Assembly: GCA_050740315.1 (NCBI GenBank)
Contig: JBOIDC010000006.1
Coordinates: forward strand, 2,596-66,595
Reading direction: 5' to 3'
DNA from: Gammaproteobacteria bacterium
GTDB taxonomy: Bacteria > Pseudomonadota > Gammaproteobacteria > JACCYU01
Length of the DNA stretch: 64,000 bases
In this document: positions 1 to 64,000 of the stretch, in pieces
Position numbering within the stretch: the stretch's first letter is position 1
Layout of the letters: every line of letters begins with the position of its first letter
Position numbers and translations under genes: made by a program
The notes under the pieces: model-generated
What the model was told of the DNA's origin: nothing
Databases searched by the model: none
The model's input: the letters and a program-made list of their open reading frames with translations, nothing else

Positions 1-866
1 GCGAAGGTTTCCGCCAGCGCGTCCAGCAGCGCCGCGCCGTCCACAGGCTCCGGCCACGGCTCCGGCTCGTCGAACAGCACGGCCGCGCCGGCTTCGGTGC
101 CAGTCTCGGACTGCGGCCGCTGCCGTGCCACCTCGGTGTCCAGCGTGCCGACTCGCACGCCCAGCCGCTCGGCCTCGCTCTGGCGCACGCGGTCGTACTC
201 TATGGGCGCGAGTCCCGCCAGTCGCGCGATAGTCTCTGCGGTATAGGCTGTGGGCGCATCGTCGGCCGTCGGCGCGTCCACCATCGGCAGCGCGTCCAGA
301 TCGGCCGCCGTCGCCTTTGGGTGAGCCTCAAGCCAATCCACCACGTCACCTTTGTCCGGCAGGTTCAGCTTAGCGATGTCCACCAGTCGCACCGTTGCGC
401 CAAGCTCGATCAGCCGGTCGGCAACTTCCCGCGCGTGCCTTAATCCCGCTTCGTCATTGTCCGGCCAGATAATCACGTTGCGCTTTGCCAGCGGAGAAAA
501 GTCGGCATGCTTGGCACTGTCCGCCGGGCCACTGGTGGTCGCCAGGACGCCTAGCTTCGCCAGCGCATCGGCGCAGGTCTCGCCTTCCACAAACCACACG
601 GGATCCTCGGGACGCGCGGCGATGTCAGGCAGGCGATACAGCGGCTTGCCATTTGGAAACTCCGGCTCGCGCAGCTCGTAGCCGTGCCCATTGGATCGCA
701 TCGGCCGTATCCACTTGGCGCCGTCGCTTGCACGCTTACAGCGGATACGGTGATAGACGATGTTGCCGTCAGCGTCTCGGTAGGGATACAAGCCTTCAGG
801 CACAAACCCGTCTTGAATCGCTTTCGCAGAGAAGCGGCGCGCGGCTTGTTGTGGTGTCTCGCTCAT
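1..866 (-). CDS. TOPRIM-domain primase-like protein (3' end runs off window start)
   Basis: Open minus-strand frame from ATG at 864-866 to position 1 with no stop. Toprim motifs VWFVEGETCADAL and IIWPDNDEAG. ATGA overlap with upstream Zn-finger gene. Confidence 0.7.
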   Translation of the reverse strand, partial: MSETPQQAARRFSAKAIQDGFVPEGLYPYRDADGNIVYHRIRCKRASDGAKWIRPMRSNGHGYELREPEFPNGKPLYRLPDIAARPEDPVWFVEGETCADALAKLGVLATTSGPADSAKHADFSPLAKRNVIIWPDNDEAGLRHAREVADRLIELGATVRLVDIAKLNLPDKGDVVDWLEAHPKATAADLDALPMVDAPTADDAPTAYTAETIARLAGLAPIEYDRVRQSEAERLGVRVGTLDTEVARQRPQSETGTEAGAAVLFDEPEPWPEPVDGAALLDALAETF

Positions 867-1201
867 GCTTCCTCCCATGCGTTCAGCGCCTTGGCCGCGT
901 CGATGAATCCCATCCCTGTTAGCCGCCGGTGGAAGTCCAGCACGTCGCCACCCTTACCCCCGCAGGCATGGCACATGTAGCCGCCGTGAGTTAGCGATAC
1001 AGACAGGCTAGGGTTCTTATCTTCGTGAAATGGGCAGCGCGCATTGGCCCAATCACCATGAATGCGCAGGGTGTGCAGATGCCGCCTGTAATAGGTCAGT
1101 GGATCGGGTAGCAGCTCGCGGCGATAACGAGATTCAGGTCGGCCGTACAACTTGCCATAGGCATCCGAGAATCCCGCGCTCGGTCGGAACCGCGCGCTCA
1201 T
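863..1201 (-). CDS. CHC2 zinc-finger primase N-terminal domain protein
   Basis: CPFHEDKNPSLSV...CHACGGKGGDVLDF is the CHC2 Zn-ribbon signature of DnaG/P4-type primases. Stop overlaps the toprim gene start. Confidence 0.75.
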   Translation of the reverse strand: MSARFRPSAGFSDAYGKLYGRPESRYRRELLPDPLTYYRRHLHTLRIHGDWANARCPFHEDKNPSLSVSLTHGGYMCHACGGKGGDVLDFHRRLTGMGFIDAAKALNAWEEA

Positions 1202-1563
1202 GACCGCTCCACCCTGTAACGTGGCGCCAGCGCCCGCGTGAGCGTGCGTGAGACGTTTTCTACCGCGCCTAAGGCCTCGGCCAAGGTTTGAACATCTGAC
1301 GTGCGTACCAGCCTGCCGCCAAGGCTGGTAACTGCTGCTTCAATGGTGGTGTGATACTCGACCGGCCGCCATTCGCCATCCTTGCGGCGTTGCTCTATGC
1401 GCCAGCAGCGTTCGTCAGCGGATAGCCGGTAGCGGTCACTAATCGGCAGGACGAAAGAGACTGGATCAGCGCGGCGTGTGGTATGCTTTGCTTGTCCCGT
1501 CCGGACAGTTTCATCGGCCGCCGTGGTGTGTTCGCACCCGGCGGCTTTTGTTTGCGTTGTCAT
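1198..1563 (-). CDS. hypothetical protein (island-borne)
   Basis: 121-aa ORF, translationally coupled (ATGA) to the primase Zn-finger gene. No recognizable motif. Confidence 0.45.
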   Translation of the reverse strand: MTTQTKAAGCEHTTAADETVRTGQAKHTTRRADPVSFVLPISDRYRLSADERCWRIEQRRKDGEWRPVEYHTTIEAAVTSLGGRLVRTSDVQTLAEALGAVENVSRTLTRALAPRYRVERS

Positions 1564-1808
1564 TGGCGCGCCTCCCTGTCCGCCGTACGCGCCGCTTCGA
1601 GTTCCTTTACCAGCGCGCGTATTTCATCGTCTGACTTGCCGGCGATGCGCGCGGCAATCTGCGTGTCGTTCTCGTGTTCGGGCCACGCGCTGGCGTGTCC
1701 TAACTTGACGGGTTTAGTCCATAGACCATTAGCAATGTCAGCGTAGTGCGTGCTCTTCGCACAACCACGCGCCGCGATAACGTCGGCGATTCTCCGTAGC
1801 TTCAACAT
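1560..1808 (-). CDS. AlpA-family phage transcriptional regulator
   Basis: MLKLRRIADVIAARGCAKSTHYADIANGLWTKPVKLGHASAWPEHE matches the AlpA/MerR-like HTH pattern (LrLpeV...STiYr...G.FPkPvklG.ravgW). Start taken at the internal Met of ORF 1560..1850. Confidence 0.6.
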   Translation of the reverse strand: MLKLRRIADVIAARGCAKSTHYADIANGLWTKPVKLGHASAWPEHENDTQIAARIAGKSDDEIRALVKELEAARTADREARQ

Positions 1809-1870
1809 GTCTGCATATACCTGTGTGGACGGGTACATGCAGTAAAACATGTCGCATTTGCTCTAGCCGG

Positions 1871-2575
1871 CTAGAGCGACTTCTTGATAATTCGTTTAGC
1901 CCGACTCACCCGGTGTTTTAGCTGCTCGATGGTGGTCGTTTTGATACGACCCTTGCCAGCTTTGGTCGTTTTGATACGACCCTTGCCAGCTTCCCATTCG
2001 ATCACTTCATCAGTTACGGAGTAAATTATGCCTTGGTGCGCGTGATTCTCAAGCTTGACTCGTACTTCGTTGGTATCAAGGGACGGCTCGCGTTCAAGAA
2101 TTTGGTTTATCAACTTCTGCAAGGCATCAGGACGAGGACGAGCCGCAGCGATTTTGTTCTTTCGCCGGTTCATCTCGCAGGCAATATCGGGAAACTGCAT
2201 GCCCAATTCCGCAAGCTTGACAAGCCTTCCAAGATTGAATGCGTGGGCCACGGCGACGGCATCTATGCCGGGCTCGTTCATTAGCTCAAGCATTAGCCGC
2301 GCCTCCCATAACATGTTGCGTGCCGCAAAAGCCGGTTCGGTTGGATCGCCCAGCTTGCCGTCGCCAGGTGGGATAAAAGCATAAGTCGAAGTGGTCACGC
2401 GCCTTTGGTGTTGGCCGCGCCTGCTAAGTTCGGTATCGACCTCTTCGATTACCGCGTCGGGATCAAATCCTTCATCCCGTAGAATGCCACTAGCCTGCTT
2501 GACGAACCGTTCGAGAATGGAATGGAACCTTGCAATTACTGGATCGTCGTCTCGCTCCTGTCCAATCCCGAACAT
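1871..2575 (-). CDS. hypothetical protein containing a tandem 30-bp in-frame duplication
   Basis: 234-aa ORF. AGKGRIKTTK/AGKGRIKTTT is encoded by a tandem direct repeat at 1934-1993. Confidence 0.5.
   Translation of the reverse strand: MFGIGQERDDDPVIARFHSILERFVKQASGILRDEGFDPDAVIEEVDTELSRRGQHQRRVTTSTYAFIPPGDGKLGDPTEPAFAARNMLWEARLMLELMNEPGIDAVAVAHAFNLGRLVKLAELGMQFPDIACEMNRRKNKIAAARPRPDALQKLINQILEREPSLDTNEVRVKLENHAHQGIIYSVTDEVIEWEAGKGRIKTTKAGKGRIKTTTIEQLKHRVSRAKRIIKKSL
1934..1993. repeat. tandem direct repeat, 2 x 30 bp (ggtcgttttgatacgacccttgccagcttt/c), in frame within the CDS
   Basis: Two units identical at 29 of 30 positions, read directly from the sequence. Confidence 0.9.
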
Positions 2576-2673
2576 AGATGCGCTCCCTTCACGCTTGCCC
2601 TTAAGGTAGGAACCGCGCCAGCCGGGTAAGGGTGTCCCGGTTTTCGGCCCGTCGGTCTAGGCGCGGCGAACTT

Positions 2674-2982
2674 TCAGGCGGCTCGATGCTTGATCGGCAC
2701 GATGCCTTGCAGCCGTTCCGGCTCTTGGCCGATCTCCCATAGGTCTACCGCCGTTTGCATGCGCAGCCAGCTTTCCGCCGTGGCATTCAACAGCCGCCCA
2801 ATCCGCGCCGCCATGTCCGGCGATAGCGCGCGCTTCTCGTGCAACAGCTCGGACACGCTCAGGCGGGACACGCCCAGGCGGCGGGCGAACTCGGTCTGCG
2901 TCATAGCCAGCGCCGGCAATACATCCTCGCGCAGCACCGCGCCCGGATGCGTCGGCCGAGGTTTAGGGTTTCGCATGCTCAC
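2674..2982 (-). CDS. higA: HigA-family addiction-module antitoxin (HTH XRE)
   Basis: HPGAVLREDVLPALAMTQTEFARRLGVSRLSVSELLHEKRALSPDMAARIGRLLNATAESWLRMQ matches the HigA antidote consensus. ATGA-coupled to the upstream HTH gene. Confidence 0.75.
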   Translation of the reverse strand: MSMRNPKPRPTHPGAVLREDVLPALAMTQTEFARRLGVSRLSVSELLHEKRALSPDMAARIGRLLNATAESWLRMQTAVDLWEIGQEPERLQGIVPIKHRAA

Positions 2983-3284
2983 TTGCGGCCTTTGACGGCT
3001 TGCTTGACGCGCTTGAGCATTGCGTCCGTCACCTTGAAGTTCCGGCCCTCGATGCGGCTTACGTAGCCTTGACTCACGCCTAGCCGCTCGGCCAATTGTT
3101 CCTGCCTCAAGCCGGCCTCGATGCGCAGCACGCGGATCGGGTTGCGGATGAAGTCACCCACCGCGAACGGGATCAGTTCATCGTCGTTCCCGCGCCCGGC
3201 CAAGGCTGCGTAATCCTCGTAGCGCAGCACGGCGAAGGCCGGCTTGCCGTTCTCGTAGATGATTTGTACCTTCTCGTTCATCGG
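2979..3284 (-). CDS. antitoxin-like protein: Phd/YefM-like N-terminus fused to an HTH XRE domain
   Basis: N-terminal IIYENGKPAFAVLRYEDYAALAG (Phd/YefM-like) followed by an HTH (LRIEAGLRQEQLAERLGVSQGYVSRIE). Start MNEKVQ at 3282-3284, internal to listed ORF 2979..3554. Immediately downstream of the RelE/ParE toxin. Confidence 0.6.
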   Translation of the reverse strand, partial: PMNEKVQIIYENGKPAFAVLRYEDYAALAGRGNDDELIPFAVGDFIRNPIRVLRIEAGLRQEQLAERLGVSQGYVSRIEGRNFKVTDAMLKRVKQAVKGRK

Positions 3285-3547
3285 TAGACCTCGCGCCGGT
3301 GGCCGATGCGGATAACGCGAATCACGCGCGCCTGATCGTCGCGGTTGTACTTCACGCGGTAGCTGCCTACCCGCAACCGTAGCCGCGCGTCCGGATCGTT
3401 CGTCATTGTCTTGATGTTCAGGCCAGGATCGCGCGGATTCGCGCCTAACAGCCCGAGATGCTCGGCGATGCGCTCGCGCACTCGCGCAGGCAGCCGGCCA
3501 AGTTCTCGATGCGCGCGCCGGGTAATCTCGATGCGATACCGGGTCAT
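3278..3547 (-). CDS. RelE/ParE-family type II toxin
   Basis: 89 aa. MTRYRIEITRRAHRELGRLPARVRERIAEHL...YRVKYNRDDQARVIRVIRIGHRREVY shows the RelE/ParE fold signature. Confidence 0.75.
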   Translation of the reverse strand: MTRYRIEITRRAHRELGRLPARVRERIAEHLGLLGANPRDPGLNIKTMTNDPDARLRLRVGSYRVKYNRDDQARVIRVIRIGHRREVYR

Positions 3548-3622
3548 CGGTCATATTATGACTTTTTATTACTGACGGCTAGCGCGGCGCGGCCGTATCT
3601 GGTGATGGTCATTCCGCGACCT

Positions 3623-3640
3623 CGACTAGTTTACTAGTCG
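3623..3640. promoter_or_regulatory. perfect palindrome cgactagt-tt-actagtcg overlapping the integrase stop, upstream of the toxin operon
   Basis: 8-bp arms with a 2-nt spacer, read directly. Candidate TA operator or integrase terminator stem. Confidence 0.35.
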
Positions 3641-4872
3641 CCTTTCGCACGCAGCGGGATCACCTTCGCGTCGGTCTGCAAGCTGTCCAGGTAGTCGGCC
3701 CAGACTTGCATCATCTGGCGGCGCTCGGAAAGGTGCGACGTACGGTTGTACGCGCGGCCGAGCGGATCTTTTACCTTGTGCGCCAGCTGGTGCTCAATCA
3801 GATGCGGCGGCACGTTTAGAACCTCATCCATAATCGTGCGCGCCATTGCCCGAAAGCCGTGGCCGCACATTTCTTCCCCGCTGAAACCCAGGCGCCGCAG
3901 TGCGGCATTAATGGTGTTTTCACTCATCGGCCGGGCGCTAGTGCGAGCGCCTGGGAAGACGTAATTAGATACGCCTTCGCGCTTAGCTGAGCCGGTTAGC
4001 GGCTCAAGCTCGTGGAGGATCGCAACGGCTTGCGTGGCGAGCGGAACCAGGTGTGGCTGCTTCGTTTTCATCCGGGAAGCCGGGATATTCCAGCACGCAT
4101 TTTCCAGGTCGAACTCCGGCCATTCAGCCTTGCGTAGCTCGCCAGGGCGAACGAATACGAGCGGCGATAGACGCAGTGCGCACTTCGTAACAAACGAGCC
4201 TTGATAACCGTCTATGGCGCGCAATAATTCGCCAGCCACCTTGGGCTCTGTAACGGCGGCCAGGTGACTGTCCTTGGCCGGCGCTAATGCCCCACGCAAG
4301 TCCGCGGCTGGGTTGCGCTCGCATCGGCCGGTGGCGATACCGTAGCGAAATATCTGCCCGCAGTTCTGGTGTGCGCGGTGCGCGGTGTCGATTGCGCCGC
4401 GACTCTCAACGCGCCTTAGAACAGTCAGCAACTCCGGCGCGGTAATACTGCCAATTGGCTGTTTGCCGACATGCGGGAATACGTCTAATTCGAGCCTGCG
4501 AATAATTTTGCTTGAATGGCTATCCGCCCAGTTTGGCGCTTGTTTTGCGAACCACTCTCTAGCGACGATCTCGAAGCTGTCGGCAGCGAGACCGCCCTTT
4601 GCTGCCTTCATCGCCTTGCGAGCCCGCCCCGGATCAATCCCTACTGCTAGCTGCGCTCGCAATTCGTCACGTTTTGCCCTGGCTTGCTTTAACTTTACGT
4701 CAGGATATGTACCGAGGGACAGCAACTTTCCCTTGCCGCCGAAGCGGTACTTAAGGCGCCACCATTTCCCGCCTTTTGGGGATACAAGCAGAAAGAGACC
4801 ACCGCCATCAAATAAGGTCACCGGCTTATCGGCGGGCTTGACGTTCTTTACGCTGGCGTCAGTTAGTCGCAT
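3634..4872 (-). CDS. int: P4-type tyrosine integrase
   Basis: MRLTDASVKNVKPADKPVTLFDGGGLFLLVSPKGGKWWRLKYRF is the P4-integrase N-terminal (DUF4102) consensus. C-terminal HxLRH...Y recombinase region present. Listed ORF extends to 4899; internal Met chosen as start. Confidence 0.85.
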   Translation of the reverse strand: MRLTDASVKNVKPADKPVTLFDGGGLFLLVSPKGGKWWRLKYRFGGKGKLLSLGTYPDVKLKQARAKRDELRAQLAVGIDPGRARKAMKAAKGGLAADSFEIVAREWFAKQAPNWADSHSSKIIRRLELDVFPHVGKQPIGSITAPELLTVLRRVESRGAIDTAHRAHQNCGQIFRYGIATGRCERNPAADLRGALAPAKDSHLAAVTEPKVAGELLRAIDGYQGSFVTKCALRLSPLVFVRPGELRKAEWPEFDLENACWNIPASRMKTKQPHLVPLATQAVAILHELEPLTGSAKREGVSNYVFPGARTSARPMSENTINAALRRLGFSGEEMCGHGFRAMARTIMDEVLNVPPHLIEHQLAHKVKDPLGRAYNRTSHLSERRQMMQVWADYLDSLQTDAKVIPLRAKGD

Positions 4873-5033
4873 GGTATAACTCGTCGCTGGGGTCATCACT
4901 GATACCCATACTTATACCAACTATTGCATGGATGTCAACGGACTATCTTGGACGCGGACGGAAGCCTAAGTCACTGAGATTCTAGCTTTTACGCTAGTGC
5001 ATGGACTTGCTTGGATTACTGCGGAATATAATG

Positions 5034-5109
5034 TGGTGGAGCTAGGCGGGATCGAACCGCCGACCTCCTGCATGCCATGCAGGCGCTCTCCCAGCTGAGC
5101 TATAGCCCC
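5034..5109 (-). tRNA. tRNA-Ala (anticodon GGC)
   Basis: Reverse complement reads GGGGCTATAGCTCAGCTGGGAGAGCGCCTGCATGGCATGCAGGAGGTCGGCGGTTCGATCCCGCCTAGCTCCACCA. G3:U70 Ala identity pair, anticodon loop ATGGCAT, T-arm GGTTCGATCC, CCA encoded. Confidence 0.9.
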
Positions 5110-5411
5110 ACGAGCGGAATCGGCATGCTAAGTGGCGCTCGTCGGTGTGTCAACCCAACGAGCCTCGCGGCGGACCCGCTTTAGCCCGCGCTCGCGACAT
5201 CATCCAGGCTTTGCGCACAAGGCGCTTGCGGCGTCAAAAGCTGCCTGCTGTCAGTGTCATGAATCGCGCACCACCGTCTGCTGGCGCGTGGGCGATCCGC
5301 CATGCAGCATGCTATCCTCGACGTGGGCAGGCACGCAGTTTTGCGCTTGCTGAAGGCATGCGATCCTGGCACAGCGGGGTTGACGTTCAGCCATGAGGCC
5401 AGAACAAAGTA

Positions 5412-7346
5412 TTGCGCCGTTCACGGGCGCCTTATCGGTCGGGCGCCGTGATGCGAATGTGGGTCCGCGCTAGCCGCAAGTGGCCCTATTTTCATGCCAC
5501 TGTGCTCACAGCGGCGGTGGTCATAGCCGTGGTCGCGAGCGTGAGCGGGATAATCGCGACATCGCCTGCCAGCAAGGTTACCGGCAGCGATCCGCCTGCT
5601 GAACCAGGCCTGCTGCTGGCCAGCACCGATGCTCTGATCGGTGTTCTGCAGTCAATCCCGCAGTCGCAAGACGAATTCAATCTGGCCGTGCAGGCTCTGA
5701 CCGGCATCATCGACCGGCAACTGCGCGCTGTCCATATGTCGGTGATTGCTGACACAAGTCAAAACGGCGAGCAGAACACATCTCGGCGGCTGCTGGCGGA
5801 CTGGCACAACCATATTGAACCGCGACTGACGGCGCTGTCCGGCGATCCTGAAGGTCAAGACGCCGAGCCGGATCAATCCGGCAGCGTGACCTTGTATCGG
5901 GGCGATGCACGACTGAGGCGAGACCTTCGCGACTTCAGGGCGGGGCTGGCGGGGCTTCATGCCGCTTCGCGCACGCGCGCGCCAACCACGGTTCAGGCGC
6001 TCAATTCGGCCTACCTTGTCGCGCTGATCGCGATCCTGATCGCCGTGATCATCTCGCGCCGCGCCTCCGACATCCAGTCTCCCGTTGCGGCAAGTCATGG
6101 CGATCGGCCGCCGCCCACCGTAAAGCTGCAACAGAAAACCGGCGATACCCCACCGGCCGACGAGCAGTCGCCGGCGCATGTCTCGGCGTCGCTGGAACTG
6201 CTGCAAACGGTGCTGGCCGAGTTCGTGGATAATCCCCATGCGCGACAGCCTTTCCTGCGACTCTTGCGCCAGATCGAAGGGCTGATCAACGCGACCTGCA
6301 GCGCCATCTTCATTGCCGGCAATGCCGACGGACATTGGCTGGCGCTGGCCTGTACCGACAGTGGGCAATGTGAACGTTTCGCTCGTCTGCTGCGCGATCA
6401 ACAGTCCGTTTTGCGGGAGCGCAAGCGAGAGCTTGTGCAGATCCATGACCCGACCACAGCCAACGCGCGGCTTATGGTCTTGCATCTGCACCACGACGAT
6501 ACCATCGGCGAGAGCCTGTTGCTGCTGCAACTGGCTTCTTCTTCGAGATTGTCGGCCACCGAACTTGGATTCCTCAAGACACAGAGCGCGAATCTGGCCG
6601 GCATCATCCACAGCACGCAGCGCGCGCGGCAGAACCAGCGCCTTGCCTTGTGTGACGAACGCGCGGCGATTGCCCGGGAGCTGCACGATTCGCTCGCCCA
6701 GTCCTTGTCTTATCTGAAGATTCAGGCCAGCCGGCTGGAGAGCCTGCTGCATCTGGATTCGCCGGAGCAGGCGCTGGACTGCAAGGACGCGGATGCGGTC
6801 CTGCAGGAGTTGCGGGCACATCTCAATCTGGCCTACCGGCAACTGCGCGAATTGATCACTACATTCAGGCTCACCATGGCCGGGCGCAGCCTCGCCCAGG
6901 CGCTCGCAGACTCGGTGGAAGAGTTCGAGAGCCGCAGCAGCATCGTGTTCTCGCTCGACAATCGTATCGCCGCCGACCTGCTGTCGGTCGATGAGGAGAT
7001 GCAGGTGCTGCAGATCGTGCGCGAATGCCTGTGCAACATCGTTCGCCACGCCCATGCCGGATGCGCTACTGTTGTGGCGTGTTCGGACAGCGCCGGCAAC
7101 GTTACGATTACGGTCGACGACGATGGTGTCGGCCTGAGCGCGCCCATCGCCAGCGAGCAACATCACGGATTGGTCATCATGCAGCAGCGGGCACACAGTC
7201 TGGGAGGTGAAATGCACGTATCGGCGAATCCGGGGGGCGGGACGCGCGTGCAAGTGATATTTGCGGCCCGCGGGGCCGGCTCGGGCCGCAAGCCCCAGCC
7301 GACGCCACTGGCACGGGCAAGGCCGCTTGCGGAAAAGGCGCGGTGA
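5412..7346 (+). CDS. NarX/NarQ-family sensor histidine kinase
   Basis: Two TM segments flanking a periplasmic domain. HisKA_3 box ERAAIARELHDSLAQSLSYLKIQASRL and HATPase_c (DDDGVGL). ATGA-coupled to the NarL-like regulator. Start uncertain; alternative Met at 5451. Confidence 0.75.
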   Translation: MRRSRAPYRSGAVMRMWVRASRKWPYFHATVLTAAVVIAVVASVSGIIATSPASKVTGSDPPAEPGLLLASTDALIGVLQSIPQSQDEFNLAVQALTGIIDRQLRAVHMSVIADTSQNGEQNTSRRLLADWHNHIEPRLTALSGDPEGQDAEPDQSGSVTLYRGDARLRRDLRDFRAGLAGLHAASRTRAPTTVQALNSAYLVALIAILIAVIISRRASDIQSPVAASHGDRPPPTVKLQQKTGDTPPADEQSPAHVSASLELLQTVLAEFVDNPHARQPFLRLLRQIEGLINATCSAIFIAGNADGHWLALACTDSGQCERFARLLRDQQSVLRERKRELVQIHDPTTANARLMVLHLHHDDTIGESLLLLQLASSSRLSATELGFLKTQSANLAGIIHSTQRARQNQRLALCDERAAIARELHDSLAQSLSYLKIQASRLESLLHLDSPEQALDCKDADAVLQELRAHLNLAYRQLRELITTFRLTMAGRSLAQALADSVEEFESRSSIVFSLDNRIAADLLSVDEEMQVLQIVRECLCNIVRHAHAGCATVVACSDSAGNVTITVDDDGVGLSAPIASEQHHGLVIMQQRAHSLGGEMHVSANPGGGTRVQVIFAARGAGSGRKPQPTPLARARPLAEKAR

Positions 7347-8002
7347 TTAATCAAGCTACATGCTCCGTCGTCGTCATCGACGACCATCCGCTGTTCCGCA
7401 AGGGCGTGGCTCAGTTGCTGGAGATGGATAGTCATTTCAAGCTGGTGGGAGAGGCGGCCTCCGGCGAGGAGGGCGTGCGGCTGGCGTTGTTCACGCGGCC
7501 GCAACTGATCCTGCTTGACCTGAACATGAAGGGCATGAACGGCATTCAGACCCTGGCCGCGCTCAAGGGGACCGATCTGGAATCGCTGGTCATTATCCTG
7601 ACGGTATCGAACACCGAGGAGGATCTGGTCGCGGCCATGCGCAATGGCGCGGATGGTTATCTGCTCAAGGATATGGAGCCCGAGATACTGCTCGACAGAT
7701 TGCGCTGCGCCGCCAGGGGGCAGATGATGCTGGATCCCGCGCTGGTGGGCATGCTGGCGCACGCGCTGCGCGAAGAACGCCCTGCCCCGCCGACCACCGA
7801 CGCGAGCTTGACGGAACGCGAGGGCGAAGTGCTGGCGCTGATCGCGGAGGGCTTAAGCAACAAGATGATCGCGCGCCAGCTCGATATCAGCGATGGCACC
7901 GTCAAGGTGCACGTCAAGAACCTGCTGCGAAAACTCAATCTGCGCTCACGACTGGAGGCGGCCATCTGGGCGCTGGGCAAGACATCGGATAATGCGCGCT
8001 AG
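7343..8002 (+). CDS. NarL/FixJ-family response regulator (REC + LuxR HTH)
   Basis: VVVIDDHPLFRKG...DLNMKGMNG (REC). LTEREGEVLALIAEGLSNKMIARQLDISDGTVKVHVKNLLRKL (LuxR HTH). Confidence 0.85.
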   Translation: MINQATCSVVVIDDHPLFRKGVAQLLEMDSHFKLVGEAASGEEGVRLALFTRPQLILLDLNMKGMNGIQTLAALKGTDLESLVIILTVSNTEEDLVAAMRNGADGYLLKDMEPEILLDRLRCAARGQMMLDPALVGMLAHALREERPAPPTTDASLTEREGEVLALIAEGLSNKMIARQLDISDGTVKVHVKNLLRKLNLRSRLEAAIWALGKTSDNAR

Positions 8003-8247
8003 ACCCGGCCCAGCACGATCATTCTCGCGCACGTCCCGCATTCATCGGCCAGACCGCTGACGGGTGTAATTTGGCCGGGCCGTACGCCAAAAGGTCTACC
8101 CATTGAGTAGCATTGGCAGCCGTGCTTGGGGCGCACACTATAATCGCATATATCTCGCCGCGCGAATTTATCGGCCCCTGCAAATGGGTGGCTACGGTCA
8201 GCATACCCGCACGGTCACAGGCATAATCAATTCACGGTGCGTGCGTA

Positions 8248-10433
8248 TGGGCGCAGACCACAACCATCGAGGGACGCGAATGGGCGCCTTGGGCGGTCTG
8301 CTTGACCGGCTTCAGCAAAGGCTTGCGCCCGAAGTGACGGCAGCAATGGACAGCGCCGCGCAGGCAGACCTTCATTCACTGCTCGATAACCTCCAGCAGG
8401 TGGTCTTCCAGACCGATCAGGCCGGCACCTGGACTTTTCTCAACCCGGGCTGGCAGTCGCTCACCGGGTTCAGTGTTGGCGAGACGCTTGGCAAGCCGCT
8501 GCTGAACTTCATCCATCCCGACGACCGCGCGCGCTGGCAGGACTATGTCGCCTCACTCGCGGGCGACGCGGGCGCGCCGCAAAGCGGTATAACCCTGCGC
8601 TGGCTGAGGGTCGACGGCGGCTCCCGCTGGGTTGAGGCATTTGCCAATCCGGTGGTCAGCGAAAACGCGCAAGGTGCGCTCGCGGGTATGGTCGGCATGC
8701 TCAACGACATTACCCAGCGGGTCAGGCACGAGCGACAGCAGCATGCCAGCAACCGCATGCTGGGGAGCCTCATCGGCCATCTTCCGGGCATGATCTATCG
8801 TTGCCGCAACAACGAAAACTGGACCATGGATTTCGTCAGCGCAGGCAGTCTGGAGCTGACCGGCTACCCGCCCGAAGGCCTGATCAACAACCGGACCTTG
8901 TCTTACGCCCAGCTCATCCATGTCGATGACCGGCAGCGCATATGGAACGAAGTCCAGAGCGCACTGAGCAACGATGGCAACTTCGATCTGGAATACCGGA
9001 TCACGACCGCGACAGGCGACGAGAAATGGGTATGGGAACGCGGCAAGGGGATTTATTCCACCACCGGCGAGCTGCTGGCGCTCGAAGGTTACATCATCGA
9101 CATTACCCAGACCCGGCTCACCGAACACCGATTGCAGCATGAGTGCCTGTACGAATCCGCCACCGGCCTGCCCGGCCGCGCGCTGTTCATGGATCGTCTG
9201 CAGACCGCCACGCGGAAATCGGCTTCCGGCGATTACCCGTTTATCCTGATCGTGCTGGAAATGGACCGGTTTCGAAATCTGCAGGAGAAATACGGGAGCG
9301 CCCACATGGAGTGCGTCGCGATAGAGATCAGCCGGCGCCTCGGCGAGGTGCTGAACCCGCTGGCGACCGTGTGCCGCCTGCGCGATTATCGCTTCGGCAT
9401 CCTGCTGGAAGGGCTTGCGCAGATCAAGGACATCAGCAAGGCAGTCGCCCAGATTCAGGAGCGCATCCTGCTACCGTTCGTGATCGACGGCTCGGCGATT
9501 TACGCCACCGCCAGCATCGGCGTGGCGATGAGTTCGACCGGCTACACCCAGGGCGAGAACATGCTCGCCGACGCCTTGACCGCGCTCAGCCGCGCAAAGG
9601 CGCTGGGCGGGGGCCGCCGCGAGGTGTTCGACCTGCGCCTGCACGCGCGGGCGACGGCGCAAATTCAGCTTGAAAACGAACTGCAGGACGCCATGCGTAT
9701 CGGCGAACTGTCGGTGTACTGGCAGCCGATCGCCTCGCTGCGCGACAAAAGGATGGCGGGGCTGGAAGGGCGGCTGGTGTGGCGGCATCCGCGGCGCGGA
9801 CTGCTGTTCGCCGAGCATTTTCTGCGCCGCGCGGAGGACACGCAGGTCATCGTGCCGTTGTGGGAGTGGATGCTGAAGGAAGCCTGCCGGCAGATGCAGT
9901 CGTGGGTGGAACTGGAACAGGCGGCCGGCATTGCCTTTAACGTACAGATCTCGGGCAAGAGCCTGCTCGACGTGGACGCCGTGCTGCGCCTGGGCGACTA
10001 TCTGACCGCGGCGCAACTGCGGCCCAACATCTTCGCGCTGGGTCTGCCGGAAGACGTGCTCAATCAGACACCCAGCGTCATACAGGAGCTGCTCCGGCGC
10101 ATGCAGGCATGCGATATCGGTCTGGTGCTGAACGACTTCGGCGCGGGTCTGTCGTCGCTGTCCATGCTCAAGAAAATGCCGATCGAGATGGTCAAGCTCG
10201 ATCGCTCGCTGGTCGCCAACTATGCGCAGGAAGGTCACTTTATCCGCGCGATCACGGCATTGACGCACGAGCTCTGCATCAGCGTGATCGCCGACGGCGT
10301 GGATAATGCGCAACAGAGGGACAGCCTCGCGGCACTGGGTATCGACTACGCACAGGGCGAGTTCATCTCGCCGCCGGTGGATGGCGCGACCCTGACGTCG
10401 ATGCTGGAGGACTCGAACATCAGGCTGCTGTGA
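8248..10433 (+). CDS. PAS-PAS-GGDEF(degenerate)-EAL c-di-GMP signalling protein
   Basis: Two PAS repeats. The GGDEF position reads RDYRF, not the GGDEF/GGEEF signature. EAL domain retains the catalytic E (EGRLVWRHP) and DFGAGLSSLSMLKKMPIEMVKLDRSLV. Start uncertain; listed ORF begins at 8103. Confidence 0.7.
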
Positions 10434-10616
10434 TTTCACCAGAATCCCGCCCGGGCGATCCTTCTCTTCGAGCGCCCGGCAAATCGCGCATTCATCGCCA
10501 TACCCATAAGGTATTAACTCGTATGAGGAATTGATCGGCGACTTGCGTGTGCTGAACATGACACTCGCCAGACTCATCGCCAAACTTCAACACCGATCAT
10601 CCCGAGGGCAGGAGAC

Positions 10617-11414
10617 GTGGAGATGCGTAAAAAATCAAGATCGATCACTACCGCGCGGAGCTTGTCGACTTGCCTGATTTTCTTCGCTTGCGGGCAGGCG
10701 CTGGCGCAGGATTACGGCGACCCGCTGGCGGCCGAGAACTTCAGCAGCACCCTTTACTTCACGACCGACTATGTGTTTCGTGGCGTATCGTTCACCTCCG
10801 AGGATCCCGCCATCCAGGGCAGCTTCGACTACACGCATCCCAGCGGCGCTTACGCCGGTCTGTGGGGATCCAACTGGGACGGCTTCGGCACGGAGAGTGA
10901 GCTCGAGATCGATTATTACCTGGGTTACGCCAACACGATCGGCGACGTGGGTTACGACCTGACCGCGTTGTATTACACCTTCCCCGGCGCCGAAGACGAT
11001 GGCTTCGAGCTGGATTATTTCGAGGCACACGCGGGCCTGAGCTACGCCATCGAGCCCCTGCCTTTTACTCCGACCGTGGGCGTGGGCTATAACTATTCGC
11101 CCGACTACAACGGCGAGGATGGCGACAGCCACTACGTCAATGGAGCAGTCGACTTGGCGTTGCCGGTAGGGTTCGGTCTGGGATTCGGAGTCGGGAATCT
11201 GAACGTAGCCGGCGGCGCACTTTCCGCCTTTCAGGGCGGTTTTTCTTATACCCACTATTACGCCAGCCTCTCCAAGAGCATCCATGGTTTCGACTTCAAT
11301 CTGACCTATCACGACACAACCAGTCAATGCGAAGACGAGTATGGCGGCCCTATCTTGTTGGACAGGAGTGTCTGCACGCCCGGGGCGGTCTTCACGCTGT
11401 CTCGCACATTCTGA
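10617..11414 (+). CDS. TIGR02001/Gcw_chp-like outer-membrane beta-barrel protein
   Basis: Signal peptide (LIFFACGQALAQD). Tyr/Gly-rich alternating beta-strand pattern with C-terminal ...AVFTLSRTF. A paralog at 25507-26289 shares the same N- and C-termini. Confidence 0.65.
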   Translation: MEMRKKSRSITTARSLSTCLIFFACGQALAQDYGDPLAAENFSSTLYFTTDYVFRGVSFTSEDPAIQGSFDYTHPSGAYAGLWGSNWDGFGTESELEIDYYLGYANTIGDVGYDLTALYYTFPGAEDDGFELDYFEAHAGLSYAIEPLPFTPTVGVGYNYSPDYNGEDGDSHYVNGAVDLALPVGFGLGFGVGNLNVAGGALSAFQGGFSYTHYYASLSKSIHGFDFNLTYHDTTSQCEDEYGGPILLDRSVCTPGAVFTLSRTF

Positions 11415-11544
11415 GGAAAGGGCGCCGCGTAGAGGCTCCACCAGCCCGGGCAGGGTTATGGATCGGTTCGCGAGCTTGCATCGAATGGACTTCACCGATG
11501 GTGCGGTTCACGCGCTGCCTCATGTCCGCCGTAGCTAATTAATC

Positions 11545-12073
11545 CGCTACGGCATAGGTCCATCTGAAATAGTCACCCTCTCTTTCGCCATATCCCAGGC
11601 GACATCGAAAACGCCCGCTCGAACGCCCGCGCGAACGCGGCCTCCGATTCGTAACCCACATCCGCCGCGGTCTGCGCGACCGACCGATGAGCCTCGCGCA
11701 GGCGTTGTGCGGCCACCTGCATGCGCCAAGTCGTCAGGTATTTCATCGGCGGTACGCCGACCAGCGCGGTGAAACGGTCCGCGAAGGCCGAGCGCGACAG
11801 AAAGACCTCGCGCGCCAGGGTCTCTGTTGTCCACGCACGAGCGAGCTCGGCGTGCAGCAAAGCCAGGGCACGGCCGACCACAGGGTCGCGCAAGCCGGCG
11901 AGCCAGCCTACGGTCTGCGGGCAGCGTCTCGACATAGTGCCGCACGGCTTCGACGAACAACAGTTCCGAGAGCTTGGCCAACGCGATGGCGGAGCCAGCG
12001 CGAGTGGCGGCAAGTTCCCCCGCGGCGTAACGGAACGAGCTGGCAACCCACTCGCGTGCGGGCTTGCCATTTA
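11545..12073 (-). pseudogene. truncated, frameshifted copy of the 3' half of the AraC gene at 26628-27581
   Basis: About 94-95% nucleotide identity to 26608-27133. A 2-bp deletion (cagcct--acggtc vs cagcctgtacggtc) shifts the frame. No N-terminal cupin half. Confidence 0.75.
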
Positions 12074-12547
12074 GTAGTACGTCAGTTTACGGGCGAATCA
12101 GAGATATACAGTACGCTGTCCCATACGGCGTGGAATTTATCCATCGGGAGCATGAGCTTCCCACCATAGAAAAACTTACTTTGGCAAAGTTGCGCGCCTT
12201 CAAGATGCGCGGCGAATGGATTCGATGCTGTCCTGAAACAGAAGAATATATGTCCTACGCCCGCGCGCACGGATACCGTCCTGCTTTGCTTGACTTCTGG
12301 AGGCCGGGGCTTCCTGCCGCCGGTCCTACTTGCTGATAATAGTTCAGCCTTTTAGACAACTTGGAACTCCTGAACGAGGACCACTGAAGGCATGGCTGAC
12401 AATAAGCAAGAGCGCCATCGATGGTGTCCGCCCCGAGCTTCAAGATGATTCCCGAACTGCCGAGGCACGTTAGGCGGGTTTGTTGTGACCGTGGAAGAGA
12501 TTGAAAGCGCGCGCGGGCCGTATCCATCGCAAGCGCACACCGGGCGG

Positions 12548-12835
12548 CTATCGATGCACACCATCAATGTGTACGGTACAGGCACCGCACTGGGCGATGC
12601 CGCAGCCGAACTTGGTGCCCATCAGGTCAAGGTCCTCACGCAATACCTGTTGATGGTCTTCAGCTACACCCTCCCCGTTGTCATACATCACGCTGAGTAC
12701 GTACTGCGCGTTCCTATTTCCCTGTTCCGCGGCCTCGTGGTACCAGTAGACTGCCCGTTGATTGTCTTCGGGCACGCCCTTACCTCGCTTTGCGAAAATA
12801 GCCGCAGATACGACCGCTAGGGGCCTTGTCACCAA
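12548..12835 (-). pseudogene. gene debris: Sel1-repeat fragment fused to a [2Fe-2S] IorA/XdhA-like N-terminal fragment
   Basis: [38 protein letters not shown] (Sel1) followed by [22 protein letters not shown] (2Fe-2S ferredoxin motif of molybdo-hydroxylase small subunits). Lower GC, no context. Confidence 0.45.
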
Positions 12836-13383
12836 GGGCGCTTACGGCCCTCAGTATCATGAGTTTCGGGTCCTCATTTCTCATGTCTAGTCTCGGCGGG
12901 CGGATCGCAAGCCCCGCCGGTGTCAGTCGCAGAACCCAGGCGGTCTGTAGCACACCACCCTCGTAAATGGGGGTAGGCGAGCTATACTTTCCTATAGGGC
13001 TCTATGTAGCGATGCAAGGGACCCCGGATGACCGCTATTCCGACGGGTGGTCCGTGAGATGCCTAGTGGCACAGACCGCTATGCGCATGTTGTCGACCGG
13101 AGCGCTCCGCCAGGAAGCGCCGGAACGGGCGCGACTTCGATCCCGAAGCCGCATGGAGGACAGGCGCCGGGATCACATCAACGACACGGAAAACTGCTTA
13201 TGAAGCCGGGGCGCCACGGCAGCGGAAGCAACACAATCAACCGTTCTATCGGCCGCGGAGCGCCTCGCCCTGAAGCAGTTGGAGGCGATCATGGCACCAC
13301 GAAACCAACTATATGGTAACGGGAGCAATACTGAAGCGCATTTCGAGCGCTCATCCCCAACCATCCCTAAGAGGGGTTCTTCA

Positions 13384-15522
13384 GTGACAGCCGGCACGGC
13401 ACGGCCGGCACTGGCAATTGCATGCGCACTGGCGCTCGGCATCGGAACGTTGTCGAGCAGTAAGGCCGATGCCGTAAGCTACGACGATCTGCTCAACGCC
13501 GAAGGCAACACCTCCGAGTGGCTGCAGTACAGCCGCACCTATCACGGTCATCGCTACGTCCGATTGAATCAGATCACGCCAGAGAACGTGCACGAGCTGC
13601 GTCCGGTGTGGATCTTTCCGACCGGCGGGGAGAACCGCGGTCTGGAAGCCACGCCCCTGGTCCACGATGGCGTGATCTACATGTCGGCCGACGAGTCGCG
13701 CGTATTCGCCATCGACGCGCGCACCGGCATGATGAAGTGGCGGTACGATCCGAAGGTTGCCAGGGGGGCCGAGCGGGTCTATTGCTGCGGATCCCAAAAC
13801 CGGGGTGTGGCACTGCTCGGTGACCTGGTCTATGTCGGCACCATGGACGCACGTCTCATCGCTCTCAACAAGGACTCCGGCGAGCCCGTCTGGGATTCCA
13901 CCGTCATCGACTGGCAGCAAGGCTACAGCATCACGGGCGCTCCCTTGGTGGTGAAGGACATGGTGCTCATCGGCGTTGCCGGCGGCGAGTTCGGCATCCG
14001 GGGCTTTGTGAAGGCCTTCGATGCCAGGACCGGCAAAGCGCGCTGGACTGCCTACACCATACCGGGGCCAGGCGAACCGGGTAACGAGACATGGCCGGGC
14101 GATACCTGGAAGCACGGCGGTGCACCCACGTGGACCACCGGGGCCTATGACCCGGCGCTGAACCTCGTGTACTGGAACACGGGCAACGCCGCCCCGTGGA
14201 ACTGCCGGGTACGTAAGGGCGACAACAAATGGGCAGCCTCGACCATCGCCATCGGCGCCGGCAGCGGCAAGATCAAATGGGGCTTCCAGTACACGCCCTG
14301 GGACTGCTGGGACTACGACGCCGTCAGCACGCCGGTACTCGCCGACCTGAAGATCGACGGCAAGGCGCGCAAGGTGCTGCTGCACCACGACAAGAACGGC
14401 TTCTTCTATGTTATCGATCGCACCAACGGCCAGTTCATCTACGGCGAGCCCATAGTGCCGGGGATCAATTGGGCGAAGGGCCTGGATCCCAAGACCGGCC
14501 GGCCGATCGTGAACGAGGAGTTCATCGCGCAGTCAGGCGGACGGGAGGTCGCACCTATCATCCCGAGCCTCGAGGGCGCCATCGACTGGCAGCCGCTGGC
14601 CTACAACCCGGAGACCGGGGTTGTCTACTTCATGTCCAACACTTGGGCCATGGGCTACAAGTTCTGGGAGGAGGACACCTTCAAGCCACCCACCCAGGGT
14701 GAGTGGTATCTCGGTGCCGACTACCAGCAGTACATCCGACCCGATGTGCCGGTCGGTGCGTTCGTCGCCTTCGACGTCGCCAACCGCAAGGAACTGTGGC
14801 GTTTGACGAACGAGCAGCCCTTCTGGGCCGGCACGCTGGCGACCTCGAGCGGGCTGATCTTTACCGGTGACAACCACGGCTACGCGCTGGCGCTGGATGC
14901 GAAGAGCGGCAAGGTGCTGTGGAAGTTCCCGACCGGGTCTCCCATCGCGGGCAGCCCGGTCACCTTCCAGCTGGACGGCACGCAATACGTCCTATTCCCG
15001 TCGGGAATGGCCGGTGACCTGACTTTCTATTACACCAACCCGAAGGTCGGCAATCTGATCGCGTTTGCCCTCGCTGGAGGGGCGCGCAAGCTGCCCGAAG
15101 GGCCCTCCAACCTGGAGGTGATTCCGGGTGCGCTGCCGAAGGTGGGCGAGCCGGGCGCTACCTTGGGCGGCCGGGTGATCGAAGGCTACGGTTACCCGCC
15201 GCAGCCTGAGCGCGAGCCTATAAAAGAGGATGAGGAGCAGGCGGGCGAGGAGGAGGAGGACCCGGAGAGCAAGCTCGAGAATTACTTCGGCGATGAGGAG
15301 GCCATCAGGGCCGGCGAGAGCACCTATCGTCAGCGTTGCTTCGGCTGCCACTTCCGCGCCGGCGGACGGGGGCCCAACATCTTCGCGACCAGGCTGACCG
15401 CGGAGGAGTTCTTCAGTGTGGTCATGGAGGGAGGCGCCGGCATGCCGCCGTGGAAGGGGACGCTATCGGAGCACGAAGTCTGGGAGCTGTACGCCTTGGC
15501 GAAGTCTCGGGATCGGTTGTAG
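13384..15522 (+). CDS. PQQ-dependent quinohemoprotein alcohol/sugar dehydrogenase (8-blade propeller + C-terminal cytochrome c)
   Basis: Vicinal Cys-Cys (YCCGSQNRG). W-rich propeller repeats. WDCWDYDAVS carries a D-Y-D after the catalytic Asp. CFGCH heme motif at 15337-15351. Glu-rich linker EPIKEDEEQAGEEEEDPESK. Start set at GTG 13384 (RBS AGAGGGG, Sec-like signal ...LSSSKA|DA); alternative ATG 13291 with GGAGG. Confidence 0.8.
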   Translation: MTAGTARPALAIACALALGIGTLSSSKADAVSYDDLLNAEGNTSEWLQYSRTYHGHRYVRLNQITPENVHELRPVWIFPTGGENRGLEATPLVHDGVIYMSADESRVFAIDARTGMMKWRYDPKVARGAERVYCCGSQNRGVALLGDLVYVGTMDARLIALNKDSGEPVWDSTVIDWQQGYSITGAPLVVKDMVLIGVAGGEFGIRGFVKAFDARTGKARWTAYTIPGPGEPGNETWPGDTWKHGGAPTWTTGAYDPALNLVYWNTGNAAPWNCRVRKGDNKWAASTIAIGAGSGKIKWGFQYTPWDCWDYDAVSTPVLADLKIDGKARKVLLHHDKNGFFYVIDRTNGQFIYGEPIVPGINWAKGLDPKTGRPIVNEEFIAQSGGREVAPIIPSLEGAIDWQPLAYNPETGVVYFMSNTWAMGYKFWEEDTFKPPTQGEWYLGADYQQYIRPDVPVGAFVAFDVANRKELWRLTNEQPFWAGTLATSSGLIFTGDNHGYALALDAKSGKVLWKFPTGSPIAGSPVTFQLDGTQYVLFPSGMAGDLTFYYTNPKVGNLIAFALAGGARKLPEGPSNLEVIPGALPKVGEPGATLGGRVIEGYGYPPQPEREPIKEDEEQAGEEEEDPESKLENYFGDEEAIRAGESTYRQRCFGCHFRAGGRGPNIFATRLTAEEFFSVVMEGGAGMPPWKGTLSEHEVWELYALAKSRDRL

Positions 15523-15694
15523 GTAGTACCTGAGGCCGGCATCGGCCAAACGCCGCAGACCGTCGAGATACTCTGGGCCGCGGTATGCAGAGTATTCAGC
15601 GACCCGGCGGTAGAGCGGCGACCCTTGGGATCCGACCTCCCCGGAGTATGTACGGCTCATGAAACGTATCAGTCCGCTTGTCCAGGAGACGCCT

Positions 15695-16591
15695 ATGTCT
15701 ACGAAAGCCCGGTTACTGTCGGTGTCGGCTGTGTTGTTTGCCAGTCTTGCCCTCGCCGGCATCTCGGCGGTGGCGACCGCCGCTGATATCAGAATCGTCT
15801 CCGATTTTGGGACCGTCCCGGAGTCATGCGTGATCGCCCCGGATGGAAAGGTGTATGTGTCCGTGACCAACGAGTACGACAAGTACGGCGACGGGTACGT
15901 GGGCGTGGTTGAAGGGAACACGCTCAAGCCGGTCGCCAAGGGACTGAACGATCCGCACGGGCTCGACCTCTGGAAGGGCGCACTCTACAGCGCGGACAAT
16001 CGTGGTCAGGTCTGGAAGGTCGATCTGAACGGTACCGTCACCAAGGTCGCCGACTCCGGAATGTTCCCGCGAAAGGTCACGAACTTCAACGACATCGAGA
16101 TCGACGAGCGCAACGGCGACATTTACGTCTCTGACAGCGGCGACTGGGAGGGTCGCGGAGGCGTGATCTTCAAGATTACGCAGGATGGCGACGTGAGCGT
16201 GGTGTTCAGCGACGAGAAGGTCGGCGGTTGGCAGCTCATCAGCCCGAACGGCCTGCTCTTCGAGGACCGCGACAACCTGCTGGTCCTCGACTGGACCACC
16301 GGCAACTTGCACCGCCTCAATTTGAAGACCAAGTCCTTCGTCAAGCTCAACGGCGGTTGGGGGCCGGGCGACGGCCTGGCAAGGGGCCCTGATGGCGAGC
16401 TCTATGTGTCGGCCTACTACGAGGGCGTGTATGTGCTCGACAAGCCGGACAGCGAGGATCGAAGCAAGGTCTACACCCTCAAGGCTCTGGGTGTCGCCTC
16501 GACAGCCGACATCAATGTGAGCACGGATGGCAAGCTGCTCTGCGTTCCGGACTTCGACGGCCATAAAGTCGCGCTGGTGCCGCTGAAGTAG
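15695..16591 (+). CDS. secreted SMP-30/gluconolactonase/LRE-like (NHL-type) beta-propeller protein
   Basis: Signal peptide [32 protein letters not shown] with AGGAGA RBS. Repeated DG.lYVsd/PNGL blades typical of SGL lactonases. Confidence 0.6.
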
Positions 16592-16691
16592 AGGCGAGGG
16601 ACGGCTCTCCGACGGTCGTCGGACCCGGTCCGCTTGCTGGCGCAGTCGCGGCGCGCGGATGCAGGAGGTGCCCAGTCGCACGGAGCGAAGC

Positions 16692-17942
16692 ATGCAGTCC
16701 TATTCGATCTGGAGCCTGCTGCGTAACGCCCTGCGTCACCATGAGCATTGGCCGCGCGCCTGGCGCAGCCCCGATCCCCGGCGCGCCTATGATGTCGTGA
16801 TTGTGGGCGGCGGCGGCCATGGACTGGCGACGGCCTTCTATCTCGCCACGGAGCACGGCATCCGCAACGTCGCCGTGCTAGAGAAGGGTTGGATCGGGCT
16901 GGGGAATACCGGCCGCAACACCACCATCGTCCGCTCCAACTATTTGAGCGATGAAGCGGCCCACCTTTATGAACATAGCTTGAAGCTGTGGGAGGATTTG
17001 AGCCGGGCGCTCAATTTCAACGTCATGTTCAGCCAGCGGGGCGTTTACAACCTGGCGCACACGCTGCAGGAGCTGCGGGACATCAACCGACGGGTAAACG
17101 CCAACCGCCTGAACGGCATCGACGGCGAGGTCGTGGACGCCGTCGAGCTAAAGCGCCGCATCCCCATCCTCGACACTTCGCCCCACGTGCGCTATCCGGT
17201 GCTCGGCGCCTCCTTCCAGCCGCGTGGCGGGGTGGCCCGCCACGACGCCGTGGCGTGGGGCTTCGCTCGCGCCGCCGACGCCCGGGGCGTGGACATTATT
17301 CAGAACTGCGAGGTTACCGCCATCCGGCGTGACGGTGACCGGGTCATGGGTGTGGATACGACGCGGGGCCATATTCGGGCGGCCAAGGTGGCAGTCGTCG
17401 TCGCCGGGCATGCCAGCGTCCTAGCCTCGATGGTGGGGCTGCGTCTGCCCATCGAGAGTCGCCCGCTCCAGGCCCTGGTGTCCGAGCCCCTGAAACCGGT
17501 GCTGCACAGCGTGGTGATGTCTAACGCGGTCCATGGCTACCTCAGCCAGTCCGATAAGGGCGAGCTGGTCATCGGCGGGGGCACCGACGCCTATACCGGC
17601 TACGGGCAGCGCGGCAGCTTCGACACCATCGAATCCACGATAGCGGCCATCAAGGCGCTGTTCCCCTGCTTCAGCCGCGTGCGCATGCTGCGTCACTGGG
17701 GCGGCATCGTGGATGTGTGCCCGGACGCGTGCCCCATCATTGGCAAGACGCAGGTCAAGGGACTGTACTTCAACTGCGGCTGGGGCACGGGCGGATTCAA
17801 GGCCACCCCGGGCTCCGGCTGGGTCTTCGCACACACCATTGCCCGCGACGAGCCCCATCCGCTGAATGCCGCGTTCTCCCTGGAGCGCTTCACCAGCGGA
17901 CGCTTGATCGACGAGCACGGGGCCGCCGGCGTGGCGCATTGA
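16692..17942 (+). CDS. soxB: sarcosine oxidase beta subunit
   Basis: FAD dinucleotide fold [19 protein letters not shown]. Overall SoxB pattern. First gene of the soxB-D-A-G gene order. Confidence 0.8.
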
Positions 17943-18052
17943 ATGGGAAGCGAATCGACCAACCGGGCAGCCACATCCGCCACCAGATACCGCGGCCGCA
18001 GCGCGCCTTGTGGCGATGGCCGGCTGGCGCAGCCTGGCGCGAAGGATCGGCG

Positions 18053-18334
18053 GTGCTGCTGATCGAATGTCCGTGGTGCGGTCTTCGAGACCAGAGTGAA
18101 TTCAGCTGGGGCGGTGAGGCCGGCAACTACTATCCCCGCGATCCGGAGGCACTGAGCGATTTGGAGTGGGCCGACTACCTCTTCATGCGGCGTAACATAA
18201 AGGGAATCCAACGGGAGCAGTGGGTCCACATTCACGGCTGCCGGCGCTGGTTCATCGTCGAGCGTGACACCGTGAGTTACCGGATCACGGGTTCCTTCGC
18301 CCCCGCCGCGGCGCCACGGGAGGAGGAGTTGTGA
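18053..18334 (+). CDS. soxD: sarcosine oxidase delta subunit
   Basis: LLIECPWCGLRDQSEFSWGGEA is the SoxD Zn-finger N-terminus. GTG start with AAGGA RBS. Stop overlaps the soxA GTG start. Confidence 0.7.
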   Translation: MLLIECPWCGLRDQSEFSWGGEAGNYYPRDPEALSDLEWADYLFMRRNIKGIQREQWVHIHGCRRWFIVERDTVSYRITGSFAPAAAPREEEL

Positions 18335-21300
18335 CCCAGTGCCGGCGGCTGGCGCGCGGCGGCCGTATCGACCGCGGCCGACCCGTGACGTTCGCCGTCA
18401 ATGGCAGGCGCTACGAGGGCTATGCCGGGGACACGCTGGCCTCAGCGCTGCTGGCCAACGGCCAGATGCTGGTCGCTCGCAGCATCAAGTACCACCGTCC
18501 GCGCGGCATCGTCGCCGCGGGCGCCGAAGAGCCCAATGCCGTCCTGCAGGTGGACCAGGGGCCCGACACCCTGCCGGATCAGAAGGCCACTCAGGTCGAG
18601 CTCTACCAGGGGCTCACGGCGCGCAGCGTGAACGGCTGGCCGAGCGTCCGGTTCGATCTGCTCGCGCTCAATGACCGCGTCATTGGGGGCCTGCTGCCCG
18701 CCGGGTTCTACTACAAGACGTTTATGCAACCCGCCCGGCTGTGGCGGTTTTACGAACGCTTCATCCGCCGGGCGGCAGGGCTGGGCTACGCCCCCGAGGC
18801 ACCGGATCCGGACCGCTATGATCACATGAACGCTCACTGTGACGTGCTGGTGGTCGGCGGTGGGCCGGCCGGTTTGGCAGCAGCGCTGGCCGCTGGCCGC
18901 ACCGGCGCCCGCGTCCTATTGGCGGACGAGCAGAGCGAACCGGGCGGCGGCCTGCTTGCCAGCCGCGCGGCGATCGACGGCCGCCCGGCCATGGAGTGGG
19001 TGGCGGCCACCGTGGCCGAGCTGCGGTCGATGGCGGAGATGAGGCTTCTGACGCGGGCAACCGTGTGCGGCTACTACGACCACAACTTCCTCACGATACT
19101 GGAGCGCCGCACGGATCATCTTCCACCCGCCGAGCGGCGGCAGCGGGGCGCGCGGCAGCGCCTGTGGCGGGTGCGCGCCCGACAGGTCGTGCTCGCGTCG
19201 GGTGCCATCGAGCAGCCCCTGGTGTTCGGCAACAACGACCGCCCGGGGATCATGCTTGCTTCGGCCGTCTCCACCTACCTGATTCGCTACGCTGTGGCGC
19301 CTGGGGCGCGCGCCATGGTCTTCACCAACAACAACAGCGCCTATCGCACCGCTCTGGACCTGGTCGATGTCGGTGTGTCGGTGGCCGCGTTGGTGGATGC
19401 ACGTGCCGGTTCTCAGGGAGCCCTGGCCGCTCAGGCGCGCCGGCACGGCATACGTATCCTGACCGGCGCGGTCGTCGTCGAGGCGCTGGGCGCCGGACGG
19501 TTGTCCGGCGTCCGGGTCCGGGCGCTCGAGGACGGCACGCCTTCGGGCCGTGCCGAGCGTATCGATGCCGACCTGCTCGCAGTCTCCGGCGGCTGGGCAC
19601 CAGCCATCCACCTCCTCGCGCAGTCCGGCGGCGGCCTGCAATGGGATCCGGAGCGCGCGTGCTTCGTGCCGCGCACCGCGGCCCAGCCCTGCCGCTGGGC
19701 CGGCGCCGCGGGCGGGAGCTTCCAGCTGGGTGCCGCACTGGCCGAGGGACTGGCAGCCGGGGCGGCAGCGGCCCGCGACGCCGGCTTCGGCGACGGCCGA
19801 ATGTCCGCGACACCGCATGCCGAAGACGCCGGTAGCGGGGCTCTGCAACCCCTGTGGCCCGTCCCGATGTCCGGACCACCGGAGCGCGGGCCCAGGCAGT
19901 TCGTGGATCTGCAGAACGACACCACCGCAGCCGACATCCTGCTCGCCGCCCGAGAAGGCTACACGGGCATCGAGCACACCAAGCGCTATACCCTCCTCGG
20001 CTACGGGACCGACCAAGGTAAGCTCGGCAACATCGGCGGCATGGCCATCCTGGCGAACACGTTGCGCCAGGACATGTCGACCACTGGGACCACCACTTTC
20101 CGCCCGCCGTACACTCCCATGACCTTCGGTGCGGTCGCAGGCTCCAGGGCAGGGCCCTTCTTCGATCCCCTGCGCAAGACCGCGCTGCACGGGTGGCACC
20201 AGGCCCGGGGCGCGCGCTTCGAGGTCGTGGGCCAGTGGCACCGTCCCTGGTATTACCCGCAGCCGGGCGAGCCCATGGAACATGCGGTGCGGCGCGAGTG
20301 CCGGGCCGTGCGCGGCGGGGTCGGCATCCTGGATGCCTCGACCCTCGGCAAGATCGACCTTCAGGGCCGCGACACAGTGACGCTGCTGAACCGCGTCTAC
20401 ATCAACGAATGGCGTAATCTCCAGGTCGGAGGCTGCCGCTACGGCGTGATGCTGAACGAGAACGGCATGGTCATGGACGACGGCGTGACAGCCCGCCTCG
20501 CCGAGCATCACTACCTGATGAGCACCACCAGCGCGGGCGCGGCGCGGGTGCTCGCCTGGCTGGAGTTCTGGCTGCAGCGCGAATGGTCGGACTTAGAAGT
20601 CTATCTCACCTCAGTCAGCGAGCACTGGGCGACCCTGTCGCTGGCCGGGCCGGAGAGCCGCCGCGTCCTGGCCGAGGTTTGCCGCGACTGCGACCTCTCG
20701 AGCGAGGCATTCCCCCACATGGCGTGGCGAGAGGGCATCGTGGCGGGTGTTACCGCACGCATCTTTCGCGTGAGCTTCAGTGGCGAGCTCAGCTTCGAGG
20801 TCAATGTGCAGGCCAACGAGGCGCGCCACGTCTGGGACGCGCTGATCGCGGCCGGGGAGTCCCGCGCCATCACCGCATATGGGACCCAGGCAATGGAGAT
20901 CCTGCGAACCGAGAAGGGCTACATCATCGTCGGCCAGGACACCGACGGCGCGGTCACACCCCTGGATCTCGGCATGGGGAGGCTGATCAAGCGCGACGGC
21001 GACTTCCTCGGACGCCGCTCCCTGGCACGACCCGAGTGTACCCGTGCCGACAGGCGCCAGCTCGTGGGGCTAGTGAGCCAGGGCCCGCGCACGGTGCTCC
21101 CCGAGGGCGCGCAGCTCGTGGAAAAGCCCTCGGTCCACACTCCCATACCCATGGTTGGGCATGTGACCTCGAGCTGTTTCAGCCCGGCCCTGGGGCGGGG
21201 TATAGCGCTGGCTCTGGTGAAGGGCGGGCGCCAGCGCAGCGGGCAGACCTTGCATGCCCCGCTGGCCGATGGTCGGGTGCTGGCCGCCACCGTCACGGAC

Positions 21301-21342
21301 CCGGTGTTCTACGACCGGGAGGGGGCGCGCCAGCGTGGCTGA
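18331..21342 (+). CDS. soxA: sarcosine oxidase alpha subunit
   Basis: 1003 aa. N-terminal VTFAVNGRRYEGYAGDTLASALLANG. NAD/FAD folds VLVVGGGPAGLAAAL. C-terminal GcvT-like folate-binding domain. Confidence 0.8.
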   Translation: MTQCRRLARGGRIDRGRPVTFAVNGRRYEGYAGDTLASALLANGQMLVARSIKYHRPRGIVAAGAEEPNAVLQVDQGPDTLPDQKATQVELYQGLTARSVNGWPSVRFDLLALNDRVIGGLLPAGFYYKTFMQPARLWRFYERFIRRAAGLGYAPEAPDPDRYDHMNAHCDVLVVGGGPAGLAAALAAGRTGARVLLADEQSEPGGGLLASRAAIDGRPAMEWVAATVAELRSMAEMRLLTRATVCGYYDHNFLTILERRTDHLPPAERRQRGARQRLWRVRARQVVLASGAIEQPLVFGNNDRPGIMLASAVSTYLIRYAVAPGARAMVFTNNNSAYRTALDLVDVGVSVAALVDARAGSQGALAAQARRHGIRILTGAVVVEALGAGRLSGVRVRALEDGTPSGRAERIDADLLAVSGGWAPAIHLLAQSGGGLQWDPERACFVPRTAAQPCRWAGAAGGSFQLGAALAEGLAAGAAAARDAGFGDGRMSATPHAEDAGSGALQPLWPVPMSGPPERGPRQFVDLQNDTTAADILLAAREGYTGIEHTKRYTLLGYGTDQGKLGNIGGMAILANTLRQDMSTTGTTTFRPPYTPMTFGAVAGSRAGPFFDPLRKTALHGWHQARGARFEVVGQWHRPWYYPQPGEPMEHAVRRECRAVRGGVGILDASTLGKIDLQGRDTVTLLNRVYINEWRNLQVGGCRYGVMLNENGMVMDDGVTARLAEHHYLMSTTSAGAARVLAWLEFWLQREWSDLEVYLTSVSEHWATLSLAGPESRRVLAEVCRDCDLSSEAFPHMAWREGIVAGVTARIFRVSFSGELSFEVNVQANEARHVWDALIAAGESRAITAYGTQAMEILRTEKGYIIVGQDTDGAVTPLDLGMGRLIKRDGDFLGRRSLARPECTRADRRQLVGLVSQGPRTVLPEGAQLVEKPSVHTPIPMVGHVTSSCFSPALGRGIALALVKGGRQRSGQTLHAPLADGRVLAATVTDPVFYDREGARQRG

Positions 21343-21967
21343 GGCCGTAGGTCTGGAGAGCCCGCTCGCGGAGCTGCCCGCCGCCCGCGAGGGCATGGGC
21401 ACACCGGACCAGGCCGGGTTGCTGCTCATGGAGCGCCCATTCCTGGGCTACGTGAATCTGCGCGGCGCAATGCACTCTGCAGGCTTGCGCGACAAGGTCG
21501 AAAGTGTCCTGGCGCTGTCCCTGCCGCTCCGGCCGAACACCGTGACGCTGGAGAGTCAGCGGTTGGCTTGCTGGCTCGGTCCGGACGAATGGCTGGTGAT
21601 CACCGCGCCCGGCGAGCAAGGTCGCGTGCTCGAAGCGCTCCGCGCCGCCCTCACCGGCCAGCATGCCGCGGTCAGCGATGTCAGCGGCGGTCAGACGCTG
21701 ATCGAGAGCGCCGGCCGCCATGCGCGGGACGTGCTCGCCAAAGGCTGTACCCTCGACCTGCGCCCGCGGGCATTCCCGCCGGGCCGATGTGCGCAGACCC
21801 TGGTCGCTCAGTGCCCGGTGTTGATCCTGCGTGCCGGTAGCCGTGACGCCTTCGGTGTGGTGGTACGACGGAGCTTTGCGGACTACCTGTGGCGATGGCT
21901 CGTGGACGCGGCGCAGGAGTACGGTCTGGCGGTGTTGCCACCGCAGAGCCAGCCCGGCTCGGACTAG
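21335..21967 (+). CDS. soxG: sarcosine oxidase gamma subunit
   Basis: About 210-aa ORF overlapping the soxA stop. Position and size fit SoxG. Start (GTG 21335 vs ATG 21398) uncertain. Confidence 0.6.
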   Translation: MAEAVGLESPLAELPAAREGMGTPDQAGLLLMERPFLGYVNLRGAMHSAGLRDKVESVLALSLPLRPNTVTLESQRLACWLGPDEWLVITAPGEQGRVLEALRAALTGQHAAVSDVSGGQTLIESAGRHARDVLAKGCTLDLRPRAFPPGRCAQTLVAQCPVLILRAGSRDAFGVVVRRSFADYLWRWLVDAAQEYGLAVLPPQSQPGSD

Positions 21968-21987
21968 AACCGTTTCGAAATGCAGAG

Positions 21988-22014
21988 TCCCCTTTCCCAG
22001 AAGGGGATCTTTGC
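21988..22014 (+). terminator. hairpin tcccctt-tcccag-aagggga followed by tcttt, downstream of soxG
   Basis: 7-bp perfect stem, 6-nt loop, U-rich tail; read directly. Confidence 0.4.
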
Positions 22015-22036
22015 ATAAATAGTTGCTTATGATTTG

Positions 22037-22079
22037 ATTGGTTTGATACGAGTGGACAACAAACTGGATCAAACCCAAT
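22037..22079. repeat. imperfect inverted repeat attggtttgat ... atcaaacccaat upstream of the recombinase remnant
   Basis: 11/12 complementary arms separated by 20 bp. Confidence 0.3.
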
Positions 22080-22239
22080 TCGGCGGCTTTGAGGCCGCAA
22101 GCGGCCGGGCAAGGCAACTGGCGTCAAGCCCACGGAGTAGTCTGGCGGATTTAATGGTAGCCTGACTATAAGTCGCCATCTTTCGTTCTGCGTGTCTCTG
22201 AAGCCGTTGCCTTATGCTAGCAAGCAGTCGATTTTGAAC

Positions 22240-22575
22240 GAGGGCTGCTGCACGTGAGCCGCCTCAAGAACGGCATGGCTTCTACGCGCGCCCGTTGAGG
22301 GATCCGGAGATGCGCGCCTTGCGCCGCAAGCGCGAGTACCCCGAGGAGGAACTATCTCTTCGTCACTGAGCGCAAGCGGCCGCTCACCCTTTCAACAGTC
22401 CGCAAATTCATCGCCCGCTCTGGGAGAGCGGGCGGGCCTTGGTTTTCCCAGTGCATCCGCACGGGCTGCGACATAGCACGGGATACAAGCTCGCCAATGA
22501 TCGCTAGGACACCTGGGCCATTCAGCACTACTTGGGACACAGAAACATCCGGCACACCACGCGCTAGACGAGTGC
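22240..22575 (+). pseudogene. degraded small tyrosine recombinase (FimB/FimE-like) remnant
   Basis: Pieces in three frames: LHVSRLKNGMAST..., FVTERKRPLTLSTVRKFIARSGRAGG, VHPHGLRHSTGYKLANDR*DTWAIQHYLGHRNIRHTTR. The HxLRH/LGH..I..T catalytic region is present but with an in-frame stop and frameshifts. Confidence 0.65.
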
Positions 22576-22606
22576 AAGACCGCTCAGGCCGGCACGCCTG
22601 CAGAAG

Positions 22607-22849
22607 TCACTGCGGGTGTTGCTCTAGCCTCTCGCGTGCGAGCGCGGCCTCTGGGTCGTGGGGGTGTCTAACGAGCCATTCCTCGAGGTCGCGCCGAGCG
22701 CGGGGCCCGTAGAGGTCAAAGCGCGCCGCCCCGCGCCTTAATGGCAGCTTGCGGCGCTGACGGGCGAGCGTCCTCACCAGACTCCAGATGGCTACACCCC
22801 AAAAAAGGATCAGCGTCGCGGCGAAGATCATCCACGATACGGTGGTCAT
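22607..22849 (-). CDS. small single-TM protein, putative NSS-transporter small subunit (MetS-like)
   Basis: MTTVSWMIFAATLILFWGVAIWSLVRTLARQRRK..., 80 aa, ATGA-coupled immediately downstream of the NSS gene. Confidence 0.5.
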   Translation of the reverse strand: MTTVSWMIFAATLILFWGVAIWSLVRTLARQRRKLPLRRGAARFDLYGPRARRDLEEWLVRHPHDPEAALARERLEQHPQ

Positions 22850-24273
22850 GTGCCTTTCCTTCTGGAATCCATGGCGCGGCCGAGAAACCAGGCAACGAGG
22901 AGCAGAGCGCACACGAACGCAAGCCCGCCTACCACCCGTGGGGCCGTCTCGCCTCGCAGCGCATCGAGCGTAAACCAGGCGAGCAACAAGGCGATCACCA
23001 CCGGAATCAGGTAGCGTATAAACAGATCCCACCAGCGGCCGATGTAGATGTCGGCGCCGTAGTTGACTTCGAGCACACGCGCCTTAGTCGCTCCGAAGCG
23101 CCATCCAAGCACGAGCACGGTCAGAAGCGTCGCAAGTGGCAACACCCAGCTGCCGAAGATGAAATCCATCAACGCATTGAACGAGAGATCCAGCGCGCTC
23201 GGTAGTCCTAGCAACCATATTGCACCCATCACCCACACCACGGCCCGCCGCCGTGAGATCCCGGTCTCCTCCTTGAGGGCTGCGACCGGCACCTCGGTGA
23301 TGGCGAAACCTGAGGTGAGGGCAGCGAATAGAAAACCGATGAAGAATAGCAGGCACCAGAAATAGCCGCCGGCCATCTCGGGAAAGATCTTGGGTAGCGC
23401 GAGAAACACCAGCTCCGGCCCGGCCGCCGGATCTGCGCCGAAGGCGAACACCGTCGGCAACACCATCAATGCGGCCAGGAGCGACATGCTGGAATCGCCG
23501 ACGGCGGTGAAGATGCCCGCGCCGAGCGGAATGTCCTCATCTGCCCGGAGGTAGCTGCCAAGGGTGAGCGCAATGCCCCAGCCGAGACCCGTGGAGAACA
23601 GCGCCTGGCCCAGTGCTGCAACCCAGAGCCCCGGCTTAAGCAACTGCACCCAATCGGGAGTGAACAGAAACGCCAGCCCCGCCTCACCGCCCGGCAGGGT
23701 CAACCCGCGCGCGGCCGCGATGGTCAGCGCCAGTATGAAACCAGGCACCATCAGCAGTGCAGCGCGCTCTATCCCCCTGACGATGCCGAAGTAAAGCGGC
23801 ACAGCGCAAACGAGCACCGCGAGCGCATGGCTGCCCACCTTAAGCCAAGCGCTCACCCTGAAGCCCTGCCACGCCGACTCGGGATCGAAGCCGGCGTCGA
23901 AAAAGGTACCCGCCACGGCATGGGCGAAGTAATAAATGACCCAGCCGATGATCGGGAAGTAGTAGGTCATGAGTCCGAAGGTGCCGAGTGCCACGAGCAC
24001 ACCGGGCGCGGACCGACCACCCATGCGCCGAAACGCCCCCACCGTCGCGGAGCGGCTGAAGCGGCCCATCGCAGTCTCCCCCATTAGCCCGGGCACCGCG
24101 ATCAGATACACCATGATGATGTAGGCGAACAGGAATGCGCCGCCACCGTTGCTGCCCGCGAGATACGGAAAGCGCCAGATATTGCCGAGCCCCACCATGG
24201 CGCCGAGCATGGCGAACAGAAAGCCCACTCGCGAGACCCACACCTCACGCGGCGGCTGTGTGTGCCTTGTCAT
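22846..24273 (-). CDS. neurotransmitter:sodium symporter (NSS/SNF) family transporter
   Basis: GNIWRFPYLAGSNGGGAFLFAYII is the NSS signature. 475 aa, about 11-12 TM segments. Confidence 0.8.
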   Translation of the reverse strand: MTRHTQPPREVWVSRVGFLFAMLGAMVGLGNIWRFPYLAGSNGGGAFLFAYIIMVYLIAVPGLMGETAMGRFSRSATVGAFRRMGGRSAPGVLVALGTFGLMTYYFPIIGWVIYYFAHAVAGTFFDAGFDPESAWQGFRVSAWLKVGSHALAVLVCAVPLYFGIVRGIERAALLMVPGFILALTIAAARGLTLPGGEAGLAFLFTPDWVQLLKPGLWVAALGQALFSTGLGWGIALTLGSYLRADEDIPLGAGIFTAVGDSSMSLLAALMVLPTVFAFGADPAAGPELVFLALPKIFPEMAGGYFWCLLFFIGFLFAALTSGFAITEVPVAALKEETGISRRRAVVWVMGAIWLLGLPSALDLSFNALMDFIFGSWVLPLATLLTVLVLGWRFGATKARVLEVNYGADIYIGRWWDLFIRYLIPVVIALLLAWFTLDALRGETAPRVVGGLAFVCALLLVAWFLGRAMDSRRKGT

Positions 24274-24431
24274 GACATCCTATTAGCGCCCCCACACGCT
24301 TTGGATGCAAGCGACCCATTACCGCTCGCGCGGCGTCGGCGCGACGCGCGGGATTCGGCTTTAGCTTTACACATGCCAAAAGATCGGGACAATGACGATC
24401 GAACCGATACTTCGACCCTAGATATCTGCGG

Positions 24432-25217
24432 ATGTCCGCGCGGGCTTCGGCCACGGGTGTCGTAGGTCCTGAGAAAGATTTCCTCGTATTTGATCGTTCG
24501 CACAGCCGGCCCGACGAATACGTTGTCCATCCAACGCCCCCGGCTGCCCGCAACCGGAGCAACGAGCGGCTTGCTATTAGCCGCGCCTATGGCGCCGAGG
24601 TGCTCCAGGTCGGCCACTTCCACGTGGATGCCGCCCTAGAGAAGGCCAGAGAGTTCGGCCGGAGGCCGGGCTACTTCTGCCCTTCGCAGTTCGAGTCGGA
24701 GTGGAACGTCGAGGAGAACCGCGAGGTCCTGGGCCCCGAGATCCTGGCCCAGCTCCCAGGGGTTCCGGACGCTCTGGTGATGGGCGTTGGCACGGGCGGC
24801 ACCCTCGTAGGTGTCGGGCAGGCCTTCCGCGAAGTCAATCCTGAAGTAAAGCTCTTCGCCATAGAGCCTTCTGAGTCATCGACCATCTTATGCGGGGAGG
24901 TGGCCGAGCACCTCATCGAGGGCATCGCGGACGGCTTTGTGCCCGGCATCTTCGAGCGCCACCGCCAGCTAGTTGACATGACGCTCGCGGTTCGTTCGGA
25001 GGAGGCCGTGGAGAGCATGCGCCGCCTGGCCAAGCAGTACGGGCTCTTCGTCGGGCCGAGCAGCGGTGCGAACCTGATCGTCGCCAAAAAGATCATGGTG
25101 GCCTACCCCGAGCTGAAAACGATAGTCACCCTCTTCTGCGACGAAGGCGAGAAATACATCCAGGAGCACTTCGCAAAGACTGATGAAGTGCGGTTGAACG
25201 CCGAGAAGTTCGCCTGA
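24432..25217 (+). pseudogene. 5'-truncated cysteine synthase/CysK-like PLP enzyme
   Basis: Matches the CysK middle and C-terminal regions (GTGGTLVGVGQ glycine loop, ...GPSSGANLIVA). Lacks about 90 N-terminal residues including the PLP-lysine region. In-frame stop at 24393. Confidence 0.55.
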
Positions 25218-25506
25218 TTTTCTAATCTCCGGAACACACGTCCCCGTGACATCCAAGTAGCGATTGGCGACATTTTGTTTTCAGGCGCATCGCCGACGAA
25301 AGGCGAACTAGAAAAAGCCGCGTAAGTTTACGCGCTGCTGTGGTTATGACTCGAGCCGCACAACGGCGTCCTGTTCCATGGAAACTCGACTAGGCCTGTG
25401 TTAGCTCATGAAGATGAGCTTACCCGTGATTACAGTGGATAATCGGTGGCAAGCTCGCGGACCGATGCATACGCTGGCCGGGCCGGTGGAACCCGGCGCC
25501 CTTTTC

Positions 25507-26289
25507 TCAGAATGTACGAGATAGCGTGAAGACAGCCCCTGGAGTGCAGACACTGGTGGTTCCATAGTACGGCGCACCGTACTCGTCCTCACAATCGCTG
25601 CTGGTGTCGTGGTAGGTCAGATCGAAGGTGAAGCTTTGAATGACCTTTGAGACACCTACTTGATAGTGCGTATAAGAAAACCCGTTTGGCCTACCAACAA
25701 GCGCACCAAGCGCGCCGCCCGACACGTCCAAACGCCCAAACCCGAAGCTCAGTCCGATCTCCGCCGGCAGCACCAAATCCAGTGTTCCAAGGACGTAGTT
25801 GCTATCGCCGTCTTGCCCGTTTGTAGTCGGGCGAGTAGTTATAACCCACGCCAACCGTGGGCGTTAGTGGGATGGCTTCGACGGTGTGACTCAACCCCAC
25901 GTGCGCTTCGAAATAGTCTAGTTCGAACCCCGGATCCTGGGCCCCAGGAAAGGTGTAATAGAGCGCTAATCGATAGGGCCTAAGGCGTTTGCGTAACCGC
26001 CGTAGTAATCGATTTCGAACTCGCTTTCGGTGCCGAAGCCATCCCAGTTCGACGCCCAGGCGCCGACATAGGCGCCGCTCGGATGCGCGTAGTCGAAGCT
26101 GCCCTGAACGGCGGGATCCTCGTCCGTGAATGAGACGCCCCGAAAGACATAATCGGTCGTGAAGTAAAGGGTGCTGCTGAAGTTCTCGGCCGCGAAAAAA
26201 CCGCCGTCCTCCTGTGCAAGTGCGAAACCATTTGCTGTAAGCCCGGAAAGCCCAAGGGCAGCTGCAGCTACTCTTCGTGTGATGCTCAT
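25507..26289 (-). pseudogene. frameshifted paralog of the TIGR02001-like OMP gene
   Basis: N-terminal (26289-25966) and C-terminal (25854-25507) pieces align to the 10617-11414 protein. An extra A in gactacAAAcgggcaagac gives DYKRARRR* instead of DYNGQDGDS. A second shift lies near 25960-25985. Confidence 0.7.
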
Positions 26290-26627
26290 GATCCTTTTAC
26301 TCCTCGGGTTTTGATGTCGTTTTCGAGTAGGGAAGACTTACGCACAATCCCCTTAAGACGGCGCACGCCGCCACCGGCGACAGCGATGATGATTCGATAA
26401 CGGAATGGGTCGCCAGCCGAAGACGCACCAACGCACGCTCATAAGTGTCCCGTTCAGGCCTAATCCTCCGTGGCCTTGAAGCGCGTAATCAATTCCTCAA
26501 GCGGATTAATACATTATAGTGCAATCTGCCGCACACAGTAGTCTGATCTGGATCCATTCTCGTAGGCGAGGTTTAGCAGCGGTTCGTTAAATACCGATTT
26601 CCATTCCGTTAGGTCCATCTGAAAGGG

Positions 26628-27581
26628 TCACCCTCTCTTTCGCCATATCCCCGGCGACATCGCAAACTCCCGCTTGAACGCCCGCGCGAACGCGGCCTCC
26701 GATTCGTAACCCACATCCGCTGCGGTCTGCGCGACCGACCGATGAGCCTCGCGCAGGCGTTGTGCGGCCACCTGCATGCGCCAGGTCGTCAGGTATTTCA
26801 TTGGCGGTACGCCGATCAGCGCGGTAAAGCGCTCTGCGAAGGCCGAGCGTGACAGAAAGACCTCACGCGCGAGGGTCTCTGTGGTCCACGCACGCGCGAG
26901 CTCGGCGTGCAGCAAGGCCAAGGCCCGCCCGACCACTGGGTCGCGCAAGCCGGCGAGCCAGCCTGTACGGTCTGCGGGCAGCGTCTCGACGTAGTGTCGC
27001 ACGGCTTCGACGAACAACAGTTCCGAGAGCTTGGCCAGCGCGATGGCGGAGCCAGCGCGCGTGGCGGCGAGTTCCTCCGCGGCGTAACGGAACGAGCTGG
27101 CAACCCACTCGCATGCGGGCTTGCCATTTAGATCAAGGGTCAGCATTGGCGGCAGCGCATCGATCAGCGGATGCTGCCGCGCGTCAGTGCCGACAAAGCC
27201 GCAGACGATGTGAGTCGTTTCTCCACCACCACCATACCGAATGCGCGCCAGACCGCCATCGGGATCAGCCTGTATCAGATGGTCGCCGCTGACAGCCGGC
27301 AGCCCAGTTTCGCTCGCGAGTGTGTGCTCGTCGTTGCGCGGCAGCAGGACGACTGCGCCGCTCTTGAGTTCGATCGGCGGCTCGCCGGCGACTTGCAGGA
27401 GCAGCAGCCGGCCGGCGACAACGTAGTGAAACGCAATCACGCGCGCAGGCTCGGCCATGACCATGCGGCAATCCTCGGGCCCGACTTTGGCGGTAATGCA
27501 CCAAGGCGCAGAAAACTCCGCGTGGAGAAACACGCCGCCGGAGAGTCTGACGACGCGCAAGAGATCAGACAGGGCATCCAT
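26628..27581 (-). CDS. AraC-family transcriptional regulator with N-terminal cupin domain
   Basis: C-terminal AraC HTH (SVAQTAADVGYESEAAFARAFKREFAMSP). N-terminal cupin-like ligand domain. Its 3' half is duplicated at 11545-12073. Confidence 0.75.
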   Translation of the reverse strand: MDALSDLLRVVRLSGGVFLHAEFSAPWCITAKVGPEDCRMVMAEPARVIAFHYVVAGRLLLLQVAGEPPIELKSGAVVLLPRNDEHTLASETGLPAVSGDHLIQADPDGGLARIRYGGGGETTHIVCGFVGTDARQHPLIDALPPMLTLDLNGKPACEWVASSFRYAAEELAATRAGSAIALAKLSELLFVEAVRHYVETLPADRTGWLAGLRDPVVGRALALLHAELARAWTTETLAREVFLSRSAFAERFTALIGVPPMKYLTTWRMQVAAQRLREAHRSVAQTAADVGYESEAAFARAFKREFAMSPGIWRKRG

Positions 27582-27745
27582 GATTTTTGAATCCAAGCTC
27601 CGGCGGATCGAGCAAGTCTTTCGGCGCAATGGTCATTCGCACAATACCTTGAGCGCGCTACAGTCGCACCCAGGTTTGCGGTGCCGATGCCGGCCTAGGC
27701 CACGGTGCTTCGCCTTCATTATCAATCTGCCACCGGAGAAAAGCG

Positions 27746-29128
27746 ATGAAAGATTCTGTCGGATACGAAGTCACGGGAGCGAGCGCACGAGGCTTAAGCG
27801 CGCTCGAACAAGGGTTGCACGAACTGCGCTGCTTCATCGGCGACCCGGTCGCCACGGTCGAGCGCGCGCTTGAGGACAGCCCGGAACTCGTGATGGGCTA
27901 TGTCCTGAAAGCCTATCTCCATCTGCTGGGAACAGAACCCGGCGGGCTGCCGGTGGCACGCAGCGCATATGAAACCGCGCAGTCACTTCCCGCCAACGAT
28001 CGCGAGCGCCGTCACGTGCAAGCGATTGGGCAACTCGCCGAGGGGGGTTGGCGCGCTGCCGGCCGGGCGCTCGAGGACCTCAGCGTTGAGTACCCACGCG
28101 ACGCGCTTGCGCTCCAGGTGGGGCACCAGATCGACTTTTTCACGGGTGATTCGCGCATGCTGCGCGACCGGATCGCGCGGGTGCTGCCGACCTGGGACAG
28201 AAGCATTCCCGGTTACCACGCGGTGCTCGGCATGCATGCCTTCGGCCTGGAGGAGACCGCCGACTACGCGCGCGCCGAAGCGCAGGGCCGGCTGAGCGTG
28301 GAGCTGGAGCCGCGCGACGGTTGGGGCCAACACGCCGTCGCGCACGTGATGGAAATGCAGGGCCGTCGCCGCGAGGGCATCGCTTGGATGCGCGCCAATC
28401 CCGATGCCTGGTCACGCGACAATTTCTTCGCCGTGCATAACTGGTGGCATCTGGCGCTCTTTCATCTCGGTTTGGATGAAGTGGAAGAAGTGCTGGCGCT
28501 ATTCGACGGCCCGATCTACGGCAAGGTCTCTAACGTGGTTCTCGAGATGGTCGACGCCTCGGCGTTGCTCTGGCGGCTGCATCTACGAGGCGTGGAGATC
28601 GGCAACCGCTGGAACGCCATTGCGGACAATTGGGCACCCGTTGCAACTGCCCGGAACTACGCCTTCAACGACATGCACGCGATAATGGCTTTCGCGGGCG
28701 CGGGTCGGAGCAGCGCCGCCGAAGCGGTGCTCGAAGCGCAGCGGGCTGCGATGGATGCTGAGGGCGACAATGCGACGTTCACGCGCGAAGTGGGCTACGC
28801 CGCTACGCAGGCGATCAAGGCCTTCGGTGACGGCAATTACGCCGAGACCGTTCGGCTGCTACGGCCTGTTCGGAATTACGCCCACCGCTTTGGCGGCAGT
28901 CACGCTCAGCGTGACGTGATCGATCTCACGCTCATCGAGGCGGCGTCGCGCGCGGGTCAGGATCGGCTGGCTGCGGCGCTCGTCACGGAACGTGCAAGCG
29001 CACACGGAAGCCCGCTGACGTGGCTGAAGGACGCAGATGCCAACGGACAGGCCGCGGGCTTGGAACGCGACGAGCCGGAATGGCCGTCGATATCCCACGG
29101 AGAGCCAGGTGTGCAGACGGCAGCATGA
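27746..29128 (+). CDS. TPR-like protein (TTC38-family-like)
   Basis: 460 aa, all-helical repeat pattern; family assignment tentative. Confidence 0.45.
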   Translation: MKDSVGYEVTGASARGLSALEQGLHELRCFIGDPVATVERALEDSPELVMGYVLKAYLHLLGTEPGGLPVARSAYETAQSLPANDRERRHVQAIGQLAEGGWRAAGRALEDLSVEYPRDALALQVGHQIDFFTGDSRMLRDRIARVLPTWDRSIPGYHAVLGMHAFGLEETADYARAEAQGRLSVELEPRDGWGQHAVAHVMEMQGRRREGIAWMRANPDAWSRDNFFAVHNWWHLALFHLGLDEVEEVLALFDGPIYGKVSNVVLEMVDASALLWRLHLRGVEIGNRWNAIADNWAPVATARNYAFNDMHAIMAFAGAGRSSAAEAVLEAQRAAMDAEGDNATFTREVGYAATQAIKAFGDGNYAETVRLLRPVRNYAHRFGGSHAQRDVIDLTLIEAASRAGQDRLAAALVTERASAHGSPLTWLKDADANGQAAGLERDEPEWPSISHGEPGVQTAA

Positions 29129-29206
29129 ACGTGTGTGAAAAAAGATCAGCGCGCGACCAGCCCAACAACGTTCAGATTACAAGTGCCAGACGGAGTAAGA
29201 GCGATG

Positions 29207-29620
29207 AAGAGACTAGCCATAGTCATTCGAGATGATGGATACGACAAGATACTCACTCCACTTACCTTTGCCTACGTGTTAGCGAAACAAGGCGCGGAGG
29301 TGGATATTCTGTTTGTACTCTGGGCTGTTCGCGCGCTTACGCCATCAGGATTGCGATCACTCAGGATCGACGGACACCACGCCGCAGCGGAAGAATGGCT
29401 GCGGGAAAAGCTGGCGCGTGACGGCGATCCGGTAGAAGTATACGACTTCATCAAGATGCTACGAGAGACGGGGAATGTTCGTTTCTACGGGTGTCGTCTT
29501 GCGGCTGCCACGTTCGAGGTCGAGGCAAAAGACCTTATTCCCGAGGCGGAAGGCATCGTGGACTCAGCCTGGTTCTTGAATGAAAAAGCCGCAAAGGCGG
29601 ATCATTGCCAGTATTTCTGA
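29207..29620 (+). CDS. DsrE/DsrF-like family protein
   Basis: [45 protein letters not shown] fits the DsrE/YchN-like fold pattern. Confidence 0.45.
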
Positions 29621-29639
29621 GATAGAAGAATTTCGGAAT

Positions 29640-29819
29640 GGGAACGGCTGGACGCCCATGAGGCGCCTGACTGCACCCAAGTACGTGGGTAACGCAGTCG
29701 TTTATCTGGCAAGCGAGTTGGAGAGCTTCGTGACCGGTCAGTTGCTGAACGTCGATGGCGGATTGTCGATCATGAACTCGCAATCCCCGTTAGCTGTACA
29801 GCGGCCACAGGCTGCTTGA
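29640..29819 (+). pseudogene. C-terminal fragment of a short-chain dehydrogenase (SDR)
   Basis: PKYVGNAVVYLASELESFVTGQLLNVDGG is the SDR C-terminal consensus. No Rossmann or catalytic region upstream. Confidence 0.55.
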
Positions 29820-29880
29820 GCAAGAAGCGATAGAAGAGAACCATGCCGGGCCGCGTCGCTCGCGGCGCGTTCCGGAAGCA

Positions 29881-30897
29881 TCACATCCGAACCGCGCTGG
29901 AGTTCGTCGCCCGCGAGTGCGATCTCTTATCCATCTCCGCTGCTGCTACACATCCGGCAATATCGAAGATATCCGCCACCACGCCATAGCGCGCGATGTT
30001 GAATATCGAGGCTTCGGCGTCGGTGTTCACGGCGATGATGTTGGGCACGTGCTTCATGCCGGCCATGTGCTGCACCGAGCCCGAGATGCCCATCGCCAGA
30101 TAAACCTTGCAGTTGGCGACGGTCTTGCCGGACTGGCCCACCTGGCGCGATTTCGGCAGCCAGCCATTGTCCGCGATAGGACGCGAACAGCCGAGCGTGA
30201 ACCCCATCAGATCCGCCAGTTCCTGAAACTCCTCGACGTTTTCCTCCTCGCCGATGCCGCGCCCGATGGACAGCATGAATTCAGCCTGCGAGATGTCCAC
30301 GTCGCCGCCGGTTTCGGGTTCGATGTAACCGATGTGCGTGGTGCGGGCTGTGGTCTGCGGCGCATCAAAGCGCGTAACCCGCGGGCTGCCCGTTCCTTCC
30401 GCCGCCTCGAACGTGTTGGCGCGCACCGTGAGGATGACCGTCTCCTTGCCCGGGAAATCGACTTCCATGTGCAGCTTCTCGGCATACGCCGCGCGCGTGG
30501 CGACCAATTGATCGTCTTCATAGCGCACGGCGAACACGTCGGTCACGCACCCCAGCCGTCCGCGCGCCGCGACCACCGGCGCGTAGCCCCAGGCATCGAC
30601 GCTGTGCGGGATCAGAACCACGCTTGGTCTGCGTTCGCGGATTACTGCTTCCAGTGCGGCCTCGTAAATATCGGATTGAAAATCTTCCGTCGGCACGGCC
30701 GCCGCAATGACCTCATCGACACCGTCGACGCTCACCTGCCCCACGTACCGATCCGGGTCTTGCGCCATCACCAGCACCGCGACCGGCTGATCTTTCCCCG
30801 CCTTGAGCCGACTGGCCGCGGTGACCGTCTCCAGGCTCGCCGCGCTCAATGTCCCTTGTCGATGTTCCGCTACCACCAGTATTCCGCTCATGGTCAC
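29881..30897 (-). CDS. etfA: electron transfer flavoprotein alpha subunit
   Basis: Full-length EtfA pattern, including the FAD-binding C-terminal region (VYLAMGISGSVQHMAGMKHVPNIIAVNTD). Confidence 0.85.
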   Translation of the reverse strand: MTMSGILVVAEHRQGTLSAASLETVTAASRLKAGKDQPVAVLVMAQDPDRYVGQVSVDGVDEVIAAAVPTEDFQSDIYEAALEAVIRERRPSVVLIPHSVDAWGYAPVVAARGRLGCVTDVFAVRYEDDQLVATRAAYAEKLHMEVDFPGKETVILTVRANTFEAAEGTGSPRVTRFDAPQTTARTTHIGYIEPETGGDVDISQAEFMLSIGRGIGEEENVEEFQELADLMGFTLGCSRPIADNGWLPKSRQVGQSGKTVANCKVYLAMGISGSVQHMAGMKHVPNIIAVNTDAEASIFNIARYGVVADIFDIAGCVAAAEMDKRSHSRATNSSAVRM

Positions 30898-31517
30898 GCG
30901 CCTCGTAATTCTTTGATGATTTCGGCCACACGCGCCGCCTGTTCGGCGGGCGTGCCCTCGATCAGCTCGGCCTGACCTTTCTCAGGCATCAGCATGCGCC
31001 TGACCCTGAACAGCGAACCCCGCTCGCCGACCTCCTCGTCGCTCAAACCGAGACCGCGGGGCGACAACACCTCGATGGGCTTGGCCCTGGCCTGCTTGAT
31101 GCCGCGCAGCGACGCGTAGCGCGGGGTGTTGATGCCGAGCTGAATGGTGAGCACGGCAGGACACTCCACGGCAAGTTCCTCCTCGAGACCGCCTTCCAGT
31201 TCGCGACGCAGCTTCGCCGTGGTATCGCCGGGCTTGCAGTCGAGCTTCGACACCACCGCGACGTGTGGCCAGCCGAGTTCCGCCGCGATGCTGACGCCGG
31301 TCTGCGAGAACGAGTGATCGGCGGCCAGCGTGCCGGCGAACACCAGGTCCGCGCGCTCTTTCTCCACGACCTTGGCGAGCACGCGCGCGGTCGCGGCCGG
31401 ATCGGAACCGGTCAGCGCCGCGTCCCAGACGCGTATGCCCCGCTCGCCGCCTTTGGCCAGACAGCGGCGCAGCCCGTCATCGGCCTCCTCCGGCCCGACG
31501 TGTATGGGTATCCGTCG
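30894..31517 (-). pseudogene. etfB: electron transfer flavoprotein beta subunit, 5'-truncated (lacks about 45 N-terminal residues and a start codon)
   Basis: In-frame EtfB sequence (…IPIHVGPEEADDGLRRCLAKGGERGIRVWD…LPAVLTIQLGINTPRYASLRGI…) ends upstream at TAG 31518-31520. No ATG/GTG start is available before the ARVLAK GTG codon. Confidence 0.6.
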
Positions 31518-32580
31518 CTAACGTTTCGATCGCGGCATCCGGCGCGTCGGGTCGCAGCGCGACGCCGGCGCGCACCCACGGTTGGGAATCCCGCGCGAGC
31601 CGACAAAGCAGCTCCGCCGGGCAGGCGGCGTTGCGCGTCACGCCGCGGCGCACCGCGGGCGCAGCATCGACCACCAGCCGCCGCAGCATCCGCTCCGACA
31701 AATGCGCATTGCGGGCCACCCAGCGCCGCACCCACTCGTCCGGGTCGCTGGCCAGCCGCTCGAAGGTCGCGGGAGCCAGACCCTCACGCCGCGCCTCCAT
31801 GCGCCGCACACGCGCAGACGGATCATCACGCAGATCATCGAGCTGGGCATCCGGCAAGCTCAGATTGCACACGGCCGCGGCGCGCACCTGCGACGCCTCG
31901 TCGCTCAAAAAGCGTGTCAGCGTGTCGGTGGAAACCGGCCAGCTTTCTGCGTATCAGAACCTCCGGACTGCGCGCGGCCTGCGCTTGGATGTCGCTCGGA
32001 CAATGACGGTGCGCCGCCACTTCCGCGCGCAGATACAAGTCGTCCCTTTTCCACAAGCGGCGCAATAACTCGCCGTCCGCGTGCGGGTTTCGCGCGATAC
32101 CCTTGAGCGCCGTGATCGTCGCCTCTCGCGAAAGCGCGCGCAGCATGGTCAGGCCGGTTCGCGGATTCAAACACAGTGCGTGGCGCAGATCCGCGCAGCT
32201 CCGCCATGGAAGAGATTCCAGCAGCGTTTGCGTCGCGTTGCGGTGGCTGGCGACCGCACACAGCGCCGCGTGTGAGCCGTTGAAGTCAACAGCCTTGCGA
32301 GCACCGTCGCCGGCGTCGCCGGATGCCTCGCGACGCGCGCGCGTATCCTTGGATTCGTGTCCGTCGCCAGCGCTTCCAGGAGGGAACGCGGCGTGTAAGC
32401 GGCGCTGGCGAACTGCCGCTTGAGCTTTTGCGTGGCCAGCGCGAGCGACTCCAGTCCGCAGCGCGTGGCACCCCTGGCGAACGGGTGTAATGCGGCGGCG
32501 AGGTACGGATCGCCCCGCGCCAGGGCCAAATCCAGCAGTGAACGCACAGAATCGGCGACGTTGGGCGCGGACACATACAT
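31477..32580 (-). pseudogene. LRV/HEAT-like repeat protein gene split over three frames, fused at its 3' end to etfB sequence
   Basis: Three consecutive minus-strand ORFs (32580-32167, 32170-31835, 31908-31477) with repeats DPDEWVRRWVARNAHLSERMLRRL / NPRIRARVARHPATPATVLARL. The last ORF reads into etfB coding sequence. Confidence 0.45.
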
Positions 32581-32584
32581 CAGT

Positions 32585-34738
32585 TCACGATCCCGCCCCG
32601 GCAGCGGCGCGCGCCGACGGCTCGGCTTCGCCGAATTCCATGCACTCCTCGACCAGTTCGATGAGTTCCTTCACCTTGATGGCATTTTCATGGCCGGTGC
32701 TCTTCACCGAGTCCTCGAACATGTTCATGCACTTGGGGCAGCCCACCACGAACACCTCCAGACCGTCGATGCGCGCCGCTTCACGCATGCGGTTTTCCGA
32801 AGGTTTTTCGCGATCCGGCGGGTCCGCCATCCAGATGCGCCCGCCGCCGGCGCCGCAACAAAAAGAGTTGTCGCGGCTGCGCTGCATTTCGATGAGCTCG
32901 CCGCCCAGCATGCGAATGGACTCGCGCGGCGCGTCATAACCCTTGTTGAGCCGGCCCAGATGACAGGGATCGTGATAGGTCAGTCTGTAATCGAGTTTTT
33001 TCTTAAGCCGGATCCGGCCTTCGTCCAGCATGCGCCGGATCATGGTGCTGGCGTGCTCGATTTCGTACTTGCCGTCGAACTGCGGGTATTCGTTCCTGAT
33101 GGTGTTGAACGAATGCGGATCGGTGGTGACGATGCGCTTGAACTCGCACTGGCTCAAGGTGTCGATGTTGGATTCCGCCAGGTGTTGATAAAGCCCCTCC
33201 TCGCCCACGCGGCGCACGTCGTTGCCCGCGTTCATCTCGGCCTCGTACAGGATCCCGAAATCGACGCCGGCCGCGTGCAGGATGCGCGCGAAGGCCTGCG
33301 AGACTTTCTGGTAACGCGGATCGAACGACGCGAAGTCGCCGACGAACCACAGCACGTCCACCGCTTGCTTGCGCGCGTCCTTGATCTCGAAGCCCAGTTT
33401 CTTGGTCCATACCGCGCGCTTGCGCTTGTTCTCGCCGAACGAGTTGCCTTTCTTCTGGATCTGTTGCAGCGCCGTTTGCACGGTCGTCTCCATCTCGCCT
33501 TTTTCCACCAGCGTGCGGCGCATCTCCACGATCATGGGTACGTGCTCGATGCCCACGGGACAGATCTCCACGCAGGCGGCGCAGCTGCGGCAGGCCCACA
33601 AGGTGTCGGCGCGAATCTGGTTGACGCCCTCGCCCACGGCGATCAGCTTGTTTTGACTTGGGAGCCTGGTGGTCTCCAGCGTATCGGCGGCAAGCTCGCG
33701 CAACGACAGCACCAGATCGCGCGGCGACAAGGGATAACCCGTGGCATTGGCCGGACACGCCTCGTGACAGCGGCCGCACCTGGTGCACGCGTCCAGGTGC
33801 AGCAGGTGTTTCCAGGTGAAATCGGTGATGAGGCTGTAGCCGATCTTCTCGCCTTCGAGATCGGCCAGCGGCAGGCGCGCCACGGGTTTCGGATCGCGCA
33901 CGGCCAGCGACCCCATAGCGGTAAAAACATGCTTGACCTTGGTGTACGGGATCAGCGCGATGAAGGCCAGGGCGAGCACGCCATGGAACCACCAGGTAAA
34001 CATCCGCAGGTTCGCCGCGCCGTCCGGCGTGAGCGCCAGTACCTCGAACACATAGGCGAGTGATGTTCCGACCGGCGACCACCAGCGGTAATCCCATACG
34101 GTCGGGTCATCTTGCAGCCACAGCAGCCGCGTACCCTCGAGGATAAAGCCCGTGATGCCGATGAGGACCAGCAACCACAGAAATGCCCAGTCCTCGCGCC
34201 GGTAAAACGTGCGGTCGTAGTCTGGATCGTCCGGGACGCGGTCCGGTCGCGCGTAATCGAGCTTGGGCAGCTTGAGCCATTTGCGCCGGTACATCATGTA
34301 GATGAGCCCCACGATCAGGGCCAGCCCGGCGATATCCAGGATCAACGAAAACCAGAGATAAAAGTCGCCGTACCAGAAGTTGAAGCCCAAAGGACCTGTG
34401 ATGTCGTAGTCCAAGGTTATCGTGGCGGTGCCGATGAACAGCAGCACGAAGCCGAAGAAGATCAGCGCATGCATGTGGCCCGCGGCCGAATCGCGACGCA
34501 TCACCGGTCGATGACTGAGCAGCGCGCGGGCCATGTCCGCCACGCCGCGACCGGCGTCGAGCCACGTGAACGAAGCGCCGCGCCGATATTTGCGAATCTG
34601 CGCGTAGCAACCGTAAGCGAATATGGCGATGGCCGCGGCCGCCACCAGATAGAACACCACCACCATCCAGGCGGGAAAGGCCTGGAACAGGATGCGGGTG
34701 ATTTGTTCGGGGTCGTGCCGCGTGGGGTTCATTGGCAC
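32585..34738 (-). CDS. membrane-bound Fe-S oxidoreductase, DgcB/EtfD-like
   Basis: N-terminal NarI-like TM domain (DUF3483-like). Two 4Fe-4S motifs (CTRCGRCHEACP, CRSCAACVEICP). Two CCG domains (…HDPCHLGR…, …CCGAGGG…). Lies next to etfBA and the TMADH-like gene. Confidence 0.75.
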   Translation of the reverse strand: MPMNPTRHDPEQITRILFQAFPAWMVVVFYLVAAAAIAIFAYGCYAQIRKYRRGASFTWLDAGRGVADMARALLSHRPVMRRDSAAGHMHALIFFGFVLLFIGTATITLDYDITGPLGFNFWYGDFYLWFSLILDIAGLALIVGLIYMMYRRKWLKLPKLDYARPDRVPDDPDYDRTFYRREDWAFLWLLVLIGITGFILEGTRLLWLQDDPTVWDYRWWSPVGTSLAYVFEVLALTPDGAANLRMFTWWFHGVLALAFIALIPYTKVKHVFTAMGSLAVRDPKPVARLPLADLEGEKIGYSLITDFTWKHLLHLDACTRCGRCHEACPANATGYPLSPRDLVLSLRELAADTLETTRLPSQNKLIAVGEGVNQIRADTLWACRSCAACVEICPVGIEHVPMIVEMRRTLVEKGEMETTVQTALQQIQKKGNSFGENKRKRAVWTKKLGFEIKDARKQAVDVLWFVGDFASFDPRYQKVSQAFARILHAAGVDFGILYEAEMNAGNDVRRVGEEGLYQHLAESNIDTLSQCEFKRIVTTDPHSFNTIRNEYPQFDGKYEIEHASTMIRRMLDEGRIRLKKKLDYRLTYHDPCHLGRLNKGYDAPRESIRMLGGELIEMQRSRDNSFCCGAGGGRIWMADPPDREKPSENRMREAARIDGLEVFVVGCPKCMNMFEDSVKSTGHENAIKVKELIELVEECMEFGEAEPSARAAAGAGS

Positions 34739-34897
34739 CGGCTCGTCGATGTAGGCGGTTTGTCGGCAATGGATCGCCGACCTCGATCCTCTGGCTCAGC
34801 CCGCTGGAATCTTGAGAAGCCTCGGTCCGGCGGGTACACCGTCCCTGGCGTACCCTAGCCGAAGCACGCTGATCAAGCCGCTTTCGAACCGCGTCGG

Positions 34898-37102
<2,205 letters not shown>

Positions 37103-37148
37103 TCACCTGCTTTGTACGCCGCGCATCCGCGGCTACCCATAGAATTTT

Positions 37149-38264
37149 TTATTTGCCGCGCTGCCTTAAGCGCAGCGGATCGTAAAACGGCGGCTTCCAC
37201 ACGTGCGCCGCGCAGCTTACGTTCGGCCCGCGCACCTCGACCGCGGTTCCGCGCGCGGTGTACTCGAGTTTGATGTGAACGAGCGCCAGCGATTGCATCA
37301 GAAATCGACTGTACGCCGGCGTGGTCACCACACCGATCTCTTCTCCATCCTTGAACAGTTTGGCGCCTTCTTCGATCGCGCGGTCGCTGTCGCAGATAAT
37401 TCCGGTTTGTCTGATCCTTTCCTTGCCGTGCTTGTCCTGCAGCGCCTGCTTGCCGCGAAACTCGCGCGCGTTCAGATCCACCGCCCAGTCCATGCCGACT
37501 TCCCAAGGTGTGGTGTCGCCTTCGGGCATATCGAACGGATAGAACAGCAGACCGCCCTCGACGCGGCACAAGTCCAGACAGGTGAACGAGCACGGCATGA
37601 TGCCGAACTTCTCGCCTCGACCGAGAATGGTGTCCCACAACGCCACCGCGTCCCTCGACGCGCAGAAGATCTCGTAGCCGCGTTCATGCGAGTAGCCGGC
37701 GCGCGAGATCGACACCGGCTTACCGAAAAGTTTCGTAGTCTGGTGGTGGAAATACGGCAACGTGGCCAGCTCCATCTCAGCAAAGGATTCGAGCAACGCC
37801 AGCGCTTTCGGTCCCTGTACCGACAGCACGTGTACGTCGTCGTCGTTTGCGATCGTGACGTCCTTGCCTTCGGCGATCTCCCGCATCACCGTCTCGGCGT
37901 CGCCGTCGCCGTGGGTGGCGCGGTATTCGTCCGGGCCGTCGCGGTACACCAGAAAATCATCGGTGAGCGCGCCCTGCTCGTTGCACACACAGCCCAGCCG
38001 CGATTGCCCCGGCTCGAGTCTGGACATGTCCGCGGCCTGCATCGCGTTCAGCACGTCAAGCGCATCCGCACCCTTGATTTTGATTACCCGCAGACAACTT
38101 ACGTCCCACAGCCCCACGCGCGCGCGTACGGCCACGTGCTCGTCGTCGGGATCGGTGTGGTATGACCACGGCACGCCCATGTTCCACAGCGGCTGCTCGA
38201 AGCTGGCGCCCAGGGCCTTGTGTCTGCCATAGAGCGCGTTGGGTCTCAGCTCGCTCTCGCTCAT
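37149..38264 (-). CDS. GcvT-like aminomethyltransferase (folate-binding) family protein
   Basis: GcvT fold pattern (VGLWDVSCLRVIKIKG..., C-terminal barrel). First gene of the operon. Confidence 0.7.
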   Translation of the reverse strand: MSESELRPNALYGRHKALGASFEQPLWNMGVPWSYHTDPDDEHVAVRARVGLWDVSCLRVIKIKGADALDVLNAMQAADMSRLEPGQSRLGCVCNEQGALTDDFLVYRDGPDEYRATHGDGDAETVMREIAEGKDVTIANDDDVHVLSVQGPKALALLESFAEMELATLPYFHHQTTKLFGKPVSISRAGYSHERGYEIFCASRDAVALWDTILGRGEKFGIMPCSFTCLDLCRVEGGLLFYPFDMPEGDTTPWEVGMDWAVDLNAREFRGKQALQDKHGKERIRQTGIICDSDRAIEEGAKLFKDGEEIGVVTTPAYSRFLMQSLALVHIKLEYTARGTAVEVRGPNVSCAAHVWKPPFYDPLRLRQRGK

Positions 38265-38515
38265 CGCGTACTCCTGGTTTATGAACTTTCACCCGCGATC
38301 GCGGCGGCTTCAAACGCCGGCTGCGCGTATCGGCCGAATGGGACTAAACTCTGGGCGTCGCCAAAGTTTCCTGCATGATCGTCCCGGCGCGTTCGGAGCG
38401 TCAATCGCACGGAAGATGTACTCCCTAGGGAGTAAGCACGGGCACGGGAAGGTTTGCGCCGGCTGTGCTAATTTCTACGTAAGGATTTCTGTTATACAGC
38501 AGCTTGGGGCAGTCG

Positions 38516-39277
38516 ATGATCGAAGGCGTGTTGCTGGACTTGAGCGGCGTGCTCTACGTGGGCGACGAGCCCCTGGCCGGCGCGCATGAGGCGATACAAC
38601 GTCTGGCCGGGGCACGCGTCCCCGTGCGCTTCGTCACGAACACGACGCGCAGCCCGCGCGCCGCGATTCTGGACAAGCTCGCACGCATGCGGTTTCCGGT
38701 TTCCGATGAAACGCTTTTCACCGCGCCGCAGGCCGCGGCGGCGTACGTCGAGAAATCGAATCTGCATCCGTATCTGCTGATCCACCCCGACCTGCGCGGC
38801 GAGTTCACCGCGCATCCGCCGGAGACCTGGGATGCGGTGCTGGTCGGCGACGCGGGCGCCGATTTCACCTACGAAAACCTGAACCCGGCATTCCGGGTAA
38901 TACTCGACGGCGCGCCGCTGCTGGCGATGGGCTACAACCGCTATTTCAAGGAACCCGACGGCTACAGCCTGGATATCGGCCCGTTCGTGGCCGCGCTGGA
39001 ATTCGCCGCCGACGTGCACGCCAAAGTGCTGGGCAAGCCGGCCGCGGAATTCTTCAAAGCCGCGGTCTCTGAGCTGGGCTGCGAGCCGCAGCACGCGGTG
39101 ATGGTCGGCGATGATGCGGAGGCCGACGTCGGCGGCGCGATCGCCGCCGGATTGCAAGGCATGCTCGTCCGTACGGGTAAATACCGGGAGGGCGACGAAG
39201 ACAAGATCGACCCGCGTGCTGTTAACGTCGCCGACATCGGCGCCGCGGTCGACTGGATCCTCGCGAATCGGGCTTGA
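38516..39277 (+). CDS. HAD-IIA family hydrolase
   Basis: DLSGVLY (motif I), VTNTT (motif II), GKP...MVGDD (motifs III/IV). Confidence 0.7.
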   Translation: MIEGVLLDLSGVLYVGDEPLAGAHEAIQRLAGARVPVRFVTNTTRSPRAAILDKLARMRFPVSDETLFTAPQAAAAYVEKSNLHPYLLIHPDLRGEFTAHPPETWDAVLVGDAGADFTYENLNPAFRVILDGAPLLAMGYNRYFKEPDGYSLDIGPFVAALEFAADVHAKVLGKPAAEFFKAAVSELGCEPQHAVMVGDDAEADVGGAIAAGLQGMLVRTGKYREGDEDKIDPRAVNVADIGAAVDWILANRA

Positions 39278-39385
39278 GGTCAAGGGGTAGCCGCCATCGT
39301 TGGTCAACTGGCGCGCGTTACCGGGCACGCGCCACGGGCGCGGCAAGAGGCTTACGCCCCATTGCGTGGGCGCACACCGCATCGC

Positions 39386-40087
39386 TTATTCCCGCGCCTG
39401 CAACCGGTATCCAACACCCGGCTCGGTGAGTATATATCGCGGGTCGCTGGGATCGTCGTTGAGCTTCTGACGCAGACGCTGAACGATGATGCGCAGGTAA
39501 TGCGTATCCTCCATGTGAGCCGGGCCCCAGATCTCCCGCAGCAGCTGAGTCTGCGTGACGACCCTGTTCTGGTATTTGAACAGCAGCATGAGGACGGCGA
39601 ATTCCCTGCGCGTAAGACGTACATTTTGTCCGCGAACCGTGACGCGTCGCTGGCCGAAATCAACGTGCAGGTAGCCATCATCGTAGGTGCCGCTCGCAGC
39701 GCCGTCCGGTATTCCTGCTCGCAGCAGATTACGCACGCACGCCAAAAACTCCTGCATCCCGAAGGGTTTAGCGCCCTTGTCCAGCGCCTTGACCTTCTCG
39801 CCCTCATCGGCGCGTACCGAGAGAATCATTACCGGGACGGAAGACCAGCCACGCAGTTCCGCCAGCACTTCCTTGCCGTCCATGCCGGGCAGGCCCAGAT
39901 CGAGCACTACCAGATCCGGCGACTGGGTCGCGGCCAGCTCAAGGCCCTGCTCGCCCGTACCTGCCTCGACGACCTCGTAGCCTTGACTCGCGAGACTGAT
40001 GCGCAGCAAACGCCGGATCTGGGCCTCGTCGTCGATGACCAGAATGCGCGCCGCGGGTTGCGCTGGGTTACGGGTTGCCGCGCCCAT
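39386..40087 (-). CDS. kdpE: KdpE response regulator (OmpR family)
   Basis: REC (RILVIDDEAQIRRLL...VLDLGLPGMDG) plus winged-helix output domain. Downstream of kdpD. Confidence 0.8.
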   Translation of the reverse strand: MGAATRNPAQPAARILVIDDEAQIRRLLRISLASQGYEVVEAGTGEQGLELAATQSPDLVVLDLGLPGMDGKEVLAELRGWSSVPVMILSVRADEGEKVKALDKGAKPFGMQEFLACVRNLLRAGIPDGAASGTYDDGYLHVDFGQRRVTVRGQNVRLTRREFAVLMLLFKYQNRVVTQTQLLREIWGPAHMEDTHYLRIIVQRLRQKLNDDPSDPRYILTEPGVGYRLQARE

Positions 40088-42797
40088 TATTGACAGGTTC
40101 GTCAGACGCGCCCGGCGGCTCGTGCAACGGCAGGTGTATGGCGATGGTCGTGCCTTTCCCATTGCGTCCGGCCAGCGCCTCGATGCGCCCGCCGTGCGCG
40201 CCGACCATGCCGTGACAGATGGCGAGGCCGAGCCCGCTGCCGTAAGGACCCTGGTCGCTGCCGCCGCCCGTGAAGAACATATCGAAAACCTGGCGCCGCT
40301 GCGCTTCCGGGATGCCGGGCCCCTGATCGGTCATGGTGATGAGCAAACCTTCATGGTCGCGCCGGGCAGTGATGCGCACCTCGCCGCCCCTGGGCGAGAA
40401 CCGTGCGGCATTCTCGATCACGTTGACCAGCGCCTGCTCGATGAGCGCCGGGTGCGCATAGAGCAGCGGCAGATCGTCCTGGATATCGCGCACCACTTTG
40501 ACCTCGGTGAACAGCTCGCGTGTGCGCCGCAGCGCCGAGGCGACGACATCCGCCACCGCCACCCAGTCGCGTTGCAGCTTGAGTCCGCCGTGCCCGAGAC
40601 GCGTCATGTCCAGCAGATTCTCGATATATCGATTCAGGCGTTGGCCTTCGGAGAGCACGGCGTCCAGCAGTTCTCGTTTATCCTGTTCGGAGAGTTGCGC
40701 TTCAAGTTCCTTGAGACTGCTGGCCGAGCCGATCATGCTCGATAGCGGCGTGCGCAGATCGTGCGAGACTGACGACAACAGCGACGAACGCAGCCCCTCG
40801 GTCTCCTCGGCGACCCTCGCCTGTTCCAAGCTGGAAGTCAGCCGGGTTCGCGCCAGGGTAAGCACAACCTGGTTTGCCAGCGCGTCCAGCAGCAGGAGTT
40901 GCTCCGGCGGGGCGCGGTTCGGGAGCGCCGCGAGCTTGACGCCGAGCACGCCGTAGCATGTTTCATCGAGATCGAGCGGCAGGAAGCGCCAGCCGACGCT
41001 GGTCAGGGTGTCGCTCTGATAGCCGCTCACGCGCGCGTGTTTGTACGTCCAGTTCGCTGCCGCGCGTTCCTTTTCCTCCAGCGCGATGGGTTCCGGCGCC
41101 GCCGCGACGATATCCAGCCCGTTATCCGCCGGATCCATAACCAGCAGGCAAACGGGTGCGTGTTCAAAGGCCGCGATGGTCTCCACGGCCGCGCGCCGCA
41201 CCGCGTTCGGCTCCGGCGCCTCGGCGAGCTTCTTGTTGAGCGTGAGCAGCATCTGACTCTGATCGTTGGTTGCGCGCAGGGCGGTAAGCTGTGCGCGCAG
41301 GCGGGTCGCCAGATTGCCGCCGATGATCGCCATGACCAGAAAGAAGAAAACACTCAGGATCTCGCCCGTGTCATGAATGCGAAAAGTAAGCCGTGGTTCG
41401 GTGAAGAAGAAGTTATACGCAAAAAAGCTGATGCCTGCCGCCGCCAGTGCGGGCGCCAGCGAGGTGCGCGCCGCAACGATCAGCACGCCGGTCAGGAAAA
41501 CGAGGGACAGATTCGGCAGCGGTAGCGGGAGCAACTGCTCCAGCAGGATCGAGACCAGCACGCACAGCACCACCACCCACGCGGCCAGAACATAATGCCC
41601 GACCGGCGTGCGGCGCAGCGCCTCCATCCACCCCTCCCAGCGCCGCAGAAGCGCAGCCGGCTGCTCGGGTTCGGAACCGATCACCGTAATCTCAAAGTCC
41701 GTGTTGTGACGCAGCAGCTTCTGCGTCAAGGTGCGGCCGAGCACGCCCGCCAGCGGCCGCTCGCGTGTGCGGCCGATGACGATCGCCGACGCGTTCCGCT
41801 CGCGGGCGTAGCTGAGAATCTCCGCGTCGATGTAAGCGCCGCGCAGCGTTACGGTTTCGCCGCCCAAGCGTTCGGCGAGCTGGAAGGCGCGATCGAGCGT
41901 CGCCTGCGTCGCCGGATTGCGCACCCGTCCGGTGTCGACGAAGACCACTGTCCATGGCGCGCGCCGGCGCTCGGCGAGCCGCTTGCCGGCGCGCACCACT
42001 TGTTCGGAATTGCGTCTGCCGTCAATGGCGACGACGACCCGGTCGCGCGCCGGCCACGGGCCTTGTTTACCGTGGCGCTGCATGGCTTGGCGCAGGTCCG
42101 CATCGACATGCGCCGATGCGGCCGCGAACGCCATCTCGCGCAGCGCCGTGAGATTGGAAGGATTGAAATAACCCTCAAGCGCCGGACGCACTTGCTCGGG
42201 CACGTAGACCTTGCCACGCTCCAGCCGCTCGATGAGCTCGCGCGGGGTGAGATCGATCAACACGATGTCGCGCGCCTGTTCGAGCAACGAATCGGGCACG
42301 GTCTCGCGCTGTCGGACGCCGGTGATCCTGGCGACCGTGTCGTTCAGGCTCTCCACGTGCTGAACGTTGACCGTGGTCCAGACATCGATCCCCTGAGTCA
42401 GAATCTCCTGAATGTCCTGATAGCGCCTGGGGTGACGCGTGCCCGGAATATTCCGGTGCGCCAGCTCGTCGACGAGCACAATGTGCGGCTTGCGTTCGAG
42501 CACCGCATCGAGATTGAACTCTTTGAATACACGATCTCGATACGTCACCGGCAACAGGGGCACGTGTTCCAGACTTTCGCACAGCGCCTCAGTCTCACGG
42601 CGTCCATGACTTTCGATCACGCCGATGACGATGTCGTGGCCTTCCCGATGCGCTTCCAGCGCCGCGAGCAGCATGGCGTAGGTCTTGCCAACACCCGGCG
42701 CGGCGCCAAGGAAAACCTTGAGGCCGCCGCGCTGCTCGCGCGCCAAGCCCGCGAGCAGCGCGTCCGGGTCGGGGCGATTATCTTCCGGTCTTGCCAT
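40068..42797 (-). CDS. kdpD: KdpD sensor histidine kinase
   Basis: N-terminal KdpD domain with P-loop GAAPGVGKTYAML. USP domain, 4 TM segments, HisKA (SHDLRTPL) and HATPase_c. Confidence 0.85.
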   Translation of the reverse strand: MARPEDNRPDPDALLAGLAREQRGGLKVFLGAAPGVGKTYAMLLAALEAHREGHDIVIGVIESHGRRETEALCESLEHVPLLPVTYRDRVFKEFNLDAVLERKPHIVLVDELAHRNIPGTRHPRRYQDIQEILTQGIDVWTTVNVQHVESLNDTVARITGVRQRETVPDSLLEQARDIVLIDLTPRELIERLERGKVYVPEQVRPALEGYFNPSNLTALREMAFAAASAHVDADLRQAMQRHGKQGPWPARDRVVVAIDGRRNSEQVVRAGKRLAERRRAPWTVVFVDTGRVRNPATQATLDRAFQLAERLGGETVTLRGAYIDAEILSYARERNASAIVIGRTRERPLAGVLGRTLTQKLLRHNTDFEITVIGSEPEQPAALLRRWEGWMEALRRTPVGHYVLAAWVVVLCVLVSILLEQLLPLPLPNLSLVFLTGVLIVAARTSLAPALAAAGISFFAYNFFFTEPRLTFRIHDTGEILSVFFFLVMAIIGGNLATRLRAQLTALRATNDQSQMLLTLNKKLAEAPEPNAVRRAAVETIAAFEHAPVCLLVMDPADNGLDIVAAAPEPIALEEKERAAANWTYKHARVSGYQSDTLTSVGWRFLPLDLDETCYGVLGVKLAALPNRAPPEQLLLLDALANQVVLTLARTRLTSSLEQARVAEETEGLRSSLLSSVSHDLRTPLSSMIGSASSLKELEAQLSEQDKRELLDAVLSEGQRLNRYIENLLDMTRLGHGGLKLQRDWVAVADVVASALRRTRELFTEVKVVRDIQDDLPLLYAHPALIEQALVNVIENAARFSPRGGEVRITARRDHEGLLITMTDQGPGIPEAQRRQVFDMFFTGGGSDQGPYGSGLGLAICHGMVGAHGGRIEALAGRNGKGTTIAIHLPLHEPPGASDEPVNNGRGNP

Positions 42798-43552
42798 CGC
42801 TCATAACAGTCTCAATCAGTCATCTACTCATCGCCTTTTTCTTGTTGGCCAAACGCGCGGTCTTGCGACTGTTCCTCACCGAACTTCTGCTGAAATTCGC
42901 CCCGCGCAGAACCGCGGCGGCGACTCTACGACTCGTGGCGCGCGGCCTCGTCCGGATCGAGGGCGGATGACACGGTATGGTCGTCAGGTTGAATTTCGTT
43001 ATGAGTGAGGTCCGCTCGTATGAATCGGGATCGACGCAGACGTGAATGGAACTGTCTTCTACCTCAGCAGGTATCAGCGAACCTTCCGTCAGTTTGAATT
43101 TTTTTATCATGTCCGGCCTCGGAGAAGTTGTACTTGATGATAATGGCACGTTTGGGCGCAGTCATAGCTCGATACGGCAGCTTATGACGCAGGCGCGTAA
43201 AAACGCTACTGCGAATTGAATGTAATCGCGTAAAAGTTTCGTAAAAGGCCGCGTGGCGGCCAAGGTTTAAGGAGACCACGCGGCTACTGGGCAAGGAGGG
43301 TTGGAGTTCTGATTGAGAGAAATGCGAGCCTGGCCCCTTGTGCCCTGCTCGTGACCCTGTGAGTGCCCAGCCACAAGACTGGTAACCGGCCGTCCAGCGT
43401 GACGGGAGCATGTGGGCTTTGTACGCCGGGCCGCGCCAGCCCGCAAACTACAATTCTCGTATTGACGTATCAGCTCTGTGCGCGTTCGAGCTTCCCCCGC
43501 GAGACCCTGCCATGTATGATTGTCCGTAAATCAGACAATCAGGCAAAGCATC

Positions 43553-43852
43553 ATGGAAACCAGCAAGGTCGGTAAGCGCGGAACGGTAGTGGTGCCCGCC
43601 CGTCTGCGTCGTAAGTTCGGTATCGAAGAAGGTTCTTTGGTGATCGCCGAAGAACGTCAGGACGGCATCTTGATTCGTCCCGCCATGGCGCTCCCGATCG
43701 AAATGTATAGCGCGAGACGCAAGGCGGAGTTCCTGCTTTCGAATGCGGTCGATGCCGAAGACTATAAAGCCGCCGTGGACGAAATCAAGAAAATGGGGTT
43801 GCGTGTATCGGATATTCCACACCACAAGCCGACGCGCGGCAAGCGTTCTTAG
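43553..43852 (+). CDS. vapB: AbrB/MazE/SpoVT-family antitoxin (VapB-like)
   Basis: METSKVGKRGTVVVPARLRRKFGIEEGSLVI is the swapped-hairpin beta-barrel motif. Directly precedes the PIN gene. Confidence 0.7.
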   Translation: METSKVGKRGTVVVPARLRRKFGIEEGSLVIAEERQDGILIRPAMALPIEMYSARRKAEFLLSNAVDAEDYKAAVDEIKKMGLRVSDIPHHKPTRGKRS

Positions 43853-44260
43853 ATGGATCGGATCTTCCTGGACGCCAATGTTCTCTTTTCCGCGGCGTAT
43901 CGAGCCAATGCCGGGCTGACTCGATTATGGACGGCCGATGTGGAGTTGCTGACTTCTCGTTACGCGATTGAAGAGGCAAGGCTTAATCTTGCAGAAGAGA
44001 TCCAACGAGATCGCCTGGAAAAACTCCTGCGCAATGTGCGCGTGGTAGCGGAGCTTACGTCGGCGCCGCTGCCCCAAGATATCGATCTGCCGGAGAAGGA
44101 TCGTCCCATTTTACTCGCGGCGATGGCCGCTAAAGCAAGCCATTTGGTGACCGGTGACAAACAGGATTTCGGGCGCCATTTTGGCAAGAGATTGGGTGGC
44201 GTCCTTGTCTTGCCGCCTAGTGAATACCTCAACCGCGCGGCCGGCCGGAACAAATCTTGA
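43853..44260 (+). CDS. vapC: PIN-domain toxin (VapC)
   Basis: IFLDANVLF...TGD acidic PIN residues. 135 aa. Confidence 0.7.
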   Translation: MDRIFLDANVLFSAAYRANAGLTRLWTADVELLTSRYAIEEARLNLAEEIQRDRLEKLLRNVRVVAELTSAPLPQDIDLPEKDRPILLAAMAAKASHLVTGDKQDFGRHFGKRLGGVLVLPPSEYLNRAAGRNKS

Positions 44261-44405
44261 GCGCGCGACGCCTCGGCTCCCGGCAACGTCGCCTGACCTG
44301 TTGCGAGCACGCGCGGCATGCGTGACAATCTCGCGCGGATTACATCCAGTCGCACGCAATGACAAAAAGCTCACCGTGCACTGTGTTTCATCCCGGCTAC
44401 CGGCT

Positions 44406-44978
44406 CTATTGACGCCTTATCGCGTCCAAAGCGAGATTGAGCTTAAGCACGTTGACCCGCGGTTCGCCGAGTAGCCCCAAGGTACGGCCCTCGGTGAATT
44501 CGGCAACGATCTCGCGCACCCGCTTCTGCGGCAGACCGCGAGCGCGCGCGACGCGCTGCACCTGAAACTCGGCCGCCTCGGGCGAGATGTGCGGGTCGAG
44601 GCCGCTGCCGGATGCGGTAACCAGATCCACCGGCACCGAGCCCGCCTGTGGGTTCTCGGCGCGCAGCCGCTTGGCCTCGGCGCGAATTCTTTTGATCACA
44701 CCCTTGCTGGTCGGGCCGAGATTCGAACCGCTGGATGCCGCGGCGTCGTAGCCGTCGCCGGCGGCCGATGGGCGCGGGTGGAAATACTGATCGCCCGTGA
44801 AGGCTTGCCCAGTCAGTCCCGAGCCGATGATCTTGCCATCGCGCTCGATCAGGCTGCCGTTCGCCTGATCAGGGAAAATGAGTTGCGCGACGCCGGTCAC
44901 GGCAAAGGGATAGATGAGGCCGGTGATGACGGTCAGACCTAAGATCATCACGAGGGCGGGACGGATATGGTTTGACAT
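44406..44978 (-). CDS. kdpC: K+-transporting ATPase subunit C
   Basis: Single N-terminal TM segment plus KdpC periplasmic domain (…[26 protein letters not shown]…). Confidence 0.85.
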
Positions 44979-45130
44979 AGCTCAAATCTCCGAAAGCTCT
45001 GGTCAATTCAGAAGCTTGTCATGCCGGTGTAAACCGGCATCCAGTAAAACCAATGTTTCAACTGGATTCCGGCGTGCGCCGGAATGACGAGGAATGCCAG
45101 GATTTATTGCTCGGGCCCTCATGACACGTA

Positions 45131-46960
45131 TCACGCAAGGCCGATGGCATTGACGAGCAGGTCGATGACCTTGATGCCCGCGAAGGGCACGGCCAGACCG
45201 CCCAGGCCGTAGATCAGCACGTTACGCCGCAGCAGACCGGCAGCACCAGTGGCTTTGTATCCCACACCGCGCAAGGCAAGCGGAATCAGCACGATAATGA
45301 TCAGCGCATTGAACATCACCGCCGACAGAATTGCGCTTTCGGGAGTGGCCAGCCCCATGACGTTCAGCGCCGCCAGCTGCGGATAGAAACCTAGAAACAT
45401 TGCCGGATGATGGCGAAGTACTTCGCCACGTCGTTGGCGATCGAGAACGTGGTAAGCGCGCCGCGGGTCATCAGGAGCTGCTTGCCGATGGCCACGACCT
45501 CGATGAGTTTGGTGGGATCGCTGTCGAGATCGACCATGTTGCCGGCCTCGCGCGCGGCCTGCGTGCCCGTCTGCATGGCGACACCCACATCGGCCTGCGC
45601 GAGGGCCGGCGCGTCGTTGGTGCCGTCGCCGCACATCGCCACCAACCGGCCCTCGGCCTGCTCCTCGCGCAGCAGCTTGAGCTTTGCCTCCGGCGTGGCT
45701 CCTGCCAGATAGTCGTCCACCCCCGCTTCGGCGGCGATGGCGGCTGCGGTCGTCGCATTGTCGCCGGTGATCATGACCGTGCGGATGCCCATGCGGCGCA
45801 GCTCGGCGAAGCGTTCCTTGATGCCGCCTTTCACAACGTCCTTCAGGTGCACCACGCCCAGCAATCGCCCTCCCCTGGCCACGGCCAGCGGCGTGCCGCC
45901 CGACCTAGCGATGCGTTCGGCGGTTTGCTGGATGTGGCGGGACTCCGCCGTTTCGGCTCGGGGATTGGTTCGCTGGCCCACGTGAGCCAGTACGGCGTCG
46001 ACCGCGCCCTTGCGGATCTCCTCGCCCGCGAGGTCAACGCCGCTCATTCGCGTCTGCGCGGTAAAGGGCACGAAGCGCGCCTTCAGGGATTTCATGTCGC
46101 GGCCCCGGATGCCGTATTTATCCTTGGCGAGCACGACGATGGATCGACCTTCCGGCGTCTCGTCGCTCAAGGACGAGAGCTGGGCCGCGTCGGCCAGTTC
46201 GCGCTCCTCCACACCTGGCAGCGGTATAAACTCGGTCGCCTGGCGGTCGCCCAGGGTCACGGTGCCGGTCTTGTCGAGCAGCAGGGTGTCGATGTCGCCC
46301 GCGGCCTCCACCGCGCGTCCGGAGCTGGCCAGCACGTTGAACCGCACCAGCCGGTCCATGCCGGCGATGCCGATCGCCGACAGCAGCGCGCCGATCGTGG
46401 TCGGGATCAGGCACACGAACAGGGCGATCAGCACCACCGCCGGCACCACGCCGCCGGCATAACTCGCAAGGCTCGGGATGGTGACGACCGCCAGCAGGAA
46501 GACGATGGTGAGCCCCGCCAGCAGGATATCCAGCGCGATCTCGTTCGGCGTCTTTTGCCGCTGCGCGCCTTCGACCAGGGCGATCATGCGGTCCATGAAG
46601 GTCGAACCGGCGCCCGAGGTGATGCGCACCTTGATCCAGTCAGAGATCACCAGGGTGCCACCCGTCACGGCCGAACGATCGCCGCCACACTCACGGATCA
46701 CGGGCGCCGATTCGCCGGTGATCGCCGCCTCGTTGACCGACGCGACACCGTCGATCACCTCGCCGTCTCCCGGGATCAGGTCGTTGGTCTCGACCAGCAC
46801 CACGTCGCCGACCTTCAGCTCGGGCGCGGGGACTTGATCGAAGCGGTCCGAATCGCTGGCTGCGAGGCGCTTGGCCATGGTCTCGCGGCGCATACGGCGC
46901 AAACTCGCGGCCTGCGCCTTGCCCCGCCCTTCGGCGACGGCCTCCGCGAAGTTCGCAAAC
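45131..46960 (-). pseudogene. kdpB: K+-transporting ATPase subunit B, disrupted (5' deletion plus 1-bp frameshift)
   Basis: P-type ATPase motifs ([19 protein letters not shown]). Frame breaks at about 45415, where atcatccggcaatg reads in place of the expected ...atcatcccggcaatg... (FAIIPAMF). The first roughly 65 residues are absent. Confidence 0.7.
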
Positions 46961-46974
46961 ACATCTCGCTCAAG

Positions 46975-48344
46975 CCGTGCGGGCCGGCATTCAGCGGACT
47001 CGCCAGGGCGACCGGCGTGATGCTGGAGATGGCGAGGAAGCCCAATAGCGACAGCGGCAGGATCAGCACGGCGAGCATGGTCATCTTGACCTCTCTGGCC
47101 TCGATCTTCTTGCCGACATACTCGGGCGTGCGCCCGACCATGAGGCCCGCGATGAACACCGCCAGCACGACGAACAGCAGCATGCCGTAGAGGCCGGCGC
47201 CGACCCCGCCGATGATGATCTCGCCCAAGAGCATGTTGACGAGCGGCACGAGCCCACCCAGCGGCATGAAGCTGTCGTGCATGGCATTGACCGCGCCGCA
47301 CGACGCCGCCGTGGTAACGGTGGCGAAGAGCGCCGACAGCGCGGGCCCGAAGCGGACTTCCTTGCCCTCCATGTTGCCGGCGGCGATGTCCACGCCCAAC
47401 GGCGCCATCAGCGGATTGCCGGCGGCTTCGGCCCAATACGCGATGGCCACCCCGGCGACGAAAATAATGCCCATCGCGGCGAAGATCGCCCAGCCCTGGC
47501 GTTCATCTTTGACCATGCGGCCGAAGGTGTTGGTCAGTCCCGCGCCGATCGCAAAGATCAGCACCATCTGCACGAGGTTCGTCAGCGGCGTCGGATTCGT
47601 GTACGGATGCGCCGAGTTGGCATTGAAAAATCCCCCACCGTTGGTGCCCAGCATCTTGATCGCTTCCTGCGAGGCGTTGGGTCCCTGGGCGATGACCTGC
47701 GTGGCGCCCTCGACCGTGGTGGCCGTGACGTAGTCGCTCAGATTCTGCGGCACACCTTGCCAAACCATGAACAAGGCAACAACAAACGAGATCGGCAGCA
47801 GCAGGTATAAGGTGCCACGCACGAGATCGGCCCAGAAGTTGCCGATGCCCTGGACCGAGCGGCGCGCGAAGCCGCGGATGAGCGCCACCGCGAGCGCGAT
47901 GCCGGTCGCCGCGGAGACAAAATTCTGCACCGTCAGCCCCATCATCTGCGTCAGGTAGCTCATGGTGCTCTCGCCCGCATAGGCCTGCCAGTTGGTGTTG
48001 GTGGTGAAGCTCACGGCGGTGTTGAAGGCGAGATCCGGGTCCACCGCCGCGAAGTCCTGGGGATTCAGCGGAAGCACGCCTTGCAGCCGTTGCAGCGCAT
48101 AGAGCAGCAGGAAGCCCGCGAGATTGAACAGCAGCATGGCCATCGCGTAGCGCGTCCAGTGCTGCTCTTCGTTCGGATCGATACCGGCCAAACGGTAAAG
48201 GCCGCGCTCGATCGGCGCGAGCACCGGCCATAAAAACGTCCGCTCGCCCGCGAACAGGCGCGTCATGTAGCCGCCCATCGGTTTCACCAGGGCGACGATG
48301 ATCGCGCAGAAAAGCGCAATCTGGAGCCATCCGTTGAAGGTCAT
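46975..48344 (-). pseudogene. kdpA: K+-transporting ATPase subunit A, 3'-truncated by an internal deletion that fuses it out of frame to kdpB
   Basis: KdpA sequence in frame to ...[10 protein letters not shown] (about residue 457 of an expected 560) directly abuts the kdpB codons for ...VFANFAEAV (about residue 66) in another frame. Confidence 0.65.
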
Positions 48345-48353
48345 CGCAACGCC

Positions 48354-48446
48354 TCAAAGCTGTTCTGGTCGCAACAGCGCGTAGATGAGATAGACGAGCA
48401 GCACGACCGCTACCAGCCCGCCCAAGACGTAGTCGAAGATCAGCAT
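48354..48446 (-). CDS. kdpF: KdpF small hydrophobic subunit
   Basis: MLIFDYVLGGLVAVVLLVYLIYALLRPEQL, 30 aa, immediately upstream of kdpA. Confidence 0.6.
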   Translation of the reverse strand: MLIFDYVLGGLVAVVLLVYLIYALLRPEQL

Positions 48447-48989
48447 GTCAACCTCACAGTCGGTCGCAGGCCGCGACGTAGGCCATGAAGGCCGCGAAAA
48501 AGGCGAGCCCAAGTGCCAGCACGATCAGATCAAACATTGAAATCTCCTTCTCAACACGGCGAATACAAGGCCAGAAAGATCGCGATGCCGACGAGCGCCA
48601 TCACCAACTTCGCCGGGCGCGGCAGATGATCGGACAGGCCATCACTGGGGAGGGATAGAAACAGGGACACGGCACTCCTTGATCAGCCAGCGTGCGCATT
48701 GGCGCATGTGGCCGTCGGATTAGAGTCACGCCGCGTAAAAGCGCTATATCAAAACGGGCTGAGGCGCATAAAAATTGCGTAAAGAAGTGGCGGGCAGAGC
48801 GACGAAACGGGGCGCGATTACGGTTGATGACGTCACCGCGGCGGTGACAAATGCCGTGCCGCTACGCGCTCACCCCCATCCCACCTTCCCCCTCAAAGGG
48901 GGAAGGAGGCTCATGGTCGTTGGGAGCACATTATGCAGCAACGAACTTTGCCTTGAGGCGAGGGATTTCTTCCATCCCCGATGAGGACA

Positions 48990-51131
48990 CTACTCCGCCC
49001 GCGTCACTTCCACGAGATTATCGTTGTAAGTCGGCGCGTGGCCCATGTTGACGAACGCGTTGGAGCTCACGCAATTCACCGAGCCGTCGCCGCGGTTCCG
49101 GCTGCGCCAGTAGCCTAACGTCGCGACCACCACACCCGCGTTCACGTCGTCGGTGATCCGCGCCTGCGCCTGAAAGCCGCCGCGGTCGTTGAAGACCTTC
49201 ACCCACTCCCCTTCCTCGATGCCGCGCGCGGCCGCGTCGGCCGCGTTGATCAGCACGAACTGCGCCCCCTGACCGTTGACCTTCTTCGCCTCGTTGGCGT
49301 AGCAGGAATTCAGAAAGCCGTGACTCTTGGGCGAGACGATGTTGAGCGGGAATCTCTGCGCAAGCGCCGGGTCGTTGTGCGCGTTCTCTCTTGGCGGCAC
49401 GTAGCCGGGCACCGGATCGATGGGCTCGCCGCCCTGCTCTGCTTCGTACATCTGCCGGAACGTCGGCGCCACGAAGTTGCCGTTCGCCGCCAGACTGGAT
49501 ACCAATTCGCACTTGCCGGACGGCGTCGGAAAATTACCTTTCTGGTGCGGCGTACGATTGTCGGGCGCGCCGTTGTTCAGATGCGCGTAGCCGCGGCTCA
49601 GGAAAGTCTCCATGGTGATGCCCTGCATCTGCGGCGCGCTCCAGTCCACGTAATGTTCGATCATTTCCTTATCCGAGCGCTTGAACTGCGCATCGTCGAA
49701 GCCGAACATGGCGGCCAGCCGCCGGAAGATCTCGGTGTTCGACGCGCACTCGCCCTGCGGTTCGATGGCTTTCTGGTTCAAAGTCCAGTAAAAATGCCCC
49801 CAGGAGAACATCATGTCGTCGTGCTCGCCGGCCATGGTCGCGGGCAGGATGACATCGGCATACGACGCGGTGTCGGTGATGAAGTGCTCGGCGGCGACGG
49901 TGAACAAATCCTGGCGCGCGAGGCCTTGCGCGATCTTGTCGGTCTCCGGCGCCTGCGACATCGGGTTCGCGTTATAGACCATCAGCGACTTGATCGGCGG
50001 ATCGAGCTTCAATTCGCCGGTGAGCGCGGCGCCGAGCTGCAAGGTATTGACCACCCGCGTGCCGGGCTTGATCCACTCGGGACGGCACACGCGATCCCAA
50101 TGCGCGGGAAATTCCCAGATCGGCATCTGCAACAGCCCGCCGCCCACGTGCCGCCACGCGCCCGTCAGCGCCGGAATGCAGCACACGGCGCGGATGGTCT
50201 GGCCCCCGCCGGCGGAACGCTCCAGCGCCACGCCCAGGCGAATCACCGAAGCCCCGGCGCGATGGAACTCGCGCGCTAACGCGCGGATGTCGTCCGCGGC
50301 CACGCCCGTAATCTTCTCGGCGTTCTCCGGCGTGAACTCGCGCGCGCGTTCTTTCAATTGATCGAAACCGACCGTGTATTTCTCGATGTAATCGTGATCC
50401 AGCAGGTCTTCGTTGATCAGCACGTTGATGAACGCCATGGCGAGCGCGCCGTCGGTGCCGGGCCTGGGCGCGATGTGCCAGTCGGCCTCTTTGGCCGTAC
50501 GCGAACGGAAGGCATCGATCACGACCACCTTGGCGCCGCGCTTGTGGGCTTCGCGGATGATGCGCCAGTGATGAATGTTGGTGCTGACGCTGTTGCAGGC
50601 CCACAGCACGATGTATTTCGAATGAACGAAACTCTCCGGATCGACGCCGCCGGTCGGGCCCACGGTGAGCAGCCACGCGGTGGATGAGCCGGACGCGCAG
50701 AACGTTTTCTCGCACACCGTCGCGCCCAGCCTGTTGAAGAACGCGTCACCCACGGTCAGGCCCTGCAACAAGCCTTCGTTGCCGAGATAGTTGTAAGGCA
50801 GGATGGCCTGCGCGCCGTGCTGGTCAATGATCTCCGTCCAGCGCCGCTTGATCGTGGTCAGCGCCTCGTCCCAGGTGATGCGCAGGTACTGACGGCTGCC
50901 CTTGGGCCCGTTGCGCTTGAGCGGATACAGCACGCGCTCGGCGTTGTAATGATGATCGTGATAATCCTTGAGCTTCACGCACAGGCTCCCATGCGTGAAC
51001 GGATGATCGGGATTGCCGCGCACCTCCACCAGCCGCCCGTCTCTTACCTTGTAAAGCATCGAGCAGGTGTCCGGGCAGTCGTGCGGACAACCGCCAAAGA
51101 AGGTTTGTTCCAGAGGTGTCGCGGTCGCCAT
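48990..51131 (-). CDS. molybdopterin-dependent oxidoreductase (MopB superfamily, single subunit)
   Basis: N-terminal 4Fe-4S CPHDCPDTC...C. MopB domains. 713 aa. Confidence 0.75.
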   Translation of the reverse strand: MATATPLEQTFFGGCPHDCPDTCSMLYKVRDGRLVEVRGNPDHPFTHGSLCVKLKDYHDHHYNAERVLYPLKRNGPKGSRQYLRITWDEALTTIKRRWTEIIDQHGAQAILPYNYLGNEGLLQGLTVGDAFFNRLGATVCEKTFCASGSSTAWLLTVGPTGGVDPESFVHSKYIVLWACNSVSTNIHHWRIIREAHKRGAKVVVIDAFRSRTAKEADWHIAPRPGTDGALAMAFINVLINEDLLDHDYIEKYTVGFDQLKERAREFTPENAEKITGVAADDIRALAREFHRAGASVIRLGVALERSAGGGQTIRAVCCIPALTGAWRHVGGGLLQMPIWEFPAHWDRVCRPEWIKPGTRVVNTLQLGAALTGELKLDPPIKSLMVYNANPMSQAPETDKIAQGLARQDLFTVAAEHFITDTASYADVILPATMAGEHDDMMFSWGHFYWTLNQKAIEPQGECASNTEIFRRLAAMFGFDDAQFKRSDKEMIEHYVDWSAPQMQGITMETFLSRGYAHLNNGAPDNRTPHQKGNFPTPSGKCELVSSLAANGNFVAPTFRQMYEAEQGGEPIDPVPGYVPPRENAHNDPALAQRFPLNIVSPKSHGFLNSCYANEAKKVNGQGAQFVLINAADAAARGIEEGEWVKVFNDRGGFQAQARITDDVNAGVVVATLGYWRSRNRGDGSVNCVSSNAFVNMGHAPTYNDNLVEVTRAE

Positions 51132-51353
51132 GCTGCCTCCTGATTATTGTATAGGGCCTTGAACGGATCAGTGGTTCTTACGCCCACGCCTCGCCGGTGT
51201 CAACAGGATTGGCTAGCGGCGGGAGCTAATCCGCCAGGACAGGGACCCCTCTTAATAGCGACTATGCGCAATCCGAAAGACTAGTCTCTATTTTTTAGCG
51301 CGAAGAGGCTCAGAACGTTGCGGTTTTTCCGTTACCCTCCCCGGTATCACAAT

Positions 51354-52337
51354 TTACCCGTTTCTTATTGCCCATGACGACAGCGACTTTCGGCGCTCGC
51401 GAGGCGAGATTCCGAATCTCCGCCGGAAGCTGCGGCTGAAATGGGCGACATCGCTGAACCCCCAGGTGAAAGCGATTTCCGTAATGCTTTGGTTGCCGGT
51501 GCTTGGGTCGCCAAGCGCCCGCTCACACGCGTCGAGTCGCCGCGCCCAGATCCAGCGGTCGAGCGTGGTTGCCTCCGGCTGGAATACCTTGTGCAGGTAG
51601 CTAGGAGACAATCCAAGATCGCGGGCGATCGTGCTGACCTTAAGCTCGGGGTCGTCAAGGTGCGCGATCACGTAAGCCTTGATACGCGCCACTTGTTTAT
51701 CGCTCGATCTCGCAGCCGGGAGATCCATATCGCGCAGGGCGCGCAATTCGCCGACAAGCACGCCCAGTAGGCCATCCGCGATATCCAACGCGACGCCAGG
51801 ATGCCACGATCCGCCCTCATCGCAAACGGTATGCACCATCTGCAGCAACATCCGGGCCGGCCCGTCCGCAGCCGGAGCCGTTATTGCCGTAAGTGTCTCG
51901 CAGCCTCTTAACCGCGAGGCCAATGTCGGACGCGGTATTCTAAGTGTGATCAGCTGGTAATCCTCGTCCATTACCAGCTCGTAGGGGCGCGTGCTGTCAG
52001 AAAGCACGAACTCGCCCGGATTCACAATCGCTTCGCGCCCATCCTGATGTAAACGGGAAACGCCTTTGAGTTGAAGGCAGACGAGAAAGAAATCCTCGGC
52101 TGACCTGGCGATCTGCCGGCGCGAACGCGTGATTCGCTTAGCAAAGTGTGCCACGGCGAGAACCTGGGTCAGTGAAAGCATCGCGAGGTCCCGATGCAGT
52201 ATCGAGCCCGTAAATTCGTCGCGGTTGAAGATGCGGAAATCCAGTTCGACCAACCGATCGCTAGCGGCCTCTTTCCAAGCCGCCAAGCGCTGACCCGGCG
52301 GCACGTTTAGGGTGGAAAATCTCTCGGCGCATCCCAT
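51354..52337 (-). CDS. AraC-family transcriptional regulator
   Basis: C-terminal AraC HTH (ITEIAFTWGFSDVAHFSRSFRRRFGISP). Divergent from the ABC transporter operon. Confidence 0.75.
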   Translation of the reverse strand: MGCAERFSTLNVPPGQRLAAWKEAASDRLVELDFRIFNRDEFTGSILHRDLAMLSLTQVLAVAHFAKRITRSRRQIARSAEDFFLVCLQLKGVSRLHQDGREAIVNPGEFVLSDSTRPYELVMDEDYQLITLRIPRPTLASRLRGCETLTAITAPAADGPARMLLQMVHTVCDEGGSWHPGVALDIADGLLGVLVGELRALRDMDLPAARSSDKQVARIKAYVIAHLDDPELKVSTIARDLGLSPSYLHKVFQPEATTLDRWIWARRLDACERALGDPSTGNQSITEIAFTWGFSDVAHFSRSFRRRFGISPRERRKSLSSWAIRNG

Positions 52338-52510
52338 GTTTTCTCCTTGAGCAAAGTGGACTCTCGATCAACGATTGATTCACTACCGAACAAGAACGTT
52401 CGGTGGCTGCCGTTTACGCTAGGGCCTGTTTCTGGGGCATGGTTTATACCATCGCATGCACAACTCGTGATCTCGGCCTTTCCCAAAAATTATCCAATTT
52501 ACTTACGGCG

Positions 52511-53584
52511 ATGGCAAACCGCTTGAGAAGGAGGCAACTGCTTGTTGCTAGACCCCGTGGCGGTGTAGTAGAAGGCACTCCACCCACTGGCCGTCGGACG
52601 TCTGTCTTGCGCATTCGGGAAGGGTTTGCACGCTTCGGTCAAGAACAAACCGTCGTGCTGATCGCCGTGATGCTGGCAGTTGTTTTCGCCATCATGCTGC
52701 CCGATTTCGTCTCTTGGGGCAACGCCATGGCGCTGTTCCGCAGCGTGTCCGTCTTGGGCGTGCTCGCGCTCGGTATGGCTTTAGTCATGATCGGCCGCGG
52801 CATCGATCTATCGCAGGTCGCGATCGCCCTGGTCTCCGCGGGAACTGCCGTCAGCTTAATGATCAATGGTATCGCCATGCCCATCGCGCTTCTTGCAGGA
52901 TTTGCGACCGCGCTCGGCTCAGGCACGCTCAATGGCGCCATCATCGCGTATCTCGAGGTGCCTCCGCTATTAACGACCCTGGCGAGCGCATTCCTCTTTA
53001 TCGGTATTGCCCGCGTGTGGCTGTTTGATTCAGCAATCATCAGTGTTCCGGCAGACAGCGCGGCCATTCTAGCGCTCGGGCAGCAATGGCTGGGTGCGCC
53101 CGTTCCGCTGATTGTCTTCATCGTGTGCGCGCTCGTTGTGCACCTGTTCTTGTCGCGCACGGTGCCCGGACGCTTCATCTACGCCCATGGCGACAACGCA
53201 GAGGCTGCCCGACTGTCCGGGCTTCCGGTGCATGGCATTACCCTGCTCGAATACAGCATGTCCGCCATCATTGGCTACGTCGCCGGTCTGCTCATGATCG
53301 CTTCGACTGCAATGGTCGACCTAAACACCGCCAACTCAACCTTGATCTTCGAAGTGATTCTGGTCGTGATCCTGGGCGGCGTAAGCCTCGCAGGCGCGCG
53401 TGGAAGCGTCGGGAGTGTACTGGCGGGCACGCTGCTGATCGGTGTGCTGCTGAACGGCATGATCCTGATGGACTTGAGTTATCAGCTCCAGAACATCATC
53501 ACGGGCGGCGTGCTCTTGATCGCAATCGTGTTGGACAGCTGGCTTCATCCGCGTGATGAAGAGACAGCTCGGCAAGGCGATTAG
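52511..53584 (+). CDS. sugar ABC transporter permease (CUT2/RbsC-like)
   Basis: About 10 TM segments with the RbsC-type pattern. Start uncertain; listed ORF begins at 52403. Confidence 0.65.
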   Translation: MANRLRRRQLLVARPRGGVVEGTPPTGRRTSVLRIREGFARFGQEQTVVLIAVMLAVVFAIMLPDFVSWGNAMALFRSVSVLGVLALGMALVMIGRGIDLSQVAIALVSAGTAVSLMINGIAMPIALLAGFATALGSGTLNGAIIAYLEVPPLLTTLASAFLFIGIARVWLFDSAIISVPADSAAILALGQQWLGAPVPLIVFIVCALVVHLFLSRTVPGRFIYAHGDNAEAARLSGLPVHGITLLEYSMSAIIGYVAGLLMIASTAMVDLNTANSTLIFEVILVVILGGVSLAGARGSVGSVLAGTLLIGVLLNGMILMDLSYQLQNIITGGVLLIAIVLDSWLHPRDEETARQGD

Positions 53585-53624
53585 TGTTATGGGTTGCTCT
53601 TCCAATTAAGAAACAGGAGATTCC

Positions 53625-54629
53625 ATGAGAATCAAAAAGTCAGTCAAGTCCCTCGTGCTGGCGGCCACAGCGACGTTGTCCGCAGTGGCACTCGCTCAGC
53701 CGGATCCGCGCGCCCAGATACCGATCGACTTCGACAATGCGATCAAAAGAAAGACCGTTGCCTGGGTTCCGCTCACCCTCAGCACCCCGCTTGGCATCAT
53801 ATGGACTGACGTCATGCGCCAGAACTTCGAGAAGTACGGCATCGAATTCATCGTCCGTGACCCGAATTTCGACACGGACGCCCAACTGCAGGCGGTCACC
53901 TCGCTAATCAACGAAAAGCCCGATGTCCTGGTCGTGCAGAACGCTAATGTATCCCTGCTCACCAGAGAGCTGAAGCGGGCGATGGACGAGGGCATCTTTG
54001 TGATACAGGTGAACATGATGTCGAATCAGACGTCGGACGCGTACGTCGGTGTGGATAACGTCGACAGTGGCCGGATCATCGCCACGGACATCGTGGCCGA
54101 ATGCGGCGGGGGCAAGAGCTCCGGCAAGGTGGCGCTCGTGGCGGGCGAGCCGACCTCCGCGGGCAGCCTCGAGCAGCTCAAGGGAGCGATGGAGGTGTTC
54201 GATGCCAATGATTCGATCGAGGTGGTCTCGACCCAGGCGGCGAACTGGGACAGCAACAAGGCTTACCAAATCACCGCGACCGTCCTCCAGCAGCATCCGG
54301 ACCTCTGCGCGACCTATGGCTTCTGGGGTGTCATGCAGCAGGGTGCGGCCCGCGCGGTCGAGGCGGCGGGGCTTGAAGGCAAGGTCAAGGTGTATGCGTC
54401 CAGCGGCGGGGTCAGCTCGGATTGCGACATGGTCGAGCAGGGGCTTTTCCACAAAGTCCTGTCATATCGGGCAGATTTCCAGGGTCAGCAAATCACGGAT
54501 GCCGTCCTCACCCTTTTGCAAGGCGACGATGAGCCCGGCACAAAGAACCTCGTCTACCTCTCCAACAACTACTGGGTCGAGAACGAAGCGGATCGCAGCT
54601 ATTGCTACGACCTTCCGGCGTCTAATTAG
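53625..54629 (+). CDS. sugar ABC transporter periplasmic substrate-binding protein (RbsB-like)
   Basis: Signal peptide MRIKKSVKSLVLAATATLSAVALAQ. Periplasmic-binding-protein type I fold pattern. Confidence 0.7.
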   Translation: MRIKKSVKSLVLAATATLSAVALAQPDPRAQIPIDFDNAIKRKTVAWVPLTLSTPLGIIWTDVMRQNFEKYGIEFIVRDPNFDTDAQLQAVTSLINEKPDVLVVQNANVSLLTRELKRAMDEGIFVIQVNMMSNQTSDAYVGVDNVDSGRIIATDIVAECGGGKSSGKVALVAGEPTSAGSLEQLKGAMEVFDANDSIEVVSTQAANWDSNKAYQITATVLQQHPDLCATYGFWGVMQQGAARAVEAAGLEGKVKVYASSGGVSSDCDMVEQGLFHKVLSYRADFQGQQITDAVLTLLQGDDEPGTKNLVYLSNNYWVENEADRSYCYDLPASN

Positions 54630-55061
54630 AGATCCAGATCGGCCCAAACCCATGAGCAGTCTTGCAAGCGGTGATGGCGTATTTCGGGGTGCAATACATC
54701 CATCGAAGCCATTTTCGATCCTTACTCGCGCCGCCTGCTCACCCAAACAGCCGGCTCGCAAGGGTGGGCATTGCCCGCCAAAGGTAAGGATTGGTCAATG
54801 GGATTTGAGTTACCACGGCTCGGGCGGTGCGCTGGATGTGCGGACTTGTATGCCGGGCAAGAGGCGCCCTTATCCAAAGGAGGCACCAGGATTGCTCGAT
54901 GATGGGGCAGTCCGCCGCTCACCTTAGAGATCTGTACCTGCAAACTATGCGAGTCACGGCTAACGATCTCGAGACCTTCGTGCGATTGGCCGATAATCCT
55001 ACGTCTTGGGCCGTCTACCATGCCACCGTTCGAGTTAAGGCACGGAAGCCAAAGAAGGCAC

Positions 55062-56042
55062 ATGTCACTTAAGGCGGAGTTGCTCGCAATGCGTTGGCTG
55101 AAGCCTGCCGTACCCTTTCTCGTGATGTGCCTTCTGTTCGGCGTATTTGCGCTCGAGGTGCCGAATTACTTGAGCATTGTCAACCTGCAGCAACTCACGC
55201 GCGACTTCGCCGAGCCGGGCCTGGTGGCGATCGCCATGGCCATCGTGGTTCTCGCGGGCGGTATCGATCTCTCGGTGGGGGCGACGTTCGCGCTTGCCAA
55301 CTTCGCGGCGCTTTACCTGTTTAGGATCCACGGCCTGCCGCTGGAGGCCGCGGTGCTCGGCACATTGGCCGTCGGACTGGTGATCGGCGCGATCAACGGC
55401 TTTCTCGTGGCCTATGTCAATGCCCGGCCCTTCCTCACGACCTTGGCGATGCTGCTGATTCTGCGCGCGAGCTACGACATGGTGACGAACGCGTACGTCC
55501 TTGAGATCGCCGGCGCGATGCACACGAGCCGCACTTGGGATTTCTTAGGCATGGGAACGATGCTCGGTATCCCGGTGAACATGGCCGCGCTCATCGTCGT
55601 CGGGTCGCTGGCGTATTTATTCCTCACTCGCGTTCGCCCCGGGTTGCACATCATGGCCGTCGGCGCCAGCCGCAAGGCGGCGCGCCACGCCGGCATTGAC
55701 GTGCAGCGTACGTTGTTCCTTGCCTATGTTCTCAGTGGGCTCGTTACGGCACTGGCCGGATTGTTCTACGCCGCGCGCCAGAACAGCGCCGGTTCCGACG
55801 CAGGAGAAGGCTGGGAGCTCACCGCGCTGACGGCCGTCATCGTGGGCGGCATAAGCCTCGCCGGCGGTCGTGGCACCATCGTTGGCGCGATCATTGGCGC
55901 GGCGATACTATTCATTCTTTCAAGCGGACTGTTGCGCATGAACGTGCCAGGCGATCTGACCTCAGCGCTCATCGGCTTGATCCTGCTTGTGGCTGTAGCT
56001 ATTACCCTCCAGCGAGTAAAGAACAAAGGCGCGGCCCATTGA
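55062..56042 (+). CDS. sugar ABC transporter permease (second, RbsC-like)
   Basis: Multi-TM permease pattern; overlaps the ATPase gene start. Confidence 0.65.
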   Translation: MSLKAELLAMRWLKPAVPFLVMCLLFGVFALEVPNYLSIVNLQQLTRDFAEPGLVAIAMAIVVLAGGIDLSVGATFALANFAALYLFRIHGLPLEAAVLGTLAVGLVIGAINGFLVAYVNARPFLTTLAMLLILRASYDMVTNAYVLEIAGAMHTSRTWDFLGMGTMLGIPVNMAALIVVGSLAYLFLTRVRPGLHIMAVGASRKAARHAGIDVQRTLFLAYVLSGLVTALAGLFYAARQNSAGSDAGEGWELTALTAVIVGGISLAGGRGTIVGAIIGAAILFILSSGLLRMNVPGDLTSALIGLILLVAVAITLQRVKNKGAAH

Positions 56043-57583
56043 AATCATCCGTTGAGGCAGCGGCATGCGCAACGCGCGAAGGTGCACCGATCTTGCGTAT
56101 TACGGGCGGCAGCAAAAGGTATGGCGGTACTCATGTTCTTGACAATGTTGATTTCGAGATTTATGCCGGAGAAGTCCACGCGCTCCTGGGCGAGAATGGC
56201 GCGGGGAAGTCGACCTTGGCCAAGATCATCGCTGGGGCAGTACGCTTAAGCTGCGGCAGCTTGACCATCAGCGGAGAGGTAAAGCATTTCCGCTCACCGG
56301 CTGACTCCTTGAGCGCCGGTGTAGCGATGGTCTATCAGGAAACCAGCTTGATCCCGACGATGACCGTCGCACAGAACCTGCAGTTGGGGCATGAGCCGTG
56401 GATCAATCGCTCATCCTCGATCAACGACCGCGCACGGCGAATACTTCAATCGTTGCACTTCAACGTCGATCCGCGCGCGGTGGTCGAAAAGCTAAGCCTG
56501 GCACAACGCCAGATGGTCGAAATCGCGCGCGCCGTCCAGTCGAATGCTCGCGTGATTATCTTCGACGAGCCAACCGCCAGTCTGTCACCCGCGGAACGCC
56601 GACGATTCTTCGGCCTGCTGTGCACGCTGCGCAAGCGGGGCTTAGGGTTAGTGTTCATAACCCACGCGCTGGAAGAGGCACTAAAGGTCTCGGATCGGAT
56701 CACCGTGTTACGCGATGGCAAACGCCTGACGTGCGCGCCAGTCGCAGCGTTCGACCGTCCGACATTGGTCCGGCTGACGGTCGGACGCGACTTCGTAAAC
56801 ACGCGCCACACAACGCAGGGAGGTACACGCGGCGAGAAGGTGCTGGCGGTTGAAAGCGTGACCATGGGTACGTTGGTGAAGAACATGTCTTTCTCGCTCT
56901 ACGCGGGGGAGGTCGTCGGTATCACCGGGCTCATCGGTTCCGGCCGTAGCGAGATCGCCAAGATTGTCGCCGGCGTGTTCCAGCGCGATCGCGTGCGTGG
57001 AGGAATGATCTGTCTGCGCGGCAGGCCGGTCCGTTACCGAACACCGGCCCGGGCCATTCGCGATGGTATCGTCTACATCACCGAGGAACGCAAACTCAAT
57101 GGATTCTTCGAGACGATGACTGCCGACGATAACATCTATCTTGGCTCGCTGACGGCCCACCGTGGTTGGCGCTTCCTGTATTCGCGCACGGCGCGAAAAC
57201 GGATTAGCGATTACTGGATCGAGAAGCTGTCGATCAAATCCTCGGACCGCAGGCTCAAGCTCAACGGATATTCTGGCGGTAATCAGCAAAAAACCGTGTT
57301 GGCTAAGGCACTCGTACAGGAACCGCAAATTGTTTTTTTTGACGAGCCCACCCGCGGTGTCGACGTCGGAGCCATTCCGCAGATCCACGAGATCATTCGG
57401 ATGCTCGCGCGCGAGGGCAAGGCCGTGGTAGTGATATCGTCCTACCTGCCCGAAATTCTTAGCGTCTCCGATCGGATTTTGGTGGCGCGAAAAGGGCGCA
57501 TCGTCGAGGAATTCGATGCGGCATCGGCGACCGAAGACAAGGTCATGCACGCTGCGACTTACTGCGCCTCAGGCTTGATGTAA
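56039..57583 (+). CDS. sugar ABC transporter ATP-binding protein (tandem NBDs)
   Basis: Two Walker A sites (GENGAGKST; GLIGSGRS), two signature motifs (LSLAQRQM; YSGGNQQK), Walker B. Confidence 0.8.
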   Translation: MKSSVEAAACATREGAPILRITGGSKRYGGTHVLDNVDFEIYAGEVHALLGENGAGKSTLAKIIAGAVRLSCGSLTISGEVKHFRSPADSLSAGVAMVYQETSLIPTMTVAQNLQLGHEPWINRSSSINDRARRILQSLHFNVDPRAVVEKLSLAQRQMVEIARAVQSNARVIIFDEPTASLSPAERRRFFGLLCTLRKRGLGLVFITHALEEALKVSDRITVLRDGKRLTCAPVAAFDRPTLVRLTVGRDFVNTRHTTQGGTRGEKVLAVESVTMGTLVKNMSFSLYAGEVVGITGLIGSGRSEIAKIVAGVFQRDRVRGGMICLRGRPVRYRTPARAIRDGIVYITEERKLNGFFETMTADDNIYLGSLTAHRGWRFLYSRTARKRISDYWIEKLSIKSSDRRLKLNGYSGGNQQKTVLAKALVQEPQIVFFDEPTRGVDVGAIPQIHEIIRMLAREGKAVVVISSYLPEILSVSDRILVARKGRIVEEFDAASATEDKVMHAATYCASGLM

Positions 57584-57871
57584 CGCATACAATCGCCCCC
57601 CGATTCGCGACGCAGCCTGCCCAAGCCACGCCAGACAGTGCCGCCGCTGCTTTTCATTCAACCAGCCCGTTGCGTGTGTGCCGGGCAAGACACGAAGCCC
57701 CGGCTACCGACTGACAAAGTCGCCTTTGACAATCATGATGCCGTGCATAAAAATCCGGCAACTACACTGGGGAAGCGAGCGGCGAGTCATTTTGGATGTG
57801 CATCTTCTCCGCGTCTTAAGCAGTGGCACATTGGGGCGCCGAATCAGTAATTGCGTCCTTGATGTTTACCA

Positions 57872-58501
57872 ATGGAACAAGATCCCAATCAAAAAGCAGG
57901 GCTTCCCCTCCGAATCTTCCGTTGCGAGGCGAGTACGGAGTACGCGAAGCGCGTTATGGCGTTAGCCGAGATCAACTTCTCGTTGCAGTGCCTCAGCCGT
58001 CTCCGGGAGATGAATCAATGCGTGGATAGTGACCCGCTTTTACGCGAGGCATTATGGAACGCGGCGATTGTGAGGCTATTTAGTGTGTTTGATGGGCCAA
58101 ATGCCCTCAAGCTCAATCTTCTCAATGAAATGCCTGAGGGAGCTCACGAAGCATTTCAGTTCTTTCTCAATTACAGAAACAAACACATTGCACATAAAGT
58201 TAATCCAATTGATCAAGTGAAAGCAGGCGTGATCTTGAGCGACCCTACCGAAACAGAACGACGGGTTTTGGGTGTCGGTAATCTCGGAACGCAGGACGCT
58301 TCTTTTGCTGATCCAACTTTCGTGAGCAGCCTTGGAGACTTCGCGGCCGCCCTATCGAGGCGGGTTTGCATTGAAGCTAAGCTGTGGATCGAACGCACGC
58401 TTGATGAAGCTAAATCGAGGGATATCGATGAACTGTACAGACTCCGCTCATTGCGCGTAGTAGTCCGAAATAGCGGACATCTTAAGAATAGTGGAACCTA
58501 A
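57872..58501 (+). CDS. hypothetical protein, low-GC orphan with a candidate HEPN Rx5H motif
   Basis: 209-aa ORF in a locally AT-rich segment. NYRNKHIAH fits Rx4-6H. Start uncertain; alternatives at 57956 and 58003. Confidence 0.45.
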   Translation: MEQDPNQKAGLPLRIFRCEASTEYAKRVMALAEINFSLQCLSRLREMNQCVDSDPLLREALWNAAIVRLFSVFDGPNALKLNLLNEMPEGAHEAFQFFLNYRNKHIAHKVNPIDQVKAGVILSDPTETERRVLGVGNLGTQDASFADPTFVSSLGDFAAALSRRVCIEAKLWIERTLDEAKSRDIDELYRLRSLRVVVRNSGHLKNSGT

Positions 58502-58642
58502 TATTCCGCTGCAGCCGATCGCCCGGGGAACCTTCGCTTTGCACAAGCATCTGTGGCCGGCAGCGGCTGAACTTGGTTGGTTGGGCGCGGGATCGGACAA
58601 TCTGCCTTGAAATCGCGGACATGAAGCCATAGGAATCAACGA

Positions 58643-59815
58643 GTGGCCGCACTTCGACCTTACGGGTGCCGCGAGGATCCGGCCGCGCCGCTGGGCCCGC
58701 TGGCGCCGGACCTTACGCGGGCCACGACCTTTGCGTACCCGACCGCCGAAGAAGTCCGCGCCGTTGGCGCCGGCGAACTGCCCGGCGAGTTCTACCCCCG
58801 TTACGGCCACCCTGCCGGCCGCCTCTTCGAACAGAAGGTCGCCGAACTCGAAGGCGCCGACGGCGCCGTGTCTTTCGGCTCAGGCATGGCGGCGCTCCAC
58901 GGCGTCTTTTGTGGCCTCTTGCAGAAAGGGGATGTCATCGCCGTCAGCCGCCATGTTTACGGCGGCGTCGAGGGGCTCGTCGCGAAGGACCTTCCACGCT
59001 TTGGCATCGAGGTGCGTCGCTTCGACCCATTCGACGAACGCTCACTGGAGCAAGCCGTCGCAGGAACCGTAAGGCTGATCCATGTCGAGACGCCGACCAA
59101 CCCACTGTGCCGGGTCGTCGATCTGAAGCGAATCGCCGCCGCAGCTCGCCGGTGCGGCGCCTGGCTGTCTGTGGATGCGACCTTTCTCCCGCCGCCATTC
59201 CAGCGCCCTGTGACTCACGGGGCCGATCTCGTGATGCACAGCGCCACGAAGATCATCGGCGGCCATTCGGATGCTCAGGCCGGGATCGTTTCCAGCCGTC
59301 ACGAACTACTGGAGCGACTCGAGGCATTCCGTCGCCGCACCGGGGCTGTTCTGGCGCCTGATACAGCGTGGCTACTGGTTCGTTCACTCGCAACACTCGA
59401 TTTACGCGCGCGCAAGGCGACGGAAAACGCTTCGAAGGCGGCGCATTTTCTCGAAGAGCGGCGCGGTAACGGCGGCAGAGTGGCGCGCGTTCACTATCCG
59501 GGACTGGCTCAGCATCCCGACCACCACATAGCACGCCAGTACATGGAAACGTTCGGCTTTGTGCTCGCCTTCGAGGTTGCGGGCGGCCTGCCCGTCGCCG
59601 TGGAAGTCTACAATCGATTGCGCGTCATCGCGCGCGCCGTATCCTTGGGCGGCGTCGAAACATTGGCCTCCATTCCGCTCCATACCTCGCATGCGACGAT
59701 GTCCGCTGACGAGCGGCAAAGCGTGGGCATTGCCGATGGCCTCATTCGACTCTCGTTCGGGATCGAGCCGTATGAGGTGCTGGCCGCCGATCTCGCAGCC
59801 GCATTGAATGCATGA
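58643..59815 (+). CDS. Cys/Met-metabolism PLP-dependent enzyme (cystathionine gamma-synthase/lyase family)
   Basis: PLP-lysine region SATKIIGGHSD. Overall trans-sulfuration enzyme pattern. Start uncertain. Confidence 0.7.
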   Translation: MAALRPYGCREDPAAPLGPLAPDLTRATTFAYPTAEEVRAVGAGELPGEFYPRYGHPAGRLFEQKVAELEGADGAVSFGSGMAALHGVFCGLLQKGDVIAVSRHVYGGVEGLVAKDLPRFGIEVRRFDPFDERSLEQAVAGTVRLIHVETPTNPLCRVVDLKRIAAAARRCGAWLSVDATFLPPPFQRPVTHGADLVMHSATKIIGGHSDAQAGIVSSRHELLERLEAFRRRTGAVLAPDTAWLLVRSLATLDLRARKATENASKAAHFLEERRGNGGRVARVHYPGLAQHPDHHIARQYMETFGFVLAFEVAGGLPVAVEVYNRLRVIARAVSLGGVETLASIPLHTSHATMSADERQSVGIADGLIRLSFGIEPYEVLAADLAAALNA

Positions 59816-59898
59816 ATGGCCGTTGGCGGACTCAGCGGTCGAGCACGACGCATCGATCGTGTGCCTGACCGCGATTGGGCCGCGGAAGGATGGGAATT

Positions 59899-60369
59899 AT
59901 GGAACGAACCATTACGGGATTTGGGCGTGACGACGAGGGCGACTGGGTTGCGATCCTGAGTTGCGGCCATCCGCAGCACGTACGACACAGGCCGCCGTTC
60001 ATCAACCGGCCCTGGGTGACGACCGAGCCGGGTCGCAATAGTAAGTTGGGCGCGACGCTCAATTGCGTGCGATGCGATCGATTCGAGCTGCCGGCAAGCT
60101 TCATCCCGTACAAGCGAACACCTGTCTTTACCGAGGAATCCGTCCCTGCGGGACTGAAGAAAGATCACTCAACAAAAGCCGGCGTCTGGGCAAAAATCGT
60201 CGTCATAGAGGGCACACTTCGATATCGGGTAGACGCGCTGCAAACGGACGTGAATCTCTCTCAGAACAAACCTGGCATTGTTGTGCCCGAAGTCGCCCAC
60301 AGTGTGGAACCTTTGGGAATGGTCCGTTTTTTCGTCGAGTTCTACAGGCCGCCGGGCGAGGCCGCTTGA
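59899..60369 (+). CDS. DUF3565 + DUF1971 (tellurite-resistance-related) domain protein
   Basis: ITGFGRDDEGDWVAILSCGHPQHVRHRPPFINRPWV (DUF3565-like) and the C-terminal VWAKIVVIEGTLRY...VRFFVEFY region; assignment from memory of these families. Confidence 0.45.
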   Translation: MERTITGFGRDDEGDWVAILSCGHPQHVRHRPPFINRPWVTTEPGRNSKLGATLNCVRCDRFELPASFIPYKRTPVFTEESVPAGLKKDHSTKAGVWAKIVVIEGTLRYRVDALQTDVNLSQNKPGIVVPEVAHSVEPLGMVRFFVEFYRPPGEAA

Positions 60370-60521
60370 CAGCAGACTATTTGTATACTAACGCACGGAT
60401 TGAAAGGCTAGTCCACATGTTCTCTGATCCGAGCGATATCAAAAAGTAACGAGGCGGAACCGGATGTGGCAAATGGCACTTAACAAACGAGTGCACCAGT
60501 GTTTACGGGTATACTCTTGTC

Positions 60522-60737
60522 ATGATCAATGAATTCACAGCAATTTTCGAGCGCGATGGCGAGTGGTATATCGCCTACTGCCCAGAGATTCCAGGCGCCA
60601 ACGGTCAGGGCCGGACGAAAGAAGAAGCCCGGGAAAGCCTCGCCGCGGCCATCGCACTGATTTTGAATGACCGCAGGGAAGACGCGCTTCGAGGTCTCCC
60701 CGCTGACGCTGAGCAGGACATGGTGCGAGTTGGGTGA
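60522..60737 (+). CDS. hicB: HicB-family antitoxin
   Basis: MINEFTAIFERDGEWYIAYCPEIPGANGQGRTKEEARESLAAAIALIL is the HicB/UPF0150 RNase-H-like fold. Confidence 0.75.
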   Translation: MINEFTAIFERDGEWYIAYCPEIPGANGQGRTKEEARESLAAAIALILNDRREDALRGLPADAEQDMVRVG

Positions 60738-60916
60738 AGCGAGGCGTTCTGCTTCGGCACCTTCGGCGCAACGGCTGTTATCTTAAGCGCGAAGGCACCT
60801 CGCATTCTCTCTGGTGCAATCCGGCGACGGGGTCAGTTGAGGCCGTGCCTCCTCGCGAAAAAAATACGTCGTCGACTGTCTGTGGCCGAGATTGGCGGAT
60901 GAACGCACCTGATTAA
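60734..60916 (+). CDS. hicA: HicA-family mRNA interferase toxin
   Basis: LLRHLRRNGCYLKREGTSHSLWCNPATGSVEAVPP matches HicA (dsRBD-like). ATGA-coupled to hicB. A7 tract near the 3' end. Confidence 0.7.
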   Translation: MKRGVLLRHLRRNGCYLKREGTSHSLWCNPATGSVEAVPPREKNTSSTVCGRDWRMNAPD

Positions 60917-61007
60917 GACCCGCGAATCCGGCAATGCGCCTCCACAACTGGGAAGCGCGCCGCGAACGCGTTAGCCGTTTAAGCACCCTAAAATAAATCG
61001 GACACTC

Positions 61008-62459
61008 ATGTTCGAGCAAGCCTTCAAAAACATCGACGACGTGCTGTGGAAGGAAGCCGGCTGCACCACCGAGCTGGACTACACCGAGCAGACGTCGTGG
61101 ATGCTGTTTCTGAAGTATCTGGACGACCTGGAGCACGAGCGTTCGGCGAAAGCCGAACTGCTCGGCAAGCCTTACACCCCGATCATCGATGACGAACACC
61201 GCTGGTCGCGCTGGGCCGCGCCCAAGACCGCCGACGGCAGATTCGACCATAACAACGCGCTGACCGGCCCTGACCTGATCGATTACGTCGATACCAAGCT
61301 GTTCCCGTATCTGATGGGCTTCAAGCAGCGCGCGACCCGCCCGGACACCATCGAATACAAGATCGGCGAAATCTTCGGCGAGATCCGAAGCAAGTTCCGC
61401 AGCGGGTATTCGCTACGCGATGCACTGGAGCACGTGGACGCGCTGCGCTTCCGCTCGCAGCAGGAAAAGCATGAGCTGTCGCACCTCTACGAAGCCAAGA
61501 TCAGGAACATGGGCAACGCCGGGCGCAACGGCGGCGAATACTACACGCCGCGCCCGCTCATCCGCGCCATGATCAAGGTCATCAAGCCCAAAATCGGCGA
61601 GCGCATCTATGACGGCGCCGTGGGTTCGGCGGGCTTTCTGTGCGAGTCCTACGACTACATGCGCCCGCAGGTGCAGAATGCGGCGCAGCTCGACGCGCTC
61701 AAGAACCACACGTTCTACGGCAAGGAGAAAAAGAGCCTCGCCTACGTCATCGGCATCATGAACATGATCCTGCACGGCATAGAGGCGCCCAACATCGTCC
61801 ACATGAACACGCTGGCCGAGAACGTCAGCGACATTCAGGACAAGGATCGCTTCGACGTGATCCTCGCCAATCCGCCCTTCGGCGGCAAGGAACGCAAGGA
61901 GGTGCAGCAGAACTTCCCCATCCGAACCGGCGAGACGGCGTTTCTGTTTCTGCAGCACTTCATCAAAATGCTCAAAGCCGGCGGACGCGCCACCATCGTC
62001 ATCAAGAACACGTTTCTGTCGAACTCGGACGGCGCCTCGCGCGCGCTGCGGCAGGAACTGCTGGAAAGCTGCAACCTGCACACGGTGCTGGATTGCCCGG
62101 GCGGCACCTTCCTCGGCGCGGGCGTGAAGACCGTGGTGCTGTTCTTCGAGAAAGGCGCGCCGACACGCAAGGTGTGGTACTACCAGCTCGATCCCGGCCG
62201 CAGCCTCGGCAAGACCACGCCGCTCAATGACGACGACCTGAAAGAGTTCGTCGCGCTGCAGGCCAGCTTCGCGGAATCGCCCAAATCATGGTCAGTGGAT
62301 ATGGCCGACATCGATCCGGCGAATTTCGATTTGTCCGTCAAGAACCCGAACAAGGCCGAGGAGGCGCCGCTGCGTCAGCCGGAGGAAATTATTGAGGAGA
62401 TGACCCTGCTCGATGAGGAGAGCGCGAAGATTCTGGAAGGCATTCGGGAGATGCTTTGA
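61008..62459 (+). CDS. hsdM: type I restriction-modification N6-adenine DNA methyltransferase subunit
   Basis: N-terminal HsdM_N. AdoMet motif I (DGAVGSAGFL). Motif IV NPPFG. Confidence 0.9.
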   Translation: MFEQAFKNIDDVLWKEAGCTTELDYTEQTSWMLFLKYLDDLEHERSAKAELLGKPYTPIIDDEHRWSRWAAPKTADGRFDHNNALTGPDLIDYVDTKLFPYLMGFKQRATRPDTIEYKIGEIFGEIRSKFRSGYSLRDALEHVDALRFRSQQEKHELSHLYEAKIRNMGNAGRNGGEYYTPRPLIRAMIKVIKPKIGERIYDGAVGSAGFLCESYDYMRPQVQNAAQLDALKNHTFYGKEKKSLAYVIGIMNMILHGIEAPNIVHMNTLAENVSDIQDKDRFDVILANPPFGGKERKEVQQNFPIRTGETAFLFLQHFIKMLKAGGRATIVIKNTFLSNSDGASRALRQELLESCNLHTVLDCPGGTFLGAGVKTVVLFFEKGAPTRKVWYYQLDPGRSLGKTTPLNDDDLKEFVALQASFAESPKSWSVDMADIDPANFDLSVKNPNKAEEAPLRQPEEIIEEMTLLDEESAKILEGIREML

Positions 62460-63718
62460 TGGGAAGTTGGGAGACTGCAAAGCTTGGTGAGGTTTGCCAG
62501 ATGATTAAGAGAGGCGTCACGCCCAAGTATGTTGAAGCGGGCGGAATGCCAGTGATTAATCAAAAGTGCATTAGAAATCACTTGGTCAACTTCAGTTTAG
62601 CTCGAAGACATAATCCTCTGGCTAAGCCGGTCGACAAGGAAAGGCATATCCAAGTAGGTGACGTGCTCGTTAACTCTACGGGCACAGGAACCTTAGGTCG
62701 CCTCGCGCAGGTTCGTGAATTGCCACAACAATCTGCTACTGTAGACACCCACGTTACGATTGTGCGGCCGCTCCCCGGAAAGTTCTATCCTGATTTTTTT
62801 GGCTACATGCTTACGACAATCGAGGAGGACATTGCTTCTAGCGGCGAAGGAGCAAGCGGCCAAACAGAACTTTCTCGGAGCACCCTTGAGCAGAAATTCA
62901 AAGTCTGCTTCCCTCGATCTCTAGAAGAACAAAAGCGCATTGTCGCCATTCTCGATGAGGCATTTGAGGGGATCGCGGCTGCGGTCGCCAATGCCGAAAA
63001 GAACCTTGCCAACGCCCGCGAACTGTTCGAAAGCTACCTGAATTCCGTCTTCACCCGGAAGGGCGAAGGGTGGGTGGAAAGCGCCCTCGGTGATCTTATT
63101 GAGATAAAACACGGGTTCGCTTTCAAGAGCGAATTTTTCAAAAGCGCGGGCAAGTATGTACTACTTACGCCTGGGAACTTCTATGAAGAAGGCGGTTATC
63201 GAGATCGAGGTGAGAAACAGAAGTTCTATGTTGGCGAAATTCCTCGTGACTTTATACTCAGAAAAGACGATTTTCTAATCGCGATGACAGAGCAGGCAGC
63301 GGGTCTGCTGGGGAGCTCAATGATCGTTCCGCAGGAAGATAAATTTCTCCACAACCAGCGGCTAGGCCTAGTGATAGTGAAACCCACTACTTGTTGGTGC
63401 AATGAGTTTTTCTTTCATGCCTTTAATACGAAAAAATTTCGAAAGGCGGTACACGATGATGCTTCCGGCGTGAAGGTGCGGCATACATCTCCAAAGAAAC
63501 TAGGACGTTTGATGATTTCCTATCCTCCGTCGCTATCGGAGCAGGAACGAATTGCAGCTAGTCTTGATGATGTTCTGCTCAAATCCAAAAGCCTTGAAAC
63601 TATATATCGACAAAAGCTTGAAAACTTCGGCCAGCTCAAACAATCCATCCTCCAAAAAGCTTTTTCCGGCGAACTCACGTCCAAACTCGAGCGAACCCTG
63701 AAAGAGGCGCTTGGATGA
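62456..63718 (+). CDS. hsdS: type I R-M specificity subunit (two TRDs)
   Basis: Low-GC gene overlapping hsdM. Central and C-terminal conserved coiled regions (…LDEAFEGIAAAVANAEKNLANARELFESYL…, …QKLENFGQLKQSILQKAF…). Confidence 0.8.
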   Translation: MMGSWETAKLGEVCQMIKRGVTPKYVEAGGMPVINQKCIRNHLVNFSLARRHNPLAKPVDKERHIQVGDVLVNSTGTGTLGRLAQVRELPQQSATVDTHVTIVRPLPGKFYPDFFGYMLTTIEEDIASSGEGASGQTELSRSTLEQKFKVCFPRSLEEQKRIVAILDEAFEGIAAAVANAEKNLANARELFESYLNSVFTRKGEGWVESALGDLIEIKHGFAFKSEFFKSAGKYVLLTPGNFYEEGGYRDRGEKQKFYVGEIPRDFILRKDDFLIAMTEQAAGLLGSSMIVPQEDKFLHNQRLGLVIVKPTTCWCNEFFFHAFNTKKFRKAVHDDASGVKVRHTSPKKLGRLMISYPPSLSEQERIAASLDDVLLKSKSLETIYRQKLENFGQLKQSILQKAFSGELTSKLERTLKEALG

Positions 63719-64000
63719 ACGAAGCCGAAACCCGCGCCGAGCTGATCGATCCGGCTTTGAGGGTGGCGGGCTGGGGCGTGGTGGAAGCCAGCCGCGTGCG
63801 GCGCGAGCAGATCACCCGTGGTCGCCTGCTCGGCGCGGGCCAGCGCGGGGAGCGCGACGTGGCCGACTACGTGCTCATCTACCGCGGCCATAAGCTCGGC
63901 GTGATCGAGGCCAAGAAGCGCGACTCTGAGGATACTGAAGGTCTCGGGCAGGCGAAGAAATACGCCGAGAAGCTGCAGGTCCGCTTCGCCTACTCCACCA
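63711..64000 (+). CDS. hsdR: type I R-M restriction subunit, N-terminal part (runs off window)
   Basis: MNEAETRAELIDPAL..GW...YVLIY...IEAKK is the HsdR N-terminal (Res-like) signature. Overlaps the hsdS stop. Confidence 0.8.

Follow-up and report, generated by a model that had tools for sequence, protein, structure and literature searches.

The interval from 11553 to 29880 of the window, by which we mean the whole 64,000-nucleotide stretch of gammaproteobacterial DNA analysed, is best read as an accretion zone, lying between a TorF-family porin gene and etfAB/dgc-like genes, within a conserved locus for methylated-amine catabolism. Our leading, though tentative, account of its origin is that about 15 kb of cargo entered the 3' half of an AraC gene through a single crossover, which would have left a hybrid AraC gene and a displaced AraC fragment (AraC'). 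The features of the region are as follows.

5412-10433, plus strand: left block, comprising a HisKA_3 sensor kinase, a NarL-type response regulator and a PAS-GGDEF-EAL protein (Pfam domains)
10506-11479, plus strand: OMP1 unit: intact porin gene at 10623-11414, preceded by a conserved motif of 30 nt and followed by 65 nt of 3' flanking sequence
11529-11554, no strand: hairpin closing the resident OMP1 unit (GCCGTAGC, 10 nt, GCTACGGC); AraC' begins at the next base
11555-12074, minus strand: AraC', a promoterless AraC 3' half with codons 167-333 and 18 nt past the stop; HTH_18 only
12075-13290, no strand: junk spacer with fused 2Fe-2S-binding and Sel1-repeat gene fragments at 12548-12835, minus strand (six-frame Pfam scan)
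13291-16591, plus strand: quinohaemoprotein PQQ alcohol-dehydrogenase-family gene and beta-propeller (SSL/NHL-like) gene, both intact
16659-21967, plus strand: soxBDAG (heterotetrameric sarcosine oxidase), all intact, with DAO, SoxD, GCV_T/SO_alpha_A3 and SoxG domains
22188-22570, plus strand: frameshifted remnant of a small plasmid-type (FimB/E-like) tyrosine recombinase, with Phage_integrase in two frames
22607-24273, minus strand: NSS-family sodium symporter gene and DUF8026 gene, both intact
24432-25217, plus strand: CysK-like gene missing about 90 N-terminal residues (PALP profile match only from position 87)
25449-26517, minus strand: OMP2 unit, a copy of a whole porin locus inverted relative to OMP1: 226 nt of upstream region, gene at 26289-25507, 65 nt of 3' flanking sequence
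26555-27581, minus strand: full-length AraC unit including its ancestral 3' flank; the second repeat copy, 26610-27131, lies within it
27746-29620, plus strand: divergent partner of AraC (a 460-aa TPR-like protein) and DsrE-like gene
29658-29819, plus strand: fragment of an SDR gene, its final 40 codons (match confined to SDR profile positions 212-248 of 249)
29881-37099, minus strand: right block, comprising etfA, 5'-truncated etfB, a frameshifted 483-aa-family gene, an Fe-S/CCG oxidoreductase and an OYE plus Pyr_redox flavoprotein

A conserved locus and the interval within it

Related contigs carry the order sensor kinase, response regulator, GGDEF-EAL gene and porin gene, followed by etfAB and the dgc-like genes. 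In L060, L064 and L066 the left block has this order ahead of the porin gene as well; L063 is 93% identical to the block at the nucleotide level. The right block is syntenic with L060, w3Waj4o7 and L064 (domains by Pfam), and its Fe-S/CCG oxidoreductase and OYE plus Pyr_redox flavoprotein are, judging from their domains, presumably DgcB/DgcA-like. The distance from porin to etfA is 0.3-2.3 kb in L060 and the JGI contig w3Waj4o7 as against 18.3 kb in the window, which shows that the entire interval is an addition. This comparison bears out the original prediction that the interval is no simple operon neighborhood but a zone of insertion and rearrangement. The sequence that follows the porin gene is different in all five relatives examined, and the interval contains seven gene remnants. 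Conserved flanks around remnant-rich content that differs in every relative recall plasticity zones, although here no tRNA, integrase or IS element bounds the interval. A tRNA-Ala with a P4-type integrase at 3634-5109 belongs to a separate island on the left.

The two repeated gene families have different conserved neighbors. The partner of the porin is the upstream GGDEF-EAL gene, not AraC; OMP1 (TIGR02001 154 bits, cut-off 47) adjoins that gene contiguously in L063 as well, at 93% and 86% identity, and holds the ancestral position. The conserved neighbor of AraC is not the porin but the divergent gene 27746-29128, a pairing kept in L001-L005, L008, L009, L012, L021, L056 and L057. Its 460-aa product has no family match and is TPR-like according to a structure model and fold search.

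The truncated AraC copy and the genes between the repeats

The AraC repeat copies, 11555-12074 and 26610-27131, lie in direct orientation and are 93.7% identical (blastn, 791 bits; 522 columns with 31 mismatches and one 2-bp indel), in line with the 94-95% predicted for 11545-12073 and 26608-27133. Also as predicted, the first copy lacks the cupin half and carries a 2-bp deletion (opposite 26965-26966), whereas the full-length gene (26628-27581, minus strand) encodes both Cupin_6 and HTH_18 and its 3' flank is matched in L056 as far as 26555. Both edges of AraC' are novel junctions in comparison with the close relatives L063 and L056. The hairpin that precedes it, predicted by folding to have an 8-bp stem with no U tract, is present in L063, which departs from the window directly afterwards; breakpoints in relatives fall at 11553-11555 (L063), 26555 (L056) and 26515-26519 (L059, L060, L064 and L066).

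The differences between the AraC copies bear the signature of purifying selection: 22 are synonymous, 7 non-synonymous and 2 non-coding (dN 0.019, dS 0.187), and derived changes are about equal in the two lineages (17, plus the 2-bp deletion, versus 14). This mostly synonymous, even split indicates that both lineages were functional genes until recently and that the fragment derives from a once-functional, 6%-diverged allele, the truncation being recent. For the same reasons, we reject the notion that AraC' is a copy decaying in place.

The intact genes predicted between the flanks (PQQ dehydrogenase, propeller, soxBDAG and NSS transporter) all have full domain coverage, the PQQ dehydrogenase scoring 608 bits against TIGR03075 and carrying a cytochrome c domain. 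The recombinase remnant and truncated CysK-like gene are present as well. The remnant is of a small resolvase/invertase-like type without an arm-binding domain, and its intact homologs (at most 56% identity) are plasmid-borne, in Thauera beside a toxin-antitoxin pair and a ParA-like ATPase. The 2Fe-2S fragment in the spacer matches plasmid (2Fe-2S)-binding genes, and the six-frame Pfam scan found no recombinase in the spacer 12075-13290.

We propose that a segment of about 15.06 kb (12075-27131, equivalently 11555-26609) may have entered the 3' half of the resident AraC gene by a Campbell-type crossover. The incoming DNA would probably have been a plasmid-derived circle bearing its own 6%-diverged AraC 3' half, and would have brought in the PQQ dehydrogenase, propeller protein, soxBDAG and NSS transporter genes together with the CysK fragment, the old porin allele OMP2 and the small tyrosine recombinase. 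One product of the crossover would be an intact hybrid AraC still paired with its divergent target gene; the other would be the promoterless 3' fragment beside OMP1, which would have gained its 2-bp deletion afterwards. Subsequent deletions would have eroded the recombinase, OMP2 and other genes.

Several observations argue for this insertion. First, 14.5 kb is bracketed by direct repeats of the AraC 3' half, and the full-length copy retains both its partner and its ancestral 3' flank. Second, an origin of one copy in another lineage would predict two AraC lineages that were both functional until recently, and exact matches between the copies reach 62 nt, a length sufficient for RecA-dependent exchange. 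Third, the segment contains the remnant of a plasmid-type recombinase. Fourth, removal of the segment in silico yields a sensible order of OMP1, hairpin and convergent full-length AraC. Further support comes from the two novel junctions of AraC', the short porin-to-etfA distance in L060 and w3Waj4o7, the crossing of all repeat junctions by a second assembly and the parallel with e14 (both described below). Against the insertion, the recombinase remnant is of the small type and is 4.5 kb away from one segment end and 10 kb from the other, no att-like repeats were found apart from the AraC homology, and the segment holds no phage, ICE, replication or transfer genes. Furthermore, none of the relatives has an empty site (OMP1, hairpin, full-length AraC), the hairpin in L063 being followed by unrelated sequence; there is no step at 27131 in the identity of full-length AraC to L056 and L057; and GC3 does not distinguish the cargo as foreign (soxBDAG, at 0.77-0.85, is similar to adjacent core genes).

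A second account, doubtful but possible, is that two complete AraC-plus-partner modules were once present and that a deletion took the 5' half of one AraC together with its partner, leaving AraC' beside unrelated junk sequence. The second module could have come from an old duplication or from import out of a sister lineage; alternatively, homologous recombination with a sister allele could have replaced one copy at a later stage. The mostly synonymous, evenly split AraC differences fit such a deletion equally well, the segment ends carry no integrase and no att core was found, and the locus is rich in deletion scars of the same polarity (CysK, SDR and etfB are all 5'-truncated, in addition to the fused Fer2/Sel1 fragments). 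However, a tblastn screen of the whole window reveals neither a second partner gene nor a second cupin half, even as remnants, and the deletion would require either that a single genome kept two functional regulator copies over a dS of about 0.19 or an extra import. It also leaves unaccounted for the direct repeats that bracket recombinase-bearing cargo.

The inverted porin pair

OMP1 and OMP2 are TorF/Gcw_chp porin genes whose similarity is inverted (10728-11479 versus 26193-25449, 74.5% identity, E = 7e-136), in contrast to the direct AraC copies, so that the predicted opposite relative orientation of the two pairs is confirmed. The prediction was also right that their DNA has diverged, with the copy at 10617-11414 intact and that at 25507-26289 frameshifted: OMP2 has become a pseudogene by losing 10 nt near 25966 and gaining 1 nt near 25822. 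It held that the proteins share both termini, which is true of the C-termini (identical, VCTPGAVFTLSRTF) but not of the N-termini, which differ.

From these flanks it had been concluded that duplication of one OMP-AraC module, with inversion of one of the copies, gave matched ends around the cargo. A porin of the same subfamily does lie within 75-340 nt of each AraC copy, for which the single-crossover insertion gives no account, and OMP1 and OMP2 are more alike in their 3' flanks (83% identity) than in their gene bodies. Nonetheless, we consider the module duplication improbable. Synonymous divergence is 1.35 for the porin pair but 0.19 for the AraC pair, a sevenfold difference which indicates that the two repeats are of very different ages. 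The OMP-to-AraC spacers are unrelated, homology is not continuous across the junctions, and the porin and AraC breakpoints in relatives are independent. Moreover, OMP2 has the full canonical upstream region of a porin locus, beginning about 14 nt past the position of the GGDEF-EAL stop in relatives, and its nearest allele, P0215 (84-86% amino acid identity), is canonically placed in a relative. The ancestral OMP-AraC arrangement that comparison with relatives was expected to reveal did not appear: no porin lies beside AraC at 49 related genome loci (tblastn) or at five further places (called genes), although on the JGI contig Tf3OhIWB the gene downstream of AraC, 179 aa long and cut, was unreadable.

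Assembly, function and comparison with known systems

A chimeric origin of the window from two co-occurring strains or from two loci, which would make the bracketing and the 15-kb spacing unreal, is very unlikely. A second, independent assembly, GCA_975322995.1, crosses every repeat edge (both of AraC' and all of OMP2 and AraC), one of its contigs being 100% identical to the window and the other differing by 2 SNPs, neither at a repeat edge. This assembly does break at 18976 and 21982, the latter on a module boundary, so that the join of soxA, soxG and the recombinase remnant is carried by the window's contig alone; the linkage of 18977-21981 solely through this contig also counts against the insertion. 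Yet soxA is a single unbroken 1003-codon ORF spanning 18976, and a switch between strains would not yield a 520-bp gene fragment with two novel junctions.

It is barely credible that AraC' is a working HTH-only regulator, for which the MarA/SoxS type is the comparison, and/or that the inverted porins and FimB/E-like recombinase are a decayed porin-switching inversion system: the 2-bp deletion does join the HTH frame to another frame that is open, and the resulting HTH-only ORFs (120 and 165 aa) contain all of HTH_18, the ATG at 11935 arose through a copy-1-specific change, and copy-1-derived changes in the HTH part are 10 synonymous versus 3 non-synonymous, but no sigma-70-like promoter was found upstream of AraC', no ribosome-binding site is evident there by eye, and the fragment's history before truncation accounts for the synonymous excess; likewise, the remnant's best models are of a 'tyrosine-type DNA invertase' and the porin copies share an exact inverted match of 41 nt, but the score (PRK09871, 77 bits) is far under the 222-bit cut-off, the intact homologs lie in plasmid maintenance regions, 14 kb of operons separates the convergent porins, one of which, OMP2, is a pseudogene, and a search for short inversion sites found none.

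The proposed single-crossover insertion has known parallels. Campbell-type integration, as in plasmid co-integration, Hfr formation and insertion-duplication mutagenesis, places direct repeats of the shared fragment around the insert, and integration of a fragment with the 3' but not the 5' end of a gene gives one complete and one 5'-truncated copy; both are seen in the window. Here, however, no plasmid backbone is left save for the recombinase remnant. The repeat architecture, breakpoints, purifying-selection signature and ancestral synteny are observed, whereas we infer the mechanism, with its circular intermediate and order of events, from the architecture alone. The e14 element of Escherichia coli (15.1 kb) is flanked by icd and the C-terminal pseudogene icdC (PMC13626634). 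In both cases a segment of about 15 kb has at one end an intact gene, with its 3' end inside the insert, and at the other a promoterless C-terminal pseudogene; the copies differ chiefly at synonymous sites (PMC13626634), and were they to recombine, the segment would be lost and a chimeric gene would remain. Unlike the window's segment, e14 is a defective prophage with working integrase and excisionase and a defined att site; the window has no phage genes, its sole recombinase is a decayed small plasmid-type enzyme distant from the ends, the target, a regulator gene, is repeated over 520 bp, and neither an empty site nor an excision product was observed. The locus represents ordinary bacterial genome plasticity rather than a new kind of system.

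Divergence of the two repeat pairs

Compared with itself, the window shows two long repeat pairs and no more: the 3' half of an AraC gene in direct orientation and a porin gene in inverted orientation. The original prediction had explained them as one porin-AraC module, duplicated with one copy inverted, that flanks a set of catabolic genes. The repeats themselves are present as predicted. The AraC copies (11555-12074 and 26610-27131) are 93.7% identical over 522 aligned columns, with 31 mismatches, one 2-bp indel and 18 identical nucleotides at the 5' edge, and the porin copies (10728-11479 and 26193-25449) are 74.5% identical. The genes concerned are the following.

10623-11414: OMP1, a putative porin of the TorF/Gcw_chp family, intact (154 bits with TIGR02001, whose cut-off is 47.15)
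11555-12074: copy 1 of the AraC repeat (AraC'), codons 167-333 plus 18 nt past the stop, with a 2-bp deletion
26289-25507: OMP2, a porin pseudogene in which a deletion of 10 nt and an insertion of 1 nt shift the frame over about 145 nt
26628-27581, minus strand: full-length AraC with Cupin_6 (140.6 bits) and HTH_18 (75.3 bits); copy 2 of the repeat is its 3' half

Copy 2 has the AraC/XylS architecture with a Cupin_6 sensor, whereas copy 1 has HTH_18 only. OMP1 scores as a whole protein of the TorF/Gcw_chp family (TIGR02001, PF09694); OMP2 is disrupted, and its N-terminal fragment reaches 76 bits against the Pfam (PF09694) cut-off of 24.

The relation between the two pairs is not the one predicted. 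First, synonymous divergence (Nei-Gojobori) is 0.187 between the AraC copies (dN 0.019, dN/dS about 0.10) and 1.35 between the porins (dN 0.21), so the pairs are not of the same age. Second, homology does not run continuously from porin to AraC: the spacers (11480-11554 and 26518-26609) are unrelated, and relatives show separate breakpoints. Judged by divergence and flanks, the two repeat pairs are not products of one event. The reading of the region as a rearranged insertion zone stands, and the duplicated, inverted porin-AraC flank falls.

The differences between the AraC copies are mostly synonymous (22 of 29 in coding sequence, the other 7 being non-synonymous). Polarisation with the related loci L056, L057 and L054 assigns 17 substitutions and the 2-bp deletion, as derived, to the lineage of copy 1, and 14 substitutions to that of copy 2. 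This pattern indicates that purifying selection acted on both lineages, which changed at similar rates, and that the truncation and frameshift are recent. On this evidence AraC' is what remains of an allele that once worked and not of a copy decaying in place, and the simplest reading is that one copy came from a sister lineage about 6% diverged. We looked for a step in identity at 27131, inside full-length AraC, and saw none; a full-length donor allele of the copy-1 type was not found, as the best database relatives are at most 92% identical and the cluster members are all of another subtype.

The surroundings of related AraC genes were surveyed at 49 loci of species-representative genomes by tblastn and at 5 further places by called genes. 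None of these places has a porin beside AraC, an unreadable cut downstream gene on the JGI contig Tf3OhIWB aside, and an ancestral porin-AraC pair is therefore rejected. What stays next to AraC in these loci is a divergently oriented 460-aa gene, at 27746-29128 in the window. L056, the nearest AraC relative for which DNA is available (92% amino acid identity), tracks the 3' flank of copy 2 to 26555, 55 nt past the repeat edge, and copy 2 is thus in its native setting. At the other copy, the related locus L063 aligns with 9526-11552 of the window (93% and 86% identity) and parts from the window exactly after the hairpin 11529-11554, one base ahead of the start of AraC'. Together, these comparisons identify both edges of AraC' as true breakpoints. 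The family of the 460-aa partner is very large (at least 8000 homologues) and strongly conserved, many homologues being 74-87% identical and numerous His, Trp and Asp residues invariant; the partner has no match in Pfam, NCBIfam or PDB sequences. Its AlphaFold model (pLDDT 84.5) is an all-helical TPR-like superhelix, whose fold matches generic TPR only (TM at most 0.44).

The conserved neighbour of the porin in relatives is the upstream PAS-GGDEF-EAL gene. Homology of OMP2 to relatives begins at 26515-26519, at a conserved 30-nt motif that lies about 14 nt past the GGDEF-EAL stop in loci L059, L060 and L064 and is present in the window and in L059, L060 and L063. This motif, ATAAGGTATTAACTCGTATGAGGAATTGAT, has two similar half-sites and starts the porin upstream region at both 10506-10535 and 26488-26517; it may be a regulator binding site, perhaps of the adjacent NarL-type response regulator. 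The nearest OMP2 allele, the porin P0215 (84-86% amino acid identity), comes from a relative in JGI sample 3300041965, where it holds the canonical position. By its homology, OMP2 is a displaced copy of the whole porin locus. OMP1-type alleles (P0131, P0214 and that of L063) form a separate lineage that is mosaic with OMP2-type sequence, and the 3' flank of OMP2 is closer to the OMP1 type than to its own nearest relative, which argues that porin alleles at the locus recombine. An OMP1-type porin of a relative among these combines an OMP1-like signal peptide and C-terminus with an OMP2-like middle. In L063, the EAL gene 5' of the porin is split into two ORFs.

The interval between the porin and etfA

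In two relatives, the 105-kb locus L060 and the JGI contig w3Waj4o7, one strand carries a sensor kinase, a response regulator, GGDEF-EAL and the porin, and the other an S-methyltransferase, (ribBA), etfA, etfB, a 483-aa protein, an Fe-S/CCG oxidoreductase and an OYE/Pyr_redox flavoprotein. The window keeps both blocks, with 18.3 kb (11553-29880, the mosaic) separating the porin from etfA and no methyltransferase remnant in that interval. L064 has a third arrangement, with the etf block 5' of the kinase and mutS after the porin, and L059 and L063 have yet other sequences there; the 3' side of the porin is therefore a recurrent synteny breakpoint. The tails of L063 and L059 and the junction spacers gave no match to any of the fetched loci.

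The gene content was listed correctly in the original prediction: the quinohaemoprotein PQQ dehydrogenase, the propeller protein, soxBDAG and the NSS transporter are intact by domain coverage, and the CysK-like gene (without about 90 N-terminal residues) and a tyrosine recombinase are fragments. Altogether, seven remnants lie in the zone and at its edge, namely those of AraC, Fer2/Sel1, the recombinase, CysK, OMP2, an SDR gene, and etfB with the frameshifted 483-aa gene. The four sox genes are adjacent in the order B-D-A-G and all score above cut-offs (beta, DAO; delta, SoxD; alpha, Fer2_4/SO_alpha_A3/GCV_T; gamma, SoxG), as in the family of the heterotetrameric sarcosine oxidase that they are predicted to encode. 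A foreign composition of these genes was rejected as evidence of distant transfer, since their bulk GC is 67-72% but their GC3 equals that of neighbouring core genes. GC3 also does not set the cargo apart from core genes, and this speaks for exchange between related lineages.

At the edge of the mosaic, a deletion of about 550 nt near 31510 (window 30894-32550) has left etfB without its first 59 codons and the upstream gene of the 483-aa family without its last ~113 codons; the latter gene is frameshifted as well. As read from this sequence, the dgc-like genes probably have a non-functional ETF partner. Next to the dgcA-like flavoprotein gene is one for a GcvT-like aminomethyltransferase (37149-38264), as suits a locus for demethylating methylated amines.

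The window also aligns with a second assembly, GCA_975322995.1, at 100% identity over 623-18976 and with two SNPs over 21982-37018, so that every repeat junction is confirmed independently; the link across 18977-21981 is carried by the window's own contig only. That assembly, one of short contigs, breaks off inside soxA (18976) and resumes 15 nt past soxG (21982). The SNPs lie at 22856 and 32585 (T against A), and at the latter the Fe-S/CCG gene ends at its stop codon in the window, giving the 717 aa also seen in relatives, whereas the MAG contig reads through to 965 aa.

Elsewhere in the window, kdpD and kdpE lie at 39386-42797, and a KdpB-like E1-E2 ATPase ORF (45391-47436) overlaps an ORF on the same strand (46815-48344) by about 620 nt, which may reflect a frameshift or a spurious ORF. 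The Type I restriction-modification genes hsdM and hsdS are found at 61008-63718; hsdS has a GC of 0.49 and a GC3 of 0.50, far below the rest of the window.

A proposed insertion into the regulator gene and its alternatives

We propose that a circle bearing the AraC 3' half would have crossed once with the chromosome, leaving the 3' half in direct repeat around 14.5 kb and the full-length copy with its native partner, because this is the product that a single crossover with such a circle yields. The 15.1-kb element e14 is flanked by icd and the icdC C-terminal pseudogene, copies that differ at synonymous sites (PMC13626634). The AraC repeat is similar in that the 3' part of the target gene is repeated with mostly synonymous differences, and in that one copy makes the gene whole while the other is left as a fragment without promoter, here the HTH half; we looked for a promoter 5' of AraC' and found none. 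Unlike the e14/icd type, there is no intact integrase or excisionase near the segment end, only a decayed remnant, and no mobile backbone genes (phage, ICE, plasmid replication or transfer) were found: Pfam and NCBIfam searches of all ORFs, with six-frame searches of the spacers, returned catabolic and transport genes and fragments only.

The only recombinase in the segment is a small frameshifted remnant (22188-22570), 4.5 and 10 kb from the ends, without an arm-binding domain. It resembles small plasmid-borne tyrosine recombinases (at most 56% identity), and the intact homologue on a Thauera plasmid adjoins a toxin-antitoxin pair and a ParA-like ATPase. The plasmid type of this remnant leads us to favor entry of plasmid-derived DNA by homologous co-integration over the action of a dedicated integrase. 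Exact matches between the AraC copies extend up to 62 nt, so that the block could still be lost by deletion.

As the place of the recombinase, the spacer that adjoins AraC' (12075-13290) was considered and rejected, as six-frame Pfam searches and plasmid tblastn of its 86-aa ORF gave Fer2/Sel1 fragments only. In a 95-aa ORF there (12548-12835, minus strand), part of a Sel1-repeat gene is joined to part of a gene for a (2Fe-2S)-binding subunit; this second part is 84-94% identical over 47-87 nt to genes on plasmids (Azospirillum and others).

Several points count against insertion. An empty site was not found among the relatives examined, nor was an att core seen, backbone genes are lacking, and the recombinase remnant is far from the ends. 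Additionally, a porin gene stands beside each AraC copy, for which the model supplies no reason. A search of the mosaic for att-like short repeats, IS ends and Rfam elements gave none. The main alternative, that the repeat is what a deletion left of a second AraC module, accounts for the substitution data just as well and is possible, if somewhat less likely than insertion: no other remnant of such a module is present in the window, where a second partner gene and a cupin half were looked for and neither was found. We consider it unlikely that a non-phage, plasmid-derived catabolic cassette with PQQ dehydrogenase, sarcosine oxidase and NSS transporter genes takes the AraC 3' half as the site of attachment or homology and supplies a new 3' half in its place, so that the regulator would survive insertion, and that the HTH-only fragment might be expressed as a MarA-like sensor-less regulator. 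Such a cassette would follow the gene-restoring strategy of e14/icd, but with a regulator gene as target and a metabolic island as element.

The remaining candidates are rejected. An origin of the whole region from a plasmid was rejected on a megablast of 9000-30000 against PLSDB, which gave distant sox matches (72-74%) and short 2Fe-2S matches only, and an IS-bounded composite transposon on six-frame scans without a transposase domain and on terminal inverted repeats that are the porin genes only. A tRNA-linked island fails since tRNA-Ala and the P4-type integrase face a leftward island, and the kinase-to-porin block separates them from the mosaic. That island, at the left of the tRNA and separate from the mosaic, is an integrated element whose right end (window 1-5109) abuts tRNA-Ala (5034-5109, minus strand); it carries the integrase (3634-4899) and an int-alpA RNA motif (2598-2667), and the matching MAG contig has ParE toxin/HTH genes, a DnaG-type zinc ribbon and DUF3631.

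Implications for the dimethylglycine locus

These findings describe a well-resolved case of ordinary genome plasticity, an e14/icd-like scar in a regulator gene and not a new kind of system, and they leave the present understanding of genome plasticity unchanged. The case illustrates that synonymous-rich, evenly shared differences distinguish the relic of a functional allele of another lineage from a copy decaying in place, and that comparing the dS of neighbouring repeats tells whether one event made both. For the organism, a dimethylglycine/ETF locus seems to have gained a sarcosine oxidase and a quinoprotein dehydrogenase, probably through recombination into the regulator gene, and the older pathway has lost components, namely etfB and the methyltransferase. 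If the insertion-scar reading is true, the 15-kb block can still be lost through its repeats, and the population may thus be polymorphic for the trait.

What the first reader, a model, noticed from the sequence alone, without database searches (positions are those of the whole stretch)
13384..15522. PQQ quinohemoprotein dehydrogenase carrying the lanthanide-type D-Y-D signature and a Glu-rich inter-domain linker
Propeller and haem fusion:
- The enzyme is a type II-style fusion of a PQQ propeller and a cytochrome c domain.
- Vicinal Cys-Cys lies at 13783-13788.
- CFGCH haem motif lies at 15337-15351.

Lanthanide signature:
- After the catalytic Asp the sequence reads W-D-Y-D (codons gac-tac-gac at 14311-14319).
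- Ln-dependent PQQ dehydrogenases (XoxF, ExaF, PedH) carry an extra Asp two residues after the catalytic Asp; in Ca-dependent MxaF that position is Ala.
- All characterized Ln-dependent PQQ dehydrogenases I can recall are haem-free type I enzymes. A haem-fused enzyme with the Ln signature would be unusual.

Linker:
- The propeller-cytochrome linker (15211-15300) is strikingly acidic (EPIKEDEEQAGEEEEDPESKLENYFGDEEA).
- I speculate it could be a metal-binding or electrostatic docking element.
Basis: partly seen in the sequence, partly recalled or inferred. Interest (0 to 1): 0.7.

Follow-up and report, generated by a model that had tools for sequence, protein, structure and literature searches.

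The report
Lanthanide-type PQQ dehydrogenase fused to cytochrome c
This gene encodes a periplasmic PQQ alcohol dehydrogenase whose metal site looks lanthanide-type and which has become fused to its own partner cytochrome c; no enzyme of this combined kind has been characterised, yet the combination turns out to be common in environmental sequence data.

Summary
ORF 13384-15522 (+) encodes a 712-aa secreted PQQ methanol/ethanol-family dehydrogenase with Cys134-Cys135, Asp310-Tyr311-Asp312 and a C-terminal CFGCH cytochrome c domain.

- **Metal site.** The second Asp aligns with the lanthanide-binding Asp of PedH and XoxF. All seven classical quinohaemoproteins checked carry Thr there.
- **Not a classical type II enzyme.** The propeller forms its own clade, about 45% identical to both PedH and ADH IIB.
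- **Origin of the fusion.** In its closest relatives the dehydrogenase is haem-free and is followed by a separate small cytochrome c gene that is orthologous to the window's C-terminal domain. The window lineage, plus one farmland-soil orthologue, fused these two genes independently of a large acidobacterial fused clade.
- **Linker.** It is the most acidic of 98 fused homologues, predicted disordered and evolving almost neutrally. It is best read as a tether, not a conserved metal site.
- **Rarity.** Haem plus D-x-D is not rare: 35 of 146 representative PQQ-dehydrogenase clusters combine them.

Literature compilations from 2025 and 2026 list no lanthanide-dependent quinohaemoprotein. Lanthanide dependence here is inferred, not shown. 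No pqq or lanthanide-uptake genes lie in the window.

The parts
13369..13376 (+). Probable ribosome-binding site AAGAGGGG, 7 nt before the GTG start
   Evidence: Read directly from the sequence. The in-frame codons upstream of 13384 have dN/dS 1.17 against orthologue L092.
13384..15522 (+). Complete CDS (712 aa plus stop): secreted PQQ dehydrogenase fused to cytochrome c
   Evidence: ORF list and translation. Pfam PF01011 plus PF13442. TIGR03075 608 bits, cut-off 480. Overall purifying selection against L092.
13384..13473 (+). Sec-type signal peptide (aa 1-30, ...SSSKADA|VSYDD)
   Evidence: Basic n-region, hydrophobic core and A-D-A cleavage motif, read from the translation. Homologues carry equivalent N-termini. 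Inferred; no predictor was run.
13474..15078 (+). Eight-bladed PQQ propeller (aa 31-565)
   Evidence: HMMER versus PDB: PedH 445 bits, ADH IIB 412 bits. The AF2 model matches PedH at TM 0.89 and 41% identity. dN/dS 0.14 over aa 31-590.
13783..13788 (+). Vicinal Cys134-Cys135 (disulphide ring of PQQ alcohol dehydrogenases)
   Evidence: Invariant in 121 family sequences. Aligned with the CC of PedH and ADH IIB.
13987..13989 (+). Glu202, predicted metal ligand (GGEFG)
   Evidence: Invariant in the family. Aligned with GGEFG of PedH and GAEYG of ADH IIB.
14185..14187 (+). Asn268, predicted metal ligand (TGNAAPWN)
   Evidence: Invariant. Aligned with TGNPAPWN of PedH.
14203..14205 (+). Cys274 (PWNC), a family-specific invariant Cys
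   Evidence: Invariant in the family. Ser in PedH and Arg in ADH IIB. Pairing with Cys308 is a conjecture.
14305..14307 (+). Cys308 (WDCWDYD), a family-specific invariant Cys two residues before the catalytic Asp
   Evidence: Invariant in the family. Gly in PedH and Ser in ADH IIB.
14311..14319 (+). Asp310-Tyr311-Asp312: catalytic Asp plus the lanthanide-type second Asp
   Evidence: Gapless alignment with PedH WDFDG and XoxF WDYDG; Thr in 1kv9, 1yiq and 1kb0 and in four further type II enzymes. Asp312 is invariant and Asp310 is conserved in at least 90% of the family.
15079..15210 (+). C-terminal extension of the dehydrogenase (aa 566-609, ...GGRVIEGYGYPPQPE). In unfused relatives the protein ends just after this point.
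   Evidence: Unfused orthologues stop after ...GYGFPEMPEREPMQ*. Conserved G588, G591, G595-R597 and G601.
15211..15303 (+). Acidic fusion linker (aa 610-640, REPIKEDEEQAGEEEEDPESKLENYFGDEEA). The last roughly 10 residues correspond to the mature N-terminus of the cytochrome.
   Evidence: Net charge -12 over these 31 aa. By a family-wide definition of the linker it is -10, the most acidic of 98. pLDDT below 50 over 591-628. dN/dS 0.79. It replaces the stop codon, intergenic spacer and signal peptide of the split form.
15304..15519 (+). Class I c-type cytochrome domain (aa 641-712)
   Evidence: PF13442, E 5e-15. 53% identical to the stand-alone cytochrome of locus L070 and 79% to P0001. dN/dS 0.28. 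Weak best matches to PedF c550 and cytochrome cL.
15337..15351 (+). Haem c attachment motif CFGCH (Cys652, Cys655, His656)
   Evidence: Sequence. C-x-x-C-H is conserved in all 99 fused homologues and in the split cytochromes.
15442..15444 (+). Met687 (GMPPW), probable sixth haem ligand
   Evidence: The Met of the G-M-P motif is conserved in the fused and split cytochromes displayed. Assignment as axial ligand rests on the usual class I cytochrome c pattern.
15695..16591 (+). Conserved downstream partner: a secreted six-bladed SGL/NHL propeller (SMP-30/gluconolactonase-like)
   Evidence: Homologue adjacent to the dehydrogenase in L092, L018, L056 and L081/L082. Homologues carry PF08450 and PF01436. 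AF2 pLDDT 90.5; nearest folds are Cj1041c (Ca2+), DFPase and a gluconolactonase.

Best explanation
The gene encodes a periplasmic quinohaemoprotein dehydrogenase.

**Proposed mechanism**
- An eight-bladed propeller holds PQQ next to a metal ion bound by Glu202, Asn268, Asp310 and the extra Asp312. This is the ligand set of lanthanide-dependent XoxF, ExaF and PedH.
- The substrate is a small alcohol or hydrated aldehyde. It is oxidised at PQQ with Asp310 as the base.
- The two electrons leave one at a time to the haem c of a 72-residue class I cytochrome tethered to the C-terminus. From there they pass to a soluble periplasmic acceptor and the respiratory chain.

**Origin of the fusion**
- The cytochrome is the enzyme's own dedicated partner. 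In the closest relatives it is a separate secreted protein encoded immediately downstream.
- In this lineage, the stretch holding the stop codon, the intergenic spacer and the cytochrome's signal peptide (about 185 nt in locus L070) has been replaced by an 18-codon acidic segment. This welded the two genes together.
- That Glu-rich segment acts as a flexible tether.

**Shown versus inferred**
- Shown: the domain architecture, conservation of the ligand and haem motifs, orthology with the split gene pairs, independent fusion, and purifying selection on both domains.
- Inferred: lanthanide rather than calcium as the metal, intramolecular electron transfer, and the substrate.
For: **Family and active site**
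- Family membership.
- Asp312 aligns with the lanthanide Asp of PedH and XoxF. All seven classical quinohaemoproteins checked carry Thr.
- Cys134-Cys135, Glu202, Asn268 and Asp312 are invariant in the family alignment of 92 sequences, and the same motifs hold in all 121 family sequences inspected.

**Fusion of two adjacent genes**
- Loci L001, L018, L070, L080 and L084 have a haem-free dehydrogenase followed directly by a gene for a small cytochrome c with its own signal peptide.
- That cytochrome is 43-53% identical to the window's domain (L070 highest, 53%) and shares the NP[YF]LG...RC.GCH...GMP...SRD.L pattern.
- In a neighbour-joining tree the window protein and P0001 are the only fused pair inside an unfused clade. 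They sit apart from the large fused acidobacterial clade.

**Selection against orthologue L092**
- dN/dS: propeller 0.14, cytochrome 0.28, linker 0.79.

**Structure**
- The AF2 model aligns over both domains with ADH IIG, ADH IIB and qhEDH (720-740 columns, TM 0.75-0.78).
- The linker is predicted disordered.

**Literature**
- The D-x-D motif is the accepted diagnostic of lanthanide binding in this enzyme family (PMC11996626; PMC5487730).
Against: - No experiment bears on this family. The D-x-D motif also occurs in E. coli membrane glucose dehydrogenase, which works with Ca2+/Mg2+ (PMC11996626), so the motif is not an absolute predictor.
- No pqqABCDE genes, TonB-dependent receptor or other lanthanide-uptake genes were found among the window ORFs scanned.
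- The cytochrome domain has only moderate model confidence (pLDDT 45-86), and no inter-domain error estimate or coordinates were available. Haem-PQQ proximity therefore rests only on global TM-scores.
- The trees are neighbour-joining without support values.
- The window contains several truncated genes, so some local decay or sequencing error exists. The focal gene itself is intact and under purifying selection.
Confidence: 0.68

Rival explanations
1. The enzyme is calcium-dependent or metal-promiscuous despite the D-x-D motif. The second Asp would then be a neutral or second-sphere variation in this clade.
For: E. coli membrane glucose dehydrogenase carries the motif but is listed as Ca/Mg-dependent (PMC11996626). 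No lanthanide-uptake genes lie in the window. Only XoxF and ADH type 2b have experimental confirmation.
Against: Asp312 is invariant in the 92-sequence family alignment. The whole ligand set matches PedH and XoxF in gapless alignments. Within the methanol/ethanol family, every characterised D-x-D enzyme is lanthanide-dependent and every Ca enzyme has Ala, Ser or Thr at that position.
Confidence: 0.2
2. It is an ordinary member of the classical type II quinohaemoprotein family (ADH IIB, ADH IIG, qhEDH; Keltjens type 4) that merely switched Thr to Asp.
For: Same domain order. The model aligns over both domains with 1yiq, 1kv9 and 1kb0. Metal-motif heterogeneity within type 4 has been reported from ocean metagenomes. 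Some type-4-like representatives do carry GD.WDYDAT plus a C-terminal haem motif.
Against: In the neighbour-joining tree, ADH IIB plus four plasmid-borne type II enzymes form a separate clade, and the window family sits beside PedH/ExaF-like proteins. The nearest relatives are unfused with a separate cytochrome gene. The cytochrome domain is about 72 aa and matches the 1kv9 cytochrome domain only weakly (17 bits, E 0.054).
Confidence: 0.05
3. The Glu-rich linker is a functional element, such as a lanthanide-capturing antenna or an electrostatic docking surface, rather than a passive tether.
For: It is the most acidic linker among 98 fused homologues: 15 Asp/Glu in 31 residues. Carboxylate-rich peptides bind trivalent lanthanides (general chemistry). 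The attached cytochrome domain is basic, with a calculated pI of 8.8.
Against: The 91%-identical orthologue has already lost much of the acidity (EREDQGGEAEADLQSS). The linker's dN/dS is 0.79, against 0.14 and 0.28 for the two domains. Other fused homologues use Pro/Ser/Thr/Gly/Ala-rich linkers with a median charge of -2. The linker is predicted disordered.
Confidence: 0.07
4. The fusion is an assembly artefact or a non-functional pseudogene created by a deletion.
For: Several neighbouring genes are truncated or fragmentary. Gene remnants lie immediately upstream.
Against: An independent farmland-soil contig (L092) carries the same in-frame fusion and the same downstream gene. Both domains are under purifying selection, and all haem and active-site residues are intact.
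Confidence: 0.03

Closest known systems
PedH (Pseudomonas putida KT2440) and ExaF (Methylorubrum extorquens): lanthanide-dependent PQQ ethanol dehydrogenases, PQQ-ADH type 2b
   Same: Best sequence and structure match: PDB 6zcv at 445 bits, 41% identity and TM 0.89. Same Cys-Cys, Glu, Asn and Asp-x-Asp ligand set in gapless alignment. Periplasmic. Sister group in the neighbour-joining tree.
   Different: Only about 45% identical over the propeller, and a separate clade. PedH and ExaF are haem-free and hand electrons to a separate cytochrome c550 (PedF/ExaB). Here the cytochrome is part of the polypeptide. The window family has two invariant extra cysteines, Cys274 and Cys308, that PedH lacks.
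Type II quinohaemoprotein alcohol dehydrogenases (ADH IIB 1kv9, ADH IIG 1yiq, qhEDH 1kb0; Keltjens ADH type 4)
   Same: Soluble single polypeptide with an N-terminal PQQ propeller, a linker and a C-terminal haem c domain. The model aligns over both domains (720-740 columns, TM 0.75-0.78).
   Different: These enzymes bind Ca2+ and have Thr where the window protein has Asp312. They form a separate clade. Their cytochrome domain is only weakly similar. The window's fusion arose independently from a two-gene arrangement.
XoxF with XoxG: lanthanide methanol dehydrogenase and its dedicated cytochrome cL
   Same: D-Y-D metal motif, as in XoxF of M. buryatense, 6dam. A dedicated small c-type cytochrome is encoded beside the dehydrogenase in the unfused relatives. 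The N-terminal helix of the window's cytochrome domain gives its best PDB match to a 194-aa cytochrome c, 7c90 (ENLYNTDDEAIKAGESLF..C.GCH; E 0.0017). From memory, not checked here, 7c90 is a cytochrome cL.
   Different: 36-38% identical to XoxF structures. No xoxJ gene lies beside it in the window. The cytochrome is much shorter than cL and scores far below the MoxG and PedF model cut-offs. The two proteins are fused here.
Membrane-bound ADH subunit AdhA of acetic acid bacteria (type III, 8gy2)
   Same: PQQ propeller with a C-terminal haem c domain. Aligns over 749 columns at TM 0.75.
   Different: 31% identical. AdhA is part of a multi-subunit, Ca-dependent, membrane-bound complex with a tri-haem partner. 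No such partner genes are present in the window.

Membership tests
PQQ-dependent dehydrogenase, methanol/ethanol family (TIGR03075; eight-bladed quinoprotein) | Profile score above the curated cut-off | tested here: met
   608.4 bits against a cut-off of 480.05, covering aa 28-544. Pfam PQQ E 1.8e-79.
PQQ-dependent dehydrogenase, methanol/ethanol family (TIGR03075; eight-bladed quinoprotein) | Vicinal Cys-Cys, catalytic Asp, and Glu and Asn metal ligands | tested here: met
   Cys134-Cys135, Glu202, Asn268 and Asp310 align with PedH and ADH IIB and are conserved in the family.
PQQ-dependent dehydrogenase, methanol/ethanol family (TIGR03075; eight-bladed quinoprotein) | Binds PQQ and oxidises alcohols or aldehydes | not testable with these tools
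   Needs purified protein.
Lanthanide-dependent PQQ alcohol dehydrogenases (XoxF1-5; ADH type 2b ExaF/PedH) | Additional Asp two residues after the catalytic Asp (D-x-D) | tested here: met
   D310-Y311-D312 aligns without gaps to PedH WDFDG and XoxF WDYDG. Asp312 is invariant in the family.
Lanthanide-dependent PQQ alcohol dehydrogenases (XoxF1-5; ADH type 2b ExaF/PedH) | Falls within a clade that has an experimentally confirmed lanthanide enzyme | tested here: not met
   A distinct clade, at most 46% identical to PedH/ExaF-like proteins and 36-38% to XoxF structures. The tree is neighbour-joining only.
Lanthanide-dependent PQQ alcohol dehydrogenases (XoxF1-5; ADH type 2b ExaF/PedH) | Activity requires a light lanthanide | not testable with these tools
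   No biochemical data exist for this family.
Lanthanide-dependent PQQ alcohol dehydrogenases (XoxF1-5; ADH type 2b ExaF/PedH) | Genome encodes PQQ synthesis and lanthanide uptake (lut/TonB receptor, lanmodulin) | tested here: inconclusive
   None among the window ORFs scanned. The rest of the genome is not available, and the source organism is not in the collections searched.
Type II quinohaemoprotein ADH (Keltjens ADH type 4) | PQQ propeller and covalent haem c domain in one soluble polypeptide | tested here: met
   PF01011 plus PF13442 in one ORF. CFGCH and a conserved Met are present.
Type II quinohaemoprotein ADH (Keltjens ADH type 4) | Ca2+ site with Thr (or Ser/Ala) two residues after the catalytic Asp | tested here: not met
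   Asp312 in the window protein. Thr in 1kv9, 1yiq, 1kb0 and in four plasmid-borne type II enzymes.
Type II quinohaemoprotein ADH (Keltjens ADH type 4) | Phylogenetic membership of the type 4 clade | tested here: not met
   Type II references form a separate clade in the neighbour-joining tree. The nearest relatives are unfused.
Type II quinohaemoprotein ADH (Keltjens ADH type 4) | Cytochrome domain homologous to the type II haem domain | tested here: inconclusive
   17 bits, E 0.054 to the 1kv9 haem domain, which is no better than to unrelated class I cytochromes.
Dedicated cytochromes of PQQ dehydrogenases (PedF/ExaB c550, MxaG/XoxG cL) | Profile score above the curated cut-off | tested here: not met
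   PedF TIGR04494 scores 28 bits against 122. MoxG TIGR03872 scores 19.8 bits against 147.8.
Dedicated cytochromes of PQQ dehydrogenases (PedF/ExaB c550, MxaG/XoxG cL) | Small secreted mono-haem cytochrome encoded next to its dehydrogenase | tested here: met
   Orthologues of the domain are stand-alone genes with signal peptides directly downstream of unfused dehydrogenases in L001, L018, L070, L080 and L084.

The most novel reading that the evidence does not exclude
This protein and its relatives are genuine lanthanide-dependent quinohaemoproteins. They would be the first lanthanide enzymes with a built-in haem electron outlet. Within this one family, the architecture arose at least twice, by fusion of a lanthanide-type dehydrogenase with its own cytochrome. 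Related D-x-D plus haem architectures, at either terminus, are common across uncultured bacteria. A less likely rider (about 5%) is that the exceptionally acidic tether of this lineage helps recruit Ln3+.
Probability: 0.6. Interest if true: 0.62.

Novelty: new variant of a known kind. Interest (0 to 1): 0.5.

Why it matters
- **A gap between databases and biochemistry.** Lanthanide biochemistry currently rests on two groups of haem-free enzymes, XoxF and ExaF/PedH. Textbook quinohaemoproteins are all calcium enzymes. Sequence data, however, hold large uncharacterised families that combine the lanthanide-type site with a fused cytochrome. This gene is a clean, intact example with a traceable origin.
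- **Testing partner tuning.** The same module exists in split and fused forms. This offers a natural experiment on how a lanthanide-PQQ centre is matched to its electron acceptor.
- **Possible application.** Quinohaemoproteins are used for direct electron transfer on electrodes (from my own knowledge). A lanthanide version could be a useful catalyst or sensor element.
- **Limit.** None of this changes the known chemistry in kind. It extends it.

Tried and rejected
- **Exact-sequence look-up.** The window protein from ATG 13291 is not on record. The genome-collection scan found no source genome; the best match was 69-74% identical, and all hits were metagenome-assembled genomes.
- **Plasmid searches.** Only sox genes matched, at about 73% DNA identity. 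No family member above 45% protein identity was found in plasmids of cultured bacteria.
- **Upstream two-component system (5412-8002).** I considered it as a PedS2/PedR2-like lanthanide switch. It is NarX/NarL-type. The neighbouring Gcw_chp gene is a TorF-family porin.
- **Integrase and tRNA-Ala (3634-5109).** I considered whether they mark an island carrying the gene. From the tRNA's orientation I infer that any island lies to the left of the tRNA and does not include the dehydrogenase.
- **Promoter and terminator scan of 12000-16800.** Nothing above chance.
- **Literature.** Seven full-text searches for a lanthanide-dependent quinohaemoprotein found none. Keltjens et al. 2014, which defines the ADH types, is not held, so I could not assign the family to a Keltjens type.
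- **Model geometry.** Model coordinates are not exposed. I could not measure haem-PQQ or Cys274-Cys308 distances.
- **Substrate inference from context.** The results are mixed, and I did not commit to one substrate.
Full report
**1. The observation**

The ORF from GTG 13384 to the stop at 15520-15522 encodes 712 residues.
- An AAGAGGGG ribosome-binding site lies 7 nt upstream.
- The longer in-frame reading from ATG 13291 is unlikely. Those 31 codons evolve at dN/dS 1.17 against the 91%-identical orthologue.
- The acidic peptide is aa 611-640 (15214-15303), one codon to the right of what was stated.
- Pfam finds the PQQ propeller (E 1.8e-79) and a Cytochrome_CBB3-type domain at aa 640-704 (E 5e-15).
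- NCBIfam places the protein in the PQQ methanol/ethanol family at 608 bits, against a cut-off of 480.
- The N-terminus reads as a Sec signal peptide (…SSSKADA|VSYDD). This is read from the sequence; no predictor was run.

**2. The metal site**

Against solved structures the best match is the lanthanide enzyme PedH (6zcv, 445 bits). Next come the calcium quinohaemoproteins ADH IIB (412) and ADH IIG (383), then XoxF of Methylacidiphilum (379).

In gapless local alignments around the catalytic Asp, the sequences compare as follows.

| Protein | Metal | Sequence |
|---|---|---|
| Window protein | unknown | TPWDCWDYDAV |
| PedH | lanthanide | TPHDGWDFDGV |
| XoxF (6dam) | lanthanide | TPHDEWDYDGI |
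| ADH IIB | calcium | WDFTAT |
| ADH IIG | calcium | WDYTAT |
| qhEDH | calcium | WDYTST |

- Four further type II enzymes from plasmids of cultured Stutzerimonas, Polaromonas, Variovorax and Sphingobium also read D-[FY]-T and carry CxxCH.
The second Asp does align with the lanthanide Asp, and known calcium quinohaemoproteins do not carry it.
- The other ligands, Glu202 and Asn268, and the Cys-Cys pair align as well. In an alignment of 92 family members Asp312 is invariant and Asp310 is at least 90% conserved.

**3. It is not a classical type II enzyme**

- Over the propeller the protein is about 45% identical to both PedH and ADH IIB, and 42% to a XoxF-like neighbour gene.
- In a neighbour-joining tree, ADH IIB plus the four plasmid-borne type II enzymes form their own clade. 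The window family is a separate clade beside PedH/ExaF-like proteins. The tree has no support values.
- The AlphaFold2 model has mean pLDDT 77.6 and pTM 0.78.
- The model matches PedH best for the propeller: 41% identity and TM 0.89 normalised to PedH.
- It aligns over both domains with ADH IIG, ADH IIB and qhEDH (720-740 columns). The TM-score normalised to the query is 0.75-0.78, against 0.69-0.71 for haem-free enzymes.
- This is consistent with the cytochrome sitting over the propeller much as in type II enzymes. It is a weak inference, because coordinates and inter-domain errors were not available.

**4. Where the cytochrome came from**

The closest 120 database homologues all carry W-[DE]-[YF]-D (one has Glu at the first position). 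Ninety-nine are fused, at 62-67% identity plus P0001 at 91%. Twenty-one of about 610 aa are haem-free at 70-80% identity.

A scan of one genome per species returned 80 loci, all from metagenome-assembled genomes.
- Fused forms occur in Bryobacterales, Vicinamibacterales, Binatia, Entotheonella and sponge-associated bins.
- Unfused forms occur in Geminicoccaceae, Rhodospirillaceae, Burkholderiales and Methylomirabilota bins.

In five unfused loci the dehydrogenase ends at …GYG[FY]P…EREP..* and a small cytochrome c gene with its own signal peptide follows directly.
- That cytochrome shares the pattern NP[YF]LG…RC.GCH…GG.GPN.F…GMP…SRD.L with the fused domains.
- Outside P0001 (79%), the window domain's best match is the stand-alone cytochrome of Burkholderiales locus L070, at 53%. 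Its median identity to the other fused domains is 39%.
- In a propeller tree the window protein and P0001 are a fused pair nested among unfused sequences. They sit apart from the single large fused clade.
- The simplest reading is two independent fusions within this family, both separate from the type II fusion.

**5. The linker**

- The window segment EDEEQAGEEEEDPESKLE stands where the split form has a stop codon, an intergenic spacer and a signal peptide. That region is about 185 nt in L070, against 54 nt in the window.
- The linker is the most acidic of 98 fused homologues: net charge -10 and 48% Asp/Glu. The medians are -2 and 14%, and the other linkers are rich in Pro, Ser, Thr, Gly and Ala.
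- It is predicted disordered, with pLDDT below 50 over 591-628.
- Against the farmland-soil orthologue L092, dN/dS is 0.14 for the propeller, 0.28 for the cytochrome and 0.79 for the linker. The orthologue has already replaced many of the acidic residues.
- Both domains are therefore functional and the linker sequence is barely constrained. A flexible tether is the best reading. A lineage-specific metal or docking role is not excluded but is unlikely.

**6. How unusual is the combination?**

An exhaustive search of 1.84 billion cluster representatives found 2,677 relatives at E ≤ 1e-30. Of the best 150 representatives, 146 cover the motif. I counted haem domains by a CxxCH motif lying outside the propeller, which is a crude proxy.

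| Motif and architecture | Representatives |
|---|---|
| D-x-D, no haem motif | 78 |
| D-x-D, N-terminal haem motif | 24 |
| D-x-D, C-terminal haem motif | 10 |
| D-x-D, haem motifs at both ends | 1 |
| D-x-T, C-terminal haem motif (type II-like) | 15 |

Haem-fused proteins with a lanthanide signature are thus common in sequence space.

In the literature I found no description of one.
- A 2025 compilation lists calcium for all characterised quinohaemoproteins, and lanthanides only for XoxF and ADH type 2b (PMC11996626 Table S1).
- The same paper notes metal-motif heterogeneity within ADH type 4.
- A 2025 paper still defines type II enzymes as Ca2+-PQQ plus haem (PMC12137402).
- A July 2026 preprint states that, among the alcohol dehydrogenases, only type 2b is confirmed to use lanthanides.

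**7. Context and possible substrate**

The window has no pqq genes and no TonB-dependent receptor among the ORFs scanned.

*Upstream.* There are NarX/NarL-type regulators, a PAS-GGDEF-EAL protein, a TorF-family porin, an AraC fragment and gene remnants.

*Immediately downstream.* A secreted six-bladed SGL/NHL propeller (15695-16591) follows the gene.
- It is conserved next to the dehydrogenase in L092, L018, L056 and L081/L082.
- Its model (pLDDT 90.5) resembles the Ca2+-binding Cj1041c, DFPase and a gluconolactonase.

*Further downstream.* soxBDAG follows, and beyond it lies a methylated-amine set: a GcvT-like protein, an OYE/FMN dehydrogenase, ETF and an Fe-S/CCG protein.

*In related loci.*
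- An N-methyl-tryptophan/monomeric sarcosine oxidase homologue (NF008425, 437-491 bits) starts directly after the fused gene in 22 of 66 full-length loci.
- soxA and soxG lie near the unfused gene in L084.
- An NAD-linked formate dehydrogenase and a second PQQ dehydrogenase with a XoxJ-like binding protein follow it in L081.

These links point to formaldehyde or other C1 oxidation tied to N-demethylation. However, SGL-type lactonases, GFO/IDH/MocA oxidoreductases and sulfatases also recur, which would instead fit sugar or lactol oxidation. The substrate remains open.

**8. Verdict**

- The enzyme is a fusion of a lanthanide-type dehydrogenase with its own cytochrome, not a modified type II enzyme.
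- The linker is most likely a by-product of that fusion.
- The class is uncharacterised but abundant, so this is a good experimental target rather than a rarity.

Noticed in passing
window 12064-13279: The stretch just upstream of the gene holds gene remnants rather than a gene. The ORF at 12548-12835 (-) is a chimera of a Sel1-repeat fragment and a 2Fe-2S (Fer2) fragment. An unfused relative (L084) has an intact Fer2 plus molybdopterin aldehyde-oxidase pair near its dehydrogenase.
   Followed up: partly
window 11573-12070 (-): An AraC-family ORF with only the HTH_18 half. A full-length paralogue with Cupin_6 plus HTH_18 lies at 26628-27629 (-). This one is probably a truncated pseudogene.
   Followed up: no
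window 15695-16591 (+); also L092, L018, L056, L081/L082: A secreted six-bladed SGL/NHL propeller (SMP-30/gluconolactonase-like) is a conserved neighbour of the dehydrogenase. Its AF2 model (pLDDT 90.5) is closest to the Ca2+-binding Cj1041c of Campylobacter, to DFPase and to a gluconolactonase. The family keeps invariant Glu, Asn and Asp residues. More distant homologues sit beside a different D-x-D PQQ dehydrogenase with an SBP_bac_3 protein, a cytochrome c and a DAO-family gene (L093).
   Followed up: partly
L083 10161-11312 and 21 other loci among L002-L079: An N-methyl-L-tryptophan/monomeric sarcosine oxidase homologue (NF008425, 437 bits against a cut-off of 257) starts directly after the fused dehydrogenase in 22 of 66 full-length loci. 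The window has heterotetrameric soxBDAG 1.1 kb downstream, and L084 has soxA and soxG nearby. This is a recurrent link to formaldehyde-releasing N-demethylases.
   Followed up: partly
window 14203-14205 and 14305-14307: Cys274 (PWNC) and Cys308 (WDCWDYD) are invariant in this family and absent from PedH, ADH IIB and the other references. They flank the Asn and Asp metal ligands and could form an extra disulphide. I could not measure this because model coordinates are not exposed.
   Followed up: partly
P0245-P0390 (representative search): Twenty-four of 146 representative PQQ-dehydrogenase clusters have a CxxCH motif N-terminal to the propeller together with an H-D-W-D-type D-x-D motif. This would be a second, apparently undescribed architecture pairing haem with a lanthanide signature.
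   Followed up: no
window 16659-21967 and 29881-38264: A catabolic set for methylated amines or glycine betaine: soxB, soxD, soxA and soxG; ETF alpha and beta; an Fe-S/CCG protein; an OYE/FMN plus Pyr_redox dehydrogenase (trimethylamine or dimethylglycine dehydrogenase-like); and a GcvT-like aminomethyltransferase. The sox genes are 67-72% G+C, against 62-64% for the dehydrogenase.
   Followed up: partly
window 24432-25217; 30894-31382 (-); 46815-48344 (-): Several genes look truncated. A PALP enzyme lacks about the first 86 profile positions. ETF beta matches only profile positions 81-177. kdpA covers only profile positions 2-448 of 548, and its ORF overlaps the kdpB ORF. This indicates either gene decay or indel errors in the assembly.
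   Followed up: partly
window 3634-5109 (-): tRNA-Ala(GGC) at 5034-5109 has a phage-type integrase (Arm-DNA-bind_3, Phage_int_M and Phage_integrase domains) directly beside its 3' end. I read this as a likely integrated element extending towards lower coordinates. It would not include the dehydrogenase.
   Followed up: no
window 5412-11414: A NarX/NarQ-like kinase, a NarL equivalog (296 bits against a cut-off of 250), a PAS-GGDEF-EAL protein and a TorF-family porin lie upstream. A molybdopterin oxidoreductase (48990-51131), kdpABC/kdpDE and a type I restriction-modification system (61008-63718) lie further on.
   Followed up: no

Follow-up and report, generated by a model that had tools for sequence, protein, structure and literature searches.

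A probable mosaic kdp locus, mostly inactivated, in an uncultured gammaproteobacterium

The kdp locus of an uncultured gammaproteobacterium is probably a mosaic of native and imported parts, most of which would no longer be functional. The locus was found in a 64-kb stretch of DNA (the window). The host is a gammaproteobacterial MAG: NCBI names of the window's proteins read 'MAG: ... [Gammaproteobacteria bacterium]', and the molybdopterin oxidoreductase gene adjoining the kdp locus shows 87% nucleotide identity to gammaproteobacterial MAG contigs. The native part of the locus would consist of the 3' third of kdpC, a corA-family gene, kdpD, and kdpE, inherited vertically with gammaproteobacterial relatives. 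The imported part would consist of a small upstream ORF, kdpF, kdpA, kdpB, and the 5' two-thirds of kdpC, acquired from an alphaproteobacterium-like donor. We regard it as a real but ordinary mosaic pseudogene locus whose gene decay is of a common kind, although it carries more lesions and has a more complicated past than an initial annotation had recognized.

The initial annotation had called the pump genes dead on account of an out-of-frame deletion fusion of kdpA to kdpB and an extra 1-nt deletion in kdpB, and both lesions were borne out. On the minus strand, kdpA is in frame from 48344 through codon 461, which ends at 46962. This 5' fragment (46962..48344) has lost ~109 C-terminal codons. 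It is followed by kdpB sequence that lies one base out of frame and is readable in the kdpB frame from 46968. The deletion junction (46961..46962, minus strand) joins kdpA codon 461 to kdpB codon ~78, and a blastn break against the nearest intact loci placed 46962|46961 at 11383|12167 of locus L085. The missing segment amounted to 783 nt relative to L085 and 832 nt relative to L086, or ~575 nt if the ancestral spacer was short; the loss is about 0.6-0.8 kb, not the ~0.5 kb first estimated. Alignment to the E. coli proteins, a check that the initial annotation had proposed, also found both products incomplete. The KdpA alignment (PDB 6hra_A) ended at about residue 455 of 557 (E = 8e-149), and the KdpB alignment started at residue 77 of 682 (E = 4e-216). 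How did the two genes become fused? In L085 and L086, each breakpoint falls within a motif that resembles the other (TTCACCGAGATGCT for kdpA, TTCACCGTGCTGTT for kdpB), and TG could be common to both sides of the join. Because no close intact relative exists, we can only infer microhomology at this junction. The deletion probably took place between these short similar motifs and would have removed the last pore repeat of KdpA.

The kdpB fragment (45131..46961, minus strand) corresponds to E. coli residues 77-682. Its start codon, TM1, and the greater part of TM2 are absent, as the same deletion would have removed them, but the catalytic motifs TGES, DKTGT, TGDN, and GDGTND remain. The 1-nt deletion, initially placed near 45415, was located close by at 45405..45406 in the Pro codon of YFAII-P-AMF, with a stop four codons further on. 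At this place L085 and L086 have ATCATCCCCGCGATG and the window has ATCATCC-GGCAATG; one added C restores kdpB reading through the normal C-terminus. The frameshift lies at about KdpB residue 592 in the E. coli comparison and would truncate the protein before the final transmembrane helices. The window's kdp genes cannot give rise to a Kdp-ATPase. A second kdpFABC could exist in the rest of the genome, and on the view from a single 64-kb stretch of a MAG the sensor is only possibly orphaned. The 152-nt spacer between kdpB and kdpC (44979..45130, minus strand) consists of three perfect hairpins (RNA fold -56.5 kcal/mol, z = -4.1). The spacers of L085 and L086 at this position are palindromic and GC-rich but unrelated to it, and L005 lacks one; a second copy of the spacer was not found within the window.

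Similarity searches suggest an alphaproteobacterial type for kdpF, kdpA, kdpB, and the first two-thirds of kdpC and a gamma type for kdpDE, where 'alpha-type' denotes nearest neighbors and the few names attached to them, not a formal phylogeny. The best KdpA matches were 74-81% identical. The nearest intact KdpA (P0002 of L085, 569 aa) stood at 81%; no close donor is known. Few matches are named, mostly as alphaproteobacterial (Bradyrhizobium, Dongiaceae, Hyphomicrobiales, and Stellaceae), and one named match, at 75%, is an acidobacterium. The contig of the best KdpA match encodes GcrA. Named best matches of KdpD were all Gammaproteobacteria, with Nitrococcus MAGs at 71-73% followed by Salinisphaera, Thiocapsa, Marinobacter, and Halomonas. 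Identities to the gamma-type relatives (L125-L128 and L131) were 39% for KdpA, 58% for KdpB, and 49-53% for KdpC of the window. Relative to L131, kdpDE showed 83% nucleotide identity over 3.4 kb and KdpD 88% identity. KdpD was 43% identical between the window and L085, whereas other pairs of loci with KdpA at 78-84% had KdpD at 62-83%. L131, L125, and L130 share one common KdpB type (80-95%) that is congruent with their KdpD, which argues that the pump replacement occurred in the window's lineage.

Further evidence comes from kdpC (44406..44978, minus strand; stop codon at 44406-44408), which is a recombinant. Its open 190-codon ORF is chimeric, with ~145 alpha-type codons at the 5' end and ~45 codons at the 3' end whose gamma-type assignment rests on a single relative, L131. 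In a sliding comparison, the last 135 nt were 81-83% identical to L131 versus 57-68% to alpha loci, and the reverse held upstream. Informative sites divided 78:21 (alpha:gamma) to the left of the break and 5:19 to the right (Fisher 2e-7, for a breakpoint chosen post hoc). The crossover lies near 44546-44555. The imported genes appear to have taken the place of the host's own pump genes through recombination. On the right, the crossover would be the one in kdpC near 44550; the left boundary of the imported block falls somewhere within 48541-48989.

These observations bear on the model of the initial annotation, in which one kdpFABC-DE operon, inherited vertically as a whole, is decaying where it stands, vapBC has inserted directly between adjacent kdpC and kdpD, and an intact KdpDE is orphaned. 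The kdpA and kdpB lesions and the vapBC position in this model are real. However, KdpD and KdpE are 43-45% identical to those of loci whose KdpA matches at 81%, and KdpD is at 88% where KdpB is at 58%. In other words, pump and sensor genes differ in ancestry, and kdpC is recombinant, so that one operon in decay is an improbable description of the locus.

Might the mosaic itself be an artifact? The contig could be a chimera of alpha and gamma genomes joined at conserved kdp sequence, the frameshifts could be indel errors, or both. Every source is a metagenome assembly, the crossover sits in a conserved part of kdpC, and one lesion is a 1-nt change within a short C run. An artifact is nevertheless very improbable. 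Gamma-type DNA lies on both sides of the alpha-type block, so two switches would be needed. Near the crossover, alpha and gamma kdpC are 55-70% identical, which is too low for k-mer chimeras, and the run is CC versus CCC, not an error-prone homopolymer. Assembly GCA_975322995.1 matches 40628-54260 with 41 SNPs and 0 indels, shows zero differences within 42737-50162, and spans both block boundaries and all pump lesions. The Logan assembly of SRR27067773, which may share reads with the window, is 100% identical over 37077-46371 and extends across the crossover in kdpC, the kdpB frameshift, the remnant of corA, and the deletion in kdpE. The window and the two further assemblies are concordant, with 0 indels between them. 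Thus, the misassembly or indel errors that the initial annotation had named as grounds for refutation did not appear at the assembly level, where the lesions were reproduced.

The preferred reading, a native locus with an imported pump cassette, also accounts differently for the DNA between kdpC and kdpD. The kdpC stop and the kdpD start (42797) are 1608 nt apart, and the interval has a GC content of 49-57% versus 62-70% in the kdp genes. In most kdp loci this distance is only 35-460 nt, which favors the vertical model with its adjacent kdpC and kdpD. However, a corA-family remnant with its upstream region occupies 42820..43246 (minus strand). Window positions 43246-42937 matched L131 4931-5249 at 81% (258/319), covering the upstream region and corA codons 1-60; the L131 protein has 334 aa and a PF01544 match of 108 bits. 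The remnant carries a 1-nt deletion at 42985/6, and the distance from the corA break to kdpD is 133 nt compared to 845 nt in L131; at least 0.7 kb has been deleted. What is left is a 96-codon ORF, orf96 (43110-42820, minus strand), and no homologue of it other than the L131 corA was found among 5.8 billion proteins. Toward its C-terminus, orf96 resembles CorA weakly (tblastn E = 0.05), and in a DNA comparison this resemblance had no significance. In L129, a CorA C-terminal remnant also lies directly 5' of kdpD. The AT-richer spacer of the initial annotation is thus corA DNA, comprising that gene's promoter region together with its first 60 codons. Because the remnant is common to the window and L131, kdpC and kdpD would already have been separated when vapBC was inserted.

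In blastn, the match to L131 breaks off at 44392 and picks up again at 43246, which leaves a lineage-specific insert of ~1.15 kb (43247..44391). A target-site duplication and terminal inverted repeats were not found for this insert, which shows no mobile-element signature. The corresponding segment of L131 (2545-4930) is taken up by a DDE transposase and a pair of hypothetical ORFs, and in L129 the vapBC position is occupied by a Phd/PIN pair. The opposite-strand vapB-vapC pair that was noted in the 1.6-kb gap (43553-44260, plus strand) is indeed present. The vapB-like antitoxin gene (43553..43852, plus strand, 99 codons, AbrB/MazE/SpoVT fold; PF04014, 44 bits; TIGR01439) has 38 related metagenome loci at 55-69% identity, the majority of which also pair it with the PIN gene, and a palindrome, GATTGTC-N9-GACAATC, lies just 5' of it at 43508-43550. 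The start of the vapC-like PIN_3 toxin gene (43853..44260, plus strand, 135 codons; PF13470, 32.2 bits, cut-off 27) abuts the vapB stop. The toxin keeps the family-conserved D7, EEA, KD, and GD, and one conserved His is Asp in GDxxHFG. No relative of it was found in the PDB by sequence, and a PADLOC search gave no match. That vapBC split kdpC from kdpD does not hold, as in the closest relative, L131, a corA-family gene immediately precedes kdpD and other DNA intervenes before kdpC. Instead, the insert with its intact AbrB/PIN pair would have entered the stretch from kdpC to the corA remnant, which was variable already, and it interrupts no coding sequence.

The native side carries lesions of its own: corA is cut to a frameshifted 96-codon remnant and kdpE lacks five invariant receiver-domain residues. 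Both KdpD and KdpE had been taken as intact, which stands for KdpD. The gamma-type kdpD (40068..42797, minus strand) is an open 909-codon ORF with PF02702, Usp, DUF4118, HisKA, and HATPase_c all present and no lineage-specific indels. Its product has 5 departures at 186 near-invariant columns, as many as are seen in 12 of 113 homologues. In contrast, the open 233-codon kdpE (39386..40087, minus strand) has a 15-nt in-frame deletion at 39769/39770 and a conserved Arg changed to Cys. The window reads GCT-AAA-CCC where L131 reads GCT-AAC-GAT-TAT-GTC-GTC-AAG-CCG. The deletion removes NDYVV, 5' of the KPF motif, a segment kept in 59/59 KdpE homologues; the motif GA[DN]D[YF]xxKPF is ungapped in all of these and in E. 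coli. The Pfam receiver match ends at profile position 95 of 111, and KdpE function is probably lost.

When did the pump genes die? At near-invariant columns, the kdpA fragment has 3 departures out of 183 (intact homologues reach 4), the kdpB remainder just 2 out of 191, both conservative, and kdpC none out of 25. So few departures would fit a very recent inactivation. They also fit a different but unlikely course, in which the alpha-type cassette was already deleted and frameshifted at recombination, never functioned in this host, and destroyed a working native pump. Such a swap would require that the loss of a working pump was neutral or that the dead cassette hitch-hiked. The corA and kdpE decay is independent, and kdpD and kdpE have also decayed in L125-L128, which suggests that Kdp was already dispensable in the clade; therefore, decay and transfer could have come in either order.

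Upstream of the dead pump operon, and again upstream of the unit formed by the corA remnant and kdpDE, is a KdpE-box-like direct repeat. One (TTTACG-N5-TTTATG; 48767..48783, minus strand) lies ~230 nt 5' of the kdp operon, and the other (TTTACG-N5-TTTACG; 43229..43245, minus strand) lies 119-135 nt 5' of the corA remnant. TTTAYR-N5-TTTAYR has 2 matches in the 64-kb window versus 0.04 expected from dinucleotide shuffles. At the position homologous to the box near the corA remnant, L131 has TTTACA-N5-TTTACG (4932), and similar boxes occur 5' of kdp in L006, L007, and L008. The E. coli KdpE site, TTTATA-N5-TTTACA, has the same architecture (PMC3264566). The boxes are putative regulatory sites, and kdpDE would probably be transcribed from the conserved corA promoter region with its repeat. 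A conserved hydrophobic ORF of 27 codons, MFDLIVLALGLAFFAAFMAYVAACDRL, lies just 5' of kdpF (48454..48537, minus strand), and a homologous peptide occupies the same position in ~22 of 45 kdp loci from several phyla. It matched no Pfam or NCBIfam family; fifteen short proteins matched it in a 1.84-billion-protein library (best E = 2.5e-6). The 30-codon kdpF (48354..48446, minus strand) is intact (PF09604, 37.7 bits; TIGR02115, 35.5 bits).

The locus shares with E. coli Kdp the same gene families and order, the full KdpD domain set, and the TTTAYR-N5-TTTAYR repeats (PMC3264566). It differs in that ~100 residues are missing from the C-terminal end of KdpA, KdpB is without residues 1-76 and shifts frame near residue 592, KdpE is five residues short in its receiver domain, a gap of 1.6 kb separates kdpC from kdpD, pump and sensor genes are of unlike ancestry, and a 27-codon ORF is added ahead of kdpF. 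In Francisella tularensis SchuS4, kdpA and kdpE are pseudogenes and kdpD is retained (PMC6584805). The likeness lies in the piecemeal inactivation, in which the sensor gene outlives the pump and/or regulator. However, Francisella is a host-restricted pathogen with genome-wide pseudogenization and a vertical locus, whereas the window comes from an environmental MAG and has a xenologous pump cassette, with a toxin-antitoxin pair and a corA remnant inside the locus. The vapBC pair resembles VapBC type II modules in its two abutting small genes, antitoxin first, both above Pfam gathering scores, and in the palindrome upstream of vapB; it differs in its putative PIN_3 subfamily toxin, whose nearest relatives are only ~61% identical. 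The closest parallel for the sensor side is the corA-kdpDE arrangement, intact in L131 and a remnant in L129, where kdpD likewise starts 20-22 nt past the corA-family stop. The upstream region and KdpE-box-like repeat of L131 are conserved in the window, but the window keeps just the promoter region and ~60 frameshifted codons of corA, and the place that vapBC takes in the window belongs in L131 to two hypothetical ORFs and an IS transposase.

The kdp locus spans positions 39386-48537 on the minus strand, and its kdpA and kdpB genes are fused out of frame, as the initial annotation had proposed. The kdpA frame is open from 48344 through 46962. Past 46962 it enters kdpB sequence one base off and runs for 48 codons to a stop at 46815, and the kdpB frame itself is readable from 46968. 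KdpA homology ends at residue 460/461, and the equivalents of E. coli residues ~456-557 are absent. In an alignment with the E. coli proteins, as suggested in the initial annotation, the match to the solved KdpA reaches only ~residue 455 of 557, and the match to KdpB (682 residues) begins at residue 77. In other words, KdpA falls short of a full-length protein of ~560 aa with all four pore repeats. KdpB likewise falls short of a full-length protein with its own start codon, 7 transmembrane helices and P-type motifs: it lacks a start codon, begins at E. coli residue 77 and is frameshifted at ~residue 592. The TGES, DKTGT, TGDN and GDGTND motifs are retained. The window contains no second kdp copy.

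The deletion is larger than the ~0.5 kb first estimated. Comparison by blastn with the two nearest intact loci, L085 and L086, whose pump genes are alphaproteobacterial-like (alpha-type), places the junction at 46962|46961. This matches 11383|12167 in L085, with 783 nt missing; relative to L086, 832 nt are missing. The kdpA-kdpB spacer in these two loci is 225-300 nt, and the loss would be ~575 nt if the ancestral spacer was short, as in another compared locus, L005. The deletion is therefore estimated at 0.6-0.8 kb. In L085 and L086 both breakpoints sit in similar motifs, TTCACCGAGATGCT and TTCACCGTGCTGTT, which makes a short-homology deletion plausible. The additional 1-nt deletion reported in kdpB is also present: the Pro codon of ...YFAII-P-AMF is one base short at 45405/6 (ATCATCC-GGCAATG in the window, ATCATCCCCGCGATG in L085). 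When one C is added back, KdpB reads to its normal C-terminus. Programmed frameshifting was considered for this site and rejected because the start codon and the first 76 codons are also gone.

Could these lesions be errors? A second assembly, GCA_975322995.1 (contig CDICQX010000155.1), covers 40628-54260 with 41 substitutions and 0 indels and is identical to the window throughout 42737-50162. Over 37077-46371, the Logan assembly of SRR27067773 shows no difference from the window. Random errors of assembly or base calling are therefore not the source of the lesions. A literature search found no mention of SRR27067773, GCA_975322995 or CDICQX01. At the very start of the GCA_975322995.1 contig, 40641-40899 (kdpD codons 633-719) holds 32 of the 41 SNPs, 27 of them synonymous; 8 further SNPs, all synonymous, lie in a molybdopterin oxidoreductase gene. 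The cluster amounts to ~12% divergence across 260 bp followed by 7.4 kb of near identity, and stems either from recombination with a diverged strain or from strain mixing at the contig end. A conserved residue of KdpD, Arg668, is Gly in the window allele and Arg in the GCA_975322995.1 allele.

Compared with the split from every relative sampled, pump inactivation is recent. Two lesions aside, the kdpB remainder departs at 2 of 191 near-invariant columns, both conservatively. For kdpC the count is 0 of 25, and for the kdpA fragment it is 3 of 183, with as many as 4 in intact homologues. Close sister genomes for dating the lesions were not found among GTDB species representatives (≤68% KdpC identity), and a search of 5.8 billion proteins returned no intact KdpA more than 81% identical.

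The sensor and the response regulator were both initially described as intact, which is correct for KdpD and incorrect for KdpE. The N-terminal KdpD, Usp, DUF4118, HisKA and HATPase_c domains all score above the Pfam cut-off, the H-box SHDLRTPL is present, and there are no lineage-specific indels relative to 113 homologues. KdpD departs at 5 of 186 near-invariant columns, as often as 12 of the 113 homologues do. kdpE is open and carries a 15-nt in-frame deletion at 39769/70, reading GCT-AAA-CCC where L131, the closest gammaproteobacterial relative locus, reads GCT-AAC-GAT-TAT-GTC-GTC-AAG-CCG. The deletion takes NDYVV (as in L131) from GA[DN]D[YF]xxKPF, a segment that E. coli KdpE and all 59 of the homologues compared have without a gap. 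In receiver domains this segment is strand beta-5, home to the aromatic switch residue and one element of the alpha4-beta5-alpha5 face used in dimerisation. The receiver profile match ends at position 95 of 111; the Trans_reg_C domain is intact. Furthermore, a conserved Arg of KdpE is replaced by Cys. The 5-residue deletion has likely cost KdpE its function.

The kdpC stop (44406-44408) and the kdpD start (42797) are 1608 nt apart, and GC content drops to 49-57% in between. As first noted, the interval carries a vapBC pair on the strand opposite to kdp: vapB at 43553-43852 (plus; PF04014, 44 bits) and vapC at 43853-44260 (plus; PF13470, 32 bits). The pair is intact, with the vapB stop abutting the vapC start, and both matches pass the Pfam gathering scores. 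In an alignment of 32 family members, the acidic PIN residues (D7, EEA, KD and GD) are kept and one conserved His of the toxin is replaced by Asp. By gene content and PIN residues, the pair classifies as a putative type II VapBC-type toxin-antitoxin. Most of 38 related metagenome loci carry the same two-gene module, at 45-69% identity and never beside kdp genes. A palindrome, GATTGTC-N9-GACAATC, lies at 43508-43550 (+), immediately upstream of the vapB start codon, and is a candidate VapB operator. The vapBC-bearing insert comprises 43247-44391 (1145 nt) and disrupts no coding sequence; in L131 this position is taken by two hypothetical ORFs and a DDE transposase. A search for target-site duplications or terminal inverted repeats around vapBC gave only short chance-level repeats, and plasmid records gave one weak AbrB match to the 1.6-kb interval. 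PADLOC defence models did not match vapB, vapC or the 96-codon ORF (orf96, 43110-42820) between the insert and kdpD, and Rfam and tRNA scans found nothing in the kdp locus.

The AT-rich 'spacer' between the insert and kdpD is the remnant of a corA-family gene. Window positions 43246-42937 are 81% identical (258/319) to L131 4931-5249, a stretch that covers the first 60 codons, and the DNA ahead of them, of a gene for a CorA-family protein of 334 aa (PF01544, 108 bits); that gene stops 20 nt before kdpD. One nucleotide is deleted from the window copy at 42985/6, and then 133 nt are left before kdpD, versus 845 nt in L131. The window ORF lacks a Pfam match, and with it the full ~300-residue CorA domain and its C-terminal transmembrane helices. 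A search of 5.8 billion proteins found no further homologue of orf96. The idea that orf96 is an ORFan was dropped once its DNA homology to that gene emerged. Its last ~30 codons are possibly a C-terminal corA remnant, showing weak collinear tblastn resemblance to CorA (E = 0.05) and a local DNA alignment no better than shuffles. A CorA C-terminal remnant also lies immediately upstream of kdpD in L129, a locus from a related MAG in which a Phd/PIN pair sits between kdpB and the remnant. kdpC and kdpD must therefore have been apart already when vapBC came in. In other words, vapBC did not part adjacent kdpC and kdpD genes, as had been assumed.

The corA upstream region also bears on how kdpDE is expressed. 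The E. coli KdpE site, TTTATA-N5-TTTACA (PMC3264566), is covered by the pattern TTTAYR-N5-TTTAYR, which was framed after the sites were seen and has 2 matches in 64 kb against 0.04 expected. Both KdpE-box-like repeats are on the minus strand, one upstream of the pump operon (48783-48767) and one upstream of the corA remnant and kdpDE (43245-43229). The latter box is shared by L131, at the homologous position (L131 4932), and boxes of this kind also precede kdp in three other loci (L006, L007 and L008). A promoter-like site lies at 43165-43137 within the conserved corA upstream block. kdpDE would thus most plausibly be transcribed from the corA promoter under KdpE control. The same arrangement suggests that a CorA-family gene may be under KdpE control in this clade. 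In the window, both sets of structural genes behind the putative KdpE boxes are dead.

The locus had been viewed as a single vertically inherited kdpFABC-DE operon in decay, and its similarities to other loci argue against this. The named best matches of KdpD are all from Gammaproteobacteria: Nitrococcus at 71-73%, Salinisphaera at 66%, and then, at 50-60%, Thiocapsa, Marinobacter and Halomonas. L131 (JGI 3300025721) is the nearest relative of full length, with 88% identical KdpD and 74% identical KdpE, and kdpDE is 83% identical to it in nucleotides over window 42803-39402. The best 120 KdpA matches are 74-81% identical; the few that are named are mostly alphaproteobacterial (Bradyrhizobium, Dongiaceae, Hyphomicrobiales, Stellaceae, Rhodospirillales), and the best of all, L085, is on a 311 kb contig encoding GcrA. 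Identity to the gammaproteobacterial relatives is 39% for KdpA, 58% for KdpB (L131 included) and 49-53% for KdpC. Among 31 other loci, pairs with 78-84% identical KdpA have 62-83% identical KdpD. The window and L085 share 81% in KdpA but 43% in KdpD. Relaxed selection on KdpD and KdpE could be invoked for the low identity to alpha-type loci; it was rejected because KdpD is so similar to its L131 counterpart, and it is also disfavoured by the retention of all KdpD domains. One KdpB type (80-95%) is common to L131 and five loci of related MAGs (L125-L128, L130), congruent with the KdpD similarities. By parsimony, the pump was therefore replaced in the window's own lineage. The KdpB of L129 is also discordant (57% to L131, versus 69% for KdpD), and cassette exchange may be recurrent in the clade. 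L129 (Nitrococcus sp. MAG GCA_030452265.1, 1-9564) has the unusual gene order kdpA-kdpC-kdpB.

One edge of the imported block lies within kdpC, which is a recombinant gene. KdpC (190 aa) and KdpF (matching PF09604 and TIGR02115) are both intact. In a codon alignment, the first ~430 nt of kdpC are 62-81% identical to alpha-type loci and 33-67% to L131. Over the last 135 nt, identity is 81-83% to L131, as high as for kdpDE, and 57-68% to alpha-type loci. At informative sites, where three alpha-type loci have one state in common and L131 has another, alpha:L131 matches are 78:21 to the left of nt ~430, and L131:alpha matches are 19:5 to the right (Fisher p = 2e-7, with the breakpoint chosen post hoc). 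The last 11 informative sites all match L131. The identity switch and the informative sites therefore place the crossover near window 44546-44555. Beyond the kdpC stop, homology to L131 runs for another 14 nt, to 44392; it is then interrupted until 43246. On its left, the imported block is bounded somewhere in the span from 48540, the onset of L085 homology, to 48990, where the gamma-type oxidoreductase gene ends.

Other elements were found in and around the pump genes. The kdpB-kdpC spacer (44979-45130, minus strand, 152 nt) folds into three perfect hairpins (z = -4.1) and has no other copies in the window. GC-rich palindromic spacers unrelated to it occur in L085 and L086, at both kdpA-kdpB and kdpB-kdpC; L005 lacks them. 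These spacers are probably REP-like intergenic elements. Directly upstream of kdpF lies a hydrophobic 27-codon ORF, MFDLIVLALGLAFFAAFMAYVAACDRL (48454-48537, minus strand). In ~22 of 45 kdp loci, from Alphaproteobacteria, Acidobacteriota, one cyanobacterial MAG and one Clostridia MAG, a homologous peptide ending in C-[DE]-[RK]-L is encoded at this position. No family in Pfam or NCBIfam matches the peptide, and 15 short proteins do in a library of 1.84 billion (best E = 2.5e-6). It may be an undescribed small kdp-operon protein.

The host assignment is gammaproteobacterial. NCBI names the window proteins MGH8501369-78, from a 70,075-nt contig, 'MAG: ... [Gammaproteobacteria bacterium]', and the molybdopterin oxidoreductase gene (48990-51131) is 87% identical in nucleotides to gammaproteobacterial MAG contigs. 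In these contigs (L132-L137) the homology stops exactly at the gene ends and the neighbours differ on both sides, which points to extensive local rearrangement in the clade. Near the window start, an int-alpA RNA (Rfam RF02996, 71 bits) and a tRNA-Ala(GGC) gene lie ~2.4 kb apart (2598-2667 and 5034-5109, both minus strand), which suggests an integrated mobile element.

Related loci carry lesions of their own. A sister lineage (L125-L128: GCA_020063985.1, ERZ27252444, GCA_013695765.1 and SRR6263736), with KdpD 86% identical to the window's, differs from it in having an in-frame kdpD deletion of residues ~514-831 and a kdpE frameshift. The kdpD deletion removes HisKA and most of the catalytic domain, and KdpB and KdpC look intact. 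L129 has further toxin-antitoxin pairs nearby (Phd/PIN, MNT/HepT and TacA/TacT). Insertions appear to land recurrently in the interval ahead of kdpD. The different lesions in L125-L128 and L129 suggest that Kdp is dispensable in this clade's habitat. One broader reading, which we consider rather unlikely as a whole, is that in this clade of Nitrococcus-related Gammaproteobacteria a KdpE-box-autoregulated corA-kdpDE unit stays in place, whole kdpFABC cassettes are swapped by recombination within kdpC, and the seam recurrently receives PIN toxin-antitoxin pairs and IS elements. On this view, the window would record an exchange that failed, after which pump, corA and KdpE decayed. If this were true, a KdpE-controlled CorA-family channel would be an undescribed member of the K+-limitation response.

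The three sequence observations behind the initial view of a decaying kdp locus thus stand, and its interpretation holds in part and needs substantial revision. In annotation, kdpA and kdpB should be pseudogenes, the ORF beside kdpD a corA remnant, and kdpE flagged as probably defective; high-affinity K+ uptake cannot be credited to the organism from this locus. In evolutionary terms, the locus would illustrate xenologous replacement of a transporter cassette beside a resident regulator, the mapped crossover falling within a gene, followed by independent decay of the parts. How Kdp works is not seen any differently in its light.

Piecemeal kdp decay that spares the sensor gene is on record for Francisella tularensis: in SchuS4, kdpD persists alongside kdpA and kdpE pseudogenes (PMC6584805). 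In Caulobacter, independent expression of kdpCDE has been suggested (PMC8552747). Pseudogenisation, xenologous replacement and toxin-antitoxin insertion into a variable intergenic zone are each already familiar. Their combination with an intragenic crossover is a tidy example and not a new kind of system.

What the first reader, a model, noticed from the sequence alone, without database searches (positions are those of the whole stretch)
57600..58520. Low-GC orphan ORF with a candidate HEPN Rx5H motif at the entrance of a defence-island-like stretch
- The segment between the ABC transporter and the PLP-enzyme gene is visibly AT-richer than its surroundings.
- It encodes a 209-aa all-helical protein with no obvious family.
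- Its NYRNKHIAH motif fits the HEPN Rx4-6H RNase signature, placed about 80 residues into a predicted helical domain.
- Downstream within 6 kb lie hicBA and a type I R-M system.
- A stand-alone HEPN protein in this context could be an abortive-infection or toxin module.
- This is pattern-level inference only.
Basis: inference. Interest (0 to 1): 0.55.

Follow-up and report, generated by a model that had tools for sequence, protein, structure and literature searches.

The report
Solo AbiU2-like HEPN candidate gene
The low-GC gene is real and belongs to a large, unannotated family of single-gene proteins that look like distant relatives of the AbiU2 branch of HEPN RNases, a class used in phage defence; its close relatives travel as integron gene cassettes. 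No fold match or experiment confirms RNase activity.

Summary
The ORF at 57872-58501 (+, 209 aa) is real. It has GC 0.50 against a window mean of 0.62.

It is not an orphan:
- It has 20 close homologues.
- A profile search finds 685 clusters across many phyla.
- None is annotated.

A bare Rx4-6H pattern is expected about once per protein by chance. Here, though, R102-x-K104-x-x-A107-H108-x-x-N111 is the most conserved feature of the whole family. A pLDDT 95 model places it at the end of a core helix and the start of the following loop, where HEPN motifs sit.

The query has no Pfam hit. However, 24 of 119 family members give sub-threshold hits to HEPN_AbiU2, while every other Pfam family is hit by one member at most.

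Evidence against:
- Foldseek finds no HEPN or any other significant neighbour in PDB or BFVD.
- The query clade lacks four residues conserved in the wider family.

No partner gene is conserved, so an MNT/antitoxin pairing is not supported.

At least five close homologues sit in integron-cassette settings. In the window, the gene exactly fills a 654-nt variable slot behind a conserved promoter. Relatives carry a cupin or a ParE-like gene in that slot. The window copy has no attC.

Verdict: a distant AbiU2-like HEPN, probably a self-contained trigger-activated RNase. Moderate interest.

The parts
57872..58501 (+). 209-aa ORF; member of an unannotated family of about 200-aa proteins distantly related to HEPN_AbiU2
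   Evidence: ORF. Homologues. Alignments. AF2 models. AbiU2 sub-threshold signal.
58175..58204 (+). Codons for R102-N-K-H-I-A-H108-K-V-N111, the candidate Rx5H catalytic motif with a conserved extension
   Evidence: In the 119-member alignment: R 115/119, D/N 109/119, K 109/119, A 109/119, H 118/119, N 110/119. In the close clade, R102, H108 and N111 are invariant. The motif lies at the end of helix 91-107.
57968..57970 (+). Codon for E33, the family's conserved acidic residue (D in 115 and E in 4 of 119 members) in helix 1
57853..58506 (.). 654-nt variable slot. It equals the ORF plus 19 nt upstream and 5 nt downstream. Relatives carry a different gene here.
   Evidence: blastn against L068, L095 and L096. 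Junction alignments. L068 carries a cupin and L095 a ParE-like ORF.
57677..57852 (+). Conserved intergenic element shared with relatives whatever the cargo. It carries a sigma-70-like promoter pointing into the slot.
   Evidence: 84% identity to L068 1993-2170. Promoter-like site TTGACA-N17-AAAAAT at 57726-57754. No Rfam family.
58496..58502 (+). ACCTAAT, a 6-of-7 remnant of the attC R'' box ACCTAAC. In cassette-borne homologues that box overlaps the stop codon.
   Evidence: The window has no attC-like hairpin downstream (z +0.5 and +0.9).
60522..60916 (+). hicB and a hicA-like ORF (context only, not part of the module)
   Evidence: Translations. Only the 71-aa hicB is called as a gene in L010 and L011.
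61008..63718 (+). Type I R-M genes hsdM and hsdS (context only). hsdR lies beyond the window end.
   Evidence: hsdM is 89% conserved in L095 and L096.

Best explanation
The ORF encodes a stand-alone, distant AbiU2-like member of the HEPN superfamily.

Shown:
- It is a conserved protein-coding gene of foreign composition.
- Its family's dominant conserved feature is R-[D/N]-K-H-[I/V]-A-H-x-x-N, at the end of a core helix.
- The mobile unit holds this one gene only.
- Close homologues lie in integron-cassette settings.
- In this genome the gene fills a promoter-proximal slot that holds other cargo genes in relatives.

Inferred:
- The protein dimerises, so that R102 and H108 from the two subunits form a metal-independent RNase site.
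- The site is kept inactive until a trigger such as phage infection or stress.
- It then cleaves cellular or phage RNA and arrests growth, as a single-gene abortive-infection or dormancy effector.

The confidence of 0.5 refers to HEPN-superfamily relatedness with an RNase-type role. A specifically anti-phage function is less certain, roughly 0.35.
For: - Real, conserved gene: 20 homologues at 46-65% identity and 685 clusters at E<=1e-3 in an exhaustive profile search.
- Motif conservation: R102 in 115/119, D/N103 in 109/119, K104 in 109/119, A107 in 109/119, H108 in 118/119, N111 in 110/119, and an acidic residue at position 33 in 119/119.
[quoted passage not shown] The AF2 model (pLDDT 94.8, pTM 0.86) has helices at 19-48, 55-71 and 91-107, with an insert at 72-90. 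A beta-hairpin at 115-140 and a helix at 148-181 follow.
- A beta-hairpin right after the motif has precedent in Csx1.
- Pfam at E<=10: HEPN_AbiU2 (PF18734) is hit by 24 of 119 members (best E 0.012). All 63 other families are hit by one member each.
- Context echoes that reported for AbiU2 (Sel1-repeat neighbours, R-M operons). Sel1 genes adjoin the homologue in L001 and L002. Type I MTase or specificity genes are among the immediate neighbours, and a type I R-M system lies 2.5 kb away in the window.
- One family member (P0077) is a tandem dyad of the domain with one degenerate motif. Such dyads are listed for Swt1 HEPN proteins (PMC3710099).
- The gene is solo. No neighbour family recurs across 51 loci, and the variable unit in the window is the ORF plus 24 nt.
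- Precedents: a V. mimicus integron cassette with an HEPN AbiU2 domain protects against T4 and T7 (10.64898/2026.03.17.712381). The V. cholerae cassette 'Esos' has only a HEPN-like domain (10.1101/2024.07.02.601686).
Against: - The query gives no Pfam, PADLOC, NCBIfam or PDB-sequence hit even at E<=10. None of the 119 members reaches E<=0.01 for any HEPN model.
- Profiles of the family find nothing among PDB sequences.
- Foldseek with both models finds no HEPN structure in the top 50. The best E-values are 0.13 and 0.078, and TM-scores normalised to the query are at most 0.36 for PDB. BFVD also gave nothing significant.
- I could not see where in the sequence the sub-threshold AbiU2 matches align. 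The 119 members are related to each other, so their weak hits are not independent.
- The conserved acidic residue is in helix 1 and not in an Ex3[K/R] context.
- The query's clade lacks R71, C72, H95 and R208, which are conserved in the wider family.
- The 3D arrangement of the helices and the dimer were not inspected.
- There are no activity data.
Confidence: 0.5

Rival explanations
1. The protein is not a HEPN. It belongs to a structurally new helical family with a beta-hairpin, either an enzyme or a binding protein, whose conserved polar set happens to include an R...H pair. In the wider family that set is D33, D54, R71, H95, R102, K104, H105, H108, N111, E114 and R208. One example would be a metal-dependent hydrolase using several histidines.
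For: - A high-confidence model has no significant neighbour in PDB or BFVD.
- The family has more conserved polar residues than a typical HEPN.
- No HEPN model passes threshold.
- A bare Rx4-6H pattern is expected by chance.
Against: - Only HEPN_AbiU2 recurs among the sub-threshold Pfam hits, in 24 of 119 members against 1 for every other family.
- The motif composition (polar residue after R, A before H) and its position at a helix end fit HEPN.
- The query clade lacks H95, R71 and R208, so those residues are not essential to whatever it does.
- No DinB-like or other metal-binding family was hit.
Confidence: 0.27
2. The protein has a HEPN fold, but its role is not phage defence. It could be a stress-induced dormancy RNase, or a selfish addiction-type element that stabilises cassette arrays or genomic slots.
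For: - Anantharaman et al. proposed stress-dormancy roles for integron HEPN cassettes.
- In relatives the same slot holds a ParE-like toxin.
- TA cassettes sit in the same arrays, for example BrnT/CopG in L002.
Against: - No antitoxin or partner accompanies the gene, which addiction normally requires.
- Published single-gene HEPN cassettes were found through anti-phage activity.
Confidence: 0.15
3. The protein is the toxin of a two-gene toxin-antitoxin or HEPN-MNT pair whose partner has been overlooked.
For: HEPN-MNT is a very common pairing (PMC7641770, abstract). Small ORFs exist upstream, for example 57638-57850.
Against: - The upstream region 57677-57852 is conserved in relatives that carry unrelated cargo, so it is not specific to this gene.
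- The mobile unit is the ORF plus 24 nt.
- No neighbour family recurs in 51 loci, and the neighbour-family tables (top 25 shown per library) listed no nucleotidyltransferase and no family in more than 3 of 97 immediate neighbours.
- The motif is followed by K or S, not the Y of the Rx4HxY form.
Confidence: 0.04

Closest known systems
AbiU2 family of HEPN domains (Pfam PF18734; Lactococcus AbiU2; V. mimicus integron cassette HNPBCG_15845)
   Same: - Both are stand-alone proteins with a conserved R...H motif.
- It is the only Pfam family hit recurrently by members of this family (24 of 119).
- Sel1-repeat and R-M neighbours are reported for AbiU2 and are seen here in some loci.
- An AbiU2-domain integron cassette confers phage resistance.
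   Different: - No member reaches the Pfam threshold. The best E is 0.012, and the query has no hit at E<=10.
- PGAP calls plasmid-borne members 'hypothetical protein'.
- The region aligned to the AbiU2 model is unknown.
- The extended motif and the beta-hairpin could not be compared, because no AbiU2 sequence or structure was available.
Integron-cassette HEPN family (PDB 3jrt)
   Same: It is a HEPN protein carried as a single-gene integron cassette in Gammaproteobacteria. Close homologues of the window gene are cassette-borne too.
   Different: Single-sequence and profile searches of PDB sequences found no match at E<=10. 3jrt is not among the top 50 Foldseek matches. This is therefore a different family.
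HepT/MntA (HEPN-MNT) type II toxin-antitoxin systems
   Same: Both have a small HEPN-type protein with an R...H motif that may act as an RNase toxin.
   Different: The neighbour-family tables listed no nucleotidyltransferase and no partner recurs. The spacing is Rx5H without the trailing Y. The protein is about 200 aa with a beta-hairpin, against about 130 aa (from my own knowledge, not checked here).
Esos, a V. cholerae chromosomal-integron anti-phage cassette with only a HEPN-like domain
   Same: It is a single-gene integron cassette whose only recognisable feature is a HEPN-like domain, and it causes growth arrest or death on infection.
Csx1-type HEPN domains of CRISPR-Cas systems
   Same: [quoted passage not shown]
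   Different: This family has no CARF domain and no CRISPR context. Only one weak PADLOC Csx21 hit was seen, in one fused member.

Membership tests
HEPN superfamily (criteria of Anantharaman et al. 2013, PMC3710099) | Rx4-6H is the most strongly conserved motif of the family | tested here: met
   The spacing is Rx5H. R102 is present in 115/119 and H108 in 118/119 members, and both are invariant in the close clade.
HEPN superfamily (criteria of Anantharaman et al. 2013, PMC3710099) | The residue after the R is polar (N, D or H) | tested here: met
   D in 68 and N in 41 of 119 members; N in the query.
HEPN superfamily (criteria of Anantharaman et al. 2013, PMC3710099) | The motif lies at the end of core helix 3 and the start of the loop to helix 4 | tested here: met
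In the AF2 model (pLDDT 94.8) the helix spans 91-107. R102 lies in its last turns and H108 is the first residue after it.
HEPN superfamily (criteria of Anantharaman et al. 2013, PMC3710099) | A four-helix up-down core with an insert between helices 2 and 3 | tested here: inconclusive
   The order of elements fits: helix 19-48, helix 55-71, insert 72-90, helix 91-107, hairpin, helix 148-181. Model coordinates could not be inspected. Foldseek returned only generic helical bundles at TM-scores of 0.36 or less.
HEPN superfamily (criteria of Anantharaman et al. 2013, PMC3710099) | A conserved upstream acidic residue, typically in an Ex3[K/R] motif in helix 2 | tested here: inconclusive
   An acidic residue at position 33 is universal (D in 115, E in 4 of 119). 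It lies in helix 1 and is not followed by K or R at +4.
HEPN superfamily (criteria of Anantharaman et al. 2013, PMC3710099) | Detectable sequence or fold similarity to a solved HEPN structure | tested here: not met
   No PDB sequence hit. No HEPN among the top 50 Foldseek matches, and nothing at E<=0.001.
HEPN superfamily (criteria of Anantharaman et al. 2013, PMC3710099) | Metal-independent RNase activity that depends on the R and the H | not testable with these tools
   Requires biochemistry.
Pfam HEPN_AbiU2 (PF18734) | Score above the Pfam gathering threshold | tested here: not met
   The query has no hit at E<=10. None of 119 members hits at E<=0.01.
Pfam HEPN_AbiU2 (PF18734) | Remote relationship shown by recurrent sub-threshold matches | tested here: inconclusive
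   24 of 119 members match at E<=10 (best 0.012), while every other family is matched by one member. The aligned region was not seen. A profile-profile test could not be run.
Pfam HEPN_AbiU2 (PF18734) | Reported contexts: Sel1-repeat neighbour, R-M operons | tested here: inconclusive
   Sel1 genes adjoin the homologue in 2 of 5 close loci, but as separate cassettes. Two or three type I MTase genes occur among 97 immediate neighbours. In the window a type I R-M system lies 2.5 kb away.
Integron-cassette HEPN (PDB 3jrt) | Homology to the 3jrt protein | tested here: not met
   No PDB sequence hit at E<=10 with single-sequence or profile queries. 3jrt is not in the top 50 Foldseek matches.
HEPN-MNT (HepT/MntA) toxin-antitoxin | An adjacent MNT nucleotidyltransferase gene | tested here: not met
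   The window neighbours are an ABC ATPase and a PLP enzyme. No neighbour family recurs in 51 loci, and the Pfam neighbour table (top 25 families shown) listed no nucleotidyltransferase family.
Integron gene cassette (the window copy itself) | A 3' attC site (R''-L''...L'-R' imperfect palindrome) and a GTTRRRY junction 5' of the ORF | tested here: not met
   The window has only ACCTAAT at the stop codon, no GTTRRRY upstream, and no significant hairpin (z +0.5 and +0.9).
Integron gene cassette (close homologues) | A 3' attC site and a GTTRRRY junction 5' of the ORF | tested here: met
   - ACCTAAC overlaps or lies just after the stop codon in L001, L002, L004, L006 and L008.
- GTTAGGT or GTTAAGT lies 15-20 nt upstream of the ATG in four of them.
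- Downstream hairpins have z -2.2 to -5.2 in L001, L004 and L008.
- Textbook attC sites occur elsewhere in L002 and L004.

The most novel reading that the evidence does not exclude
The family is not a HEPN but a new fold and a new kind of nucleic-acid-targeting or signalling enzyme. A pLDDT 95 model has no significant neighbour in PDB or BFVD. The conserved polar set is unusually rich: D33, D54, R71, H95, R102, K104, H105, H108, N111, E114 and R208. The gene spreads as a self-sufficient single-gene integron cassette and is spread across many bacterial phyla. The weak AbiU2 signal would then reflect only a convergent R-D/N-K-x-x-A-H helix end.
Probability: 0.2. Interest if true: 0.6.

Novelty: new member of a known kind. 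Interest (0 to 1): 0.4.

Why it matters
If the reading is right, at least 685 sequence clusters at 50% identity form an unrecognised sister group of the AbiU2 HEPN RNases. They occur in Proteobacteria, Actinomycetota, Chloroflexota, Patescibacteria and other phyla, are labelled 'hypothetical', and are invisible to Pfam, PADLOC and NCBIfam. A profile built from them would improve defence-system annotation.

The family's occurrence as one-gene integron cassettes fits recent reports that integrons stock compact anti-phage genes.

The window also shows a tidy natural experiment. One promoter-proximal slot holds this gene, a cupin or a ParE-like toxin in related genomes, with a GTTAGGC core-site-like junction in one relative and no integrase in sight. 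This bears on how cassettes settle outside integrons.

None of this overturns current ideas, so interest is moderate.

Tried and rejected
- **Direct family searches of the query.** Pfam, PADLOC, NCBIfam and PDB sequences gave nothing at E<=10.
- **The same libraries plus PHROGs on 119 members at E<=0.01.** Only unrelated singleton hits appeared, plus phrog_8440, a family of unknown function hit by 39 members.
- **Profile searches of PDB sequences.** The close clade, the wide family and the motif-only region were each used. Nothing relevant was found.
- **Foldseek.** Model 1 against PDB and BFVD, and model 2 against PDB, returned only generic helical bundles.
- **Search for a conserved partner.** I called genes around 51 genomic loci, ran Pfam and PADLOC on 97 immediate neighbours, and ran all-against-all BLAST on neighbours within three genes. 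No neighbour family recurred, so the MNT/antitoxin idea was rejected.
- **Fused members.** They have N-terminal extensions with no known domain. One weak Csx21 hit was judged to be noise.
- **Phage origin.** Only 2 loci were found in 2.9 million IMG/VR contigs and none in INPHARED, so this was rejected as the main habitat.
- **Plasmid hits.** Three records, all annotated as hypothetical or unannotated.
- **Obtaining AbiU2 sequences for hhalign.** The supplements of the HEPN paper and the cassette preprint held none, so no profile-profile test was possible.
- **Riboswitch or sRNA in the conserved upstream element.** No Rfam match.
- **A functional attC in the window.** Rejected: there is no significant hairpin and the boxes are degenerate.
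- **An integron integrase next to the slot.** Rejected: the neighbour in relatives is a molybdopterin oxidoreductase.
Full report
**1. The observation**

The ORF exists as described, at 57872-58501 on the + strand, running from ATG to TAA and encoding 209 aa. The composition dip is real. The ORF has GC 0.497 and GC3 0.514, against a window mean of 0.619 and GC3 of 0.70-0.80 in the ABC-transporter and PLP genes on either side. NYRNKHIAH occupies residues 100-108, which gives R102-x5-H108.

hicB, a hicA-like ORF, hsdM and hsdS lie 2-5 kb downstream. hsdR follows beyond the window end in two other assemblies of the same locus.

Four parts of the description need correction:
- A bare Rx4-6H pattern is expected about 1.0 times in this protein by composition. 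It occurs four times in the neighbouring ABC ATPase, so the motif alone means nothing.
- The protein is not all-helical.
- It is not an orphan.
- It does not abut the R-M/hicBA block.

**2. The family**

No Pfam, PADLOC or NCBIfam model and no PDB sequence matches the query, even at E<=10. A word-indexed search found 20 homologues at 46-65% identity, all unnamed. Within this clade Y101, R102, H108, N111 and P112 are invariant.

An exhaustive profile search found 685 representative clusters at E<=1e-3, of which 180 are at E<=1e-10. Nearly all are stand-alone proteins of about 200-230 aa. A scan of one genome per species found 54 loci in Nitrospirota, Patescibacteria, Actinomycetota, Chloroflexota, Planctomycetota, Acidobacteriota and several proteobacterial classes.

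In a 119-member alignment the conserved residues are as follows.

| Position | Residue | Members out of 119 |
|---|---|---|
| 33 | D (or E) | 115 (plus 4) |
| 34 | L | 107 |
| 62 | W | 100 |
| 69 | Y | 103 |
| 71 | R | 105 |
| 72 | C | 102 |
| 73 | F | 112 |
| 95 | H | 101 |
| 102 | R | 115 |
| 103 | D or N | 109 |
| 104 | K | 109 |
| 105 | H | 94 |
| 107 | A | 109 |
| 108 | H | 118 |
| 111 | N | 110 |
| 114 | E | 98 |
| 208 | R | 107 |

The query's clade keeps the acidic residue at 33 and the R-N-K-H-I-A-H-x-x-N block. It has lost R71, C72, H95 and R208.

**3. Structure**

With the 20-sequence alignment, AF2 gave pLDDT 80. With the 119-sequence alignment it gave pLDDT 94.8 and pTM 0.86. The order of elements in the better model is:
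- helix 19-48
- helix 55-71
- a loop with a short helix, 72-90
- helix 91-107
- a beta-hairpin, 115-122 and 132-140
- helix 148-181

R102 is in the last turns of helix 91-107, and H108 is the first residue after it.

The reference survey of HEPN domains describes the following features (PMC3710099):
- a four-helix up-down core, frequently with an insert between helices 2 and 3;
- a polar N, D or H after the R;
- an upstream acidic residue;
- in Csx1, a beta-hairpin right after the motif.

The model fits these points, except that the acidic residue is in helix 1 and not in an Ex3[K/R] context.

Against this, Foldseek found nothing significant in PDB or BFVD and no HEPN structure in the top 50:

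| Model | Library | Best E-value | Highest TM-score (query-normalised) |
|---|---|---|---|
| first | PDB | 0.13 | 0.36 or less |
| first | BFVD | 0.13 | about 0.46 |
| second | PDB | 0.078 | 0.36 or less |

I could not inspect the coordinates, so the packing of the helices is untested.

**4. Link to a known family**

At E<=0.01 none of the 119 members hits any HEPN model. I then re-ran Pfam on all 119 members at E<=10. HEPN_AbiU2 (PF18734) was matched by 24 members, with a best E of 0.012. Each of the other 63 families listed was matched by a single member.

The members are related to each other, so these hits are not independent. I also could not see which residues align. Still, one family recurring 24 times against a background of singletons is the usual signature of a remote relationship.

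The reported AbiU2 contexts are a Sel1-repeat neighbour and R-M operons. They have echoes here:
- Sel1 genes adjoin the homologue in L001 and L002.
- Type I methylase and specificity genes occur among the immediate neighbours.
- A type I R-M system lies 2.5 kb away in the window.

The separate 'integron cassette HEPN' family (PDB 3jrt) is not this family. No sequence or fold match was found.

**5. A solo gene**

I called genes around 51 genomic loci. Pfam and PADLOC on 97 immediate neighbours showed no recurrent family. The neighbours include the following:
- transposases
- integrases
- relaxases
- a few type I R-M genes
- one YhaV toxin
- one GajB

All-against-all BLAST of neighbours within three genes gave no cluster spanning more than three loci. 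No nucleotidyltransferase or antitoxin was listed among the neighbours (top 25 families shown per library).

One member (P0077, 496 aa) is a tandem dyad of the domain. The first copy carries RDMHVAH and the second is degenerate. This fits a protein that works as a dimer.

The family is rare in phages: 2 loci in IMG/VR and none in INPHARED. However, 39 of the 119 members hit the unannotated phrog_8440.

**6. How the gene moves**

In five distinct metagenomic loci carrying close homologues, the gene ends ...GGA ACC TAA C. The stop codon therefore overlaps or abuts the integron attC R'' box ACCTAAC. In four of these loci a GTTAGGT or GTTAAGT core site lies 15-20 nt before the ATG.

The downstream 65-100 nt fold into hairpins with z-scores of -2.2 to -5.2 in L001, L004 and L008. 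Textbook attC sites occur elsewhere in L002 and L004. The surrounding genes are runs of small same-strand ORFs, typical of cassette arrays. The wider family lacks these signals.

The window copy has only ACCTAAT at the stop codon, no upstream core site and no significant hairpin (z +0.5 and +0.9).

**7. The slot in this genome**

Relatives whose PLP gene is 90-91% identical at protein level (L068, L095, L096) share the following blocks with the window:
- the molybdopterin oxidoreductase gene (window 48990-51184);
- a 176-nt element (57677-57852, 80-84% identity);
- DNA from 58507 (in L068) or 58600 (in L095 and L096) onward.

The stretch between the shared blocks differs. Window 57853-58506, which is the ORF plus 19 nt upstream and 5 nt downstream, is replaced in L068 by a 155-aa signal-peptide cupin. 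In L095 and L096 it is replaced by a weak ParE-like 93-aa ORF.

The left junction in L068 reads GTTAGGC, the canonical integron core site. The window has ATTGCGT at that position.

The shared 176-nt element carries a near-consensus promoter, TTGACA-N17-AAAAAT at 57726-57754, pointing into the slot. It matches no Rfam family. No integrase is adjacent.

The AraC-ABC transporter operon (51185-57676) is also absent from these relatives. hsdM is conserved in L095 and L096. The region is therefore a mosaic of conserved blocks and variable slots. The ORF is an independent single-gene acquisition, not the edge of the R-M island.

**8. Mechanism**

*Shown:*
- a conserved, horizontally acquired one-gene unit;
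- the dominant motif at a helix end;
- no partner gene.

*Inferred:* a HEPN-type, metal-independent RNase whose R102/H108 site is completed by dimerisation. Because the gene is mobilised and kept without an antitoxin, the enzyme must be held inactive until a trigger arrives. Activation would cleave RNA and stop growth.

Two preprints give precedent for exactly this kind of cassette:
- 'Esos' in V. cholerae has only a HEPN-like domain and gives growth arrest or death on infection.
- A V. mimicus cassette with an HEPN AbiU2 domain protects against T4 and T7.

I put HEPN-superfamily relatedness with an RNase-type role at about 0.5, and a specifically anti-phage role at about 0.35.

**9. Rivals**

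- **Not a HEPN, but a new helical enzyme family (0.27).** This is favoured by the empty fold searches and the rich conserved polar set. It is disfavoured by the AbiU2 recurrence, and by the query clade's loss of several of those residues.
- **A HEPN with a stress-dormancy or addiction role rather than defence (0.15).**
- **A hidden toxin-antitoxin pair (0.04).** This is disfavoured because the upstream DNA is shared with relatives that carry other cargo.

**10. Verdict**

The best reading is a new, unannotated branch near the AbiU2 HEPN family. It is mobile as a single-gene integron cassette and sits here in a promoter-fed variable slot.

I rate it a new member of a known kind, interest 0.4. 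A profile-profile search and simple mutational assays would settle the question.

Noticed in passing
window 57677-58642, compared with L068 1993-2990 and L095 1745-2523: A promoter-proximal variable slot lies between a molybdopterin oxidoreductase gene and a Cys/Met PLP-enzyme gene. It holds the 209-aa gene in the window, a secreted cupin in L068 and a ParE-like ORF in L095 and L096. The left junction is shared and reads GTTAGGC in L068. No integrase is nearby. It looks like cassette capture outside an integron.
   Followed up: partly
window 51185-57676: The AraC regulator plus the four-gene ABC sugar-transporter operon is absent from three related metagenomic contigs. There the oxidoreductase gene is followed within about 100 nt by the conserved 176-nt element. 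This is a 6.5-kb insertion or deletion polymorphism.
   Followed up: partly
window 60734-60916: The hicA-like ORF (60 aa) has an atypical C-terminal part. It is not called as a gene in the two other assemblies of this locus, where only hicB is called. It may be decayed.
   Followed up: no
L001 6315-7889: A 524-aa reverse transcriptase, with an RVT_1 hit only, lies immediately upstream of the homologue in a Thiodiazotropha cassette array. It could be an attC-targeting group II intron or a defence-type RT. AbiA is an RT-HEPN fusion, so the adjacency may be worth a look.
   Followed up: no
L001 8702-9193 and L002 5835-7823: Sel1-repeat genes lie directly next to the homologue in two of five close-homologue loci. 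In L002 the gene also carries ankyrin repeats. They appear to be separate cassettes. The HEPN survey lists a Sel1 neighbour as the typical AbiU2 context.
   Followed up: partly
protein P0077 (496 aa), from the exhaustive profile search: The protein is a tandem duplication of the family domain (residues 12-181 and 248-450). Only the first copy keeps the R...H motif. An (NPVAG)n linker joins the copies, and the tail is acidic.
   Followed up: partly
L095 3143-3153 and L096 4620-4630, against window 59262-59461: The PLP-enzyme gene of these relatives lacks about 200 nt present in the window, giving a 327-aa product instead of 390 aa. This suggests an internal deletion or an assembly artefact.
   Followed up: no
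L002 8700-8800: A long perfect palindrome (GGGGTCAGGCTTGCA...TGCAAGCCTGACCCC) lies downstream of the homologue. It is not attC-like and may be a REP-type element.
   Followed up: no
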